64,000 nucleotides of DNA from positions 62,001 to 126,000 of the forward strand of contig JAHRHZ010000285.1 in assembly GCA_024137785.1 (NCBI GenBank), read 5' to 3'. The position numbers and the translations under genes are program-made. Positions 1 through 64,000 of this stretch are shown here, in pieces; positions within the stretch are counted from its first letter, which is position 1; the number at the start of each line of letters is the position of its first letter. A model generated the notes under the pieces. That model was not told the DNA's origin. It saw nothing but the letters and a program-made list of their open reading frames with translations, and did no database searches. This DNA is from Ginglymostoma cirratum (Eukaryota).

Positions 1-2528
1 CAGCCTCTGCAAGATACAGGTCGGGACGCCAGACTCCAACAGCAGCACTCTTTTTGGCAGGTTTAATGACAAAGCCAGGATTAGATCTGAGTGCATGGAG
101 TGCAGTCAGTTCGGAGGGAGATAGGTTGGATTTGGTGAGGGGGGCACAGAAATTCAGGTGACTAATATCACGTCGACCGTTCTCAATGAACAGATCGAGT
201 ACACCTCCATCCCCAGCTTAACGAATTTCGGGCACGACATGACGCCGAACTCTTCTTCCACTGTCTTCGTTATTTATGCCTGCTGTATTTTTATATGTCC
301 CCTCTTAATGTCCTCTAGTTTAATGAAAACATTCCTCCAACTGCTCAATCTCTCCTCCAATCTAAAACTTGACTGCCCAGGCAACAGGTTGCTTTTTTCG
401 TTTGCACACTCTCCAGTGCTACCACATTCATCCAAGAATGTGTAAAACATCTTTCCTCAATTGTCCTTAAGAAGGAGGTGCGAGTTGCTTTCTTGAAAGT
501 CTGCAGTCTGTACGTTGCAGGTAGACAGACAATAATGCTCAGGAGGGAATACTAGACTAATAACCCAACAACAGTGGTGAAGATGCGATCAGTTTCCATG
601 TAAGGATGGTAAGTTTCTTGAAGGGGAACATGCAGGCAATGGTGTTCCCATGTGTCTGCGACACTTGTTCTTAAATCTGGAAGTGATCGTGGGCTTGGAC
701 GTTTATGCTTGAGGATCGGCGATGAATTTCTGCAGTCTGTCTCATAGATAATACACACTGCTTCTACGGAGCAGCAGTGAGGCAGGGGGAATCGATTCAT
801 ATGTAATAGCTGAGAAGGTAATTGAAAAGTAGATATATGGAGTCTATTTTCCATTATTCATATGGAGAACACATTGCTATACGTTAGGATATGCTTTACA
901 ATGGAGGAGAAAATTGCATTGAGGGTACAAGTGTATGACTTGGATATTTACCAAATTGCAGTGATGCATCTCCGGGATTGATTTGGGATGTTGGTTGTTC
1001 TTCATGCAAATAATCAAATGAACTCTTGAGGGTAGTTATTTTTGTTGAAATAAGCAATAAAGTTTAAGAAATTGTTTTAGATTGTCTGCGAGGCCTCTTA
1101 ATATTTAGCTGAATTAAAGGCACAGCCTATCCTCATTTGCCCACAACAGTTGGTGTCCCTGGGTGGGCTTCGAAAAGTAATCCCCTTAAGTTGCTCCAAA
1201 GCCGAACCTACCAGCCTTGCATTCTCAAAAATCCAGCTTGACACTGAAAAAGATGGAAGCTATCCCGTGTGATGACTAGAATTCAGTTGGGTGGATGAGG
1301 ACAGATGCAATCGAAGCAACGTTTTTTTTTTTCTCTGACTTTATCAGAATATTTAAAGTCTGAGATTGTTGAATTTGGCATTTAACCTGTACTTTGAAAT
1401 CATGGCAGTCTGAGTTGGAGAAGTTGGTTAAGAAATATTCGAATATGAATTTGTTGATGTGGAGAGAATATTGTGAAGTTTGTGATGTTATGACCCTGGG
1501 GCATTGCATGGACTAATTCCAGTTGGTGATTGGTTTAGGATGAACCCGGATGCTATTCAGTTCAGGGTGGGGAATGATTAGAATCCCAGTCTGGGCACAC
1601 CTTCGCCATATTTGGACAAAGGTCCTCTGTGCCCTCTTTTCTCAGTCCCCTGCATAGCCAATTTAAAAACTAAAATTTAATGAAAATCCAACAACATAAG
1701 TGAGCATAAAGGTAATAGACCAGTAATTGGTCCATAACAAGGTGTTGTGAGAAATGAAACGGACAAACATCAGAATTTGAAATTCAGTAATTCAACAGAG
1801 TGCTTAAGCACTGGAGTCAGCAATGAGAAGGTATACCTCCTGGAGCATCAATGCGGTGCAACGGGCTTTTCTGATATTCCTTAGACTTAGAGACTGTGAC
1901 GGGAACTTAGTGAAAGTTGTGTCCCGACCCCAGTGAATTTCCTTATCCCTGTGACCAACTGAGAGAGAGCGAGAGAGTGAGTGAGAGAGAGAGAGAATAA
2001 AAAGGAATGAAATGCAGCTTTGACCCCAATTGTTGATTTGTCTGCTTAATTAAGGGCGCCTGGGTGAACGAGCTTTTCAGTTAACAATTGGGTCAAAGTT
2101 TGTGAACAGAATATTTCCAGCCCAACGAGTACAATTTTTGGAAGAACATCATTCAGATTTAAGATCTATGTAAATGATAATCTGCATATTAGAGGATGCA
2201 ACCTTCATTTTTTCTTTCAAACTTGAGATAAAATGTGGAACTGATTGTTGAAACTGTATTGCTGGTTGACACAAGTGAAGTAGACGAGTGAACAGCAATG
2301 ATCTCTTGTTTCGTGGAGAAGTTAAGGCATTAGAAGTGACTTAAAGGCAGGAATTATCATTGGCAAATATATGTTCCTGCTTCTCTTTCAAAAACTGGGA
2401 AATTATTGATTCTACTCCTACTGATTATACTGTGTTCCTTAACTGTGCAATAAGCGTTAATACGTCTCTTCACATAGCATAACAAGCAAAACAAACCAAG
2501 TTTCATTTGTCTGTGATTCAAATAACTG

Positions 2529-2591
2529 TAATTAATGATGCTGCCAGTGCAACCTAATTGAGCGCCTAGGGGATTAATGAATTTAAATAAA
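2529..2591 (+). promoter_or_regulatory. Candidate proximal promoter of GPCR paralog 1 (homeodomain-type TAAT cores, O/E-like site, TATA-like)
   Basis: TAATTAATGA 2529, CTAATTG 2554, GCCTAGGGGA 2564, TTAATGA 2574, TTTAAATAAA 2582; these lie 80-140 nt upstream of the ATG. Motif inspection only. Confidence 0.3.
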
Positions 2592-2670
2592 GGATCACTT
2601 TCAGCACATCAGCCACATTTTTGACAGTCAGAATATTTCAATTTACAAATTATTCTTTCATTCTCAGGGG

Positions 2671-3762
2671 ATGGAAGAAGCAATTCTTTTATTGATTAAA
2701 GAGATTTACTACCCAATTCTTGCGATTATCAGTGTACCTGGTGAGCTATTGTAACATGCTTGTTGCAAGGACTTTTAACTGTCTCCATGCGCTTTTCACC
2801 TATTTGATAAAATAAGTGTATTTGTGTGTCACCCACATGATGAAACACTAATTATTTAATCTCTTTTCATTTCAGTGAACTTAATGATAATTGTGATACT
2901 TTCCCGTGGAAACTGTGGTCTTTCTAAATGTATCTCAATATACATGCTGGCTATGGCAACAGCCGATCTACTGGTCATAATAATCAATGTAATGGTGTAT
3001 CATATTTTCAGTTATAACTTTCCATTTTCATTTCTATACTATACTTCTGTGTGTAAATTAATTCTATATCTTGCTGCTGTCACACTAGATTTGTCAACCT
3101 GGTTCACTATTTTCTTCACATTTGACTGATTTGCTGTTATCTGCTGCTGGAAGTTTAAAGCAAGATATTGCACTGAGAGGACAGAAACTGCGGTTATAAC
3201 ATTTCTCTCTTTGTTGACCTTATTCAAGAACATCCCATGCTTCTTTGCTTTTAGTCACGAGAAAAAAATCGACAAGGTGTATTGGGGGTGCCAACCCAGT
3301 GGAGCTTTCTTTTCTTCATCCATTGGAGCAATATTAATCTGGTTTCACGCAACTTGGGGAGTTTGGCTTCCTTTTACTTTAATCGCTGTGTTTAATTTTT
3401 TGACAATTAGGCATATTTCATTGGCAAGTTGAGCCCGAAGGATACTCAAGTCTAACATAGCAGGGAGAAAGTGTAATGCAGAAATAGAGAATCGAAGGAA
3501 ATCGATCACGTTACTCTTCACTGTATCAGGAAGCTTCTTACTGCTGTGGCTGACAGCAATCGTTAGTTTTGTAACCACCAGAATAGTAAATGTTAATCCT
3601 TACAGAGGAGACCGCACAAACCCTGAATGTATTGCAACTGAAATAGGAACTATGTTGAAGTTTTTGAGTTCCTGTCCAAACACTTTTATTTACGTAGCAA
3701 CCCAGAAGATTTTCAGAGAAGAGTTGAAAAAGATGCTGCGATATCTCAGGCATTGGATTTAA
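2671..3762 (+). pseudogene. GPR139/GPR142-like class A GPCR paralog 1 (exon1 2671-2740, intron 2741-2875, exon2 2876-3762); two in-frame TGA stops
   Basis: Exon1 MEEAILLLIKEIYYPILAIISVP-g|GTGAG; acceptor ttcAG|tg at 2875. Exon2 reads in one frame: VNLMIIVILSRGNCGLSKCISIYMLAMATADLL...TFD*FAVICC...KNIP...AS*ARR...RRKSITLLFTVSGSFLLLW...LSSCPNTFIYVATQKIFREEL..TAA 3760-3762. TGA at 3127-3129 (DRF motif) and 3430-3432. Confidence 0.9.
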
Positions 3763-4408
3763 GGTTTGTCAAAACATTACGGCAATATCGTCTTGTGCGC
3801 AAATCCATCGGATTTAACGTTGTTATTATCGCAGTTTGAGGTGAAAATTTTTCATGTGCCAATTACGTTACTTTTTTCAAGTATCAGCAACTGGTGAAAA
3901 TATTATCATTGGGGCCTTCTTGGAGAGACATGAAAAAAAGTAGAATCGTAATCAGGAAAATGTCTGTTATTTAAGAAAATCTAGCACGTATTTCGGAAGA
4001 GTATTTGGCTTCTGAGTAACTTCCTGAAAGTTTTGTTTCATGTAACTTTTTTTAATCATGTAGATTGGTGGTATTAAAGTGGTGATCAAGAAATTCAGAA
4101 CTGTTTATGTAAAGTGAAACACAACTGACTTATCTTGAAATGTGGAGCTAATAGAATGATGAGCTCAAGAGCAACAGACGTACGAACTTAGCCCAATGAT
4201 AGGAATCTGAAAGTAGCTGTTGCACGTTACTACTTTTAGTTTTAGAACAAAGCAAAGTTTTAGAGTTATACCCAGTAGTTCGTAGTCTGACTGCAGTTTC
4301 TCACGGTACATACAAATGTTATCGACCTTCGTGTGCAGGATGCAATTTTCAATTCTGCAGACGATAAGAGAATGGGAATTGTTAGTAACTGTGAGCAATA
4401 TAGAGTCG

Positions 4409-5040
4409 TGAAGGAGCCCCTAGCCACCACCCAGCCACAAACCCCTGTGACACTACACACAAACACGTAGTCAGGGTATCCTAGGGGTAGGATGGAAAAT
4501 GAAGACACCACCCAGTAACTAAAACTTAAAGACTGCTCCGTTCTGACTCAGAAGCCAGGACGTGACGTTTAGTAACCACAGGATAGGGAACTGTGGAAAC
4601 GTCTATGTTGAGACTGTTTAATTTAGGCTGAGTAGTAATGAGTTGAAATAATACATGACTAGGAACACGAAGTTGGGAAACTTTAGATTTATGATATAGT
4701 GCATATTGCTGTAATTGCAACCTGCCTTTCCCTAATCTGAGAAGTCACGTAGGATAGATAGCAAAAAGCTGGGGCTCGCAGTATCCGTACGCTGTTATCT
4801 TCTCCGCAATCCGCTTCAATTAATGTATGTATGGCTACCTAAGTAATGACCTTGCCTTGCTAAAGCACAGTACAATCGCAGTTTATTTTAACTTGTTTAA
4901 TCAGAGCCTCCCTGACCGTCCTGTGAGACGGTACTTTGGAGCTCTCTTTGTTGTAATCGATTGCAAGCTTGAATAAAGAAGTGCTACCACTGAAGCAAAT
5001 CCTCGTGGTGTGTCTTTTAGAGTTCTAAAAGATCCCCACA
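4409..5040 (+). repeat. ERV 5' LTR (632 bp)
   Basis: TGAAGG...CCCCACA; AATAAA at 4972-4977. Aligns end to end with 10957-11596 (about 12% differences by manual count). Confidence 0.95.
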
Positions 5041-5043
5041 GAT

Positions 5044-5061
5044 TGGCGTTGCGAGCAGGGT
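5044..5061 (+). promoter_or_regulatory. ERV primer-binding site, tRNA-Ser-like
   Basis: TGGCGTTGCGAGCAGGGT lies 3 nt after the LTR. It matches at 16/18 the complement of the vertebrate tRNA-Ser(TGA) 3' end (TGGCGCAGCGAGCAGGGT, recalled from memory). Confidence 0.75.
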
Positions 5062-5272
5062 GCTCCGTCTGAGTCCACCAAGGTGCATCGACTATTGGGA
5101 TGATTATGTTATTTTCCCACTCTGTTATCTTAGAATAGGCATATCTCTAGTATTGACTCTGTAAATCACGGCACCTGACCGAAATTCCTTAACCGTGGTC
5201 AGACCTGGAAGGACCTGACTGCCGGGTAGCCCCCGGGTAATAAGTGCACAGTAAGTTTATTAATATGGCAAT

Positions 5273-5530
5273 GGACTGACACTTGATAGACAAGAATAGA
5301 GGTTTTAAGACGTCGACGGACTGACCCTTAATAAGCAAGAATAGAGCTATTAAGTGGTAGACGGGCTGAAACTTAATAATTAGAAAAACAAATCCATTAA
5401 GAGGTCGTTGGACTGACCCTTAAAAGGCAATAACAGAGTAATTAAGAGGTCGACGTACTGAAACTCAATAATTAGGAACAGCCATTCAGAGGTCGACCGA
5501 CTGACCTTTAATAGGCAGGGAAAAGAGCTG
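5273..5530 (+). repeat. Tandem array of ~43-47 bp units in ERV leader
   Basis: Units begin at 5273, 5318, 5363, 5410, 5455 and 5498, with shared core TTAAGAGGTCGACGGACTGA(C/A)(C/A)CTTAATA. Confidence 0.85.
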
Positions 5531-6479
5531 GGCTAACGGATAAGCATAGGTAGACGGACTTACCTAACAACAGGTCATGGCTAATGGAGAGGAAGGATGG
5601 GGTCCCGGAGGATCCATCCTGCAAACAGTATTCATAAGTAACAAAGAGGGAGAGAGAGCGAGACCGATCTCTGTGCTCGCTCACTGAATCTTGTAGATGA
5701 GTTAACTCTTTGTGGTCTGGTTTGAATGCACCTTTGTTTGTTGATTGCTAAATGTTGTCTTGTGCAACTTGTGTGCTTTTGTTTCCTAGAACTCGAGATT
5801 TGGGGATGCTTTGAAATTAGTTTGCGTTTTGGGAATGTATGGTGATTTAAATGCGTGGTGTGCCTGTGTAAGTATGGGTTATGTATGGTTAATGAGATGT
5901 CTGTTTAAGAAACTCTCAGGGGTTGTGCAAAGCAAAAGTCTATAATGAAATGTTGATTTAAAAGGTTAGTTCGTAAAGCTTAGTAAAAATGTATCTTTTA
6001 GAATTGGCTCTGTATTGCTTTTGGACTTTGGGTCAATTTTAATTTCAAAAATTACCATGTTTGGAATTTCACTTACTGGCCAGAAATGAACTTCTAAAAA
6101 CTGTTATAACACATGAGTATGTATTTAACTCCGGATGATAAGATTTGCTCGTTGTAAAGGTACCATGATGTGGAAGTATGCAAGTAATAGGAAATTTAGA
6201 ATCTTGGGAATGCAATTCTCTTTGAACAAAATTCTGATATGTTCTAAAATCTGCAAAAAGCTGATAGATGATTAGAAAAGGCAAACTTAACAGAGGAGGT
6301 GGTTCAATACTAATTGAACCATTCTGCTTGACATGAGATAATGGATGCTTTCTCAGAAATTTCAAGTCCATGTATGATTGTATTTTACCGCGACTGAGTG
6401 AAGTAATCTGTAGACAGAGAACTGTAGGATTTAAAAAACACACAAATTGACAAAGTACTCAACTTGGCAACGAAAGCAG

Positions 6480-8591
6480 AAAATAACCAAGACAATGATG
6501 AGAAAAAAGCAGCCGTTGTTAGAGGGTGTGGGTGACGGGACTCAACCAGCTCCCCTCAGCCAACAGATTGAAATAAAAATTGCAGATTGTGTGATCAGTG
6601 CTTGTAAATGTGTGTGCAAAAATACTGAAGATAGCATATTAGAAATTGAGTTGTTGGAACAATTTGGAGCTGTGACCAACATGCAAGAAGCAAAGATTAA
6701 ATGGGATTGCCAGCTTAACTTTGGAACGTCAAGGATTGCATGCTTCCTTAAGTGTATCTGTGCAACAAAAATTGGGTGGGATTGACACCCCAAGAATCCC
6801 TCCTAGACATTAGCAATGATGTGCCCCAAATTATTGAAAGACGTGGAAATGCACAACCACCTAAAAGGCAGTACCATATCAGGCCTGAAGCTGTTAAGGC
6901 AGTTAAAGAAATTATGAAAGATTTCGAGAAACAAGGAGAGAGATGTGATTTTATCCCCATCTTTGGACCTGGAAGAAGAAAAACAGGGTCGAGGTAAGGA
7001 AGAGCCATCAGGGGGCCAGATGTGAAATGCATGTTTGTAGATGGGGCACGAAAATATTCCGATGGTGAGTCCAAAACAGGGTGGGCCGTTGTTAATTTGA
7101 AAGGGGAGCTTTTAACAGGAGGGAGGAGAGAATGATGTAAGGATACTTTCAGTGTAATCCATGACGATATGATGGCATGGGCAAGGTGAAGTTATGTTAC
7201 TTCGAATGGTGGTGTAATCCAGCATAAGAACCTAATCAAGGATCTAGTGGCTGCAGCTACTGAACCAAAAGAGGCAGCAGTAATAAAAGTAAAAGCGCAC
7301 CGTAAGGATGCAACCCCCGAACAGGCCGGAAATGTGGCTGCAGACGAGCACGCCAGAAAGATGCTCGAAAACCCGCAAATCAGCATCATGAAATTGGCCA
7401 AGATACCACACCCCTCGCGGACGATATACACAGCATAGCTGACATACACCAGACCATGACTACAGCAGGAAAACAGGAATGGACGCAATTAGCGGCACAA
7501 CCGGGTTGGACAGTGTTTGGAGAATACCTTAAAAAGACGAAAGTAAGGTTATAGCTCCCCGCTGCATCCAAAACATATTGTTAGGAGTCCATCATGGTAT
7601 AGCACAGAACAGCCGCGAGAAAATTTTGACCCAACTCCTAAAACACTGGTGGTGGCCAGGGATAGGAAGGGACACAGCTAAACACTGTGGGCGGTGTATC
7701 CAATCCGCCCAAACCGAACATGGAAAATCCTGTAAAATAAGAATGGGGTGACAGCACGACCGAAAGGTCCCTGGGTAAAAATGCAGATGGATTTCTAGGA
7801 CTGTTACCTCAGAGCTAGGGAAAACTATACTGCCTGGTAAAAATCGACTAATTCACAAGATGGGTAGAAGCCTACCCCACCCGGGACTGTACAGCTGAAA
7901 GTTTGGCCCACCTTTTAGCCACTGAAATAATATCCCGCTGGGACGTCCCTCAGCAATTGGACTCAGACCAGGGACCATATTTTACCGAGCAATGTATAAA
8001 AGAAATTTGTAAAATGTTGACTGATCGCTCAGAGATTCCACATACCCTACCATCCCGAGAGCTCAGGTTTAGTCGAAAGAACCAACCAAACCCTGAAACA
8101 CGCCCTTACTAAAACCTGCTAGGGCAAGAGTGATAGATGGACGATGGTATTACCAGCAATTCTGATGTCTATGAGGACATCAGCGGACCGGGTGACAGGA
8201 CTCACCCCTTTTGAATTAATGACAGAACGGGCTTTAAAACGGCCCCAAGATCTGATCACGGGAGGGGCAGAGTTAATGAATACTTAAAAAGATCTGTGGA
8301 AGTACATGAGAGAGTTATGGGACAACGTAGACAATGTTATAGAGCAAGCTGGTATTCGACAGCAAGTACGTAACTGGGAACTCCCAAGACTCCCAAGACA
8401 TGGCTACGCCTCCCATTAAACCAGGAGACCGGGTCCTGGTAAAGATCATCCGTGCCAAAGTAGCATTAACCCGTAAATGGTCAGGACCACATGAGGAAAT
8501 TATAACAGGGAGTATTGGAATCCTCGTAAATGAAGCTGGTATAGGGAAGTGGCACCACCCTTCGCAACTGAAAATGTATTATGGAAGCTAA
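6480..8591 (+). pseudogene. pol: ERV pol remnant: protease C-half, RT N-terminus only, partial RNase H, integrase
   Basis: PR-like DSIL.ELLEQFG; RT start PPKRQYHIRPEAVKAVKEIM; RNase H CMFVDG...GWAVV and VIKVKAH...GNVAADEHAR; IN HH..WWPG..C..C, QMDF, FTRWVEAYP, LDSDQG, YHPESSGLVER, GPY/F-like WSGPH...WHHPSQLK. Multiple stops and frameshifts. Confidence 0.9.
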
Positions 8592-8661
8592 ATTATAACC
8601 ATTGTATACTTTTTTGGGACAAGGCTTTGTATTCCCCCCATATTAACATTATATGTTACAG

Positions 8662-10940
8662 ATGCTTGAGCACCTTCCTATGGATCGTGACCGCCTTCGC
8701 CGTTACAGAGCTCCAATGTCACGGCAAGCGTCAACAAGCTGGTCACTGTATTGATAATAAAACCACCCGATAGGATACAGCCTCTGAATTCTACTTCTTG
8801 GGGCCCCAAGATGACTGTAGCGATGGTATCTTATGACTGCAGCCTACTGAAATTCTGGACCTAATTTGTGTCTCTGGACGACCACCACTCAGGTGCTGGG
8901 ACGGGACTAACTGTTATTATGAAGTGTTGAACTATGACTCTTTGACAGCTCGGAGCGGGGGAACAGTTTTGCGCATTTATCATAATGAGGATGGACATGT
9001 GCTCCTACTTCACGCAGACAGAACTTGGATTTATTGTACGATTTTATATAGACCTGACACTGGAACTCGGTAATGCTTTTATATGGAAAAATAAGACATG
9101 AGGCCAAGAGAAACCCGTATGGTTTAGTACTGACAGTAACAATTGTAGCCTCACGTGCTGGCAATGCGAGAGCCAGCAACCCCTCAGACATAGACGAACC
9201 CCAGACGACCCCGACGTAGTTGCAGGACACACACCTTCTACCCCTTAAGGAGTGGGAGAAGATCAACTACACCCAGACCACCCACCACATCACTATTACC
9301 AACAAAACCCCCCACATGTAGCGACACCCAGACACCGCTTAACACATCAATCATGTTACATCCTTGGGGCGTGCTTTTACAAACTCCCACATGGAAAAAT
9401 GTTGAACTTATTATCCAGCTCTTCCCACAGCTGCCCAGTACCCGCACTAAATCCATATCAGAAGCTTTTAAGCTCCTATTCACCGGGGCTGCCGATGGAT
9501 CGCCCCAGCTATGATTGAGAACCATTTACCGGTTTGTCAAGAGCCATTGGCACAAGCGAGACATTGTCACACAGGCAGAGGCTGGGGCAGCATTCAGAAT
9601 GGCAGCAGTGAATGCTGCAGGCGAATCCACTCTCCAGGAAGAAATCGACACCCTCAAGGCTAATCTAAAGATTTTGCTTCTCCAGAGTGGACATAACAAC
9701 TTGCAGACCACTAAATTGACTAAGCAAGCTAATGGCCTATTTTTGACGAGCCTCCAGATTGGAGTGAGAATAGAACAAACATTGAGTAAATTGATGGACA
9801 TCCTACAAAACCAAACCGAAGAGGTCAAGCATGCACCTATCTGCGCACTAACAGCAGCCAACTCCCTGACAACCTGGAGGCTTGGATTGGAAGCCCTCAC
9901 CAAGAACCAGTTATCTGAATGGATAGCCGATGACGACCTCCGAAACATGAGTATTAATGCCTTCCCTCACACTCGCGACCTCATTGAAGTATACACCCAC
10001 GCAGACCCAGAATGGGCTTCTCTCAATATGGGCCCTGGTGTACGATAATGTCACTCATCCAATCTATCAGACGCAGGATGTCGGACTCTACCAAAACATC
10101 ACAATTCATGAACTAGCCTCGAAACCTGAATATGTCACACAGGGAGATGGGATGTTCTACGCGGTAAACCTGAACTGGTGCACTAAATCAAAACACCTTC
10201 TTCTGTACTACCCTACAGGAATCGACGAAGAATGTGTGGCATACATCACTGGGACCTCTCTTGTCCTATGGTCCCGAACGATGCAGAATCCCAGTATGGA
10301 CAAGTTGGGGATCAGACTTATGTGACATCCATCAACATGACCTACTTTGTCGGAAACCGTCATTGCTCACTGCAAAACCACGCGGTTTCTCTTCACTAAC
10401 CTGACCAAAGAAATACGGATCGGGAACCATACTGTCAGACGGCCACCAAGGCAGGACATAACGTCTTTTGCAGCAAGCCTAAATCTCACCTGCTCAACCG
10501 GCATATTACAGCTGCCAGATGAGATGCCACCGGAGCTCCCCCGATCCACGAGAATCGGCAGCAGCTAATACAGGTCGAACAACACATCATTGAAGAGTTC
10601 TGCAAGCAGCAGAAGAAAGATGAACGCGACATCAACGAAACAAACAAGGTTCTCAGGCAGACGAATATATTTTTCCGCATTTGAAACTGGAGGATGAATG
10701 TCCAGGTGCACACTTGGATCTGGATTGCCTCACGTATGGCTGTCGTTGCACAGTGCCTCATACTCTTGATCTTATTGATCGACACTTGTTGCCTTAGAAG
10801 AATCCTACGTAAGCAAAGAAGATGTGAAGAAATGGAACCCCTCTTGAAACGATTCAAATACCCAAGACCGCAAGGGCACACTGCAATAGCACTCCAGGTG
10901 GTATCACACTATAAATGTCCCTTGGCACATGTGGCCATGG
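8662..10940 (+). pseudogene. env: ERV env remnant
   Basis: Splice-acceptor-like gttacAG at 8661 and signal-like LSTFLWIVTAFAV. Cleavage site (W/R)HKR|DIVTQAEAGAAFRMAAVNAA ends at 9559. It is followed by a heptad region, a Cys/N-glycan-rich segment, and TM anchor WIWIASRMAVVAQCLILLILLI then RRILRKQRR. Stops and frameshifts are present. Confidence 0.8.
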
Positions 10941-10943
10941 GCC

Positions 10944-10955
10944 GAAAGGGGGGAA
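10944..10955 (+). promoter_or_regulatory. ERV polypurine tract
   Basis: GAAAGGGGGGAA immediately before the 3' LTR TG at 10957. Confidence 0.9.
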
Positions 10956-10956
10956 C

Positions 10957-11596
10957 TGAAGAAACCTCTCGCCTCCACCCAGCCACAAACCACTATGACA
11001 CTACACACAAGCACGTAGTCAGGGTATCCTAGGAGGAGGATGGAAGATGAAGAAACCACCCCAGTAATTAAAACTTAAAGACTGCTCCGTTCTGACTTAG
11101 AACCCAGGCCTTGATGGTTAGGAACCACAGGATAGGGAATTGTGGAATACGTGTATGTTGAGACTGTTTAATTTAGGCTGAGTAGTAATGAGTTAAAATA
11201 ATACATGACTAGGAGCACGAAGTAGGGAAACTTTAGCTTTATGAGACAGTACATATCGCTGTAACTGCAACCTGGCTTTCCCTAGTCTGAGAAGTCACGG
11301 AGGATAGACAGCAAAAAGCTGGGGCTCAAGCATCTGTACACTCTTATCTTCACCACTTCCTCTTCAATTAATCTATGTCTGCTTGCCTAAGTAATGAACT
11401 TGCCTTGCTGAAACACAGTACAATTGCAGTTTGTTTTAATTTGTTTAATCAGAGCCCCCCTGACCGTTCTGTCAGACGGTGTCTTGGAGCTCTCCCTGCT
11501 GTAATCGGTTGCAAGCTTGAATAAAGAAGTGTTACCGCTGAAGCAAGACTCTGGTCCTCGTGGTGTGTCTTTTAGTGTTCAAAAAGACCCCCTACA
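10957..11596 (+). repeat. ERV 3' LTR (640 bp)
   Basis: TGAAGA...CCCTACA followed by TSD AGTCG; AATAAA 11520-11525. Confidence 0.95.
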
Positions 11597-12549
11597 AGTC
11601 GAATTTGAAAAAGCCATGGGCAAATCAGTGGAATAGTCAGAAGAGAGCCAATGCCATTTCAATCAGAAATGTGTGGATTAATACCTCTGGTGAGAAATGG
11701 AGCTCAAAAGACAGAACTGAAAAAAAAAAAGATGCAATTCTATAGAAGGTCCAAGAGCAAGCTGAGTACATAAGTTTAAGAATTATTGAAAGGAGCAGGA
11801 TACCTTAGGAACAACTATGTCTTGTCTCACTGGGATATCGGCTGGAAGTGAAGCCGCGTCATTCACGGACTTATCACAAAAAGTCATTCTTTTAATAATT
11901 ACGCTGAATTCCCAAGTTTACAATTCTTATAGGTCCAGGTTAACAACAAGTACTGTTCAGGTTTCCGTACTTAAAAGAACTTACAATTTATGACAGTATT
12001 TAGGCTCTAGTAACAGGTATACTGTCATAAACAGTTGACGCATTCGCTCTACTATTTAAAAGTGTCGGTCCGTTATCAGTTCGCCCTCAAACAACAACAC
12101 AAAATCAGACACAGACAGGGAGATCTTTACGAATGGAGGGGAAACTGGGAAAGCTGGCCAACATCTCTGTTCACAGGATATGCTGAGAGAGTGTCGTGAG
12201 TTTCAGAATTTTGGTGCTCAGTCTTCCTTTTCTGCATGCTTCAAACTGTTTGCAACACACACTGAGTGATTGGTTCAATGTAAAAGCACCGAGTAAGTAA
12301 AAGTGCAAGCTTATTGCAACTGCTCGGCAAAAATTGAAATCATTTTCTTCAGGCTGTTCAATCAGTCGGGAGTCACGTCAAGAGTTTTACAGAAAGTAAA
12401 CAAGGTAAACAGTTCAAAATCGCAAACAAGTTGGAGCTCGGTGTCCCCGTGTCTGCCAGGAAAGGGGAAATATTTGTGGCAACCGCACAGCATTTACAAT
12501 TGCCAGGGATGCCATCAGTATACTTATAAATGGCCAGAAATCAATTGAA

Positions 12550-15500
12550 AATGAAACAGCTTCAACATGACAAGGGAAGGAAACGGTTAGAATGACAAAT
12601 AAAACGGAGGAAAAAGAAAAGCAGAGGAAGGCCCTAGCAGAATAAAGTGAAAAGAGAGCGAGAACAACGTGAGAAAGAGAGAAGAAAGGGAGAGAGGAAT
12701 TTTGAAATTCAAAATTTGGAAGTCGACTTAAAACGGCTGAGGCAGACGAAACATAGGAATAGTGATTAAGCCAATGATGGAAAGAAATGCATCATAGCCT
12801 CATGCCCAGTGGGGATCTGTTAAATATGTTCAATAGTTGCCGAAGCTCGACGGGAAGAATGTAGAAGACCTATTCATTTCATTCTTGGAAGTGGCTAAAC
12901 AAATGAAGCGGCCGATGACCATGTGGATATTGTTGATCCAAACAAAGTTAGTAGGTAGCTTTTCTGAAGAATTTGCATTACTCTCAGTGGTGCTAAAGAA
13001 AAAGAAAGAATAGCCCTGGCAGAAAAAAAAACAGAAATAGAAAAGGAAATTAAACATATTGAATTACGATTAAAAGCAGAGTATAAAGAAAAGGAAAGGA
13101 TGGTCCTAGCAGAAGGAAGGGAGAAAGAGAGAGTTTTTGACTTTTAGAGATTGGAATTGAAATCTCGAAGTCGACTTTAAATGGCGGAGGTAAAGGGGAA
13201 AGGTAGAAGTAGTTGCGTGGGCAGTAATGGAGAGCAATTCCATTGTAGAAAAAACGCTTTTGGGGGATTGTTTAAATATGTCCAAGTATTGCCTACTCAA
13301 CTGGAAGGGGATAGACTTGTTCATTTCATTCTTGGAAGTGGCTAAACAAATGAAGTGGCTTGTGACTATGTGGATATTGTTGATCTAAACAAAGTCAGTA
13401 GGTAGGGTTAGTGAGGAATTTGCATCATTATCGGGGTAGTATCTGGGGAGTACAATGGTGTGAAAATGCCATCTTAGGTGCATATGATCTAGAAGCCTAC
13501 AGACAATATTTCAGGAACCTAAGGAGGGAACCTGTTGAAACGCACGTTGAGTTTGAAAGGATCAAACAAAGTCTTTCCACAAGTGAATAAGGCCCTTGAA
13601 AATAGATCAAACATTTGACACTCTTAGAAAGACGATTATTGTAAAGGAGTTCAAAAATTCACTGTCTGAAGTGCTGCGAACTCATATGGGAGAGCATAGA
13701 GTTAAAATTGCAAGGTTGGCAGTGGAAATGGTTGATGCTTGTGATTTCGTTCATAAGTCAAAATTTGGCTTCCAACATCAATTTCAATCTGTGAGGGCTA
13801 GATTTTGGGGATAGAAAAATCCTCAGGCGGCAAAAGAAAATGAGATCTTATTGAGGATAGTAAAGATAGTATACCATCGGGTAACAAGGAAACCCATGAG
13901 GGGAAAAAAAAGCTCAGGTGTTTTCTCTGCAGTAAGGTCGGTCAAATGAGGTTGCAGTATTGGTAGTTTAGAGAAAGCACTAGGAAGACAGATGTCAGAA
14001 AACATGATAAACTAGTGAATTTTACTGAAGTGGTAAAGGAACGAACAGAGAAGGCTTAAAAAAAAACCCTGCTGCAGAATATACATCCTGTTCAGGGATA
14101 TGCAGAAAACAAAATGCCAGATTTCTTGAAAAAAATGTACATGTGAGTATAAGGTCTACTCACATATGCCCAGAGAAGTAGGTAAAGAAATCATTTTTAT
14201 CAAGACCTACAGGAGCACCTCAGTCTTTGTTGTTGAGAGATGAGGAGATATGTAATTCAGAAGGCATAATGCCAGAGAAAAAGTGATAATATGTGGAATT
14301 ATGTTATATGAAGTCAGGTTGCAAATTTCAGCGCTGGTACTAGTACAAGAGAAGCACTCTTCCAGGAATACATCTGGTCCTTGGTAATAGCATAGCTGGA
14401 TCACGGAAGGAAGTGATGCCTCCTATGGTTTTAGAATCCCTATAGTGTGGAAACAGTCCTTCGACCCTTGGAACACCCCACCCAGACCCATCCCCTTATA
14501 ACCCACGCACCCCTGAACACGATGGGCAACATGGCATAGCCAATCCACCAAACTGCACTTCTTTGGACTGTGGGAGAAAACTGGAGCAGCCAGAGAAAAC
14601 CCACGCACATGGGGAAAATGTGCAAACTCAACACAGACGGTTACCTGGGGCTGGAATCGAACGTGGGAACCCGACAACTGCGAGACTGCAGTACTAACCA
14701 CTGAGCCACCGTGCCGCCCAAAAGCCAGTTGCAAATCAGGCAAGTGAGATAGTACAGGAAGTATATCCTGAGATTTTTCCTGCCTCTGTGGAAAATGATC
14801 AAAAAGGCACCGTTCAAAGCAGGATGAAAAATTGAAGAACAGAGATAAGGAAATTAAAATACAATTATCAGAGAACATTTTTGATGAAATGGTTGAGAAA
14901 AAAACAAAAGAACAATTGGGAAACAACAATTCTTTTTTACTTCCGGGAACCTCACTGAATTAGATGCAAGATGAACAGAAAGATGAAAAACTCAAGCAGT
15001 TGCATCAAAAAGCATACACTGAAGGAAAATCTAAGTGTATCCAAGAATATTTTTTAGAACAAAGTCTTGATGACGGAATGCAGACAATCACATATTCAGC
15101 GGATGAAAACTGGGCAGAAGTTCGTCATGTTGTCTTACAAGTGGGTTAGAGTGAAGAAGTGTTGTGGGTAGCAAATAAATGACCAATAGGAGTTCATTTG
15201 GGAACAAGGATCATTCAAGGCAAAAATTAAACATCATTGTACCATTCCCTCAACTGCATAAGGATGCAGCTGAGTTTGCCGGACAGATCGTACATGTCAG
15301 TTAATTGAAGAAAAAAACTCCTCAGGCAGCGATAAATCCAGCACCCTTCATAGCCATTCGTTCATTTGAGATACCTTTTACAAGGGTATTCATTGATTGC
15401 GTAGAGCCCCTATCGAAAACAAAACGTGGGAATCAGTATTTGTGGACCATAACGAATGTGTCTACTAGATTTCCAGAGGCTATTCCATTATGCAATATCA

Positions 15501-15690
15501 AAGCTAAAAACGTTGCAGAAGAGCTACTTGTTTCTTTCTCCCTAAAAACAGACAACCCACATAGATACAATCAGATCAAGGGACAAATGTTACATTAAAA
15601 TTATTCAAGGAAGGCATGGGTCACTTTGGAATAAAACAATTCAAATCCACTGCACACCATTCAGAATTGAAGGGAGCATTAGAACAGTGG
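12550..15690 (+). mobile_element. Decayed Gmr1-like Ty3/Gypsy internal region (gag with SCAN-like domain and Zn knuckle, then integrase)
   Basis: FISFLEVAKQMKW..MWILL (present twice), EFKNSL, RCFLCSKVG knuckle at ~13915, then IN PFTRVFIDCVEPLSKTKRGNQYL...STRFPEAIPL (15305-15598) with no intervening RT. Confidence 0.75.
14432..14719 (-). mobile_element. HE1/V-SINE-type tRNA-derived SINE inserted in the Gypsy element
   Basis: Reverse strand GGGCGGCACGGTGGCTCAGTGGTTAG (A box)...GTTCGATTCC (B box)...GAGTTTGCACATTTTCCCC...CR1-like tail GGGATTCTA. Confidence 0.85.
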
Positions 15691-15753
15691 CAGGATGACA
15701 GAAAGCTAGAAAGGCTTATTGATTGTGATTTTTACAGAAATTTGAAAAATTAT

Positions 15754-16560
15754 TGTTATGGGCCAGACCATTCCAAAATATTTTACAACGTCGCCTAGAC
15801 CCTACTTTTTTTGGTTATTTTAGAGATAGATGAGAAGTGCCGTGCTCCAGATGCAAAGCGAATTGTAAAACTACTCGACGTCAAGCAAATCACTATTTAT
15901 TTAAACAGTATAGTTTAAACATAAACAAAAGAAGGAAGGATTTAGAATAACGTACCTATCGGGAGCTTTAACAAATAATGGATACAGTAGATATTACTAA
16001 TATTCTGTTATAACATATAGTGACGCCCCACAGAGACACCCCTTGCCAAAAGGCAAAATCAGGCACAGATTCGCACAGGCCTCCAATTCAGGAAGAAGAA
16101 AAATACAAGAAAAAAACTCAGAGAAAGCAGCAAGTAGGAAACATTCACTGAAGCTCCCAAATCTTTTTATACCGCAAAGTCTTCTTCTTGAAGCTAAACT
16201 GAGAATCTGAAAACAAAGCGCCAGAAAGCCTTGTTGGTGATGAATAGCCACATCCAGAATGCTTCTATTGTTCCAAGATTAAATAAAAAAAAATCTCGCA
16301 AATTGTTTACTTGTTTCGACACAGCTCAGCACATCTGTCTTGTAACTTCTCTTCCTTAGGAAAAGAACAAACTGACCTCTTAAAGTGACAGTACCTTCAC
16401 AACACCCACACCTCCCTTTAAAAATGCCATCTATATCCAAAGATGACTTCATTTTTAAAATCCTTAATGTTTCTTTGCTGGTAGACTACAATGCATTTAC
16501 ATTACGTTGAGCATGCAAACAATCACTACTACAATCCATTTCCCTCTAGCTTATTATACT
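15754..16560 (-). mobile_element. Gypsy-type 3' LTR (15754-16401) with PPT and adjacent 3' UTR, reverse orientation
   Basis: Ends TGTTA../..TCACA, followed by a pyrimidine tract (reverse PPT, 16402-16420). The flank resembles 43640-43710, and the terminus resembles the reverse complement of 24830-24905. Confidence 0.55.
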
Positions 16561-16989
16561 GTTCAATCAGACATGTGGGGCTTTGTCAAAAATTATAACA
16601 AAATCCACCCTGAAATCACCCATTTCAGTATGTTCATCAGTCCTCCTCGTTCCTTAATAAAGCAAATTATCTTATGGATGCACAGCCATTGCTTTACAAT
16701 CCGTGTTGACCTGTTGTCAACGGACTATACATCACCAGTTAATCTTGTCTGAATATGTATTCTTGATACTTTGCCTATCTCTGATGGCATGCTGACCGGC
16801 TTGATAAATAACAATAAAATGTTTATAAAACAATAAAATCTGAATTCCGATATTCAGATAAAATGACTGCATTTGGCGAGCCTTGGAAAATGACCCTGAC
16901 ATCAAATATTATTCCTTCACTAGTTTCATTTAACAGCCCAGGATTAGGTCTTCCATGGCAGCATATCCAACTTCATTATGTCAGGCCCT

Positions 16990-18345
16990 CCATGTTTTCG
17001 GTTTTGTGATCAATGTTACCTTGTATCAATAGTGTCATCAATCGTGCTATCAAACAACACCTGGTCAGCAATAACCTGATCACTGATGCCCAGTTTGAGT
17101 TCCACCAGGACCATTCAGCTCCTGCCCTCATGAGGGGCTTGGGGCAACCATGGACAAAGCAACTGAATTCCAGAAGTGAGGCCAAAATGGCAACCCTTGA
17201 TATCGAGGCTGTGTTCGCCAGAATGTGGCATCAAAGAGACCGAGCAAAACTGGAATCAATGGGTATCAAGTGGGTAAACTCTCTCCTGGTTTGAGTCATG
17301 CCTGACAGATAAGAAAGTGGTCGTGGATATTGGAGGTCAGTCATCTCAGCTCCAGGACATCTTTGCAAGTGTTTCTCAGGGTAGTGTCTTGACACATCCA
17401 TCTTCAGCTGCTTCTTCAATGACCTTCCCTTCATCATAAGTTCAGAAGGTAGGATGTTCACTGACGATTTCACAACGTTCAGCACCATTCGCGATTCCAC
17501 AGACACTGAAGCAGTCCATGCTCAAATACAACAAATCTGGACAAAATCCAAGCTTGGCTTGACAACATGCAAGTAACAGTCATGCCTCACAAATGCCACG
17601 CTAAGACTATCACCAATAAGAGACAATCTAACTAATACTCTTGAAATTCAATGTGGTTACTGTCACTAAATCCCCCACTATCACATGATGAGGTTTACGA
17701 CTGAGAAGAGACTCAACTGGGCTTGCTACTTAAACACAGAGGCTATGAGAGTAGATCAGAAGCTGAGATTACTATGCCCAGAAACTCACCTCCTTACACC
17801 TCAATTTCTGTCTACCATCTACAAGGCAAAAGTTTGGAGATGATGAAATACTCCCCATTTTTCTCGATGGGTTCAGCTCCAACAACACTCAAGAAGCTTG
17901 ACACCATCCACGATAAAGCAGCCTCTTGATTGGCACTGCATCCACAAACATCCACTCCCTCAAGCACCGATGCTCAGTTGCAGCAATGTGTACTATCTGC
18001 AAGATGCATTGCAGGACATCCGCAAGTCTCCTCGGACAGCACCTTCCAAACCCACGATCACTTCCTTCGAGTAGGACAGCGGCAGCAGATCCGTGGGACG
18101 ACCAGCACCCTCAGGTACTCCTCAAAGTTCATTCATCATCATGACTTCGAAATATATCAATGTTCCTTCACTGTTGCGGTGTGCAAAATCCTGGAAATCT
18201 CTCCTAATGGTATTTTTTGTTAACCCACAGCAGATGGACATAGTTTTTTAAAGAAGACAGGTCACCACCAGCTTCCCACGGGCAACAAAGGATGGGCGAT
18301 TAATACTTGCCAGCCAGTGAAACCCTCTTCCTACAAATAAATAAT
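16990..18345 (+). mobile_element. Old CR1/L2-clade LINE, RT 3' portion with 3' UTR
   Basis: LITDAQFEFHQDHS, LDIEAVFARMWHQ, QGSVL, FTDD motifs; decayed. Confidence 0.8.
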
Positions 18346-18714
18346 GATAGTTTACTGTGAAGTAAAAGTTTAGATATCGTATGTTGGATAATTAGGCAAA
18401 TAAAGAATATCAAACCGGTAACAGATGAGAATCCATTTTTTTTCCCAATTTTGGAATGTTCTGTATAATGCAGGAATAGAGATAGCACTCTCATATCACA
18501 CATCATATCCGATGTCCTCTTGATGTAATGTTTAGAGGTCTCAGTTCCAGCAGTCTTTGTTTTCCCTCATACTGATTTAGGGAAGATTCTGGCCTCACTC
18601 AAGGATTGGGGTTTTCCCCAGGGAGTCTTGCCCCTTCTGCCCCTCCTCTATCTGTTAATGTATGTTGTTTTAGGGGGCAGTCATAAATACTATGTCGAAG
18701 CCTGTCATTCTGCT

Positions 18715-19352
18715 GCCTGCTGAATTGGCCTCCATTGACCGAGGCATTGTGTATAAAAGTCAGCATGTTGTGTTACAGTTGTAAAAGTCGTTGGTGAGGC
18801 TGCACTTGTATTATTGTGTACAGTTTTAGTCACGCTGTTATAGCAACTACATAGTTAAACTGGAAAGAGTGCGAAGAAAATCAATGAGGATGTGGCCAAG
18901 ACTAGTAGGCCTGAGTTTTTGGGAGAGGTTGGCCAGGAGAGGACTTTATTCCTTGAAATATAAGAGAATGAAGGGCGACCTTATTGAGGTGTAACAAATC
19001 ATGTGGGGCACAGATAAAATGAATGCATATAGTCTTCTTCACAAAGATGGGGAATTGAAGACGAGACAGCATATGCTTAAGGTGAGAGGGTTAAGATTTA
19101 AGAAGGACCTGAGGGAGAACTTCTTCATGCAGGGAGTGGTGCGTACATGGAATGGGCTGCCAGAGAAAGTGGTCGAGGCAGGTATAATAGCAATATTTAA
19201 AAATATTTGGATAGGTACGGACATGGGAAGGGATTAGAGGGATATGGACCAAATGTGGGCAATTGCTATTAGCTGAGTGGGCACCATGGTCAGCATGGAC
19301 CAGTTTGGGACGAGTGCCCTGTTAGCATGCCATAGTTCTCTATGACTCTGTG
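18715..19352 (+). mobile_element. CR1 LINE 3' fragment
   Basis: FKKDLRENFFMQGVVRTWNGLP; tail ctctatgactctgtga. Confidence 0.8.
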
Positions 19353-20634
19353 ACCAGAATTTGAAGCTTACTTTCGCACTAACTCTAAGAAATTCGATAT
19401 GCTGCATTGATAATGGATAGTTTGGCGTGTGATCTAAAAAGTTATTATTCTTATGACTGCTCCTCTATTTTCCGATAGAAATGCATTTATATTTGCAGAA
19501 TATTAATTACGAATCTGGCACAGTTAAATGACGTTTTATGCTACATAGGAAATATCAAATATGGAAAGCTGAATTTGCACAATTTTGATCTGATCCACAA
19601 TTCTCAACATTTCATTCTAACATTTCACAGACTACTTTCGAACTGGATTTTCTGCATCATCATTTGTGATTGAAGAGTCAAGATACACATGACGTCCCCC
19701 ATAACATCTCTGTATTCATGCCCTGTATAACTCAGCAAAGCCAAAACCCCCTTTTGCTCCAAAGATACTGAGAAAAACATCACTAACCTTTCGTTAATTT
19801 TATAGACTCATTTGTTTTCTGCATCCTAACATGATTTTTAGTTTCCTTTTGCAATTCACCCCTGCATTTTCTGTGCTCCCCAAATCTTCCTGAATTATTG
19901 CTTCTTTTCAATTTCCCAGAGTATGTTTTTGTAACTCGTGCCATGCTTTTTCTTTGTGGGGATATGTCTACACTCTCATCATAAAATGTCAATTTTGCCT
20001 CCCAGCGATTTCCCTTTGATTTCCTATCGAAGTACTGGAAAATTCCGCATTTAACAAGACAACATACAGCTTTGCAATGTTTGTTTGCCCCAAGTTTGAA
20101 CGTTTGCTCCTCCACTGCTTTTGTCCAATTGCATAATGATATTGCTTCGTCTGCTTTACTGGCTTCACTTGCGAACTTTAAAATCACACTGCATTGTCAC
20201 CGATTGGACTTGTTACGCTCTGCAAGTTGTTTTGAAGTCATGCCACTAATTACTGTGACCTCAATTCACTCTATTCGTATCCGATTTTATATGTTGATGA
20301 ATTCCACAGCATAATCGCCTAAAATTCCCATCAACATTGCTTGTGAAGGTATAGCGCAGAGTTATATGAAGAAAAACAAAACTAGACATTGTGATGCTGC
20401 CATCAAACGATGACACGACGGGGCCTTTACCGCATAAGATGGTTATTTTCTTTCAGTTTGATGCATCCTTAATTTCTCTCGTTAACCATCGTTGAATTAT
20501 CCCGTTTCGAGAACCTTGCTACTTTCCTGCAATGCATCTTTGTTGTGACCTGCAAACAATTTTCTTAAACACCGTCCAATGTCTACAACTGTCTTTGCTG
20601 CTGAACACGAAAATATATGCAAGTTGTTCGGCAC

Positions 20635-20638
<4 letters not shown>

Positions 20639-20684
<46 letters not shown>
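20639..20684. repeat. (CA)23 microsatellite
   Basis: Perfect CA run. Confidence 0.98.
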
Positions 20685-20685
<1 letters not shown>

Positions 20686-21261
20686 GTGTAGCAGATGCAT
20701 CTGCCAAATCCTCTCCAGGCCACTGACCACTTTGACGTTGGAATATATTGCCGTTACGCCACTGTATCTGGGACAAAATCCTGGAATTGACTCCATAATC
20801 ACATTGTCAGGTTACCTAAAGTGTACAGACTGGGAGATTCAATAAGGTAGCTCAGAAGTAACCTGTCAAGGTCAAATTGTGAGGGAAAAGAAATTCTGGT
20901 AACTACGTCTCACTTACAAATAAAAGTGAAAATTCCAGCTATCATTTGGTTATACTTTCCCTTATTTACTTGTTTCTTACCTAAGATACTCAGCCAACAC
21001 ACCGAAATGCAAAATATATTATTTATCTTGCTATCGTTTAGGTCTGTACGGCTCCATTTCCCCGATATATATTTTTTTGAAATTGCCTCATTACACATTT
21101 TATGCATCCAATATGGCCTGATGACTGGTTAAGTTTAAAAGACATTGTTCTGGGAAAATCATCCAATTATACTCGAAGAATTCTTTTTAATGGATCTAAG
21201 ATCATACACATCACTTGGATCGATGTGTTTTTTTTAAAATTTTGATCAGACACAACACTGT

Positions 21262-22415
21262 CATTGACAAGGTCACTCACGGCAGACTTCTACAGAAGAT
21301 AAAGTCCCATTGGGTCAGAGGTGAGTTGCAAGATGAATTTAGAAAAAAAAACTAACTCGTTCATAGAAGAGAGAAGGTAGCAGCGGAAGGGTGCATTTTT
21401 GAATGGAGGGCTATGACTAGTGGCGTTCCTCAGGGATCAGTTGGATCCTTTGTTATTTGGAATATACATACATGATTTGGAGGAAAATGTCAATGGTTTG
21501 ATTCGTAACCTTGTGGATGACACAAAGGTTGGTGTAATTGCAGACAGTGATCAGGACCATCAGAGCATACAGCTGGATACCGATCAATTGGTGATTTGGG
21601 CAGAGAGATGGCAGATTCAGTTTAATCCAGAAAAATGTGAACTAATGCATTTCGGAAGGTCTAATTCAGATGGAAAATATGCAGTAAATGGCAGACCCCT
21701 TAAGAGTACTGATAGGCAGAGCGATCTGGGTGCACAGGTACACAGGTCACTGAAAGTGGCAAGGCAGGTGGAAAAGGTAATCAACAAGCCATATGGCATG
21801 CTTGCCTTCATCGGCCGGCACATTGAGTTTAAAACTTGACAGGTAATGTTGCAGGTTTTTGGAACCTTAGTTAGGCCTCGTTTGGAATATTGTGTTCAAT
21901 TCTGGTCGCCACACTACCAGAAGGATGTGATGGCTTTGGAGAGGGTACAGAAGAGATTTACCAGGGTGTTGCCTGGTATGAAGGGCATTAGCTATAAGGA
22001 GAAGTTGGAGAAACTGAAACGACAGAAGTTGAGGGGCGACCAAATAGAGGACTACAAGATTATGAAGGGCATGGACAGAGTGGACAGTCAGAAACTTTTT
22101 TCCCAGTGGAGAGGAAGCAGTCACTAGGGGGCATAGGATTAAGGTGCGTGGGGCAAAGTTTAAAGGTTATGCACGAGGCCAGTTTTTTCTTACACAGAGG
22201 GATGTGGGTGCCTGGAACTCACTGCCGGGGGAGGTAGTGGAAGCGGGTATGATGGTGAATTTTAAAGGCGTCTTGACAAATACATGAATAGAATGGGAAT
22301 GGAGAGATACAGTCCCCGGAAGGGTTGGAGGTTTTAGTTGTGACAGGCAGCATGTCAGTGCAGGTTTTGAGGGTCGAAGGGTCTGTTCCTGTGCTATAAT
22401 TTTCGTTGTTCTTTG
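21262..22415 (+). mobile_element. CR1 LINE ORF2 RT 3' half
   Basis: [45 protein letters not shown], and a 3' UTR GAAGGGTCTGTTCCTGTGCT. Confidence 0.9.
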
Positions 22416-24337
22416 CTCTTTTTAACATACCCTCAAATAAAGCATTAATTTTGTTTGTTTGTAACCTTTTCTTCCCGTTCCTGCCTTTATATTTCTGGTG
22501 TTCCCCCTTCCCCCAACCCACCACTTCGCATATTTGTACATACGCTCACCTCCTGGCCCTGATAATGTGTCGCTCTCCAAATAATTGATTTGTCATCTTG
22601 GCATATCCTCTGGCGTTTTTTAGCCTTAATTTCCCAGTTCGAAAGCCGCACCAAACTCGTTTATAGCTTGCTATTCAAACGTGTTTTTTTCCATCCGCCA
22701 GGGCACTGAAGTTAGCATGGAACCGGTGAAGCCTTTCCAACAAGGAAACCTCAACCTCTGATTATAGACTTAGAGTGTCAATCAACTGAAATCAATTCCA
22801 ACCACAACAAAATTTGAAAGATGCATTTATCAACTTGACTTTATTTGTCACACAGCAGGCTACCGTGACTTCGACTGTAATCCAGACATTATTGCCTTGG
22901 AGACTCAGCTTTTTTTATAAAACAAAAAATGCTCCTAAATGTTCAAATCAATAGGCAAATCCTCTTCAGATATGCTTGGCACAAAATGGTCAATGTGTGC
23001 TAGAGCACTCTGGCTCCCTCCAGGATCTTCTCGAGCACGAACAGATGTTGTTAGCCTGAGAACAAGTCAGGCAACAAAACCTTCGAAATTCCTGTTGACG
23101 GGGGCAGAAAGCAGTATCTCTCACCATATTTATATATTCCCCTCAAGTTCTCTTTTCTCTCCTCAATTGAGTAGCTCCCTGCACCAAAGCGTTCTGGTCA
23201 GTTTGCTCATTGCTTGCTCGAACCTTGTAATTACTGAACAATTTCAATTAGGCTTACGGAGGCTGTGCAGCAACAATAATGTGGCTTGATTTTTCCAACA
23301 AAAGAGATTTTTACGCGTAAGCATGTCAATTAATTAAAAGCATTGAATTTGCACGAGTCACACGACAATGCAAATCATTAAAGGATTACCAACGAAACCC
23401 AATCAGCACCGTTATTTGTGTTTTGTCGCCGTCTTGTTCTGATTATGCAAATCTTGCCGCAACTCTAGCGTAAGCAGAAAAGCAAGCAGGTGAACTGAAA
23501 ACATCCGGATCTCAATCAGTTGTGTCTCCTTCAAAGACTCTTGTAAGCAGTCCAGTCTGGATTGGTCCTTAAAATGAGCTCATCATATACTAGCTATTGT
23601 CTTGAACGGGCTGAGTAAATCAAACTGTGTTTAAATTTTGGGAGCGTTCCACGGAACAGAATTGAAACTGAACCTGGAGAAGGGTGATTGTTTCATAATG
23701 AATTCATAATGATCGTTTGCTTGGGAATTGAACATCAGAAAGTCTGGTCTTGGAGGCATGGATTTCCTGCTTTTCGAATTAGATGTAAATATTTAAAAAT
23801 TGCTTTGTCTGCGTGGGTACCTTTGAGAGAAGATCATATGATTCATTGTCAGAAGTTGCAGGCAACACCTGGTAAATCCCCTCTATAACTTTCCCAACGC
23901 TTCCACGTCTTTCCTGTAATGAGGCGACCAGAACTGAACACAATATTCCAGATGTGGCCTAACCAGTGTTTTGTATAGTTTTATATGTTGTTGTTAACCT
24001 ACTCATTGTCCTCGTTAGCAGGCTTTATCCTCCCCTCGTTTGCGACAGACCATTTCTTTTTGTTCTGTCCATCTTCTCAGTTCTCCATCTGGATTATCTC
24101 CCTCCCTATCTACTCAATCCTACTTTTCCCCCACCTACTGTCATCAGAAGGCGGTGGCAATCCTGTGGCTTTAAGGTTTACTCTATCCTTTTTTTAAAAA
24201 GAGAGATTAAACGAGAGGTATCAAGCTGTCTTGCGACATATATGAGATTTAACACAGTGTGGAGCTGGAGGAACACAGCAGGCCAGGCATCATCAGAGGA
24301 ACAAGAAAACTGACGCTTCTTCTTCAGAAGAAAATCT

Positions 24338-24905
24338 TGTGACACCTTTTTATGCAAGTTGGAACACTATGAGCAGTCTTATTGTGTGTGGTCAAAGTCC
24401 CGCAAAACCAGGACCTTCGGTATTTTTTCTTCAGTTTTTCAGTAGCAGAATTTGCTGGGGTTGTGAAAAGCTGTTACATCTCCCTTTGCTATAACTGAAA
24501 GATGGAGCTCTTCGTATCAGAATTGTCTTTTGACGTTCTTTCCTCTTGGAACGGAGAATTGTTATAATCTGATGTCTGCATTTGCCCTTTACCAAGAAAG
24601 TCTTTATGGAATGTTGCTATTTTGGAACAATTAATTCGCAATAGTTATTGTTTCTATTATTCTGTTAAGATTTACAATAGTTTTAAGTTATTCCAAGTTC
24701 CTCTTTCTTCTGTTGTATTTAACTATAGTGTTAGAATAAATTGTGTTTTGTTTAACGTCGAGCTTCTTGAACAATTGAATTGCATCTAGAACTCAGCATA
24801 AAATAAATTTAAAATAAGAAAGAAATTAGGGTCTAGGCTACCTCTATTTTAATAGTGGAGGGAACGGGGGAGGTGGGAAGAAAGTTGCTGGTCTGATCCA
24901 TAACA
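24338..24905 (+). repeat. Probable solo Gypsy-type LTR
   Basis: TGTGA...ATAACA with AATAAA. The 3' end GGGTCTAGGC...GGTCTGATCCATAACA is the reverse complement of the LTR end at 15754. Left boundary uncertain. Confidence 0.5.
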
Positions 24906-27719
24906 ATATATATCAACGTATCCCACTTCACATGAGTTCTGAAGAAGGCTGAAAACCTTAAATGATTTCTCACCACAAATTTTGCCAGACCAGCTGAGTT
25001 ACTCCAGTTTGTGGAATAGTCCGAAATCGGGACTTTATTTCGGACACTCATTTTTTGCAACTGTGTAGGCCGTGGTGCACACATGCATGAAAATTGCAAC
25101 TGCCTGACAAGTATAGAATTTCCATGCCACCACTTTGAGCTTTAGGTGACAGACTTAGGTGTGCGTGATGTACGTAAATATTTGTTTCAAATTGCTGCCT
25201 TGCCCACTGTATGGCGTCATTCACTTGCTGTCCTAACTAAACTGAACTCCGTAAACAAGCCTCTCATCATCCTTACCCCTGGGCGCAGACAATGACAGTC
25301 TCAATGAGACCTATTGATGGTTAACACCTCAGTCAATTATTCAGAAAGCAACTTACTTATTCTTTCAGACTCTCACCACCTATTTAATTCACCGACTCAT
25401 CGGCTACGCACTCACTAAAACACAGTCGCTCCTTCAGCACTGAAACGGTCACACTCCGGTGAAATCTCATTCAAATCCTAGTCAGAAGCGCCCACCTATT
25501 CTCTGACTTGCTTCACCATTTTGACACACCATTCACCCACTCACGCCCTCATCCACCCAGGCAGTAAATGTTTCTCTATCTCAATCACGCAGTCAAACTC
25601 CTTTTTACTTAGTTAAATAGGTGCAAAATGACCCACTCGCCCCGTTTCTCTCTCAGTTATCCTCATCCTTTCTCAACCTCACTTCCACTCTTTTGCGCAT
25701 TCACTGATCCAAACAGATTTTCTCATACATTAATTCACTGACGGTCCCGCTTTCTGATTTAATCAATTACTCATTAATTCCTTGGCCTTTTGCTCGCCCA
25801 AGAGTAACTTGCTCATTTCACTCAGACAAACACGGTTACCATTGTTCACATGTTCACCCAACTTTCTACTTAGGTAGTCACTCACTCACTCACAGGCTCG
25901 CTCAACCAGTCCCACACATATTTGATCATTTAATCACGAAATATCACACTCATCCATACATCCACAAAACAATGCAAAACATGGATTTCTTTTTTGTTTT
26001 GGGAAAAAGTCGTAAAGAAGAAAAATATGCTGCAATGGGGACAATGTTTCCTTTGCATCTTCGCTTTCCTGACCTGAGCTGACTTCCCCATATTTGTTTG
26101 CATTGACCAAATTTCTCTTTGATCTGGCACTGGCTGTAAGCTCGTCAAATATCCGTTGTCATTTGAGAGTAAACTTCATGAACAGTGGCAGTGCACCCAA
26201 AATCTTTGGTGACCTGACGAGAGTTGATATTAATGTTAAAAACGAGTATGGGAATACCAAACACTCATTCGAAGCAGATTAAGAAATAAGTAACAAATGC
26301 TGGCCCTATCAACAATGGCCACGTTTTATTCACGAACGAAGACAATAATTGATGAAAGGCTGACAAAATAGTTCATCAAAAAATGGCTGAATGCTACACA
26401 ATTCATTGGTCATGGCGTTGCTATGGTAAATGGGGAGAAAACAAGCTTAAGTTGAAGCTGCTGTTTAACAAAGCAAAAATATTGCGGAAAGTAAGAGGGA
26501 TAGAATGACAAAAAAAACTGATACAATGCATAAAGAGACATTAAATGAAAAATGTCAAAAGAGAAAACAAAGATACGAGAAGATACACATAGGGAAATGT
26601 AGATTCCGATGCTGTGATGCAGCTAAATTCTAACTAATTAGTAATGCCAATGTAACAATGATATTTGATGCAGACTGAGGACAGAATGGTGAGAGTGAGT
26701 GCAATGGTGTATTGAACTTGTCAAGTGATACAGGATCTAGATCACACCAACGGGTTAAATGGAGGGCCGCCTGAAAATAATGTTTCTTCAGACGGAGTCT
26801 GATTTGATGGCGACTTCATCATGAACAAGGTATTCTGTGTGATAACTGTAAGAAGTAAAGAGTATTTGCGTGTCACCGGAAGGAACGTCTTATGTCTTTG
26901 ATTTTGGGGAGGGCCAAGGTAAGTTGTGCTTTTCATTCTTCAAATTTGCAGGAAAGATGCCACAGGAAGTTGAGGCTGTTGGGGAAGGAGTTTGGGGAAG
27001 GTACTACGGTTCTGCTGAGGGAATATTGCCTTTGCCATGATACGACAATATGTTCCAACGGCACACTACTTTGGAAGGTTGTGCTCAAGTTAAGGTAATG
27101 AGCAGATATAATCTGCTGTGAACCTGAGATTCCTCTTGTTCCTTATCTGTGCAAAATGTTTTCCACTTTGATGAGAAATGGCATACCTTTGGTAATTGCA
27201 TGGTCCCTCACTTGGCACATTACAATAGAAAACAATATTGAATGCTTATGGCTCTGATTGTGCTGTTTGATCACTGTCTGAACTCTAGAACTGAATAGTG
27301 TTACCTTTGGAAGTGATATTCAAATTTCATTCACTGCAGAGGCAAATAAAAACTACACAAACCAAGGAAAACACAAAGCATTCTACTGGGAAATCTGATG
27401 AAAGCTCATCAACAAGCAGAGTAGCATTTTCAGCAGTTGATACAAGCCATATTTGAACGACTCACAAACATTCTTCTCTCAATGAATTGCATATGCGATT
27501 TTCCATCTGAAGATCCATACAGTGAAAATCTCATAAAATCTAAGAAGTATCTATCTGTACGCTTTCGATGCCAAGGCATATAGGCTATGCAGTAAATACT
27601 GGAAAGTGAGATAAGAATAGCTAGGTAGTAAGTCTTGACTGGCATCGATGCGGTGGGCCAAAGGTCCTTTTACTTTTTGGTCAATCTGAATGACTCAATG
27701 TCTCAATTCATGAACAGGA

Positions 27720-29650
27720 AGAGAAAACATGCGCCAGGGCAGGCGGGTGTAGTGTCTGTGAGAGTAGAATGTGTTGTCTGACCAAACTAGAAGGCCGTTA
27801 TTAAGTGGAGTGGCATGTAGTAACTGAGCAATGGTGGTATAGTGACTGAGGCTAATCGGATGCAGTTTGTCTCATGGAATGAGATGCAGTGGATGGGGAA
27901 ATGAGATGACTGAATGAGGGGAATAGATGCAGTGTTTCAGCGTGGGACGTATGTCGACTGAAGAAACGGAGAAATGATAAGGGAAGTGGATTGTCGTGTC
28001 TAACATGAGAGGCACAGACTGAACAAGGAACTTTACTTCATCCACTCAGGGGATGTGGATATCGCTAGCTGCCTAGCATTTCATTGCCTGTCCCAAAGTA
28101 CTGTTGAGAAGGTGGTGAGAATTAAATGACTGTAGGTCATGGCAATTAGTGACGGAGGGGCATGGGATATCATGACCAAAGAGAGTGAGAGACAATGAGT
28201 GAGTGAAGTGTTGGTATTTAGCAAATGCCATAAAATGACAAAGGTGAGTTTGAGGGAGTGATTTAATAAGCTAGCATGGAATGCAATGGACTTTCACGAA
28301 TGAGGATAGTCTGAAGCAATGACTGCACAGAGTGTGAAATTATATTCTTTCCCCTTTGTTCATTCATGGGATGAGGACGTCGCTGGCTATCAGAATCAAT
28401 AACATTGTTATGGGTCTGGAGTCACGTGTAGGCCAGTCCAGTTCAAGGTTATCATTAGATTCTTAATTCAAGATATTTTATTGAATTCAAATGTCAATAT
28501 CTGCCGTGGCGGGATTGGAACCCGGGTCCCCAGATTGTTATCCGGGTCTCTGGATTAACAATCCAGCAATAATACCACCAGGCCCTTGCCTCCCCTGTAG
28601 GTTTATAGCGTATGTGAAAAAAATACCACTTTCGAAACTTTCCAAGAAAATAAACAAACTGTTGAGGCGATGGTTTGACTTCAATCTCCCATACCACCAG
28701 CCATTGTTGTAGATTCAAAAATAAAGCCCATGCAAGTATCCTTTCATGATATGACTAATGGTTTGATTAACACTGCCTTTTCTCTGCCAGTGAGATCTGC
28801 GAGTGCATGGCGCCTCAGTGGTTAGCCCTGCTGCCTCACAGCGCCAGGGACCCGGGTTTGCTTCCACCCTCGGGTGACTGCGTGTGTTAAGTTTGCACAT
28901 TCTCCCCGTGTTTACATGGGTTTCCTCCCACAGTCCAAAGGTGTGCAGGTTTGGTGGATTGGCTATGTTAAATTGCCCATAGTGTTCAGGGATGTGTAGC
29001 TGAGGTGGGTTTTCGGGAGATGGTTCAGGGTGGGATTCTCCAAGGGTTGGTGTGGACTTGTTGGGCCGAAGGGCCTGTTTCCCTGCTGTAGGGATTCTAT
29101 GATATCAGGCTGATAATTTGTAATCTTAAATAAAGTCTTCATAAAGCATAATACCTTGTGTCTCTCATTGATGAAAGTGAGAAGCAAACATTGAGCCTAT
29201 TAGTTGACAAAGACTGTGAGAACAGATGGAGGGCATAGTTGGTCCAAATTCCACCAGTGGCAGCAGTTGGATGTAGTGACACCGAAAAGTGGAATATAGT
29301 GACTGAAGTGGGGGAGAAGTTTTGATGCGGGGTGTATTGTTTTCATGTTTGAATGGAATAAGACTTTTGCTGAAGGGGATTTGGAACTACTCCAAAAGTC
29401 TTTCAAATGTCTAGAATCAGGAGACCCAACAGAATGGCTGAGTGAATTAACCTGAAATGGCTAAAGAGAGGTTGATTTGACTGAGGATGCTGATAGGTAA
29501 TGATTGGTTATTGTGTGAGGTACTGAGCAATGAAAGTCGAATGTAGTGATTGTCAGTTGTGTGATGTAGTTACTCAGAGGAATGGTGTGCAGGATGTGAT
29601 GGGAGTGGGATGTACTGACGGAGAGAATAGGGATGCTATTATTGAGGGGC
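27720..29650. repeat. Highly degenerate ~22-24 bp minisatellite (GATGYAGTGACTGAGGGAGTGG-like), interrupted by SINE/LINE tails
   Basis: Recurrent GTAGTGACTGA/GAGTGGGATG words; the complementary form occurs at 30620-30995. Confidence 0.45.
28800..29103 (+). mobile_element. HE1/V-SINE-type SINE
   Basis: CAGTGGTTAGCCCTGCTGCCTCACAGCGCCAGGGACCCGGGTT...TTTGCACATTCTCCCCGTG...GGGCCGAAGGGCCTGTTTCC..GGGATTCTATGA. Confidence 0.88.
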
Positions 29651-29693
29651 ACTGGCTTTCAACTTGGGTCCACACTGGGTGTCCCTGATGTAG

Positions 29694-29920
29694 GCTTCAT
29701 CTCGGGACTGCGAGTCAGCACTGTGCTTCACTTCGAGGCTGAGACTCAGCACTTGGCTTCAGCTCGAGGCTGGTAGACTGTGTCGAGCTGCAACTCGAGG
29801 CTTGGTTTCCTTGCTGAGCTTCACCTCGAGGCCCGTGCTGGGCCTCACGTTGTGTCTGCGCTGGGCTTCACATCGAGTCCAGCACTAAGTTTGATCTCGA
29901 GTCTGTGCTGGCACAACTCG
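29694..29920. repeat. Fixed-period array of GCTTCANCTCGAGGC cores with variable spacers
   Basis: Cores at 29694, 29725, 29756, 29787, 29818 (31-nt period), then 29842, 29865, 29889 (23-24 nt). Confidence 0.75.
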
Positions 29921-30999
29921 CTGTCATCGATGCATTCCAAGGAGGGGACGCAAGGAGAAAGGAAGGAAATAAAAACGTGGAAAGTGGGAATAAAATCAAC
30001 GAAAAGAAGGAGAGGAAACACATGGAGCAGAGAACTTGCAGCCCAGGAACCCTACTGAGCCACCATATTGCTGTAAAGTATACCTTGGTGCACTTTGGTG
30101 ATCCTTTACATATATTTACGTCCTATCTTGTTATTGTTATTCTGCAACACGAAAGATACAGCAAGAGAAATATTCAGAAGCCGATTTGTATTTTCTACCC
30201 CCCCCCCAGGGATGTCAGGGCTATATCCAGATCTAGCAGACGTCACGAGGTCCCCCCACTCCCAAACTTAGTTTTGGGATAAATGGTCATCTGGGATCAC
30301 TTGTTGCGACTATTCACCACTCATGTGGATCACCACTGCAATTTTTATCGTCAACTAAAAAATGTCGCAGTTTGGTCCATTCAGCTGCGATGTTTCGACC
30401 TTGAAGCATTACTGTCCAGTGCACTGTACGCTTTTTACTAACTGTGCTATCTTTAATGCACGCATCTAACAATAACTGAATAAACATTTCTGTAATGATG
30501 GTCAAGGGGTTAATTATTTCAGAAAAATTCTGCACTGCGCAGAAAATTGCAAAGTGATGCCTTTGGTGTGTTGCAAATCTTTGCTGCGCAGGGGAAAAAC
30601 ACCTCGAGGGATAAGTCACTAGTCCTATTCTCCCTTGACAACGATATCACGCTCACCTCGGATACTGAAGCCCACTATCCTTAGACATTGCATTCCCTAC
30701 ATTTCACCGTGCTTCTTTTTTTAATTGGATTTCAGTCTGCGTAATCACTTCAGTCATCTATCCCAGACTTCCACTCCCTAATTCAATGCATTTCATTGAC
30801 ATTCATCATTTATTCAACTCCCCTCGGTAACGACATCACAATCCTCTGAGATACTGCATCCCAATCCCTTCAGTCACTATATGCTATCCTCCCAAGTAAC
30901 AGCATATCTCTCCCATTTGGCACCGTGTGCCATTCCCTCAGTGATGACATCCCGCTCCCCTAAGTCACGACATCCCACTTCACTCAGTCACTGCAAACC

Positions 31000-31285
31000 A
31001 TACTACTGTGAGATAACCTAGTTCGTTGTCCACTACATCACCAATATTGGTGCCATCGGCAAAATTACTAACTATATCTCCTGTATTCACATCCAAATCA
31101 TTTATATAAATGACAAAAATCAGTGGAGCCATCAACGATCTTTGCAGCAATTGCTGGTCACATGCTTCCGGTCTGAAAAGCGCCACCACTCTATGTCTCA
31201 TATCTTCCAGCCAATATTACACCAAAAATGTTAGCTCTCCCTGTATTCCACGTGGTCTAATCTTGTTAACCAGTATACCATGCGG
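31000..31285 (-). mobile_element. CR1 RT fragment
   Basis: PLIFVIYINDLDVNTGDIVSNFADGTNIG on the minus strand. Confidence 0.8.
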
Positions 31286-32959
31286 TAAAGAATGTCATGG
31301 TTGAATCAGTTGCTGGAAAAGTTGGTAACAAAGCTGTTGCCCACATGATGAGAAAATCCCTACTAACCAAAGAAATAAAGATTAATTGTTTTTGATGTGT
31401 ACCTATACATTCATACATTCAACTGATGTTTCTTCCAGCAAGTCTTCCACTGTCATTAGTGATGTTATTTTCCCAATCCCCCAATCATCATTCTCGTTCA
31501 CCATAAGTATTGGGAAAATTCATTTTATTTATCCGCACACGAGTAAAAGTTGTTGTTCAACCATTTCTGGAAATTCAATCGTTTAAATAAAAAAACTGAT
31601 TGTAAACTGTACGTAACAGCAGATACGACCTTTACGGAATTGTGGGGGATTGAAGATTGCATTTGTGATGACAATTGGTTTTCTCTTGTTTTAGTGATCA
31701 GCGTACAAACTTTGGTAACGTTGCTTTGCGAGAAACATATGGAACATTAATGGGAGACGTCGTGTTTTCTCCACGAATTGCGGGACAATGTGAAGATGGA
31801 CGTTTATGGGGTGAATTTGATGCATTAATAACAATTGGGTGTGAATATCAAATTTGCAGGAGGTTATTTTGTGAGGTTGTTCAGGAGCTCCTGTTGTGGT
31901 GCGGTTGAAATTAATTCTGATCCAGATGAGATTCGTCTTGTCTTATCGGTTTCCGCTTGTGTGAATTTTGGAATTTTGTGCAAGACATACATACATCAAG
32001 ATGAAAAAGGTGATTTTAAACGGGTAATTCAAGATATTCCTCATAATGGTGAAAGTAGGGATAAATGCAGGAGATCGTCAAAAGGAGTGATTACTGCGTT
32101 TTTGTCCAAATGTACGGATTCAGCTTTGGTTCTTGTGTCACGTATTGCATTGTTAATAACAATGTGTACTTTAATATTTTAATGCTTTTTTTTCCAATTC
32201 AACTTGTAAATGTGAAAACAGATACCTAGTAATCGATTGGTGTAATGTAGGCGAGAATTTAATTAATTGTGAGAATGCAATGTTAGTCATCCATTAATAG
32301 TTATTTTGACTGGATTTTAAATGCTTCAAATGAGACAACTTCGTCATGATTTGTGATCCATTTCGCTTGGAGCTTCAGTATCACGAGCAGTGACTGTGAT
32401 GGGTGACCAGCAGCAGAAATGGCTCCGAGATTGGTTAAGAGCTATAATAAGTTATGCTGTGAATTTTGGTTAAGCTAGTTTAAACTCTGACCTCACTTAA
32501 AACTCCAGCCAGGATCTGGTGTGACCTGCAGTTTCCTATGTTGACCAAATAAGTGGCTCTAGACAGAAAGACATGATACTAACTTATATGGAACATGGCA
32601 TGTCGCTGTTTAACACTTAGTGTAAATATTTGGGAGTTGTTTAACAGTAAACACCTTTGGCTGGGATCGAACAATGTGCTCACGCTTTCATCACTTCATT
32701 TTCTGAGTGCCGCAGAGATTTCTGGAAATGAAGTACATTTTCAGATAGTTAGTGAAACAAAGGAATTTGCAGAGGAGAAGCCTTCGAGGCCACACTAAAC
32801 GTCATAGAGTCATTCAGCGCGGAAACAGATCCTTCAGTCTAACTCGTCCATGCACATCAGGTTTCCAAAAACTAAACTCGTCCCATTGGGCTACGTGTGG
32901 TCCATATCCCTCTTTCCAACATTCATCTTTCTGACCAAATGTCTTTTACACACCATAGG

Positions 32960-33865
32960 AACAAATTACTGCAGATGCTGGTACCTGCACTGAAAACATT
33001 AAATGCTGGATTTCAGAGCAATTCAGACAGCATCCATGGAGCGAGATCAAACTAACGTTTCAAGACTAGACAACCCTTCGGGGCTGAAGGAAGTATGAAG
33101 GGGACAGCATTTACGCTATAGTTTCTGGGTGTGAGTGGGGGTCATGTGTGTAGGGCGCTGGTGGCAAAAAGTTGATGATTGTTCAGATGACGTGATGGGA
33201 ACAATTGTGTTTCTCCTGCCAGACTTGAAAGAACAGAAACTGGGATGTGGTGGTGGTGGTGGTGGTGGTGGTGGTGGGGCGCGCGGGGGTGGGTGGTGGT
33301 GGCGGTGATGACAACAGCTAAAAGAAACCGAGAAATGGCTCACAATTTAAAGATGTTGAACTCAACGTTAAGTCTGGAAGGCTGTAAAGTGCCTCGTCTG
33401 AATATGAGATGTTGTTCACCCAGTTTGTGTTCAGATTCACTAGAACACTGCAGCATGCTGAGAATAGACATGCACCTGTTCACAAAATCCATAAACCAGT
33501 CTGCCTCGGTAGGCCCATCGTTTCAGCCTGTTCCTGCCCCACTGAGCTTATTTCCTCATAACTTGACTCCATCCTCCCTCCACTTGTCCAGACTCTGCCC
33601 ACCTACATCCACGATTCCTCTGATGCCTCCCACGAAATTGACGATTTCCACTTCCCTGGCCCTAACTGTTGACTGTTAACTATGGATGTCCTTCTATTCT
33701 TCCATTCCCCACCAGGATGGTCTGAGAGCTCTCTGCTTCTTCATCGAACAGAGGCCTGAACACTCCTCATCCACTACTACTGTCCAACACCTGGTTGAAC
33801 TTGTTCTCTGACACAAAAAAAATTCTCGTTTAATTTATCTCACTTCTGCCAAGTCAATGGAGAAA
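32960..33865. mobile_element. Penelope-like element relic (inverted GIY-YIG C-terminus plus RT fragment)
   Basis: Plus strand 33475-33865: KIHKPVCLGRPIVSACSCPTELISS*LDSILPPLVQTLPTYIHDS...TMDV. Minus strand ~33350-33430: KLGEQHLIFRRGTLQPSRLNVEFN. Confidence 0.8.
33248..33277. repeat. (TGG)10 microsatellite
   Basis: Perfect TGG run. Confidence 0.95.
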
Positions 33866-36289
33866 AGCTGGAATTCATGTCACATATGCATCAGAATACC
33901 AACTGAAAAAAAAAGGAACAACATGCATATCTCATCAGAAGGTAGAGCTGATTGTTTAGCAAGTGCACGTTCACTGATAGGGGTGAGGTATCAATTGAAA
34001 TCTAGTCACATTTTTCTGACACATATAATAAATCGAACGAGATTAAATTACTTTTGGCCCTCGGAGTATTTGTGTTCATCTGTTTTCTTAGCGACGGCAA
34101 CAATTAACTTATTTACATCTGCAATGTACAGCCATGTTTAGAGAAATATATGCTGGTTGTGTTTTTAAAATCAACCACCATTCTTGACAGAAAAAAAAGA
34201 ACGATAGTTCCTGATGTAAGGTTCAAATTTTCCTAACATTGAACAAAAAAGCCTCACTCCCAATTCTCATGTGAATCAAATACACTTCTTTGCATTGCAA
34301 AAGCGTATCTTGCTACCGTCCTATCCTTTCGGCAACATTGGCATATCCAAGGATGATTGAAATATTAACCTTTCCACCATTTGCCAGGTAGTTTCATCAG
34401 CACCTCTCGCAAATCCATCGAGGCAAGGTCTAGTTCCATTTCATTGCTGGAGGATAGTAATGGTGAATTTAAACTGTTTCTCAGTTACTGCTAGAGATTA
34501 AGAACTGCTTCTATGGTTGCTAATTATGTCACTGGAGGCTTTCCACTTCTTAAAAAAGACTTATTTCAGTGTGCGCTAACGCAGTGTTCAGAGAACCATT
34601 GCGATTGGGCAGTATCAGCAAATTTCGGCATGAGAGAGAGAGAGACCGACAGAGAGAGAAAAAATATTCAGTGCTTTCAGGATAGTAATGGACCAGAAGC
34701 TGAGAATAGTTTGCAATATCACAGCAACAAGGAAGCGTTTTTCTGCCGCCTTTTACTATCTTACCACAAGTTACGATCAGCTCCCAGCAGAATACCGATT
34801 CGAATATGTTCTTCAAGTTATTCAGGCAGGATATTACCTCATTCTTGCTATTGTTGGGCTCCTGGGTAAGCCTTTGCATGATAGAATTAATTGTATCAGC
34901 CATGTTGCTTTCATAAGTGTTACTTTAGTTGAAAATTGAGACAGACTTTTTTTTGCTCTCTCTTGCCAATATCTCATACAGAATCCCACATTTTGTGACC
35001 TGCAATATTATTGTAAAGAGGTCGGCAGAGACTCGATGGACTGAAGGGCCTCTTCTTTGCCTTATGACTCTATGAATCATTTGACCGTCAGTAAGTCTCT
35101 TTCCAATGCCATTTCTTACACCAACCCAGTCTCTAACCTCTCCATAATCCTCCGTCTGCCCTTTTGCGTGCAAACAACTCTCCTCATATTAAGTTCAGAT
35201 TTGACATTTCTAATGTCAACTGCTATTTGTAAACGTTCCCAAACATCAGCTCATTCCAAACTTTACAGCTCATATCCGAGATAAGAACGAATTCTGTCCA
35301 ACAATCCTTCCTGACACACACTGGTTGCTGTTATCACAACATGTAGTGTTTCACACTGTGCTTGCTTATCTGTGGCCACGCAACGGCTCCTTTCTTTCCG
35401 TGTTCCCCATTTCTCACAATCACGTCTGTTTCACATGCTCCAGCAAATTGGTTTCCTTTTTTGGTGAAATCGAATTTCTACTTCTAAGTGAATTTATTTC
35501 TCGCTGTATTCCACCCGACTTGTGACAAGTGGCTGCAAGGAGATAATGCTGTGAATGTCGGAACCGTGACTTCGTCCAAGGACATGTAATGATGGCATGC
35601 GGCATTCCCCTTCTGTTCTACATCTTGACCACCAGGATTGACTCTGTTTAACTCTGTTCTTTGGAATCTGCCTTGGCCTGTGCAATATACATTGCTGATA
35701 AGTCATTCCAAGTTCGGCAGGAAAGATTTAATGTCGAAGCATTACTGAATTTTACTTTTCAATGCAGGGAAATATACTTTGTACGCCAGAAACAATGGCA
35801 TTATGTCTGAAATCGAATATTAGACTGTTATCGCTGAATCGTCGTGGGGCTGTTGCGGGGGCTAGAGTTTAGCTGTATCATACCTGGGCCTCCGAATACC
35901 CAATGAAGTGAGCATCAGTTGCAGAAGATGGGAAATTTACAAATGCGAAAAATACTTTAATTTTCAATGAAACACGCGTTTTCCGGGTTAATCAGCCCTA
36001 CACCGGCCCCCCTAACCTACCACCCCATGCATCGAGCGCAGGCTGAATACGTGAGAAGATGTTAATTTCACGAGGAGACCATTGCTGAACTTTGGGATAC
36101 GCTGCAGCACGACCTGCAGCCACGCACCGAGAACGGTACTCCAATCGACGCTTTCTATCAGAGTCGGTGCCAATGAATTCGGAAGGAAAAATTGACAAGG
36201 TATTGCAGAGTGAATATTGGAATCTCGGCAGGAGTTTACAATGTTGGAGCTGGAGGGTAGTAAACTCTGGATTACTCCATGTAGCAATA

Positions 36290-38780
36290 AGAATAAGAAC
36301 AGAAGGATAGGACAGATGAATGTGTGGTATAGGAATTGATGCAGGGGGCTGGGATTCAGATTTTTGAATCATTGAGATCAGTTATGGGGCAGCGGTGACG
36401 TGTACAAGAGGTTACACCTGAATTGGAGGGGGACCTATATCTTGGCGGGAAAATTGGCGAGAGCTACCCTCGAGAATTTAAGCCAGGCTGCCGGCGGCGG
36501 GGGTGGAGGAGGGAACGTTTGGGCAGTGTGTTTCTCGACAGGAGTGAGACGAGAGAGACGGCTGAAGTTAGGACGGAAGTTAAAGAGAACAAGTTAAATG
36601 GAAAATGCAGGGAAGAGCACGACAGCTAATGATGGAAGACTGATGAAGTAAATTACATTTATTCGAATGCAAGACACCTGAAAGTTAAGCCAGTTGAAAT
36701 CAGGCCATGGATGGGTACATAGCACTGGGATATCATAGCTACTGCAGAAATATGGTCGATGGAGGGACAGGACTGGCAGCTCAGTGTTCCGCGGTATAGA
36801 TCCTTTTGCAAAGATAGAAAGGGAGGCAAGAGACGAGGAGACTGGCTGTTTTGATGAGGAAAATAATTTAGTAACACTTAGTGAGGATATTCCGGACTGA
36901 TCGTCCAGTGAGTTTACTTTCATGGTAATGCACAATAAGGAAGATGTAATCACTTTGATGGAAATATACTCATACATCTCCCCTGTATTTCAGGGTCAGC
37001 TTGTTTCTGTTAGTGTGGAGGGCAAAACTGACAGGACTAGTGAACACGAGATGATTGCAACTATGGTCAAGAAAAAGAAGGAGGCATATGTCAGGGAAGA
37101 CAGCTGGGATCATGTGGATTCCTTGAGGAGCATTTGAGTCGCAGGAGTACACGTAATTGGGTATCAAAAGGACAAAAATGGGACCTGAGTTGGTTGTGGT
37201 CGGTAGGGTAAAGGAAATGCAAAAAAATTCCACAGGTATTTCATGGGTAAACGATACCTAGGGAGGGAATAGCGTCACTTACAGATCAACGAGATCGTAT
37301 ACTTGTGGAAACAGGGAGATTAGTGAAATCCGAAACAAATATTTCACATCAGCATTTACCATGAATTAAGAGATGGAATCCGGAGAACTTGAGGGAGTGA
37401 ATAGTGGTGTCTTGAAAAGAGGTACGTAACAGAAAAGGAGATGCTGGAGTTCTTAAAACGCAAACAAAAAGTACATTAATCACAAGGACCTTATGAAAGG
37501 AATCCCAGTACGGTAGGGAAGAATCTTTGGGACCCCTGCTAGGGGTATCATCGACAGTCATAGGTGAGGTGCTGCAAGACTGGATGATGGCTAATTTTGT
37601 ACTATTCTTTATGAAAGACTGCAAGGAAAAGCTAGGGAACTATAGATTGATAGTCCAACGTCACTGGTTGGTAAGTTGTTAGACGGGAGATCTACATGTC
37701 CTTGAAAAGACAATGAATGAACAGGAATGGTAAGCACACTTTTGCGCGTGGGAAATCTTGTCTCGTAAATTTGTTTTGAGTTTTTGAAGAGGTGACCAAG
37801 ATGATGTATGAAGACAGCGGGGTAGACGTTACCTACATGCTAAAGCCCTTAGACAAGATTCCACATGGGAGACTGACTAATCAGGTGAGATCGCTGTAGA
37901 TCCAACGAGGGCAGGCGAATTGAAGACAAAATTTTCATGACAGCGGGAGACTGAGAATGGCGCTAGAGGACTGTTGTTCCAACTGGAGGTCTGTGACCCG
38001 CGATATTTGCTGTGTTCACTCTTGTTCAACACTTATATAAACGATTTGGAAGAGAATATCGGTGACGTGTTTGTAAATTTACAGATGAAACCAATATTGG
38101 AGGTATGGTAGATAATGAAAATGTATTTTTCTCAGAGTACAAGAGGATTTCGATCAACTGAGCCAACTTCGAAAGTTGTTCTATAAGATATCAAATATTA
38201 GTTTGCACGCTAAAGTAAGAAAACATATAGGTCTTGGTAGGCAGTATATTGAAATGGAGTACAGATTGATTCAGAAATAGAAGTCAGAGAATTAGGACCC
38301 AGAGCATATTTTCACGATGGATAAATTCGTGATTTGGAATTTGGAAGTGAATGTACAATGAAATATTTGCTGAGGGACACAAGAGCGGTGGGACAGCAAA
38401 TGCAGAGGATGATCTATCGAGACTGCAGTGAGAATATCGGCAGGTTCAGTGAGTGGGAAATAAACGTTCAGTTAAATATAATTTGGAGAGAAGGGAGGTT
38501 ACATACTTTGGCGCCAAGAATTTAATAGCTGAATATTATTTGAATGGGGAAATACAAACAAAAAAGAGGGCAGATGAGAGATTCTTTTTTGTGCAACGTT
38601 ATTTTTATGCTAGGTGTCTAAACATACTGGGGGCTACTGGTAACAATCTTCAATATGTATTAAGGGAAAACATGTTACTGCTGTCAGCCAGGAAAATGGA
38701 GAAGATGTCCGGGTCAGCATGATCTCGTTGAATGGACTAATGAATTGAATGGTCTATTTCAGATCTGATGTCTTATGATC
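36290..38780 (+). mobile_element. Heavily decayed CR1 LINE(s) inside intron of GPCR paralog 2
   Basis: ORF1 esterase tail LHLNWRGTYILAG, endonuclease WDII..ETW-like, FEEVTK, and INDL/FTDETN motifs, all in fragments. Confidence 0.7.
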
Positions 38781-39406
38781 TTACTTATACATCAGGGTTT
38801 ACATGACACATCAGTAAACACTGGTCAGAGGGAAAAAAAAGCCAACAATACATTAACTTGAAGAAAATCGTGACCACGTGTGAAACCTGAGATTATTAAG
38901 CTAAGCATTTTCCCAAGTCAAACGGCAGCTTGATTATGAAATTAACATTATATTACATTTTCTGCATGGCTAAGCCTCCCTCTATACTGTGTACTTCTTC
39001 TGGTCCACAAAACTCGAAGATACCATGAATACATATCCCTGACGCCTCAGCTTCTCTAAATATAATGTGCCAACCAGTGATAACTACACTCTCTGATGGC
39101 CCAATTAACCCTCAAGCATTCATGCCTTTAAATTATCCTTCTAGTCAGACAAATTGCAACGTGATAATACTTCATCATTTTGGAAATATTTTCCAGGAAT
39201 GGAAATTTCCTATTTCTGTGGCTAAGCAGTACACCAGTTTATGTAACTCTTAACCAACTATGGAGAGTGACAGAGGTCAAGATGAAGAAGTTAGGCATGA
39301 GGCTAATGCCATTAAATCTATCATGGGGTCCCTCACATTTAAGTCATTTAAATTAAAACAGAATGAGGTACGGATGCTGTAAATCAGGACTAAAAGTAGC
39401 ATTTCC

Positions 39407-39586
39407 TGGAAAAGATCAGCAGGTCTGGCAGCATCTGTGAAGAAAAAATCAGAGTTAACTTTTTGGGTCTGGTGACCGTTCCTCAGAACCGAGGAAGACT
39501 GTTCTGAGGAATGGTCACTGTACCCGAAACGTAAACTCTGGCTTCTTTTTCTTCACAGATGCTGCCAGGCATGCTGAGCATTTCCA
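39407..39586. repeat. Penelope-terminus-derived palindrome (two ~83-bp inverted arms) with hammerhead-like core
   Basis: Arm 39407-39489 is reverse-complementary to 39501-39586. CTGAGGA-stem-GAAAC at 39504-39530. Confidence 0.75.
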
Positions 39587-42500
39587 ACAATTTCTGGGGG
39601 GTTTTTGCCTCTGAATCATTTCTTGTGCTGTACATCTTCTCTATGTAAATAAGCCCCTGGATACAATATTTCATTGAACATTCTGAAGAGATCATAAAAT
39701 CAAATGGGTGTTTTTCTGTCCAAACTTATGTATGGTTTTCTTGTTTATTTTCCTTTCACATAGTTAATGTATTGATGATGATCATCCTGCACCGGAAACT
39801 GTGCAGTCTTTCAAATTGTATCACTCGCTACCTCTTGGCTATGGCTGCGGCAGATTTACTCATGGTTATAATCGATCTGGTATTGAGACACATTCCGATT
39901 GTTTATCTGGAGCAGTTTACTTTCATCAGGTCCATCCCCTTGTGCAATATCCATGCTGTTCTGCTGTACGCAGCAACTGACTGTTCTGTCTGGTTCACTG
40001 TTACTTTCACCTTTGATCGATTCATGGCAATTTATTGCCAAAACCTGAAAAAAAACTACACTGAAAAAACTGTGACCGTGATTTTAGCAACAGTAACTGT
40101 ATTGAGCTGTTCAAAAAACATTACCTGGTATTTTATACTAACAGGTTGGTATCGGCTGTGGAATGAACCATGGTTTTGTGAAGGAACAGACAATGTTCAG
40201 TTTTCTCTTTTCTGGGATCAATCGAATTCCTTCATTACATTCTAATCCCTGGGATACCATTCGTTCTGATCCTGCTGCTCAATGCTTTAACCATCAGACA
40301 CATTGTCGTGACTAGCAAAGCCCGGAAGAGACAGCATGTTCACAACGCTGGGGCAAGAAACAAAGACTCAGAGATGGATAGCAGAAGGAAATCCAGCATT
40401 TTTTTTTTATTTCGGCAAATTTCATCCTCGGGCAGTGTTAACAGTGTATTCCATACGTGACCGGATGTGGGATTTAGGATACCGAGTTTTGTTTCTTGAT
40501 TATTTTGTGATGGAACTCAGCTTCATGCTGCAGCTCCTGAGTTGTTCCACGAACACATGTATTTATGTGGTGACACAAGCTAAATTCAGAAATCAGTTCA
40601 AAAAGTTGCTGAAACATCCCTTCACTGCAATTCTTCAAGACATTGAATAAAGAGAAGAAACGAATCACTAAAAAAATTGCACTGGTTTCTCAATTTATTT
40701 CACGTCTCCTGCAGGGCAGGCCAATTGCCATGGTGGCTACAATGAGAAACAGCTCAGAAATCATGATGTGGGAGTTGGGGGCAATGCACGTTACACACCA
40801 TTAGGAGCGGTAGAGACAGTGGCTATTTCCAAGACCGATAGAGAGTTGGATGACTCCTTATTCACATCTCTTGCTTTGAAATTTGGCATCTGCTTTTTAT
40901 GGCGTCGAATTCCTGGGGTAAGACAGCATTTGTACTCTGCTGTGACAATGGATTAATTTGCTGTTCTGCATTAATGCAGTTGTTTTTTTCTCAGATGGCA
41001 ATCGTCTTTGAAACTCCTAACCCATTATGTTGTGGACATTATGCACAACACGTGCTCTTCAGATTTAATATTCATAATTTAGTTTAGCATTCAGAACTCA
41101 AACACGGCATTTAAGTAGTGAAGGCACCAGGCAACTCACAATTTTTTTTTCGGCTCCTGCTAGCATTGGACAGGCTCCATGTCCTCTTCTTGGGCATAGA
41201 GTTCGTCTATGAATGAGCTGCCTTGCAGTTCAATCCGACGTCTAATGGGACAGGAGATCTCCAACTTCATGTTTCTGCCTCAAAACCTGTCGTGATCTGT
41301 GGGGAAAATTGCGTGCTCACAAATTAGCCGTCTCAATCCGAGCCTTATATTTAGAGATGTTCTCCCCAATCCCTTACCTCTCTGACTGCTGCCTGGGCCT
41401 CTACCTCCCGCTTCTGTGTGAACCCCAATCCCCTGCTGCATGACCTCTCAATCGCCTTTACTCCTTTAGTTTGGCGTTCTTTTGAAGCTTCAGCCTTCTG
41501 TGCAAACTCAACCTTCTGTTCCCTTCTGGCTCCAACTCCAGCACATGCTTCCTCTCTGCCTCCCTGTTACACTCCACTCTATCTCACTCAGCCAGACCTC
41601 TTTTGCATCAAACTCCAGCTCCATATCCAGGTTTTCGCTCTGCTCCCGTGCCAACCTATTCACTTTCTCCATCTCGGTGACTTCATCATGGTTCACTTCA
41701 TCGTCCTCAGCTTCGATCTTTTCTTCCACCTCGATTTACAGCTCCTGCCACATGTAATCCTCTTGACCTGATTGTTCCACTCCTTCCATCGCTACCTGTT
41801 GATCCTTCTGTGTATAAACCTCTTTCCACTTTACATGGAACTCTTCCTCATTCTGCACCTGTTACTTCTTCTGCCCCTCCTCATCTGTTCTGATTCAAGG
41901 GTCTTTTCTTCCTCAACGACATTCTTTGCCTCAGCGCCCTACTGCGCCTTATCTTCTTGTGCAGTTTCAACCCGCTGCTCTCTGTCAATCTCCTGCTGTT
42001 GTTTTTTTTTCTCTCCCCCCCCACCACCCCCGCAGTACAGTATAGCTCTACTGTGAATTCTGATTCTGCAAGACGTTGAATTCTGCGCAATTTGAACTCT
42101 TCCTCATCCGCATTTTTACGGGTTTTTCGTTGTTCCACCTCAACCACAATACCAGCAATGAACTCGTGTTTTTTTTTTTTCTGAACTGAATCAACGCCCC
42201 TCGACCTCTTTGATCTGGACAGTCTCTACCCTCTGTTGGACATCAGTCTAAGTGCTCTCCTGCACACCATCCCGATTGCCCAGATCCTTTGTCTTGAACC
42301 ACTTGACTGTGTCTGCTGAAACATTACCCATAATCCAGGTAACGAGAGTACTTTAGACTTTTTTTTTCTATAATGACAACGAAACAGCCATCTAAGCACA
42401 AATGTAGTGGGCTGTGCTGCTTTGGCGAAGGCATATATGGAAGGCAAATCCTTCTGTATTCTAGCAACGTCAGAATTCCTCTCCATCTGTTGACCTCTCT

Positions 42501-43409
42501 TCATGAGATGGCAATACTCTGAATGGATCTGATAAATTGGGGTGAGAATACATTTTGGGACATTTGCAATCACAAAGAAGATATTCTCGCCAATAGATGG
42601 GACAACTCACATTGAACTGGCTTTGAATATGAGGAGAGGAATTTTAAAATCTGGACATACAGGATTGGATTCAAAATCATTCAGTAAACACAAGGGTCAT
42701 CGGGCCCGAAACGTAAACTCTGTTTTTTTTCTTTCACGGATGCTGCCAGACCTGCTGAGCCTTTCCAGCAACTTTGTTTTTGTTCAAAACGTATGAGTGT
42801 TTTGTCTTTATGTGAGGTAGGGTACAGGCTATAGTGTCAGATAGTCTAGCAGATGGAAACCCGGGCCAGGTCGGTATGGACATATTTAGTTCAAGTGTTT
42901 GCAGTGGCATAGGTGAGTGTTTCACGAGCACAGATTCTGATAGAGCACGGAAAATATAAACATAACGAAGTTAGAACCAGCTAGGATTTCTAACAGCAAT
43001 CAGTGAAATAAGTACAGGATTAAATAGGATGCTGGAATTATGAAATATGTGGTTCAGCCTCAATTGGTTGTACTCAGCATTCTGACCAGTTCCAGCAAAG
43101 GACAGGCTCCTCGGCTATTGCTGTGGACAGGCACAACATTTGAATCCTACCCTGAACTTTGGAATAAATTACTTTTTTAAATGTTGTTCTTATTCTATGT
43201 TAGTATATTGGCAGATATTCAATGCTCTTTAAATTTGCTGGCGAATCCTATGCCTGACTTGTTCACCTTTTGCTTCAAAATCCGTTTAAAATGCATTAAC
43301 TGTTTCTCCACTGTCACAAATGCCATTTTTAAAATAGCCATATGATTTCCGCTTTGTCAATCCAGTTTGAGTGTGCTTAGTTCCAAAGCAACTAGCAGGA
43401 ACCTTCTTA

Positions 43410-44710
43410 CTAACTGAAAGCAAAACCTAAAGCCTTCCTCGGTCTGTCTGAGTCCTGACCCAGCTGCTCAAGATTCTTCTGTCTCAAGCAAACAAAAGGC
43501 ACCCAGGGAGAGCTCAAACGGCGTTTGTCAACTGCCTGTTTGAGAGAAATGTTCCGACCCCACTGTGGCACTTCTTCGAGAGAAGCCCACTTCTTCGAGA
43601 GAAGCAGAACAGAACCCCCTCTCTTCAAAAGCACAGTCTTGTCACAATCCCCCTTTCGGAAAGTGAACAATCAGTATACAAAGATGGCTTCATTTTCAAA
43701 GCCCTTAGTCTCACGCTTTAAAAACATTACTTTATGTACAGAATGTATTAACTCTAAAATTTTAAACGTTGTAAACGTTGTCAACAATACGGTTCAATTC
43801 AGCCTATTCTTCAACAGTGAATACATCTGCCTTTCTTCATCAGTCATCAAAACACTGGCAATTGCAATCTCTCGTCCTGCTACATGCATAATTTGAAAGC
43901 CTGTAACAATCAACTCTATCTGAATAATCTGACAGTTATATCCTTAATGTCTGCCAACAAAAAAACCGTTAAGGGATTATGATCAGTGTATCCAATCATC
44001 TCAGATACATTCCCGGCAATGTAAATGTTGAAATGTTGTGATACCAAAACCAAACACACGGACTTTTTCTCAATACAGGGATATTTCTCGAAGGACATTC
44101 AATTTTCTGGAAATAATATCCAATAAGTCTCCCTGCACTCTCCTTGTCCTCTTTCAAGAGAACAGCACTAAATTGCACATCACTCGCATTAGGAAAGAAC
44201 CTTGAACGGCTTTGTGCAGTTGGGGTTTGTTACCACGTGGGCAGTGTAACACAGTTTTCATGTTGATAAATCCCCTCTGACACTCCTTAGTCCACTGAAA
44301 CGTTTTTGCATTTCTTCAGAAGTCAGTCAGTGGAGCAACCACGCCGCTAAAATTCGTCCGAATTGCTCATGGACGCCACACAGACACAGGACTCGCAGTA
44401 TTTTCCTTCTTGTGGAATGTATAGCAAACTCCCCAATAGCCTTGGCTTTCACATCCCTTGGGACCATCTGTCCATGTCTTATGGTGCTACCTGGGGACGT
44501 GGCTGGGGCTTTTGCGAATATACTCTTAGCCAAAATAACCACCAAGTCCGCCTCCTAACATCGATCGATGCTTCTAGATACTCCAAATTTTCCTTCCACA
44601 TATGACTAAAAATCACCAGATTGTCTATGTAAAATACACCATAGGGACACCCAGAACGACCTTACTGGTAAATCTTTTCAAATATGTCTGGTGCATTCTT
44701 CAGACCAGTG
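43410..44710 (-). mobile_element. Gmr1-like Gypsy RT/RNase H 3' fragment with PPT and partial LTR
   Basis: Minus strand YIDNLV, AKSIFAKA, GYYF.K, HFNIYI, YTDHNPL; reverse PPT GTCACAATCCCCCTTT at ~43640. Confidence 0.75.
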
Positions 44711-45294
44711 TAGGAGATAACTTCTTCATTTGCTGAAAGGCCAGTTCATGGCATTTGGTTCCAGAAATTATTGAATCGGTCCACTACTAATCTTTAATCA
44801 AAATACCCTTGTTCTTTCTGCACAGTTAAAATATCAAAAAGGCACAACGTTAACTATATTGAAGTACTTAACAAGACAATGTGTTTTTTTAACCACTAAT
44901 CAACAACTGTTCCAATGCAGGCAGCATCCCAAAAACGCATCCTTCGAGGAAAATGCAATTCAGCAAAACATTTTTTAGTCTTCACATGCCACCTAGTTTG
45001 GAAGAAAGAGACAATCTGACTCTCTTGAATTTTAAGAAGAAGCCCCACTGTCTAAGATTTCACTCTCGCGGCCTAGCAGTCGTGCCTTTCCCTCAGCAGC
45101 CAGCAGAAAGGTCTCACGAACTGAAACCAAAACTAAAAGCCGTCTTGGGTCTGTGTGAGACCTGACTATCAAATTCACTCGTGATTCTTTTATCATATTT
45201 AAAAAAAAAGCCAGGGAGAACTCAAAAGCTGTTTACCAATTGCCTGTCTGAAGAAGACTTTCGGACCCTAATCTGGTAACATCTCATTCAGTTG

Positions 45295-48200
45295 TTTTCA
45301 GCGGCGGGAGTCCGGGAGGAGGCGCGAGGGCAGCGTGGGAAAGTAAGCTTTTCCTTGAAAACATACCTCGTGAATAGGCGAAGTGCACGCTGAGCAGGAG
45401 CGGATACGGGATGGCTGAGTAAGTGAGGTAATATACTTGGGCGGTTGCTTTACCCGAAACACTACAAAGGTTGTGTCTCCCACCCAGCCTCTTCCTCTAA
45501 ACAAGAAAGATTCTGGGCGCCGATTTGGTAAGTTACGAGTTTTTATTTTCCAATAGTCTGTTTTTGTGAATTCAGAACAATGGGAATGGATGTTAGGGCA
45601 TTTGCATGCTCCTGCTGTAGAATGTGGGAGGTAAGGGTCACCACTAGTGTCCCTGCTGACTTCCTCTACGGGAAGAGCACCCAACTCCAGCTCCTCAGAA
45701 ACCGCGTTAGGGAACTGGAGCTGGAGCTGGAGCTGGACGAATTTCGGATCATTCGGGAGGCTGAGGGAGTGATTGAGAGAAGTTACAGTTCGGTAGTCAC
45801 ACCTCAGGTACAGGAAAAAGGTAGATAGGTTACAGTCAGGGGACGGAAAGAGAAGAGGCAGACTGTGCAGGGATCCCCTTTGGACGTTCCCCTCAATAAC
45901 AAGTATACCATTTCGGATAATGTTGAGGGGGACGAATTACCAGGGGTAAGCCACGGGGTACAGGTCGCTGGCGCAGAGTCTGTCCCTGTTGCTCAGACGG
46001 GAAGAGGGGTGAGGGGCAGTGCATTAGTCATTGGGGACTCCATAGTTAGGGGGACAGATAGGAGATTCTGTGGGAATGAGAGATACTCGCAGTCGGTGTG
46101 TTGCCCCCCAGGAGTCAGGGTCGGTGATGTCTCGGATCGTATTTTCGGGATCCTTAAGGGGGACGGGGAGTAACCCCAAGTCGTGGTCCACACAGACACC
46201 AACGACATAGGTAGGAAAAGGGATGGGGATGTAAAGCAGAAATTCAAGGAGCTAGGGTGGAAGCTTAGAGCGAGAACAAGCAGAGTTGTTATCCCTGGTT
46301 TGTTACCCGTGCCACGTGCTGGCGAGGCGACGAATAGGGAGAGACAGCAGTTGAACACGTGACTTCAGGGATGGTGCAGGAGGGAGGGATTCAGATACCT
46401 GGATAATTTGGGCTCATTCTGGGGTAGGTGGGACCTCTACAGACTGAATGGTCTGCACCTGAACCAGAGGGGTACCAATATCCTGGGGGGAAATTTGCTA
46501 ATGCTCTTCCGGGGGGGTTTAAACTAATTCAGCAGGGAGATGGGAACCTGAATTGTAGCTCCAGTGTACAGGAGTTTGAGAGTAGTGAGGTCATGAATAA
46601 GGTTTCAAGGTCGCAGAAGTGTACTGGCAGGCAGGAAGATGGTTTGAAGTGTGTCTCATTCAATGCCAGGAGCATCCGGAATCAGGTGGGTGAACTTGCA
46701 TGGTTTGGTATCTGGGACTTCGATGTTGTGGCCATTTCGGAGACATGGATAGAGCAGGGACAGGAATGGTTGTTGCACGTTCCGGGGTTTAGATGTTTCA
46801 GTAAGATCAGGGAAGGTAGTAAAAGAGGGGGAGGTGTGACATTGTTAGTCAAGGATAATATTACGATGGTAGAAAGGACGTTTGATGAGAACTCGTCTAC
46901 TGTGGTAATATGGGCTGAGGTTAGAAACAGGAAAGGTGAGGTCACCCTGTTGGGACTTTCCTACAGGCCTCCGAATAGCTCCAGAGATGTAGAGGAAAGG
47001 ATAGCAAAGATGATTCTGGAGAGGAGCGAAAGTAACAGTGTAGTTGTTATGGGGAAGCTTTAACTCTCCAAATATTGACTGGGAAATCTATAGTTCGAGT
47101 ACTTTAGATGGGTCAGTTTTTGTCCAATGCGTGCAGGAGGGTTTCCTGACATCGTGTGCAGATAGGCCAACAAGAGGCGAGGCCACATTGGATTTGGTCC
47201 TGGGTAATGAACCAGGCCAGGTGTTGGATTTGGAGATAGCTGAGCACTTTGGTGATGGTGACCACAATTCGGTTACGTTTACTTTAGCAATGTTCAGGGA
47301 CAGGTATATACCGCAGGGCAAGATTTATAGCTGGGGAAAGGCAATTATGAGACGATTAGGCAAGACTTAGGATGCATAGGATGGGAAAAGGAACTGCAGG
47401 GGCTGGGCATAATTGAAATGTGGAGCTTGTTCAAGGAACAGATACTGCGTGTGCTTGATAAATATGTACCTGTCAGGCAGGGAGGAAGTGGTCGAGTGAG
47501 GGAACCGTCGTTTTCTAAAGAAGTTGAATCTCTTGTCAAGAGGAACAAGGAGGCTTATGTAAAGATAAGGCATGGAGGCTCAGTTAGGGCACTTCAGAGT
47601 TACAAGTTAGCCAGGAAGGACCTAAAGAGAGAGCTAAGAAGAGCCAGGAGGGTACATGAGAAAGGTAGGATCAAGGAAAACCCTAAAGCTTTCTATAGGT
47701 ATTTCAGGAATAAAAGAATGACTAGAGTAAGATTAGGGCCAGTCAAAGACAGTGGTGGGAAGTTGTGCATGGAGTCCGAAAAGATAGGAGAGGTGCTGAA
47801 TGAATGTTTTTCGTCAGTATTCACAAAGGAAAAAGGCAATGTTATCGAGCAGAATACTGAGATACAGAGTATTAGACTAGACGGGATTGAGTTTCATAAG
47901 GAAGAAGTGTGAGCAATTCTGGAAAGTGCGAAAATAGATAAGTCCCCTGGGCCGGATGGGATCAATCCTAGGAATGTCTGGGAAGCTAGGGAGGGGATTG
48001 CAGAGCCTTTGGCTTTGATCTTTATGTCGTCATTTCCTACAGGAATAGTGCCAGAAGACTGGAGGATAGCAAATGCTGGCTCCTTGTTCGAGAAGGGGAG
48101 TAGAGATAACCTTAGTAATTACAGACCAGTGAGTCTTACTTCGGTTGTGGGTAAAGTGTTGGAAAGGATTATAAGAGACAGGATTTATAATCATCTAGAA

Positions 48201-49492
48201 AGGAATAATTTGATTAGGGATAGTCAACACGGTTTTGTGAAGGGTAGGTCGCGCCTCACAAACCTTATTGAGTTCTTTGAGAAGGTGACTAAACAGGTGG
48301 ATGATGGTAAATCGATTGATGTGGTGTATATAGATTTCAGTAAAGCATTTGATAAAGTTCCCCATTGTAGACTATTGCAGAAAATTCAGAGGCATGGGAT
48401 TGAGGGTGATTTAATGGTTTGGATCGGAAATTGGCTAGCTGGAAGAAGACAGAGGGTGGTGATTGATGGGAAATGTTCATCCTGGAGTTCAGTTACTAGT
48501 GGTGTACCGCAAGGATCTGTTTTGGGGCCAGCATCGTTCGTCATTTTTATAAATGACCTGGATAAGGGCGTAGAAGGATGAGTTAGTAAATTTGCGGATG
48601 ACACTAAAGTTGGTACAGTTGTGGATAGTGCAGAAGGATGTTACAGATTACAGAGGGACATGGATAAGCTGCAGAGCTGGGATGAGAGGTGGCAAATGGC
48701 GTTTAATGCGGAAAAGTGTGAGGTGAAACGCTTTGGAAGGAGTAACAGTCATACAGAGTACTGGGCTAATTGTAAGATTCTTGGTAGTGTGGACGAGCAG
48801 ACAGATCTTGGTGTCCATGTGCATAGATCCCTGAAAGTTGCCACCCAGGTTGATAGGGTTGTTAAGAAGGCGTACGGTGTGTCAGGTTTTATTGGTAGAG
48901 GGATTGAGTTTCAGAGCTATGAGGTCATGTTGCAGCTGTACAAAACTCTGGTGTGGCCGCACTTGGAGTATTGCGTACAGTTCTGTTCGCCACATTATAG
49001 GAAGGATGTGAAAACATTGGAAAAGATGCAGAGGAGATTTACCAGAATGTTGCCTGGTATGAAGGGAAGGTCTTATGAGGAAAGGCTGAGGGACTTGAGG
49101 CTGTTTTAGTTAGAGAGAATAAGGTTAAGAGGTGACTTAATAGAGACGTACAAGATGATCAGAGGACTGGATAGGGTGGACAGTGAGAGCCTTTTTCCTC
49201 GGATGGCGATGGCTCGCATGAAGGGACATAGCTTTAAATTGATGGGAGATAGATATAGGACAGATGTCAGAGGTCGATTCTTCACTCAGAGAGTAGTAAG
49301 GGCGTGGAATGCCCTGCCTGCAACAATAGTAGACTCCCCAACTTTAAGGGCATTTAAATGGTCATTGGATAATTATATGGATGATAATGGAATAGTGTAG
49401 GTTAGATGGGCTTCAGATTGGTTTCACAGGCCAGCGCAACATCAAGGGCTGAAGGGCCTATACTGCGCTGTAATGGTCTATGTTCTATGATC
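45295..49492 (+). mobile_element. Near full-length CR1 (HER1-like) LINE; ORF1 (Zn finger/leucine zipper + SGNH esterase) ~45580-46528, ORF2 (APE + RT) ~46590-49400; inactivated
   Basis: ORF1 CSCCRMWEV...LRNRVRELELEL, VIGDSIVRG, DGLHL-like. ORF2 [44 protein letters not shown]. Tail TCTATGTTCTATG. Several stops and frameshifts (e.g. 45826, 47910, 48579, 49107). Confidence 0.95.
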
Positions 49493-52400
49493 TTTGCCAG
49501 GAGTACAGGAGTTGGGACTAATATTGCGGTAGTCCAGGCTGTTGGTGTGTTCTCTTCTGGAGTACCGTATCCAGTGATGTTCGCTCCTTTATAGGAAGGA
49601 TACCATCAAGCTGGAGAGGGTTCAGAACCGATTTACCACGATGAGTTGGGAATGGAGTGTTTGAGATACAAGGAGAGGCTGGATAGGCATGGACGAATTT
49701 CTTTCTGACTGACTTCTGAAGAAATGGAAAAAACGTTTCAGTGGTCTGAGGAGAGTAAGAGGGAATTTGTCAAAATGAAAACTGCGTTACACTGTCCAAG
49801 TGATAACAACCCCCATCTGCACAAAACAGTTCAAGGTTCTTTTTTAAATAAATAAGTGCCTGATTATTCAGTGATGGCATGCACAGGATGTGGTCAGGGA
49901 TGTTCATCTCTTGCAGTTGAGTTTCTGATGTTGTGTGACTATGAGTGTTTGTTTTCTGAAGGCAAGTGTGATGAGGTGTGTGGTGCGGGGTATTGAGTTG
50001 GGGATAAGGCATGCGAGATGTCGAGCGCGAACTATTGTGTTTGTGATTGTGTGTGTGATGTGATTTGGATTGGGAGGCCCTTCAGTTTAGTTGTGGGTGT
50101 GTTGTATTGTGGAACAATGCATTATTTCATCCAGTCAATTGACCCACCATCTGTGGTTTAGGTCCATGATCTGTTAACGCTCAGCATTCCTCTTATTATT
50201 ATCATGTTGGAAAAAAATACTCCTCACGTTGCCAATAGATCACTATACACTTTTCTTCAATCTGTGCCATCATTGGAGGCAGTTTCTACTTGATAGATTT
50301 ATTTAGAGTAATGTGAAATCTTCGTTTTTTTAACCCTCGTCGTGATCTTTCAAATTTGTAGTTGAAATTACTCAGATTGTAGAAAAGTCGTGAAGGTATC
50401 TTGTTGTACCCCTTGCAGTCTAAAAAAAAGGGGTTGGGGAAAGAAAAAAAACGCATTGATTGGGAAAACACGTGGGACTCAAGACGAGAGAACCGTGACC
50501 AAACAAGAACCAAAAGTATGAAAGTGAGCAACAGCGACAGAAGTGTCAAATTGCTCGTGTAAGAATCACGAGCTGAGGAAGGTTAGTCAAACATTGTCAT
50601 TAACTCCAAACAGATCAGAAAATGAATGTTTTGGAGATGTATTTAAGAAAATATTGAAATGCTGCGCAAACAGTAATTTTCTTTAGGAAAGCAATAAAGA
50701 TTGTCAAAATGTCTGTCAGTACGTTTAAAGTTATGTTGTATTGGCGTCATTATTTTGGAGTAAAATTATAACTAATTAATTTGTTGTTTTCTTTGTCGCT
50801 TTTTTTTCGATGAACGAACTCTAGGTCACGTGGAGAGTGACAAAACCAAAAGAAGCTCTCGAAGGTTCCCCTCGTGCATAAGTACGAAATGTCTTTGAAC
50901 GTATAATACCGTCTGCATCAACAGACAGAAGGCACCTTCAGAGGAGATGGCACAGGCCCCAATAATAAACATTGGGAATGGTTTCTATTATTCTCTCGTA
51001 CTTGTTGGTATATCAGGTGAGATATAACAATTTTTTATATATTGTCAATAATATATTTAGTTTAACATTTGAATAATCCAAGTCGTGTCTTTATTTCACC
51101 GAACCTGATTTCTCAGCACTTTCATATTCATTCAAGGAAAAATAGTGTCTTTTTTTGCCCCAATGACGCTGCTGTACAATAGAATCCAGTGAAATTTTAA
51201 TTGTCCTCCATTTTCCACGTTCTATTTTACCATCATGTCTGCGAGTGCCCGATCTATATTGGGTCTCAATGTATTAAAAAAATCATTGCACCGTCCATGT
51301 TTCTGCAATTGGGTTCAGTCTTTGAAACATCCAAGCTATCTGAGCTTGTCATGATTTGAGCGATCAGTCGTTTTGTATTACATCCATGCTGTTAATGGTG
51401 GCAGTGCCTTGAGATTCCACAGAAAATTTCTTTCAAACAGCCAAGGTATATTGCCATGTCTACCTACATCACATTACATGAAGATCCTTTGATGAATTTA
51501 CTTAGCTAACAACACACACGGTAGTGTTTCCACATTTACCTTAAAGGGAAATGCCGTCCGCTTTATGATACTGTCATGGACTAGATAAGGCATTGACTAC
51601 TAACGCTGCAATAACTTATTTTGATTACTTGTTCCTACTCATTAGGATTTCTCATGGCCCATGTAAATTTAGCTGCATTTCCGAAAGTACCAGAATTATA
51701 AAGTTTTGGAAAGAAAGGCCTTCATTTCGTGTTCAAAAATGACACGATAGGAGCAATCATCAACTTCCAAAAAGCGTAGAAGACAGACTACTGGTACAGG
51801 AAGGCAAGATTTAGTGCAAATCAGTGCGAATCAATTAAAGTGGAAATAACGGGATATGGCGCATATAGAATAACTAAAGTCTGGAGGCACACGTAGAGGC
51901 GATGATACCCGTAAATGACGGGCGCTGCTTTGTACTGTATGGGTTAGAACTTTCTATCTGTTAATGTATAGCAACAGTACACATACAGCAAAGTGAGTGT
52001 GTACCACAGCGCCCCCAATAATTACCTGTAGGTACTGAACAATGCTTTAGTTATCAGAACGTTAATTACTCGCGACGGAATTGAAAAAGAAATTCAACTG
52101 CTCTTGTAACATCACTGATAGCATCTCTCTCTGGTCAGTGGTAACCCGTAACATGTCAATTTTGATTTATTTATTGAAATGTGCGTTTGATTGCAAAATA
52201 CAGTGTAGATTGTTGTATAGTGTCGCCATACACCGGCACCTTCTTAAAATAGAGAAAAATTATGGCTTCTTGTTAAGCGCTCAGCCACGGGCCTGGGGCC
52301 CACAGCCACGGATCCTCTTGCCGGGGCTGCCACCGCGAGTCCTCGCCGATGCAGTAACCGCCGAGGTAGGAGAAAGAAAAGAACAGCGGACGGAGTGGAT

Positions 52401-52839
52401 GCCTTATTTTGCCGGCACATCATGCACGTGTTGAATTGTTTTATTTGCGCGTTTGAGCGCGCATGTTGCTTTGTAATGTCAGGTGGTTTTTGCGCGGCTC
52501 CTGTGTGCTGGGACATTTCTTTGCCATTTTAAACGTGCCAGCCTCGAACTCTTCCTCGTTCATCGACATGTGGAACTGAATTGCTTCAGTATGTGAGGAG
52601 TCTCAAATTGTGGCAAATACTGAGCGATTAAACAAAATCTGACTTCTGAACTCATGATGCAGCGAAAGTTATTAATGAGGAAGGTGAAAGTAGTTGTTCC
52701 AAGGACATGACATTGTTGAAAAGATCTCCTGTGGAAAGGACTCAGGTCCATCTTTGAAGAAGTTGATGAGGAATTATCGACGCTGATGGAAACTTAAAAC
52801 ATGCTCTGACGTGTGAAGGGTGATGACCACCTAACTCTT

Positions 52840-54272
52840 TTGTATCATTGACAGCTAAGGTTGAGGTGCCGGAAGGCTTGAGGGTGGCAAATGTAGTGCC
52901 ATTCTTTCAGAAGGTGGTGTGCAAAAGCCAGGGAACTACAGACTGTGAGTCTGACTGAAGGGTTTGATAAGCTATTGGAAGGAATTCTGATGGACAGGAG
53001 TTACATGCATTTAGAAAGACAAAGACTGGTAAGGAATTGTCTACCTAGTTCCCTCGGGAACTTGATTGAGTTTTTTGAAAAGTTGACAAAGAAGTTTGAT
53101 GAATGCAGAGCGGTAGACGTTGTCTATATGAACTTCAGCAAAGCGCTCGACAAGGTTCCACATGGTTGACTTGTTCAGAAGGCTCGATCAAATGGAATCC
53201 AGAATTGAACACAGAATTGGCTTGAAGATAAAAGACAGAGGGTGGTGGTAAGGGATTGTTTATCAGATTGGAGGTGCGACTGGATGTGTTCCACAAGGAT
53301 CAGTGCTGGGTCCACTTTGCCATTTATATAAACGAATTGGATGTGGTTTCAGGAGGCCTTGGTTGTAAGTTTGCAGACAGCACCAAAATTGGCGGTGTAG
53401 TGGAAAGTGAAAAAAGGTTACCTCAGAATACAACCAGAGCTTGATCAGATGGGCCAATGGGCTGAGGAGTGGCAGATGGTGCTTAATATAGATAAATGTA
53501 AAGTGTTGCATTTTGGTAAGGCAAACCAGGTTTGGACTTATACACTTAATGTTACAGCCCGAGTGAGTGTTTTTGAACAAAGAGTTCTAAGGGTACTGAT
53601 TCATAGTTCTATGAAAGTGTAACTGCATTTAGGCAAGTGGTGAACAAGGTGTTTGGTATGTTTGTCTTCATTGGTCACAGCACTGAGTAAATGAGTTGGG
53701 ACATCATGTTGTGGTTCCACAGGACATTGGTAAGGCCAGTTTCAGAATACTGCGTTTAATTCTCATCTCCCTGTTAAAGATGATGCTAAATTTGAAAGTG
53801 TTCAGAAAAGATTCACAAGATTGTTGTGGGGATTGCAGGTTTGAAGCTAGAGGGACATGCTGTATAGGCTGGGGCTTTTTACTCTGCTACATCAGAGACT
53901 GAGGGGTGACCATATAGAGGTCTATAAAATGATGATTGGGCATTTCGGGCGAAGAGCCGAGGTCTTTTTCCCAGGGTGGGTGAGTCAAAAACTAGACGGC
54001 ACCGGTGTAACGTGAAAGGGGAAGGACTTAAAAAGGACCTGGGGTACAGTCAGTTCCTGCGGATGGTTATGTGCGTATGGAATGACCTGCCTGAGGCCGA
54101 ACAGTCACAGCATTTAAAGGTCATCTGGATGTTTATGTGAGTAGGAAGTGTTTAGAGAAATATGAACCAAATGCTGGAACATGGGAACAGATGAGTTTAG
54201 GATATCTGGTTGGCGTGAACAAGTTGACTGAAGGGCTTGTTTCTGGGCTGTATAATTCTATGAATCTATGAC
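52840..54272 (+). mobile_element. Decayed CR1 ORF2 RT fragment in intron of paralog 3
   Basis: LIEFFE, YMNFSKALDKVPHG, FADSTKIG, and tail TTCTATGAATCTATGA. Confidence 0.85.
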
Positions 54273-54344
54273 ATTATTCCTTTTAATTATTTAGAAACCC
54301 ACGCACCAGGCAGTGTTTTTCTTAAAAGTAAACATTATTAGATT

Positions 54345-55000
54345 CATAGCGTCAAAGTCAGGTACAACAGAGCGAAAGGCCTCTGGCCTATCGCATCTGA
54401 ACCATGAAAAGAAACAACCACCTTTCTATTCTAATATCATATTTAGCATCTTCTGATAGATTTTTATTTTTCATCTTTTCTACTCTAAACGCTCTACCTC
54501 AACAATAAATTGATGTCCACTGATCGTTGATCACTCCATCATGTCGAAACATTTCTTCCTAACTACGCTCCTCATAATTTGTTTTAGATCTCAATCACTT
54601 CCCCACTCAATCTCCTCTGTTCAAAGGAACGCAATAACTCCAACTTTGAAGCCCAGGCAACATCCGATACACATCTACACCAATAACATACTGATTCCGT
54701 CATTTAGATTCCAAAACTACACACAACACTGCAGCTGTGCCCTAACCAACGTTTTATACTGATTCAGCATGGCCACCCTCCTCTTAAACTTTATGCCTTG
54801 GCTAATGAAGTCTAAGAATATACCTTGCTAACCACATTTTCAGCTATGCTGATAGGTTAAGGAAACGGTGGACATGCATACCAAGTTCCCTGCGAATCAA
54901 GATCCTGCACTTCATCATCATTTCCATTGCCTTGTTGTCCTGAACAAGTACATTACCATATATTTATCCAGATTTAATTTCATTCGAAGACTGAAAACTC
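54345..55000 (-). mobile_element. Old CR1-type 3' fragment, reverse
   Basis: Reverse tail AGATTCATAG...AAAGGCCTCTGGCC and decayed ORF2-end words. Confidence 0.5.
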
Positions 55001-55674
55001 ATGAGTGTTTCTTTATGCTGCACAATATCAAACGATTTGTGATTTTAAGAAAAATCACCCTTACTTCCCCATTGAATTCCAGATCTGTTGCACAAATTTA
55101 GGCCGATGTTCCAATGAGGTGGGTGTCACGTTAGTCCTGGGTGTAAGTTAACTGAGCACACGGGACAATTTATTGTTCAGTATCTGATGGCTACCTGATG
55201 GCACTTTCCACGCTTTTGTTCATAACCGAGCGAGCCCCATGGGACAGCAATTGGTTGTCTTGGATTTTATATATGCCTTGTGGGCATGAATACTAGCGCA
55301 TTTTCTACATTTTCGGGTAGACACCTACATTTTTATCTAGGCTGGGAAAAAAAAATTGTCTTTAGCCGCAGTTTCTTGCGCAGGATTAAAACTCCAGAAT
55401 GCGGTCACGGTCCATGGCCTGTCCAATATTCGTTTCTTTTTGACTGAATTTTAATGATGTATGGAATGAATCAAGAGGTGACCGAGACAATTTATTAAAA
55501 CTGGGAAGTCTTTCTGAATTGGTAGGACAATTACACATCATATGATAGACAGCGCCAAATCAAGGAATTATTCCCAGATGCTGACATGAAAACTATCTAA
55601 GAAGTACATGCATTTTGTTTTGGGGGTGGGGGAGGTGGGAGGGGATATTTGCAGAGTTACCTGGTCGGACAGGA

Positions 55675-55810
55675 AATAAAGATAGTGGGAACTGCCGATG
55701 CTGGAGAATCTGAGGTAACAAGGTGTAGAGCTGGATGAACACAACAGGCCGAGCAGCATCAGAGAAGCAGGAAAGCTGACGTTTTGGGTCGAGACCCTTC
55801 TTCATAAAAT
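55675..55810 (-). repeat. Penelope-terminus-derived short repeat
   Basis: GGAACTGCCGATGCTGGAGAATCTGAG...GCAGCATC...GACGTTTTGGGTCGAGACCCTTCTTCAT; related to 24250-24330, 39370-39590 and 42690-42790. Confidence 0.6.
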
Positions 55811-57202
55811 GGACTGGAGATAGATGTGTGATTGTAGGAGAGGGGCAACTGCTGAGGCCTGTGTTTGAAGACGGAGACTATACAGATGAAATCACTGTAA
55901 TTAGGGAAGCTTTCATGGATCACTGGAGGTGTGAGGAGATCTGTGGGAGATGTAGAGAATCCAAAAATTTCCTAATTATTGAGGGGGCTGTGTAATGAAC
56001 CACTTCTAATATCAATGAATCAGATTTATTGATTCAGATTTAATCCGTCATACATTTATTTCTGGCATTAATTGTATCCTTTTTGTTCCAGCCAATATTG
56101 TCACTCTACTGACAATTCGACTCAGGAATTGTGGCCTCGCCCAGAGCACCACAATGTACCTAATATCAATGACCACAAGTGATCTCCTGGTCCTCGTTTT
56201 TCACGCCCTTGTCAATTGAATTTTAAGCTGTCGCTTTCCACAGCTATTTGATTGTTACACCTTAGCCTGTCGCCTCAACACCATTACAACGGCTGTGGTG
56301 ATCGATTTTTCTGTCTGGTTAACAGTATCTTTCACTTTCGACCTATTCATATCCATCTGTTTCCAGAGTCTCAGAAGAAGCTACTGTACTCCGAAGTCCG
56401 CAGCTCTGGTCATCGGGGTGATTTACTTTGTCAGTAATGTGAGAAACATTCCCTATTACTTCAGCAATATCCCGTTCCACGTGCACAATAATGCGCAGAT
56501 CGGCTGCAAGGCCAATCCCAGCATTGACACAGCTCCTGCCTGGAGAGCCTTTTACTGGGTCCAAGTGGTTTTAACTCCTTTGGCTCCCTATGTCGCTGTG
56601 GCTTTATTGAATCTCCTGATGGTGAGACACATACTCATTGCAAGCCGGGTCTGTCGAGGATTCCGAGGATATGGTGGTGGATCGCAGGACCCTGAGATGC
56701 AAAGTCGGCGAAGAGCCCTCGTTTTCCCTTTTGCCGCCTCAGCGAGTTTCATATTGCTGTGGATGCCCATGGTGGGACTGCTCATGTTCTCACGTATCAC
56801 TGAAACCTATACTTATCGCAGCTTTCATGAGCCATTTGCAATTGTCAATGAAACCCTCAAGATGCTCAGTGTTCTGAACTGGAGCACCACCATCTGCATG
56901 TACGCTCTTACTCAATCTAAATTCAGGGCAGAGCTGAGCACGGCAGTGCGAAAGTTTACCAGACGATTTGGTAAATTAGCTACAGTGTAAAATTGAGCAA
57001 ATTGTAGCCTCTCATCCTGTTTATAAAATCCCCATGAAATAATTGGATACATGTAAACTAATTTTGTGCAGCAAGGTGCGCTGCAGATTACCTCTTCATT
57101 GTTGAAATCTGTCAATACCGCTCCTTCGTTGTTGTAAGGCATCTATGAAAACATTAATGCAGCACCAAGATAGTTAATCACAAATAACATAGCATTTTCA
57201 AT

Positions 57203-57512
57203 GCTGTGATAGTTTGTGCACCTGTCTCACAGCACCAGGGGCCTGATTCAAACCTCGGGCGACTGTCTTTCTGGGGTTTGGACATTTTCCCTGTGGGATT
57301 ACTCTGGTTTCCCCCATAGTTTGACAGATTAAGTGGATTTTGCATGCCGAATTACCCGTAGTGTCGAGGGTTGTGGATTAGCCATGGGAAATGCAGAGTT
57401 ACAGGGACAGGTTCGTGGGTGGGTCTCAGTGCAGTGGTCATTGGAAGGTCATTGGTCATTGGACTGGTTGGGCTGAATGGTCTGCCACCATACTGAGGGG
57501 ATTCTATGATTC
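57203..57512 (+). mobile_element. HE1/V-SINE-type SINE, diverged
   Basis: CTCACAGCACCAGGG...TTTGGACATTTTCCC...GGGCTGAATGGTCTG...GGGATTCTATGATTC. Confidence 0.75.
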
Positions 57513-59489
57513 TTGGTTTGCCATGTTGCGAAATTAACCGTGTGAATTTCATTTAAGGTAAGATCATTGTGAAACCAAGTACGAATTAAAACCTAAGCCA
57601 ATAAGTGACATCTTTGTTCCTGATTATACAAATTATTTTAAAAATTCCCTTAGTCACTTTGTAACTTGAGTTAACATATGCCTGTGCTAACTACTGAGAA
57701 ATTCACCAGAACCCTTTAGCAATGGAATCTGAACAATGCATTGGACTGGAACAAACAGTCTATGGCTCCAGTGCAATGTTATCATTTCAATGAATGGGTT
57801 GCTGTCATCTACATGTTGAAATAATATTTCTGGACAGCGAACAATTTTGAATCGGTGTCTGCACATGTAATTTTGCAAAATGAATGTATCTCAGTTTAGA
57901 TTAAACGAGGGTCATGACTGAATCCACACACCTCATCACCTTACTTGCTAAAGAAATAGAGTATGTGTGGTCAGAGAGCAATTCACTGGAGATCGCTGTC
58001 GTACTGTATAGCTGAAGCAAGGTTGTAGTGATAGTTTGAATCAGTCTCCCCTGTCAGTTGCACAGTAGTGGAGAAAAGAGAGATAGGATTGAGACAATAC
58101 TTGCCCCGTATATTTTTTGGTGTTGATGGATGAAGGCACAATGGGACAGATTACTGTTATAATTTTATTTCCTGTTGCACATAAAGGAGAACATTAATTC
58201 AGGCGTGGACATGCAGGATTAGGTCCCTTTTGAAGCACAATATGAACAATATATTTAGCAGTTGTGGTCATGTGTGCCAAAAACATTCTTCCACATTTCG
58301 ATTCTCAACTGCATCTCCAAATTGCTCTAAACCTTTGGGATATATAAGCAGCTCCAGCTTTGAAACCTCTCTTGAAAGTCATCTCTGCCACTGTTCCAAG
58401 TTGCACCTTCAAAATTCTAACAAGTCTCTCATCAAAGAAATTGTTCCTCATCTCCCTCGTTGCTCTTTCTTGGAGTTGGCATTCTTGGAATTGTGGTACC
58501 TCGGTACTGTTAATACTAACTTGGAGAAAGAGAATATCCTCCATTATCCTGTCAGAATCGTTCATAAAGTTGGATGTCTCTACAAAATGAACTCTCAATC
58601 TTCTCTGCTCCAAGAAGAATATGCAAAATTTCTACAATCTTTCGTGGTGATTCGTACTAATTTGTGGCACTCAAGGTCCTTCGTTATCCCCTTCTCCATT
58701 GCAATGCGTGGGCTGACTTCTCCCAGAATCTTCCTCCATAATTTCTCACTATTGGTCTCTCATTGATAAATCGGTCGTCTGTGACCCCCTTCTCAGCTGC
58801 ACCGTGTGAGCCAATTTCTCCAAGAATCCACCTCACTATATTGTCCCTCACACCCTCTTTCAAAGCTCCTCCTCCACCTGTTGAGATAGTGGATACTCCA
58901 CAGCGCCCTTCCTATTTGCAGTGAGTGAGCTGACATTTCCCAGAATCCTCCTCCTTCAATTTTCATTACCACCTTCTGTTGGATTTTCTTTCCCCTGTTG
59001 AGCAAGGGGTGAAATGCATCCCAATTCTCAGCCACGCTGAGTGAGCTAACTTCTCTCAAACTCCTACCTCATCACTTATCGCTACTGTCCTGTGTTGAAC
59101 CTTTTTTTCCACCTATTGAGACGCCAGAGCCTCTGTGGTCCACTTCTCAGTCGTGGTGAGTGGGCCGATTTCTCCCAAAGTGTTACACAGTTATTTCAAA
59201 TCTCGCTACATTGTCTGAGAGGGATGCATTTCCAAATGTTGAGGCTCCAGTTCTCTTGTGATCCTGTTCTCAGCTCCAATGACAGAGCCTAACTCTGCAG
59301 AATCTTCCTGAGTCACTTATCACTGCTGCCCTCTGTTGGATATGCTTCCTCCTGTTGATCACTGTGTCCTGTGTCATCCACTTCTCTATTGCGTTTTGTA
59401 AGCAAACTTCTCCCAAAATCATCTTCAGTTTCTTGTCCATTCTAACCTCTGTTGGATGGTCTTCCTCCGATTGAGACACTCGCTCTGCA

Positions 59490-61385
59490 GCATTTTTTTT
59501 TTCATTCTGCAAGTGTATTATTCTCAAATTGAATGTCTGCAATAATAAGCTCGACCTAAACAGTCTGGTATTTTTGTCCTTAAGTTTATCCAAACACTTC
59601 AATGTGTTGTGATCAGTTTACACAAATTGTCTCAGACACATTACTGGCAATATAAATGTTGAAATGTTGCAGCAAAAAAACACCAAGCTCAAGGTTCCCT
59701 TCTCAATAGTGGAATATTTCTGTTGATAAGTATTCAATTTCCCGGAAAAAAGAACCCAGCCATTTTGTCTTTCAAAGTCTTTGTCAGCTTCTGGTAAGAG
59801 CACAGTACCGACACCCACATCATTCACATCAACAGCCACCCTCAATGGTTAACACCAGGGCAGCTTTCAGGCTGACAAATGCCTTCTGAGCGTCTGCCAT
59901 CACTGAAATTTTCTGCACTTCTTCATAAGCCTATCAGTGGAGGTAGCACACTGCTGATGTTCAGTACAAACTGCCTATAAACTCCACGCAACCCCATAAA
60001 TCAGAGTGCTTTATTCATTGATGGTACAGAAAACTCCCCAGTAATCTTTGTTTTCCGATTCCATAGGGCCATCCGTCCATGTCCGATAACATAGCCCAGG
60101 ATCATGAAATGGGCTTTTGCAAACGCACTCTTAGCCAGGTTGATCACCAAGCCTGCTTCCTGAAGTTATTCAAAATCAAAACAATAGATGCTGCAAATGT
60201 TCTTCTATATGTAAGTAAAAATCATCAGGTTGTCGATGTACAGCACACGACTGGGTTATCCAGAAATGACTTTATTGGGTTAATCTTTGAAAGGCGGCTG
60301 GCACATTTTTTTATGCGCAATGGCATGATTTTAAGTTTGTATATTCTATTCAGCATCACAAAAGCCGAAATTTTCTTTCCTCTTTCAGATAACGGTAACT
60401 GTTAGTATACTCTTCGAAAGGACAACTTGTAAATACAACTTGTTCATACCATCTTCTCAATACAGTCTTACCAACGTGGAGTAGAATATATATCAGACTT
60501 TGTAACTGCATTGACTTTGTAATAGGCCATTCATAACCTATCAGTACTATCTGGTTTTGGAACGATCGCTATGGGTGAATTCCAGTTGCTGCAACTTCAC
60601 TTCAGTCATGCTGTTTTTGAGCATGCATTGAACCTTCTTTTGAACCTGTGCCAACTTGAGAGGAGTAAGTTTCTAAGGATATTGATTAATTGGAACAGCA
60701 TTTCCTCTATGGACAACATGTGTAATTGGATCAGTACTTACAAGCTCATTCACACATCTCCCCGTGTGATAGTAATACAGCTTTCCATTCATTTTGATTT
60801 TTCTCTGGAAACTAACTCAATAATGTATCCCAATTTTTGAGAACTTTCTTATTGCCCAATTTAATTTGAGGAATTCAGAATCATCTGAGCTTGGTTCTTC
60901 AGAGTGTGTTGTAACCAGTAATGAATTCTCATTTTTTTCTTTTCCTACCAATCAAAATACCTTTTGAACATGTTCACAAGAAACACTCTGTGAGATTTAT
61001 TTCTATCTGGTGTCTTTATCAAATCATTCACTTTACTCATTTTCCTTTCCAGCTGGTAAGACCCACTAAACTTTGTCTTTAAAGGTTCACCTACCATTGG
61101 AAGTAATACTAACACTTTATCTCCATGAGTAAAATTGTGTATTTTTTATTTCTTGTCTGCTTCCTGGTTCATCACACGGTGTGCTACTTCCAATGCTTTC
61201 TAGACAACTCGCTTATCCGACTTAATCTTTCCCTATAATTTGATACACAGTTCAAATGTGTGGTCTCTAAACTCTGACTCACCAATTTCTCCTTAATTAA
61301 TTTCATTGGTGTCTCACCTCATGCCAAAAATCCAAACAAATGTATTTAATGCCATTCATGCATTTGGCACTTCCCTAATTGCAAA
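59490..61385 (-). mobile_element. Gmr1-like Gypsy pol: integrase C-terminus, then RT, then RNase H
   Basis: On the minus strand, FAIREVPN..KVLVLLP..FSGSY (IN/GPY-F; ~61380-60960) precedes PIAIVPKPD and RT (~60750-59900) and VAVD..DVGVG...YSTIEK...DHN (RNase H; 59850-59500). Confidence 0.82.
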
Positions 61386-64000
61386 ATAGAACATAGAACA
61401 TAGAACATTACAGTGCAGTACAGGCCCTTCGGACCTCGATATTGCACTGACCTGTGAAACCAATCTGAAGCCCATCTAAACTACACTATTCCATTGTCAT
61501 ATGTTTCTTTATCCAATGACCATTTAAATGCCCTTAAAGTTGGGGAGTCTACTACTGTTTCAGGCAAGGCATTCCACGCCTTTACTACTCTCTGAGTAAA
61601 GAAGCTACCTCTGACATCTGTCCTATATCGATCACTCCTCAATTTAAAGCGATGTCCTCTCGTGCTAACCATCACCATTCGAGAAAGAAGGCTCTCACTA
61701 TCCACCCGATATAATGCTCTCATCATCTGGATTGTCTCTATTAAGTCACCTCTTAACCTTCTTCTCTCTAACGAAAACAGCCTCAAGTCCCTCAGCCTTT
61801 CCTCATAAGACCTTCCGTCCGTACCAGGCAAAATCCTGGTAAATCTCCTCTGTACCCTTTCCAATGCTTCCACATCCTTCCTATAATGCAGCGAACAGAA
61901 CTGTACGCAATACTCCAAGTGCGGCCGCACCAGAGATTTGTACAGCTGCAACATGACCTCATGGCTCCGAAACGCAATCCCTCTACCAATAAAACCTGAC
62001 ACACCGTATGCCTTCTTAATAACCCTATCAACCTGGGTGGCAACTTTCAGGGATCTATGCACATGGACACCAAGATCTGTCTGCTCGTCCACACTACCAA
62101 GAATCTTACAATTAGCCCAGTACTCTGTATTCCTGTTACTCCTTCCAAAGTGTTTCACCTCACACTTTTCCACATTAAACTCCATTTGCCGCCTCTCAGC
62201 CCAGCTCTGCGGCTTATCTACGTCTCTCTGTAACATCCAACATTCTTCCGCACTATCCACAACTCCACCGACTTTAGTGTCATCCGCAAATTTATTAACC
62301 GATCCTTCTATGCTCTCATTCAGGTCATTTATAAAAATGACGAACAGCAGTGGACCCAGAACAGATCCTTGCGGTCCACCACTAACAACTGAACTCCAGG
62401 ATGAACATTTCCCATCAACCACCACCCTCTGTCTTTTTATAGCTAGCCAATTTCTGATCTAAACCGCTAAATCACCCTCAATCCCATGCCTCCATATTTT
62501 CTGCAATAGCCTACCATATGGAACCTTATCAAATGCTTCACTGAAATCCATATACACTAAATCAACCGCTTTACCCTCATCCACCTGTTTGGTCACCTTC
62601 TCAAAGAACTCAATAAGCTTTATGAGGCACGACCTACCCTTCACGAAACCGTGTTGACTATCTCTAATCAAATTATTCCTTTCTAGATGATTATAAATCC
62701 TATCGCTAATAATCCTCCCAACACTTTACCCACAACCGAAATAAGGCTCATTGGTCTATCATTACCACTGTTGTCTCTACTCCCCTTCTTCAACAAGGAG
62801 CCAACATTTGCAATCCTCCAGTCTTCTGGCACTATTCCTGTCGACAATGATGACATAAAGATCAAAGCCAAAGGCTCTGCAATCTCCTCCCTAGCTTCCC
62901 AGAGAATCCTAGGATAGATCCCATCCGCCCCAGTGGACTTACTTACTCTCACACTTTCCAGAATTGCTAACACCTACTCTTTATGAAACTCAATCCCGTC
63001 AAATCTAATAGCCTGTATCTCAGTATTCTCCTCAACAACAATGTTATTTTCCTTTGTGAATATTGATGAAAAATATTCATTTTGTGCCGTTCCTATCTCT
63101 TCGGACTCCACGCACAATTTCCCACTTCTGTCCTTGACTGGCCCTAATATTACTCTAGTCATTCTTTTATTCCTGACATACCTACAGAAAGCTTTAGGGT
63201 TTTCCTTGATCCTACCTGCCAAAGACTTCTCGTGTCCCCTCCTGGCTCTTCTTAGCTCTCCCTTTAGGCCCTTCCTGTCTAACTTGTAACTTTCAAGCGC
63301 CCTAACTGATCCTTCACGCCTCATCTTTACATAAGCCTCCTTCTTCGTCCTGACAAGAGATTCAACTTCTGTAGTAAACCATGGTTCCCTCGCTCAACCA
63401 CTTCCTCCCTGCCTGACAGGTACATACTTACCAAGGACATGCAGTCGCTGTTCCTTGAACAAGCTCTTCTTTTCAAAGCCCCTGAAGTTTCCTTCCCCAT
63501 CCTACGCATCCGAAGTCTTGCCTCATCCCCTCATAATTGCCTTTCCACGAGCTATAGCTCTTGCCCTGCGGTAGATACCTATCCCTTTCCATCGCTAAAG
63601 TAAACGTAACTGAATTGTGGTCAGTATCAGCAAAGTGCTCACTTACCTCCAAGTCTAACACCTGGCCTGGTTCATTACCCAGTAACAAATCAAATGTGGC
63701 ATCGCCTCTTTTGGCCTATTTACATACTGTGTCGGGAAACCCTCCTGCACACATTGTACAAAAACTGATCCGTCTAAAGTACTCGAACTATAGCGTTCCC
63801 AGTCAATATTTGGAAAGTTAAAGCCCCCATAACAACTACCCTGTTACTTTCGCTCCTATCCAGAATCATCTTTGCTATCCTTTCCTCTACATCTCTGGAA
63901 CTTTTCGGAGGCCTATAGAAAACTCCCAACAGGGTGACCTCTCATTTCCTGTTTCTAACCTCAGCCCATACTACCTCAGTGGATGCGTCCTCATCAAACG
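61386..64000 (-). mobile_element. CR1 (HER1-like) LINE ORF2, same subfamily as 45295-49492, runs off window end
   Basis: Tail (ATAGAAC)3 at 61386-61407; 314-aa ORF 62425-61481 with [12 protein letters not shown]; endonuclease YRPP near 63910; inserted into the Gypsy integrase. Confidence 0.95.

Follow-up and report, generated by a model that had tools for sequence, protein, structure and literature searches.

The window analysed here, a 64,000-nucleotide stretch of the Ginglymostoma cirratum genome, carries three dead copies (g1, g2 and g3; Table 1) of a two-exon class A G protein-coupled receptor (GPCR) family whose size in this shark is put at about 600 receptor genes or more. An even chance is given to the reading, drawn from gene sequences, that the family is chemosensory, probably olfactory, with peptide-sized ligands predicted. 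Sharks have large olfactory organs yet have been reported to have very few olfactory receptor genes (available part of PMC10116579). If the family is expressed in the nose, several hundred intact receptors under one automatic name would overturn this picture of receptor-poor sharks; if it is immune or skin-based, it would still be a receptor repertoire of very large size under strong selection, for which no description was found in a literature search that was thin on subscription journals.

Table 1. Receptor gene and promoter features in the window (positions counted from its first nucleotide).
Feature	Positions	Strand	Description
g1 element	2555..2573	+	homeodomain/EBF-like promoter element, weak match, score 11.4 (background 95th percentile 10.7); followed by TATA-like stretch 2582-2589
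g1 exon 1	2671..2740	+	23 codons + 1 base, GT donor; layout as in intact relatives L033-L035
g1 exon 2 (TM1-helix 8)	2876..3762	+	pseudogene: TGA at 3127-3129 and 3430-3432
g2 element	34521..34539	+	score 17.2, the window's best on either strand
g2 exon 1	34688..34865	+	59 codons + 1 base; matched by exon 1 of L002, an intact paralog
g2 exon 2	39764..40650	+	pseudogene by frameshifting deletions
g3 exon 1	50947..51016	+	23 codons + 1 base, open frame; similar to L064 exon 1
g3 exon 2	56092..56990	+	pseudogene: TGA at 56217-56219; Leu for DRF Arg at 56343

The three genes share a phase-1 intron immediately ahead of the TM1 Asn and are 25-36% identical in pairwise comparison; their common strand, intron position and exon 1 lengths (23 codons being the commonest in the family) were all found as a sequence-only reading of this DNA had described them. 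Pfam 7tm_1 matched three of eight window pieces (E 4e-9 to 0.009, one above the curated cut-off) and was the sole match, the canonical olfactory receptor (OR) family PF13853 giving none in the pieces tested. All three genes had been described as disabled in different ways, which holds for g2, alone in being broken by frameshifts, but not for g1 and g3, which are alike in having TGA where relatives carry Arg. In g1 (61% identical to intact L033) the TGA at 3127 falls on the DRF Arg. Against its intact paralog, g2 exon 2 has lost one base near 40213, four bases at each of two places near 40402 and 40429, and one in-frame codon near 40050. In the tree, g2 lies in the wider clade containing the positively selected subfamily described below and g3 in a deep-branching sub-lineage that skates and rays also have. 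An alternative g3 exon 1 at 55239 was rejected because a stop interrupts it and its score is far lower than that of the exon at 50947. Assembly error is an unlikely source of the lesions because each gene has several independent ones and paralogs close to g1 and g3 are likewise broken.

Family members are class A (rhodopsin-like) GPCRs, with anchor residues retained almost throughout (N1.50 in 134, D2.50 in 128, R3.50 in 132, P5.50 in 131 and Y7.53 in 134 of 135 members). Modelled with AlphaFold (pLDDT 87), an intact relative shows seven long helices, and all 48 Foldseek matches listed are class A receptors with no single closest one, opioid, GPR139 and neurotensin receptors matching alike. 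Genome-wide, the TM3 motif occurs in 608 copies against nine in the control and exact motif copies number 262 against none, far beyond chance. Of the first-look candidates from protein searches (970, 1221 and 1113), every one that was scored matched (150, 133 and 132, respectively). A whole exon-2 frame was found in 62 of 100 motif-sampled copies, about 38% being broken; on the 182-kb contig holding the window four of five family copies are broken, and on another contig neighbouring genes are duplicated as blocks. Inflation of copy number by haplotigs is unlikely, since the nearest paralogs of the three genes here are only 78-88% identical to them. Relatives are present in sharks, skates, rays and chimaera, and the 62 Heterodontus members need only three label changes on the tree, pointing to repeated species-level expansions. 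Large, clustered and shaped by birth and death, the family bears out the earlier proposal of a lineage-specific array of chondrichthyan range; a scarcity of paralogs genome-wide, named there as evidence against it, was not seen, hundreds of copies being counted.

Strong selection was detected in a subfamily of 37 paralogs, where M2a was favoured over M1a (LRT 802) with an omega of 7.96 at 6% of sites. Fifteen of the 17 positively selected sites are extracellular (p=1.6e-10), and omega is 0.10 in the deep pocket. Omega was 3.1-5.9 in a split-half check and 7-11 in tree-free pairs with sites defined in other sharks, and of the 17 most variable sites, those under selection account for 15 in Heterodontus and 12 in Heptranchias. 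The dN/dS check put forward in the sequence-only reading thus gave positive selection on the ligand face in this subfamily but none in the g1 subfamily (26 genes, flat omega of 0.36-0.38), so that the rim pattern is not family-wide. Deep pocket residues also differ between subfamilies, and ligand classes would therefore be expected to differ between them. The selection pattern appears to suit peptide-sized ligands better than free amino acids. Where amino acids or peptides had been suggested as ligands, peptide-sized ones fit the pocket residues and rim selection better, and amino-acid sensing is the weaker half because two of the four Trp/Phe-site residues of GPR139 are mostly lost in the family.

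In many family promoters a homeodomain site paired with an EBF-like site just upstream of a TATA box appears to resemble olfactory-receptor control, having the same order and orientation as the mouse Lhx2/Ebf composite probe (PMC5608512, supplementary file 7), with a spacer of two bases rather than one. Scored with a matrix trained on family promoters, 21 held-out genes had a median of 9.6 against 4.3 in 477 background windows (p=8e-7), only nine of them exceeding the background 95th percentile. The test dropped 15 of 36 genes whose exon 1 was not located, among them 10 of 11 from the selected subfamily, and the sole gene of that subfamily included scored 0.5. The element with TATA occurs at seven places genome-wide, six of them family promoters (four of the five outside the training set); g3 has no element in the 400 bases upstream of exon 1. 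Enrichment was confined to the family-trained matrix, O/E and homeodomain patterns fixed in advance showing none (4/23, 0/23 and 17/23; shuffle maxima 5, 1 and 19). The element is missing from four V2R promoters of this genome (scores 5.4-10.1), the single-copy orphan L099 scored 5.5, and the scan of three OR loci was uninformative, their 5' ends being uncertain; exon 1 of GPR139, GPR142 and a further locus, L094, was not located within 10 kb. EBF and homeodomain factors also work beyond the nose, which counts against an olfactory role.

The statement that sharks have few canonical OR genes agrees with this genome, where three of 96 candidates were strong OR matches and 79 of 107 were class C matches, and none of the 17 PF13853 matches overlaps a listed family locus. 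In the catshark, the available part of PMC10116579 gives 34 V2R genes and four to nine in each other olfactory family, with few known receptors in the nose and the V2R co-receptor v2r1 marking 5.94 neurons per mm lamella, and the available part of PMC8455134 reports sharks as GPCR-poor generally. No GPCR is listed among the top 50 genes of a catshark olfactory library in the available part of PMC11979771; this counts against the olfactory reading, although sparse expression would also give such absence. Two sequence runs, X4 and X5, with several paralog contigs were rejected as RNA evidence, being probably reduced-representation DNA because one contig extends unspliced some 40 bases past the exon into the intron, and contigs of the two runs end at shared places.

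Under the olfactory reading, an intact gene would encode a seven-helix receptor whose N-terminus is short and whose TM3 and ECL2 are joined by a disulfide. In the largest subfamily, a deep pocket of fixed polar and charged residues (D2.57, R2.61, H3.28, D3.37, E5.39, H5.42, E7.36) would anchor a shared part of the ligand, whose variable part would be read by a fast-changing rim (ECL1, ECL2 and the upper ends of TM6 and TM7). The promoter element would drive expression in Lhx2/EBF-type neurons, and the DRF motif would signal through Go and TRPC2, the cascade that almost every catshark olfactory neuron has been reported to use. New copies would come from tandem and block duplication and be removed by nonsense changes and deletions, as in the window. 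A bolder version, tentatively held and somewhat short of an even chance, is that this is the main olfactory repertoire of cartilaginous fishes, with several hundred genes (about ten times the V2R set) derived from a peptide-receptor lineage that is single-copy in bony vertebrates and lost in mammals; it would be a further family of vertebrate olfactory receptors under Lhx2/EBF-type control, its largest branch reading variable peptides (prey, conspecific or parasite) through the fixed anchor pocket and selected rim. The family is like the vertebrate OR, TAAR, V1R/ORA and V2R/OlfC families in its large clusters, many pseudogenes, short N-terminus and, in a subset of genes, putative homeodomain/EBF-like promoter sites; it differs in having a coding intron, is not homologous to them at family level, and diversifies the rim and not the deep pocket in the selected subfamily.

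An immune or barrier repertoire in leukocytes, gill, gut or skin, sensing microbial or parasite peptides much as formyl-peptide receptors (FPRs) do, is unlikely; in its favour, very strong selection is confined to an exposed rim around a fixed anchor pocket, an omega near 8 on such a surface is equally typical of host-pathogen conflict (and to that extent counts against a chemosensory role), expansions recurred at species level as in Heterodontus, and EBF1 is also a B-cell factor. Set against these are the olfactory-like pairing of homeodomain and EBF-like sites, the lack of kinship with FPR or chemokine receptors (GPR139 being the best solved-structure match by sequence, E 3e-14) and a number of intact genes, several hundred, that exceeds known immune GPCR sets. 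Quite unlikely is an MRGPR-like role in which sensory cells other than olfactory ones (neurons of trigeminal or dorsal-root ganglia, taste buds, solitary chemosensory skin cells) would detect irritants or prey peptides; such a role would suit a class A family that is clustered and evolves fast, with short N-termini and changed prolines in TM6 and TM7 (P6.50 kept in 14 and P7.50 in 12 of 135 members), the absence of the element from V2R promoters and the wide use of EBF and homeodomain factors in sensory neurons, yet MRGPR-type sets comprise tens of genes, not hundreds.

Database labels assign the family to the brain receptor GPR139, and the sequence-only reading took it for a GPR139-like expansion. 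The tree instead places it as one clade (100/100) apart from a GPR139+GPR142 clade (100/99), grouping with the latter being disfavoured by the AU test (p=0.0202), and true GPR139 and GPR142 are each present as a separate single copy in this genome; the family thus appears to be a distinct sister lineage, an exclusion of moderate strength as the tree contains long branches. A retained GPR139/GPR142 role, with aromatic amino acids or endogenous peptides sensed in gut, pancreas or brain, is very unlikely. The family shares with these Trp/Phe-activated orphans (PDB 7VUG, 9M42) the phase-1 intron before the TM1 Asn, W6.48 and the absence of an NPxxY proline, and GPR139 heads its solved-structure matches; identity is, however, only 20-22%, the TM3-ECL2 disulfide of the family is absent in GPR139/142, which lack the cysteines, and the pocket residues F3.33, R6.51 and N7.39 are mostly replaced. 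The GPR139 Trp/Phe site is formed by F3x33, H5x43, W6x48 and N7x38 (available part of PMC5430874), and its counterparts are kept in 10 (F3.33), 70 (H5.42), 129 (W6.48) and 12 (N7.39) of 135 family members, so that the site as a whole is not retained. Endogenous ligands, moreover, do not require hundreds of diversifying receptors. That the family owes its numbers to regions rich in repeats and prone to duplication, with few copies of consequence, would agree with the many broken copies, in the motif sample and on the window's contig, and with the block duplications, but is highly improbable and largely refuted by the purifying and positive selection found (omega 0.37 in helices and 0.10 in the deep pocket, above 1 on the rim); the lineages that skates and rays also have and the conserved promoter element speak against it too.

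The closest relative is a single-copy gnathostome orphan auto-named 'probable GPR139' (L099 here; Latimeria XP_005988539.1, Acipenser XP_034767065.2), which forms one clade with the family and L094 of this genome (97/93). It has the same intron, a 23-24 codon exon 1, the ICL1 Cys and the TM3-ECL2 disulfide at 27% identity, and differs in being a singleton whose conservation spans sharks, teleosts, amphibians and reptiles; mammals and birds are absent from the 115 matches. It is possibly one of the GPR210 sets in the available part of PMC6504862. GPR139/142 have been placed with protostome peptide receptors (MIP/sex-peptide, FMRFamide, proctolin) in the available part of PMC8514136. In the tree, for which invertebrate receptors had been proposed alongside GPR139 and GPR142, amphioxus receptors adjoin the family and singleton (98/96), and protostome representatives fall outside this grouping, the shark family being an expansion independent of theirs. 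Nematode srw chemoreceptors (PF10324) would likewise be an expansion within this peptide-receptor clade, and among feature-based atlas neighbours of the shark family PF10324 occurs in 16-74% of members.

The window carries three class A GPCR genes of two exons each (g1, g2 and g3), with first exons of 23, 59 and 23 codons, respectively, a common phase-1 intron and pairwise identities of 25–36%. The gene models confirm the sequence-only reading of three same-strand paralogs with a shared intron position, all of them disabled, and the genes are ordinary pseudogenes.

Receptor pseudogenes and repeats in the window
Feature	Positions	Strand	Remarks
g1	exon 1 2671-2740; exon 2 2876-3762	+	two TGA codons at Arg sites of relatives
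g2	exon 1 34688-34865; exon 2 39764-40650	+	3 deletions shift the frame and one codon is lost in frame, vs intact paralog L002
g3	exon 1 50947-51016; exon 2 56092-56990	+	one TGA; DRF Arg lost
Degenerate LTR retroelement, between g1 and g2	4409-11546		direct repeats 4409-4998 and 10957-11546, 87-92% alike; reading frames broken
45-base tandem array in LTR retroelement	5273-5517
Integrase-core fragment in LTR retroelement	7852-8109		rve, E 7e-6, below cut-off
LINE copy	45300-49400	+	reverse-transcriptase and endonuclease matches
LINE copy	61480-63720	-	reverse-transcriptase match
Shorter LINE-like fragments	near 21400 and 52900

The nurse shark family to which these genes belong is a large, selected chondrichthyan receptor repertoire. 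Protein searches of the shark's own genome gave at first look 970, 1221 and 1113 candidates, and every member of the scored subsets (150, 133 and 132, respectively) matched with E below 1e-47. Genome-wide, a TM3 DNA pattern found 262 exact copies (0 in the control) and 608 with two mismatches (9 in the control). Since the latter pattern recovered 93 of 105 protein-search loci, a set including repeats and the window genes, about 600 members is a floor and 650–800 our estimate. Among the first 100 exact matches the exon-2 frame, the only exon scored, was whole in 62, broken in 37 and uncalled in one; a stricter frame rule left 58 whole. The expectation that sharks are poor in canonical OR genes held in this genome, with 3 strong matches; of 96 OR candidates, 17 passed E 0.001, and of 107 class C candidates, 79 matched, pieces included. 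An intact paralog used as query matched 1770 proteins among 2467 candidates; 118 of the best 120 were named, all from sharks and nearly all as ‘probable GPR139’. With a g3-like query, 149 of 1103 candidates matched; those bearing a name in the listed 120 came from sharks, skates, rays and Callorhinchus. The closest named matches among those listed were from Rhincodon (97%) and Stegostoma (93%). The literature search found no paper describing the expansion, and the portion of PMC10620051 consulted mentions no GPCRs; being machine-annotated at NCBI, the genes are catalogued but apparently unstudied.

The label “GPR139-like” is borne out by an intron position common to the family, GPR139, GPR142 and the single-copy orphan receptor L099, but not by the tree. 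GPR139 (L061/L092) and GPR142 (L093) proper are separate single matches in the genome, and L099 (contig C271) and L094 (contig C39) are two further divergent single-copy genes. Both in a quick tree of 79 rows and in a careful one of 39, the family forms one clade (support 100/100), clusters with L099 and L094 (97/93) and is joined next by two amphioxus receptors (98/96), apart from a GPR139+GPR142 clade (100/99). Forcing the family together with GPR139 and GPR142 was rejected (p-AU 0.0202), although long branches call for caution. The 135 intact members share a mean 22% identity with GPR139, 20% with GPR142, 27% with L099 and 49% among themselves. On these sequence relationships the family is distinct from GPR139/142. 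The 115 relatives found for L099 come from sharks, coelacanth, ray-finned fishes, amphibians and reptiles, none being named from a mammal or bird; the gene is conserved as far as reptiles and apparently missing in mammals and birds. In two database models it is fused with TMEM183A, which suggests that the two genes are neighbours. Unannotated GPR210A/B sets are named alongside GPR139/142 for coelacanth, gar and fishes, sharks going unmentioned in the excerpt consulted (PMC6504862); L099 may be one of these.

For the L002 orthologue in Stegostoma, AlphaFold predicts seven long helices and a hairpin in ECL2 (pLDDT 87). Among the 135 intact members, 131 retain Cys3.25 and 132 the Cys of ECL2, whereas GPR139/142 have neither (generic numbers were set by sequence anchors, not model coordinates). 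The four residues of the GPR139 Trp/Phe site given in the available part of PMC5430874, F, H, W and N, are found in 10, 70, 129 and 12 of the 135.

Selection was analyzed in 37 paralogs (mean identity 81%), the large subfamily inside the wider clade of g2, with g2 and L002 just outside the cut-off, using purpose-written codon-model code whose M0 likelihood agrees with IQ-TREE. M2a was favored over M1a (LRT 802; omega 7.96 at 6% of sites). With region lists fixed after the entropy table had been seen, 15 of 17 positively selected sites were extracellular (53 of 288 positions; p=1.6e-10), and omega was 1.3 in extracellular, 0.37 in helical and 0.52 in intracellular regions and 0.10 at 23 deep-pocket sites, the pocket list being taken from class A receptors in general rather than from model coordinates. 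The proposed dN/dS test of ligand-pocket residues gave positive selection at extracellular sites of this subfamily, not in its deep pocket, and none in 26 g1 relatives. In independent checks, sites chosen in one half of the data gave omega 3.1–5.9 in the other half (4/4 tests). Of the 17 selected sites, 15 also rank among the 17 of highest variability in Heterodontus (62 members) and 12 in Heptranchias (28 members), whose members are largely separate expansions; sites defined in these species gave omega 7–11 in 18 disjoint pairs, tree-free and assuming a common synonymous rate. D2.57, R2.61, H3.28 and D3.37 of the deep pocket are near-invariant in all three species. The ligand would combine a shared polar anchor with a variable part, a peptide being the simplest candidate. 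Intracellular loop 3 contains two of the 17 selected sites (L003–L030 clade, exon-2 positions 199 and 206), and the ligand model leaves both unexplained.

Pre-set patterns were not enriched in family promoters. Alignment on the TATA box revealed a homeodomain/EBF-like element of the type TAATTR-NN-TCYCTGGAG about 11–13 bases upstream. With a matrix built from 25 training genes, the median score was 9.6 in 21 held-out genes (of 36 test genes, 15 without a located exon 1 were left out) compared with 4.3 for the background (477 windows; p=8e-7), and 9 of the 21 exceeded the background 95th percentile. Genome-wide, the element+TATA pattern gave 8 matches at 7 places versus 2 in the control; at six places exon 1 of a family member followed directly (recognised by score in five cases and by eye in one), and outside training four of five were family promoters. 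The element, which scored 17.2 in g2 and 11.4 in g1 and was not found upstream of g3, is a real feature that a portion of the family conserves. Lhx2 and EBF would be its candidate binders; the mouse Sfaktiria Lhx2/Ebf composite, as described in the part of PMC5608512 consulted, has the same order with a spacer of 1 base versus 2 in the shark. The element is absent from four promoters of a V2R cluster in this genome (contig C288, 20001–220000, L272–L291); these have conserved upstream blocks in common, some containing TAATTG and, separately, an EBF-like half site.

The first interpretation is supported in part: the family is a strong candidate for a chemosensory repertoire that has gone unrecognised. 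Its size, selection and chondrichthyan range support that reading; the g1 relatives do not. Expression in chemosensory neurons would be about an even call. According to the part of PMC10116579 consulted, catshark olfactory neurons are nearly all Go/TRPC2 microvillous cells and v2r1 labels 5.94 cells per mm, which may leave many neurons without a known receptor. Expression in immune or barrier cells is unlikely, and in other sensory cells somewhat more so; GPR139-like internal sensing, with the intron position for it and the tree against, is improbable, and copy number as a by-product, set beside the selected sites, is hardly credible.

The 181,623-base contig around the window holds five family members, one intact. 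Contig C188 (L002, L032, L056, L063 and L065) carries close paralogs of g1, g2 and g3, similarly ordered and spaced, which points to duplication as a block; its two g3-like copies are also broken.

Follow-up and report, generated by a model that had tools for sequence, protein, structure and literature searches.

The window, that is, the whole stretch of 64,000 nucleotides analysed here, contains a provirus with both ends preserved and with remnants of gag, protease, pol and env lying between its LTRs (Table 1). Most of the element, namely the LTRs, the leader, the integrase and the env, derives from a retroviral family with four other copies, hereafter family A, while its central core derives from a second family, B. 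An intact env of the same Env family, located elsewhere in the genome on C263, is included in the table.

Table 1. Features of the provirus in the window and the intact env related to it
Feature	Position	Strand	Remarks
Left TSD, 5 bp, AGTCG	4404..4408	+	identical copy at 11597-11601
5' LTR, family A, TG..CA	4409..5040	+	polyA signal at 4972
PBS, tRNA-Ser(TGA)	5044..5061	+	17/18 bases match the genomic tRNA-Ser(TGA) 3' end
Inferred env leader exon site	5075..5105	+	start codon and splice donor lost in window copy
Six leader repeats, ~45 nt each (family D4)	5259..5513	+	
Family A gag start, as far as left junction	5577..5624	+	matches copy C140 to ~5631
Family B core: decayed gag/protease, RT stub, RT deletion, RNase H 5' part	5625..7280	+	
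RT stub, ~35 codons	~6830-6930	+	inside family B core
RNase H	7022..7438	+	contains right junction, ~7250-7300; Pfam RNase_H E 0.014
Integrase, broken, family A	7533..8591	+	Pfam Integrase_H2C2 E 8e-6, rve E 7e-6
env acceptor, signal-peptide half, SU	8660..9559	+	stops and frameshifts; acceptor kept in 5/5 copies
env TM: fusion peptide, heptad 1, Cys-rich beta core, heptad 2, membrane anchor	9560..10912	+	
PPT	10944..10955	+	
3' LTR, TG..CA	10957..11596	+	
Right TSD, AGTCG	11597..11601	+	pairs with 4404-4408
Intact env, 754 codons	G000:C263, L193:3496-5760		ORF of the same Env family

Structure of the provirus

The TSD, the TG..CA LTRs, the PPT and the tRNA-Ser PBS described in an earlier note on this DNA were all verified. 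The same note had proposed an old insertion on the basis of an LTR divergence of about 12%, and the measured value agrees with this (71 of the 630 aligned sites, 11.3%; K2P 0.123); 61 of 589 sites differ when only non-CpG positions are considered. The 5' LTR is 82-89% identical to the LTRs of other family A copies, and exact 5-bp TSDs were also observed at the C127 provirus and at four of eight other family LTR loci. The class III-type features named in the note, a 5-bp TSD and a Ser primer, are supported. The integrase claimed earlier is present and clusters with family A in the integrase tree, and the retroviral RNase H is recognisable, though weakly. The family A Gag is heavily decayed, and the window env changes frame at least four times in its TM region, which also contains one stop. 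The window provirus is a genuine, but dead, patchwork retrovirus copy.

An ATG followed by a GT donor is found at the same place, in a phase that matches the env acceptor, in both of the other leader-bearing copies, and thus in two of the three leaders overall. No in-frame Met was found upstream of the env acceptor in the stretches printed for the five copies. We infer that the env mRNA was probably spliced from a short leader exon near the PBS, in which the signal peptide would begin.

The envelope family and its predicted fold

The TM of about 450 codons lacking CX6CC and the Env peptides quoted in the earlier note are present, the peptides lying in alternating frames. The earlier note had placed the WHKR word a single change away from a furin site; decay private to this copy is not indicated, since the window's non-canonical first residue is common to four of the five copies. 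A full furin word occurs at the cleavage site in none of the five family A copies. A profile built from 132 Env rows outside family A matches window positions 9353-10819 (E 2.7e-31), so that the SU strands from ~9353 also fall within the family profile. The genome harbours a large Env family, whose named relatives in the databases come exclusively from sharks; seven of the eight relatives looked up bear shark names. Together with the placement of a pol relative described below, these names give indirect support for a probable shark host.

A TLV_coat match, which had been named beforehand as evidence against a non-gamma Env, does not occur in the in-frame sister TM, and neither does a GP2-like match; gamma-type envs of relatives do match. 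Among the 141 Env rows none matched a Pfam Env family, Fusion_gly included, and Baculo_F was recorded on one shark homologue at E 0.0011, below the cut-off. Neither the window TM frame nor the in-frame sister TM gave a match in word-index protein searches, and PDB sequence and profile searches with Env found no fusion protein. One of nine HMMER matches, a repetitive protein of 6,839 aa (P0124), was set aside as a likely chance match. The entries listed in full-text searches included no published account of the Env family or of the C263 gene, although work on gene co-option or on cartilaginous-fish foamy ERVs may cover part of the subject.

Structure searches were performed with two Env models, both weak (pLDDT 65.0 and pTM 0.35; pLDDT 54.5 and pTM 0.42; TM-scores of at most 0.25). 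With the intact-member model as query, the 41 PDB rows listed by Foldseek were without exception foamy Env (3) or paramyxo/pneumovirus F (38), the best foamy Env match having E 1.1e-5 and prob 0.98. A VIA search of 48,161 chains with the same model also placed foamy Env first (Z 7.0, 130 residues, 3.8 A), below the VIA threshold of 8 and above unrelated rows at 5.6, followed by measles F, NDV F, hPIV3 F and a coronavirus spike. The aligned range, 201-445, covers an SU strand, the helices and a TM strand at Z 6-7 in a low-confidence monomer. Neighbours of the Env TM part in the ESM Atlas were Baculo_F and Fusion_gly clusters (0.86-0.89), which were taken as leads only.

The model of a family A copy gave weak, mixed matches in one structure search, with chuvirus glycoproteins first and F0 fragments next, and only helical bundles in VIA, which are uninformative on the beta core. 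The fold assignment for the window therefore runs via family homology, where P0001 is 20% identical to the intact C263 protein (E 1.3e-6) and the longest env frame of the window gives no significant match to it (E 0.77). The F-like, non-gamma reading of the Env proposed earlier holds because both structure searches rank foamy Env and paramyxo/pneumovirus F as the closest matches of the low-confidence intact-member model. The predicted product of the window env is thus a class Ib fusogen resembling foamy Env and paramyxovirus F, in which the SU strands would remain in the fusion core after cleavage, as they do in F.

An intact envelope gene on C263

The C263 ORF encodes a signal peptide, a furin site, a fusion peptide and an anchor, and has neither an immunosuppressive domain nor CX6CC. 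The 3.5 kb upstream of it contains no integrase, and no LTR pair was detected; Ns make up about one-sixth of the surrounding 128 kb and occupy part of the first 10 kb on the upstream side. A fasciclin-domain gene is a neighbour of the env. The env and its flanks are present in two other species (organisms B and C), with no listed indel within the ORF. Against organism C the env differs at 178 of 2,122 bases (8.4%), and three flanking pieces differ by 14-18%. Eight of 14 interspecies changes are synonymous against an expected fraction of 0.22-0.27, as judged from the 40 of 350 difference rows listed. The protein is ~20% identical to other members of the Env family and forms a long branch in the tree. 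Its exact sequence is absent from the protein collection and the Atlas; the best Atlas match of the whole protein, a lead only, is an 874-aa chordate cluster (0.82) as long as zebra finch Ovex1 ORF3. A look-up gave no RNA record that holds the gene, and one polyA run from the same species placed almost no reads on the ORF; neither result speaks for or against expression.

The lack of indels in two other species and the lower conservation of the flanks single out the C263 env as an F-type candidate for domestication. It is likely a host gene that purifying selection maintains, and its product would most plausibly act as a cell-fusion or receptor-blocking membrane protein. The ORF might instead be a neutral relic spared by chance, in keeping with slow shark evolution and with neutral simulations, 11% of which leave an ORF free of stops over the organism A-B distance. 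It might also belong to a young provirus of which the remaining genes fall in unreadable stretches, as the N-containing upstream flank would permit. Either origin appears rather unlikely in view of the 8% divergence in organism C without an indel over ~2 kb between faster-changing flanks, the missing integrase and LTR pair, and the distance from other family members. If domesticated, the C263 gene would encode a protein with a syncytin-like or antiviral role whose fold class lies outside syncytin screens. The gene also offers a natural unbroken member of the Env family for structure work.

Composition and affinities of the element

A sliding comparison showed that the provirus passes from family A to family B at ~5625 and back to A at ~7250-7300. 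In every 200-bp step over 5609-7208, 18-20 of 20 family B loci match the window and the family A loci do not. The RT of the window provirus is deleted except for its first ~35 codons, and the stub directly adjoins RNase H in family B loci as well, so that the deletion is common to family B. The earlier note had mentioned neither this deletion, nor the chimeric make-up, nor the intact C263 env. Family B has dozens of copies (85 matches). In a survey of 20 of its loci, covering 9.9 kb per locus and revealing LTRs different from those of family A, the core was accompanied by a gamma-type TM in seven, an F-like env in three and neither in ten.

The window element is likely a recombinant of two tRNA-Ser-primed shark retroviruses related to snakehead retrovirus (SnRV; class III). 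An RT-less family B genome would have shared a particle with a family A helper genome, and reverse transcription would have switched templates twice, near the gag start and within RNase H, thereby placing A's LTRs, integrase and env around the B core, with RT provided in trans. Both junctions fall within stretches of A/B homology, which, together with the many family B copies available as donors, would also suit a transfer of the B segment after integration by ectopic gene conversion or deletion-repair. We regard such a transfer as unlikely, since the same core is found with a third LTR/env set at three other loci, which fits repeated cassette exchange in particles. Moreover, the B segment is about as diverged from its relatives (~80% identity) as the A parts are (~82%), and the junction event is therefore old.

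Relationships of the polymerase were examined with quick trees, in which a 159-residue RT piece from a sister copy represented family A and no named reference virus was included because a viral-contig scan yielded no RT references. The family A RT falls outside the gamma/epsilon clade, and a grouping with gamma/epsilon ERVs, which the earlier note had named, for the integrase, as contradicting its reading, was rejected (AU test, p-AU 7.4e-5). It forms a separate clade adjoining the one nearest to SnRV, SnRV itself not being in the tree, and one pol relative groups with a protein from Mustelus. Judged by eye against the alignment in PMC7947760, the RT carries SnRV-type motifs and not loki or foamy-like ones: family A and SnRV share the words L-P-x-G-F and P-x-V-A, where most loki RTs shown have words of the P-F-G and W-P-M type. 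Hand counts over ~130 columns gave identities of ~44% to SnRV, 39% to HERV-L and 38% to Loki-Pfl, and motif inspection revealed no loki RT among the 120 RT relatives listed. These motifs and the rejection of class I suggest that the family A pol is SnRV-related class III. Of the earlier proposal of a deep-branching lineage in a cartilaginous fish, the non-gamma class III part stands, and its depth and novelty were overstated because cartilaginous fish were already known to carry SnRV-related ERVs (PMC4422223); for the backbone, the lokiretrovirus link finds no support, given the SnRV-type RT motifs.

That the element is an endogenous foamy or foamy-like virus is quite improbable, even though such a virus would be expected to carry an F-like Env, foamy Env is the top fold match and foamy RT the best PDB sequence match of the family RT (E 2.5e-16 against 4e-14 for MLV), the PDB sequence matches listed containing no SnRV-type RT. 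Foamy viruses have a Lys primer and a 4-bp TSD, against the Ser primer and 5-bp TSD here; the RT motifs are unlike those of foamy and fish foamy-like RTs, and the env reaches the PPT and runs to the LTR without an accessory region. The Gag of a close pol relative contains a zinc knuckle, a feature missing from spumaviruses (PMC2717909). A lokiretrovirus, the first in cartilaginous fish given its absence from all six chondrichthyan genomes surveyed, is hardly credible: lokiretroviral Env is F-like (PMC7947760) and a loki TM shares cysteine spacing and an H-N-V-G word with the family TM by eye, but the RT words, the hand-counted identities and the RT relatives all argue against it.

F-type envelopes have been described in foamy viruses and lokiretroviruses, with orthoretroviral Env treated as a separate class (PMC11468914). 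In the present analysis the F-type env occurs on two SnRV-related pol clades whose union into a single clade is rejected (p-AU 2e-5), with gamma-type envs on sister pol genes, which suggests that it is old in retroviruses and has been exchanged repeatedly. We consider it probable that the window element is a dead, RT-less SnRV-related recombinant with a class Ib env and that its intact C263 relative is a host gene. The wider picture, in which a large, old shark SnRV-related group with foamy/F-type envs swapped entire LTR-env cassettes, gamma-type ones too, on an RT-less core and one env was domesticated, is favoured by a narrower margin of confidence.

SnRV proper has an Arg primer and 3' accessory ORFs, while the window element has a Ser(TGA) primer, no such ORFs and a deleted RT. 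The SnRV env signal peptide was reportedly described by Hart in 1996 as starting upstream of gag, an arrangement that family A probably shares. The RT motif type, by eye, and the aquatic host range are common to family A, SnRV and the SnRV-related ERVs (clade Huo, PMC6001957; CmiERV lineage I, PMC4422223).

The family Env resembles foamy Env and paramyxo-pneumovirus F (class I shared-core subclass, PMC11468914) in its predicted SU+TM domain III core, long TM, Cys-rich beta region and two heptads; identity in the aligned cores is 7-15% and the N-terminal SU part differs. Unlike foamy viruses, it has a cleavable-type signal peptide, no foamy leader peptide and a non-foamy pol. Lokiretroviruses (PMC7947760), characterised by an RT clade that is sister to the remaining retroviruses and by an integrase near CGIN1, likewise combine an F-like Env with an LTR retrovirus and show similar TM motifs by eye, but family A has SnRV-type RT motifs, an SU of ~300 residues and no smc-like gene that could be seen. 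Gamma-type Env has a short TM with an immunosuppressive domain and CX6CC, in contrast to the family TM of 454 residues. Avian Ovex1 ORF3 (PMC2717909) also lacks both motifs, as does C263, with no kinship implied.

A 2026 screen for chondrichthyan syncytins (bioRxiv 10.64898/2026.05.06.723177) used syncytin queries, required both gamma-type motifs and reported no captured env in placental sharks; such a design would be blind to the C263 env. That screen could see gamma-type envelopes only; the C263 gene makes fusogen capture in sharks testable. Like the captured envs known as syncytins, percomORF and the chondrichthyan syncytin-like genes, the C263 gene is an intact ORF with orthologues and no provirus found around it, and it differs from the syncytin type in lacking the two motifs and in its predicted F-type fold.

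Structure and probable recombinant origin of the provirus

The window holds, at 4404..11601, a dead recombinant provirus: an endogenous retrovirus (ERV) of a kind already known, carrying an unusual class of envelope. The outline proposed in the earlier note, with TG..CA LTRs, a 5-bp target site duplication and a Ser primer site, was borne out by AGTCG on both sides and by a primer site identical to the same-genome tRNA-Ser(TGA) at 17 of 18 bases; 5-base duplications were also found at one sister provirus and at four of the eight other LTR loci of the family. Remnants of the integrase and RNase H, also claimed earlier, were recovered. The RT is reduced to about 35 codons with the RNase H directly after it, a loss that the earlier note does not mention. 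The transmembrane (TM) subunit extends over about 450 codons from 9560, interrupted by one stop and no fewer than four changes of frame; CX6CC is absent, as had been noted. The word preceding the fusion peptide had been placed one C>T change from a canonical furin site; a full furin site is present in none of the five family A copies (defined below), and the first residue of the window's word is common to four of them. Since the codons of this word are CpG-prone, the window copy is uninformative on the original state of the site.

Features of the window and of the locus carrying the intact envelope gene
Feature	Location	Strand	Remarks
5' LTR	window 4409-5040		TG..CA, AGTCG outside
3' LTR	window 10957-11596		TG..CA, AGTCG outside
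LINE endonuclease and RT remnants	window 46428-48578	+	
LINE endonuclease and RT remnants	window 61484-62458	-	
Rhodopsin-family GPCR	window 56220-56987	+	open 256-codon stretch; Pfam 7tm_1, E 4e-9
Intact env (C263 env)	G000:C263:30444496-30446760 (L193:3496-5760)	+	764-codon open frame, 754-residue predicted protein
Two fasciclin-domain exons	L231:8429-8707, L232:4697-4978	-	~32-38 kb downstream of C263 env

A genome search with the TM frame identified four close sister loci (72-80% amino-acid identity), which together with the window provirus constitute family A. The sisters match the window at ~82% across the LTRs, leader, integrase and env, leaving 5625-7250 unmatched. This segment is sequence of a separate ERV family, family B, which has 85 matches in the genome; 20 of these loci were fetched with a span of 9.9 kb, and 18-20 of the 20 match at every 200-bp step from 5609 to 7208. 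The RT deletion is common to the family B loci, as is the Ser primer where seen. Within the 9.9 kb, a gamma-type TM was found in seven of the 20 and an F-like env with other LTRs in three, the remaining ten having neither. The RT-deleted, Ser-primed core of these loci (L035-L054) is common to at least three LTR/env sets, namely the gamma-type, the F-like and that of the window; L101 is apparently an RT-bearing relative.

The A/B junctions lie just past the gag start and within RNase H, and the two families are homologous at both places. The simplest reading is that two template switches occurred between co-packaged family A and B genomes; an old gene conversion that brought in the B segment instead is less likely. 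Under template switching, RT would have been supplied in trans to the RT-less recombinant genome.

Between the two window LTRs, 71 of 630 aligned sites are different (K2P 0.123; 61 of 589 non-CpG sites), in agreement with the ancient insertion suggested earlier. Its age would be about 280 My if the shark rate assumed in PMC4422223 (2.2e-10 per site per year) holds, and about 60 My at an assumed 1e-9. The LTRs of separate family A copies differ by 10-15% from one another, as much as the window's own pair, which points to a single old burst of expansion.

Polymerase lineage and envelope leader

The sister copy C127, flanked by family A LTRs, retains the N-terminal part of RT. Quick ML trees (136 and 33 RT rows) place this RT among shark and teleost elements and outside the gamma/epsilon clade; a constraint placing family A RT inside that clade was rejected (p-AU 7.4e-5). 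The window integrase falls with family A, and one pol relative shares a cluster with a Mustelus protein. The RT and integrase trees contain no named virus, and RT motifs were instead compared by eye with the alignment in the PMC7947760 supplement. Family A RT carries the words of snakehead retrovirus (SnRV) without those of lokiretroviruses or fish foamy-like elements, and hand-counted identity to these aligned sequences is about 44% for SnRV, 39% for HERV-L and 38% for Loki-Pfl. The lokiretrovirus link drawn in the earlier note is thus not supported for the backbone. The same source records lokiretroviruses in none of six chondrichthyan genomes; SnRV-related ERVs, designated clade Huo (PMC6001957), were already known in the elephant shark (PMC4422223).

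A splice acceptor directly precedes half a signal peptide in all five family A copies. The two other copies that have a leader carry an ATG and a donor close to the primer site, in phase with the acceptor; neither signal survives in the window copy. In SnRV, the env start and signal peptide reportedly lie in a leader exon upstream of gag. An env signal peptide begun in a leader exon, with splicing predicted from sequence, is suggested as a further SnRV-like trait of family A. The portion of PMC12193657 available makes no statement on this SnRV trait.

Predicted envelope fold and probable exchange among backbones

Three genome searches for env gave 41, 135 and 123 matches, which are overlapping pieces and not copy numbers; a profile from 132 rows, with family A left out, recovers the window env at E 2.7e-31. 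The family A TM model, built from an in-frame copy with X at four stops, is poor (pLDDT 65, pTM 0.35) and gave weak matches to chuvirus glycoproteins, paramyxovirus F0 fragments and walleye-virus Envs. For the intact C263 env, modelled with 140 family rows (pLDDT 54.5, pTM 0.42), all 41 Foldseek PDB matches listed are foamy Env or paramyxo/pneumovirus F, the best being foamy Env (E 1.1e-5), and feline foamy Env ranks second in BFVD (E 3e-5). The five best of 48,161 chains in VIA-align were foamy Env (Z 7.0, 130 residues, 3.8 A), measles F, NDV F, hPIV3 F and a coronavirus spike, followed by short helical matches (Z 5.6), and a second run agrees. The match covers an SU strand together with the TM helices; a shared SU-TM core separates foamy Env, F and spike from orthoretroviral Env (PMC11468914), and this core is also predicted in the present Env family. 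Features from the ESM Atlas point the same way as both structure programs, and the F-like nature of the Env, proposed earlier, is supported at modest scores. Envs of the walleye dermal sarcoma and epidermal hyperplasia viruses are also among the BFVD fold neighbours (E 1e-3 to 0.1), which hints at a possible F-type Env in epsilonretroviruses. The present Env family is without mention in the available parts of PMC4977317, PMC13524379 and PMC12583693.

Elements with F-like env occur on two pol clades, the joining of which was rejected (p-AU 2e-5), and the RT-bearing relatives of family A carry a gamma-type env in nine of the ten loci fetched; both envelope classes therefore appear to have been swapped among these backbones. 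These relatives (L083, L085, L087, L089, L091, L093, L095, L097, L099/L100) form a younger family whose RT shares about 55% identity with that of family A; some frames are long (881-aa pol, 486-aa env). In further F-like-env proviruses (L196-L212), RT and integrase fall in a different clade, which also contains SnRV-like proteins of coelacanth, frog and turtle.

An intact F-like envelope gene

The C263 env is predicted to encode a signal peptide, furin site, fusion peptide, two heptads and an anchor, and has an acceptor-like sequence immediately 5'. No integrase or LTR pair was found adjoining it, and the only RT remnants in the readable part of the surrounding 128 kb (about one-sixth reads N) lie far off, at 25 kb and 57 kb. 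Contigs of a second species (organism B) span the gene and its flanks at 2.4-3.6% difference, and a contig of a third (organism C) covers ~2 kb of the ORF with a difference of 8.4%, compared with 14-18% for three pieces of flanking sequence; no indels within the ORF are listed in any run. Eight of the 14 listed interspecies ORF changes (40 of 350 difference rows shown) are synonymous, against an expected 0.22-0.27, which fits purifying selection, short of a full dN/dS test. The gene is a candidate domesticated F-type env, with the fasciclin-domain exons usable as a synteny anchor.

Seven of the eight Env relatives looked up are from Heptranchias, Scyliorhinus (two), Pristiophorus, Heterodontus (two) and Chiloscyllium, which, with the Mustelus clustering of a pol relative, makes a shark host probable. 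One annotated host transcript model, Heterodontus fbxo15 isoform X3 (P0128), ends with sequence from the TM subunit of this Env family, by either exonisation or annotation artefact.

Beyond the element itself, the main points of interest are the C263 candidate and the apparent exchange of cassettes across envelope classes. In a 2026 screen that covered 36 chondrichthyan species (bioRxiv 10.64898/2026.05.06.723177), the queries were syncytins and hits needed both an immunosuppressive domain and CX6-7C(C); the C263 env could not have been reported by it. Precedents for captured non-gamma env are provided by Ovex1 ORF3 (PMC2717909) and co-opted gecko foamy sequences (PMC6669660).
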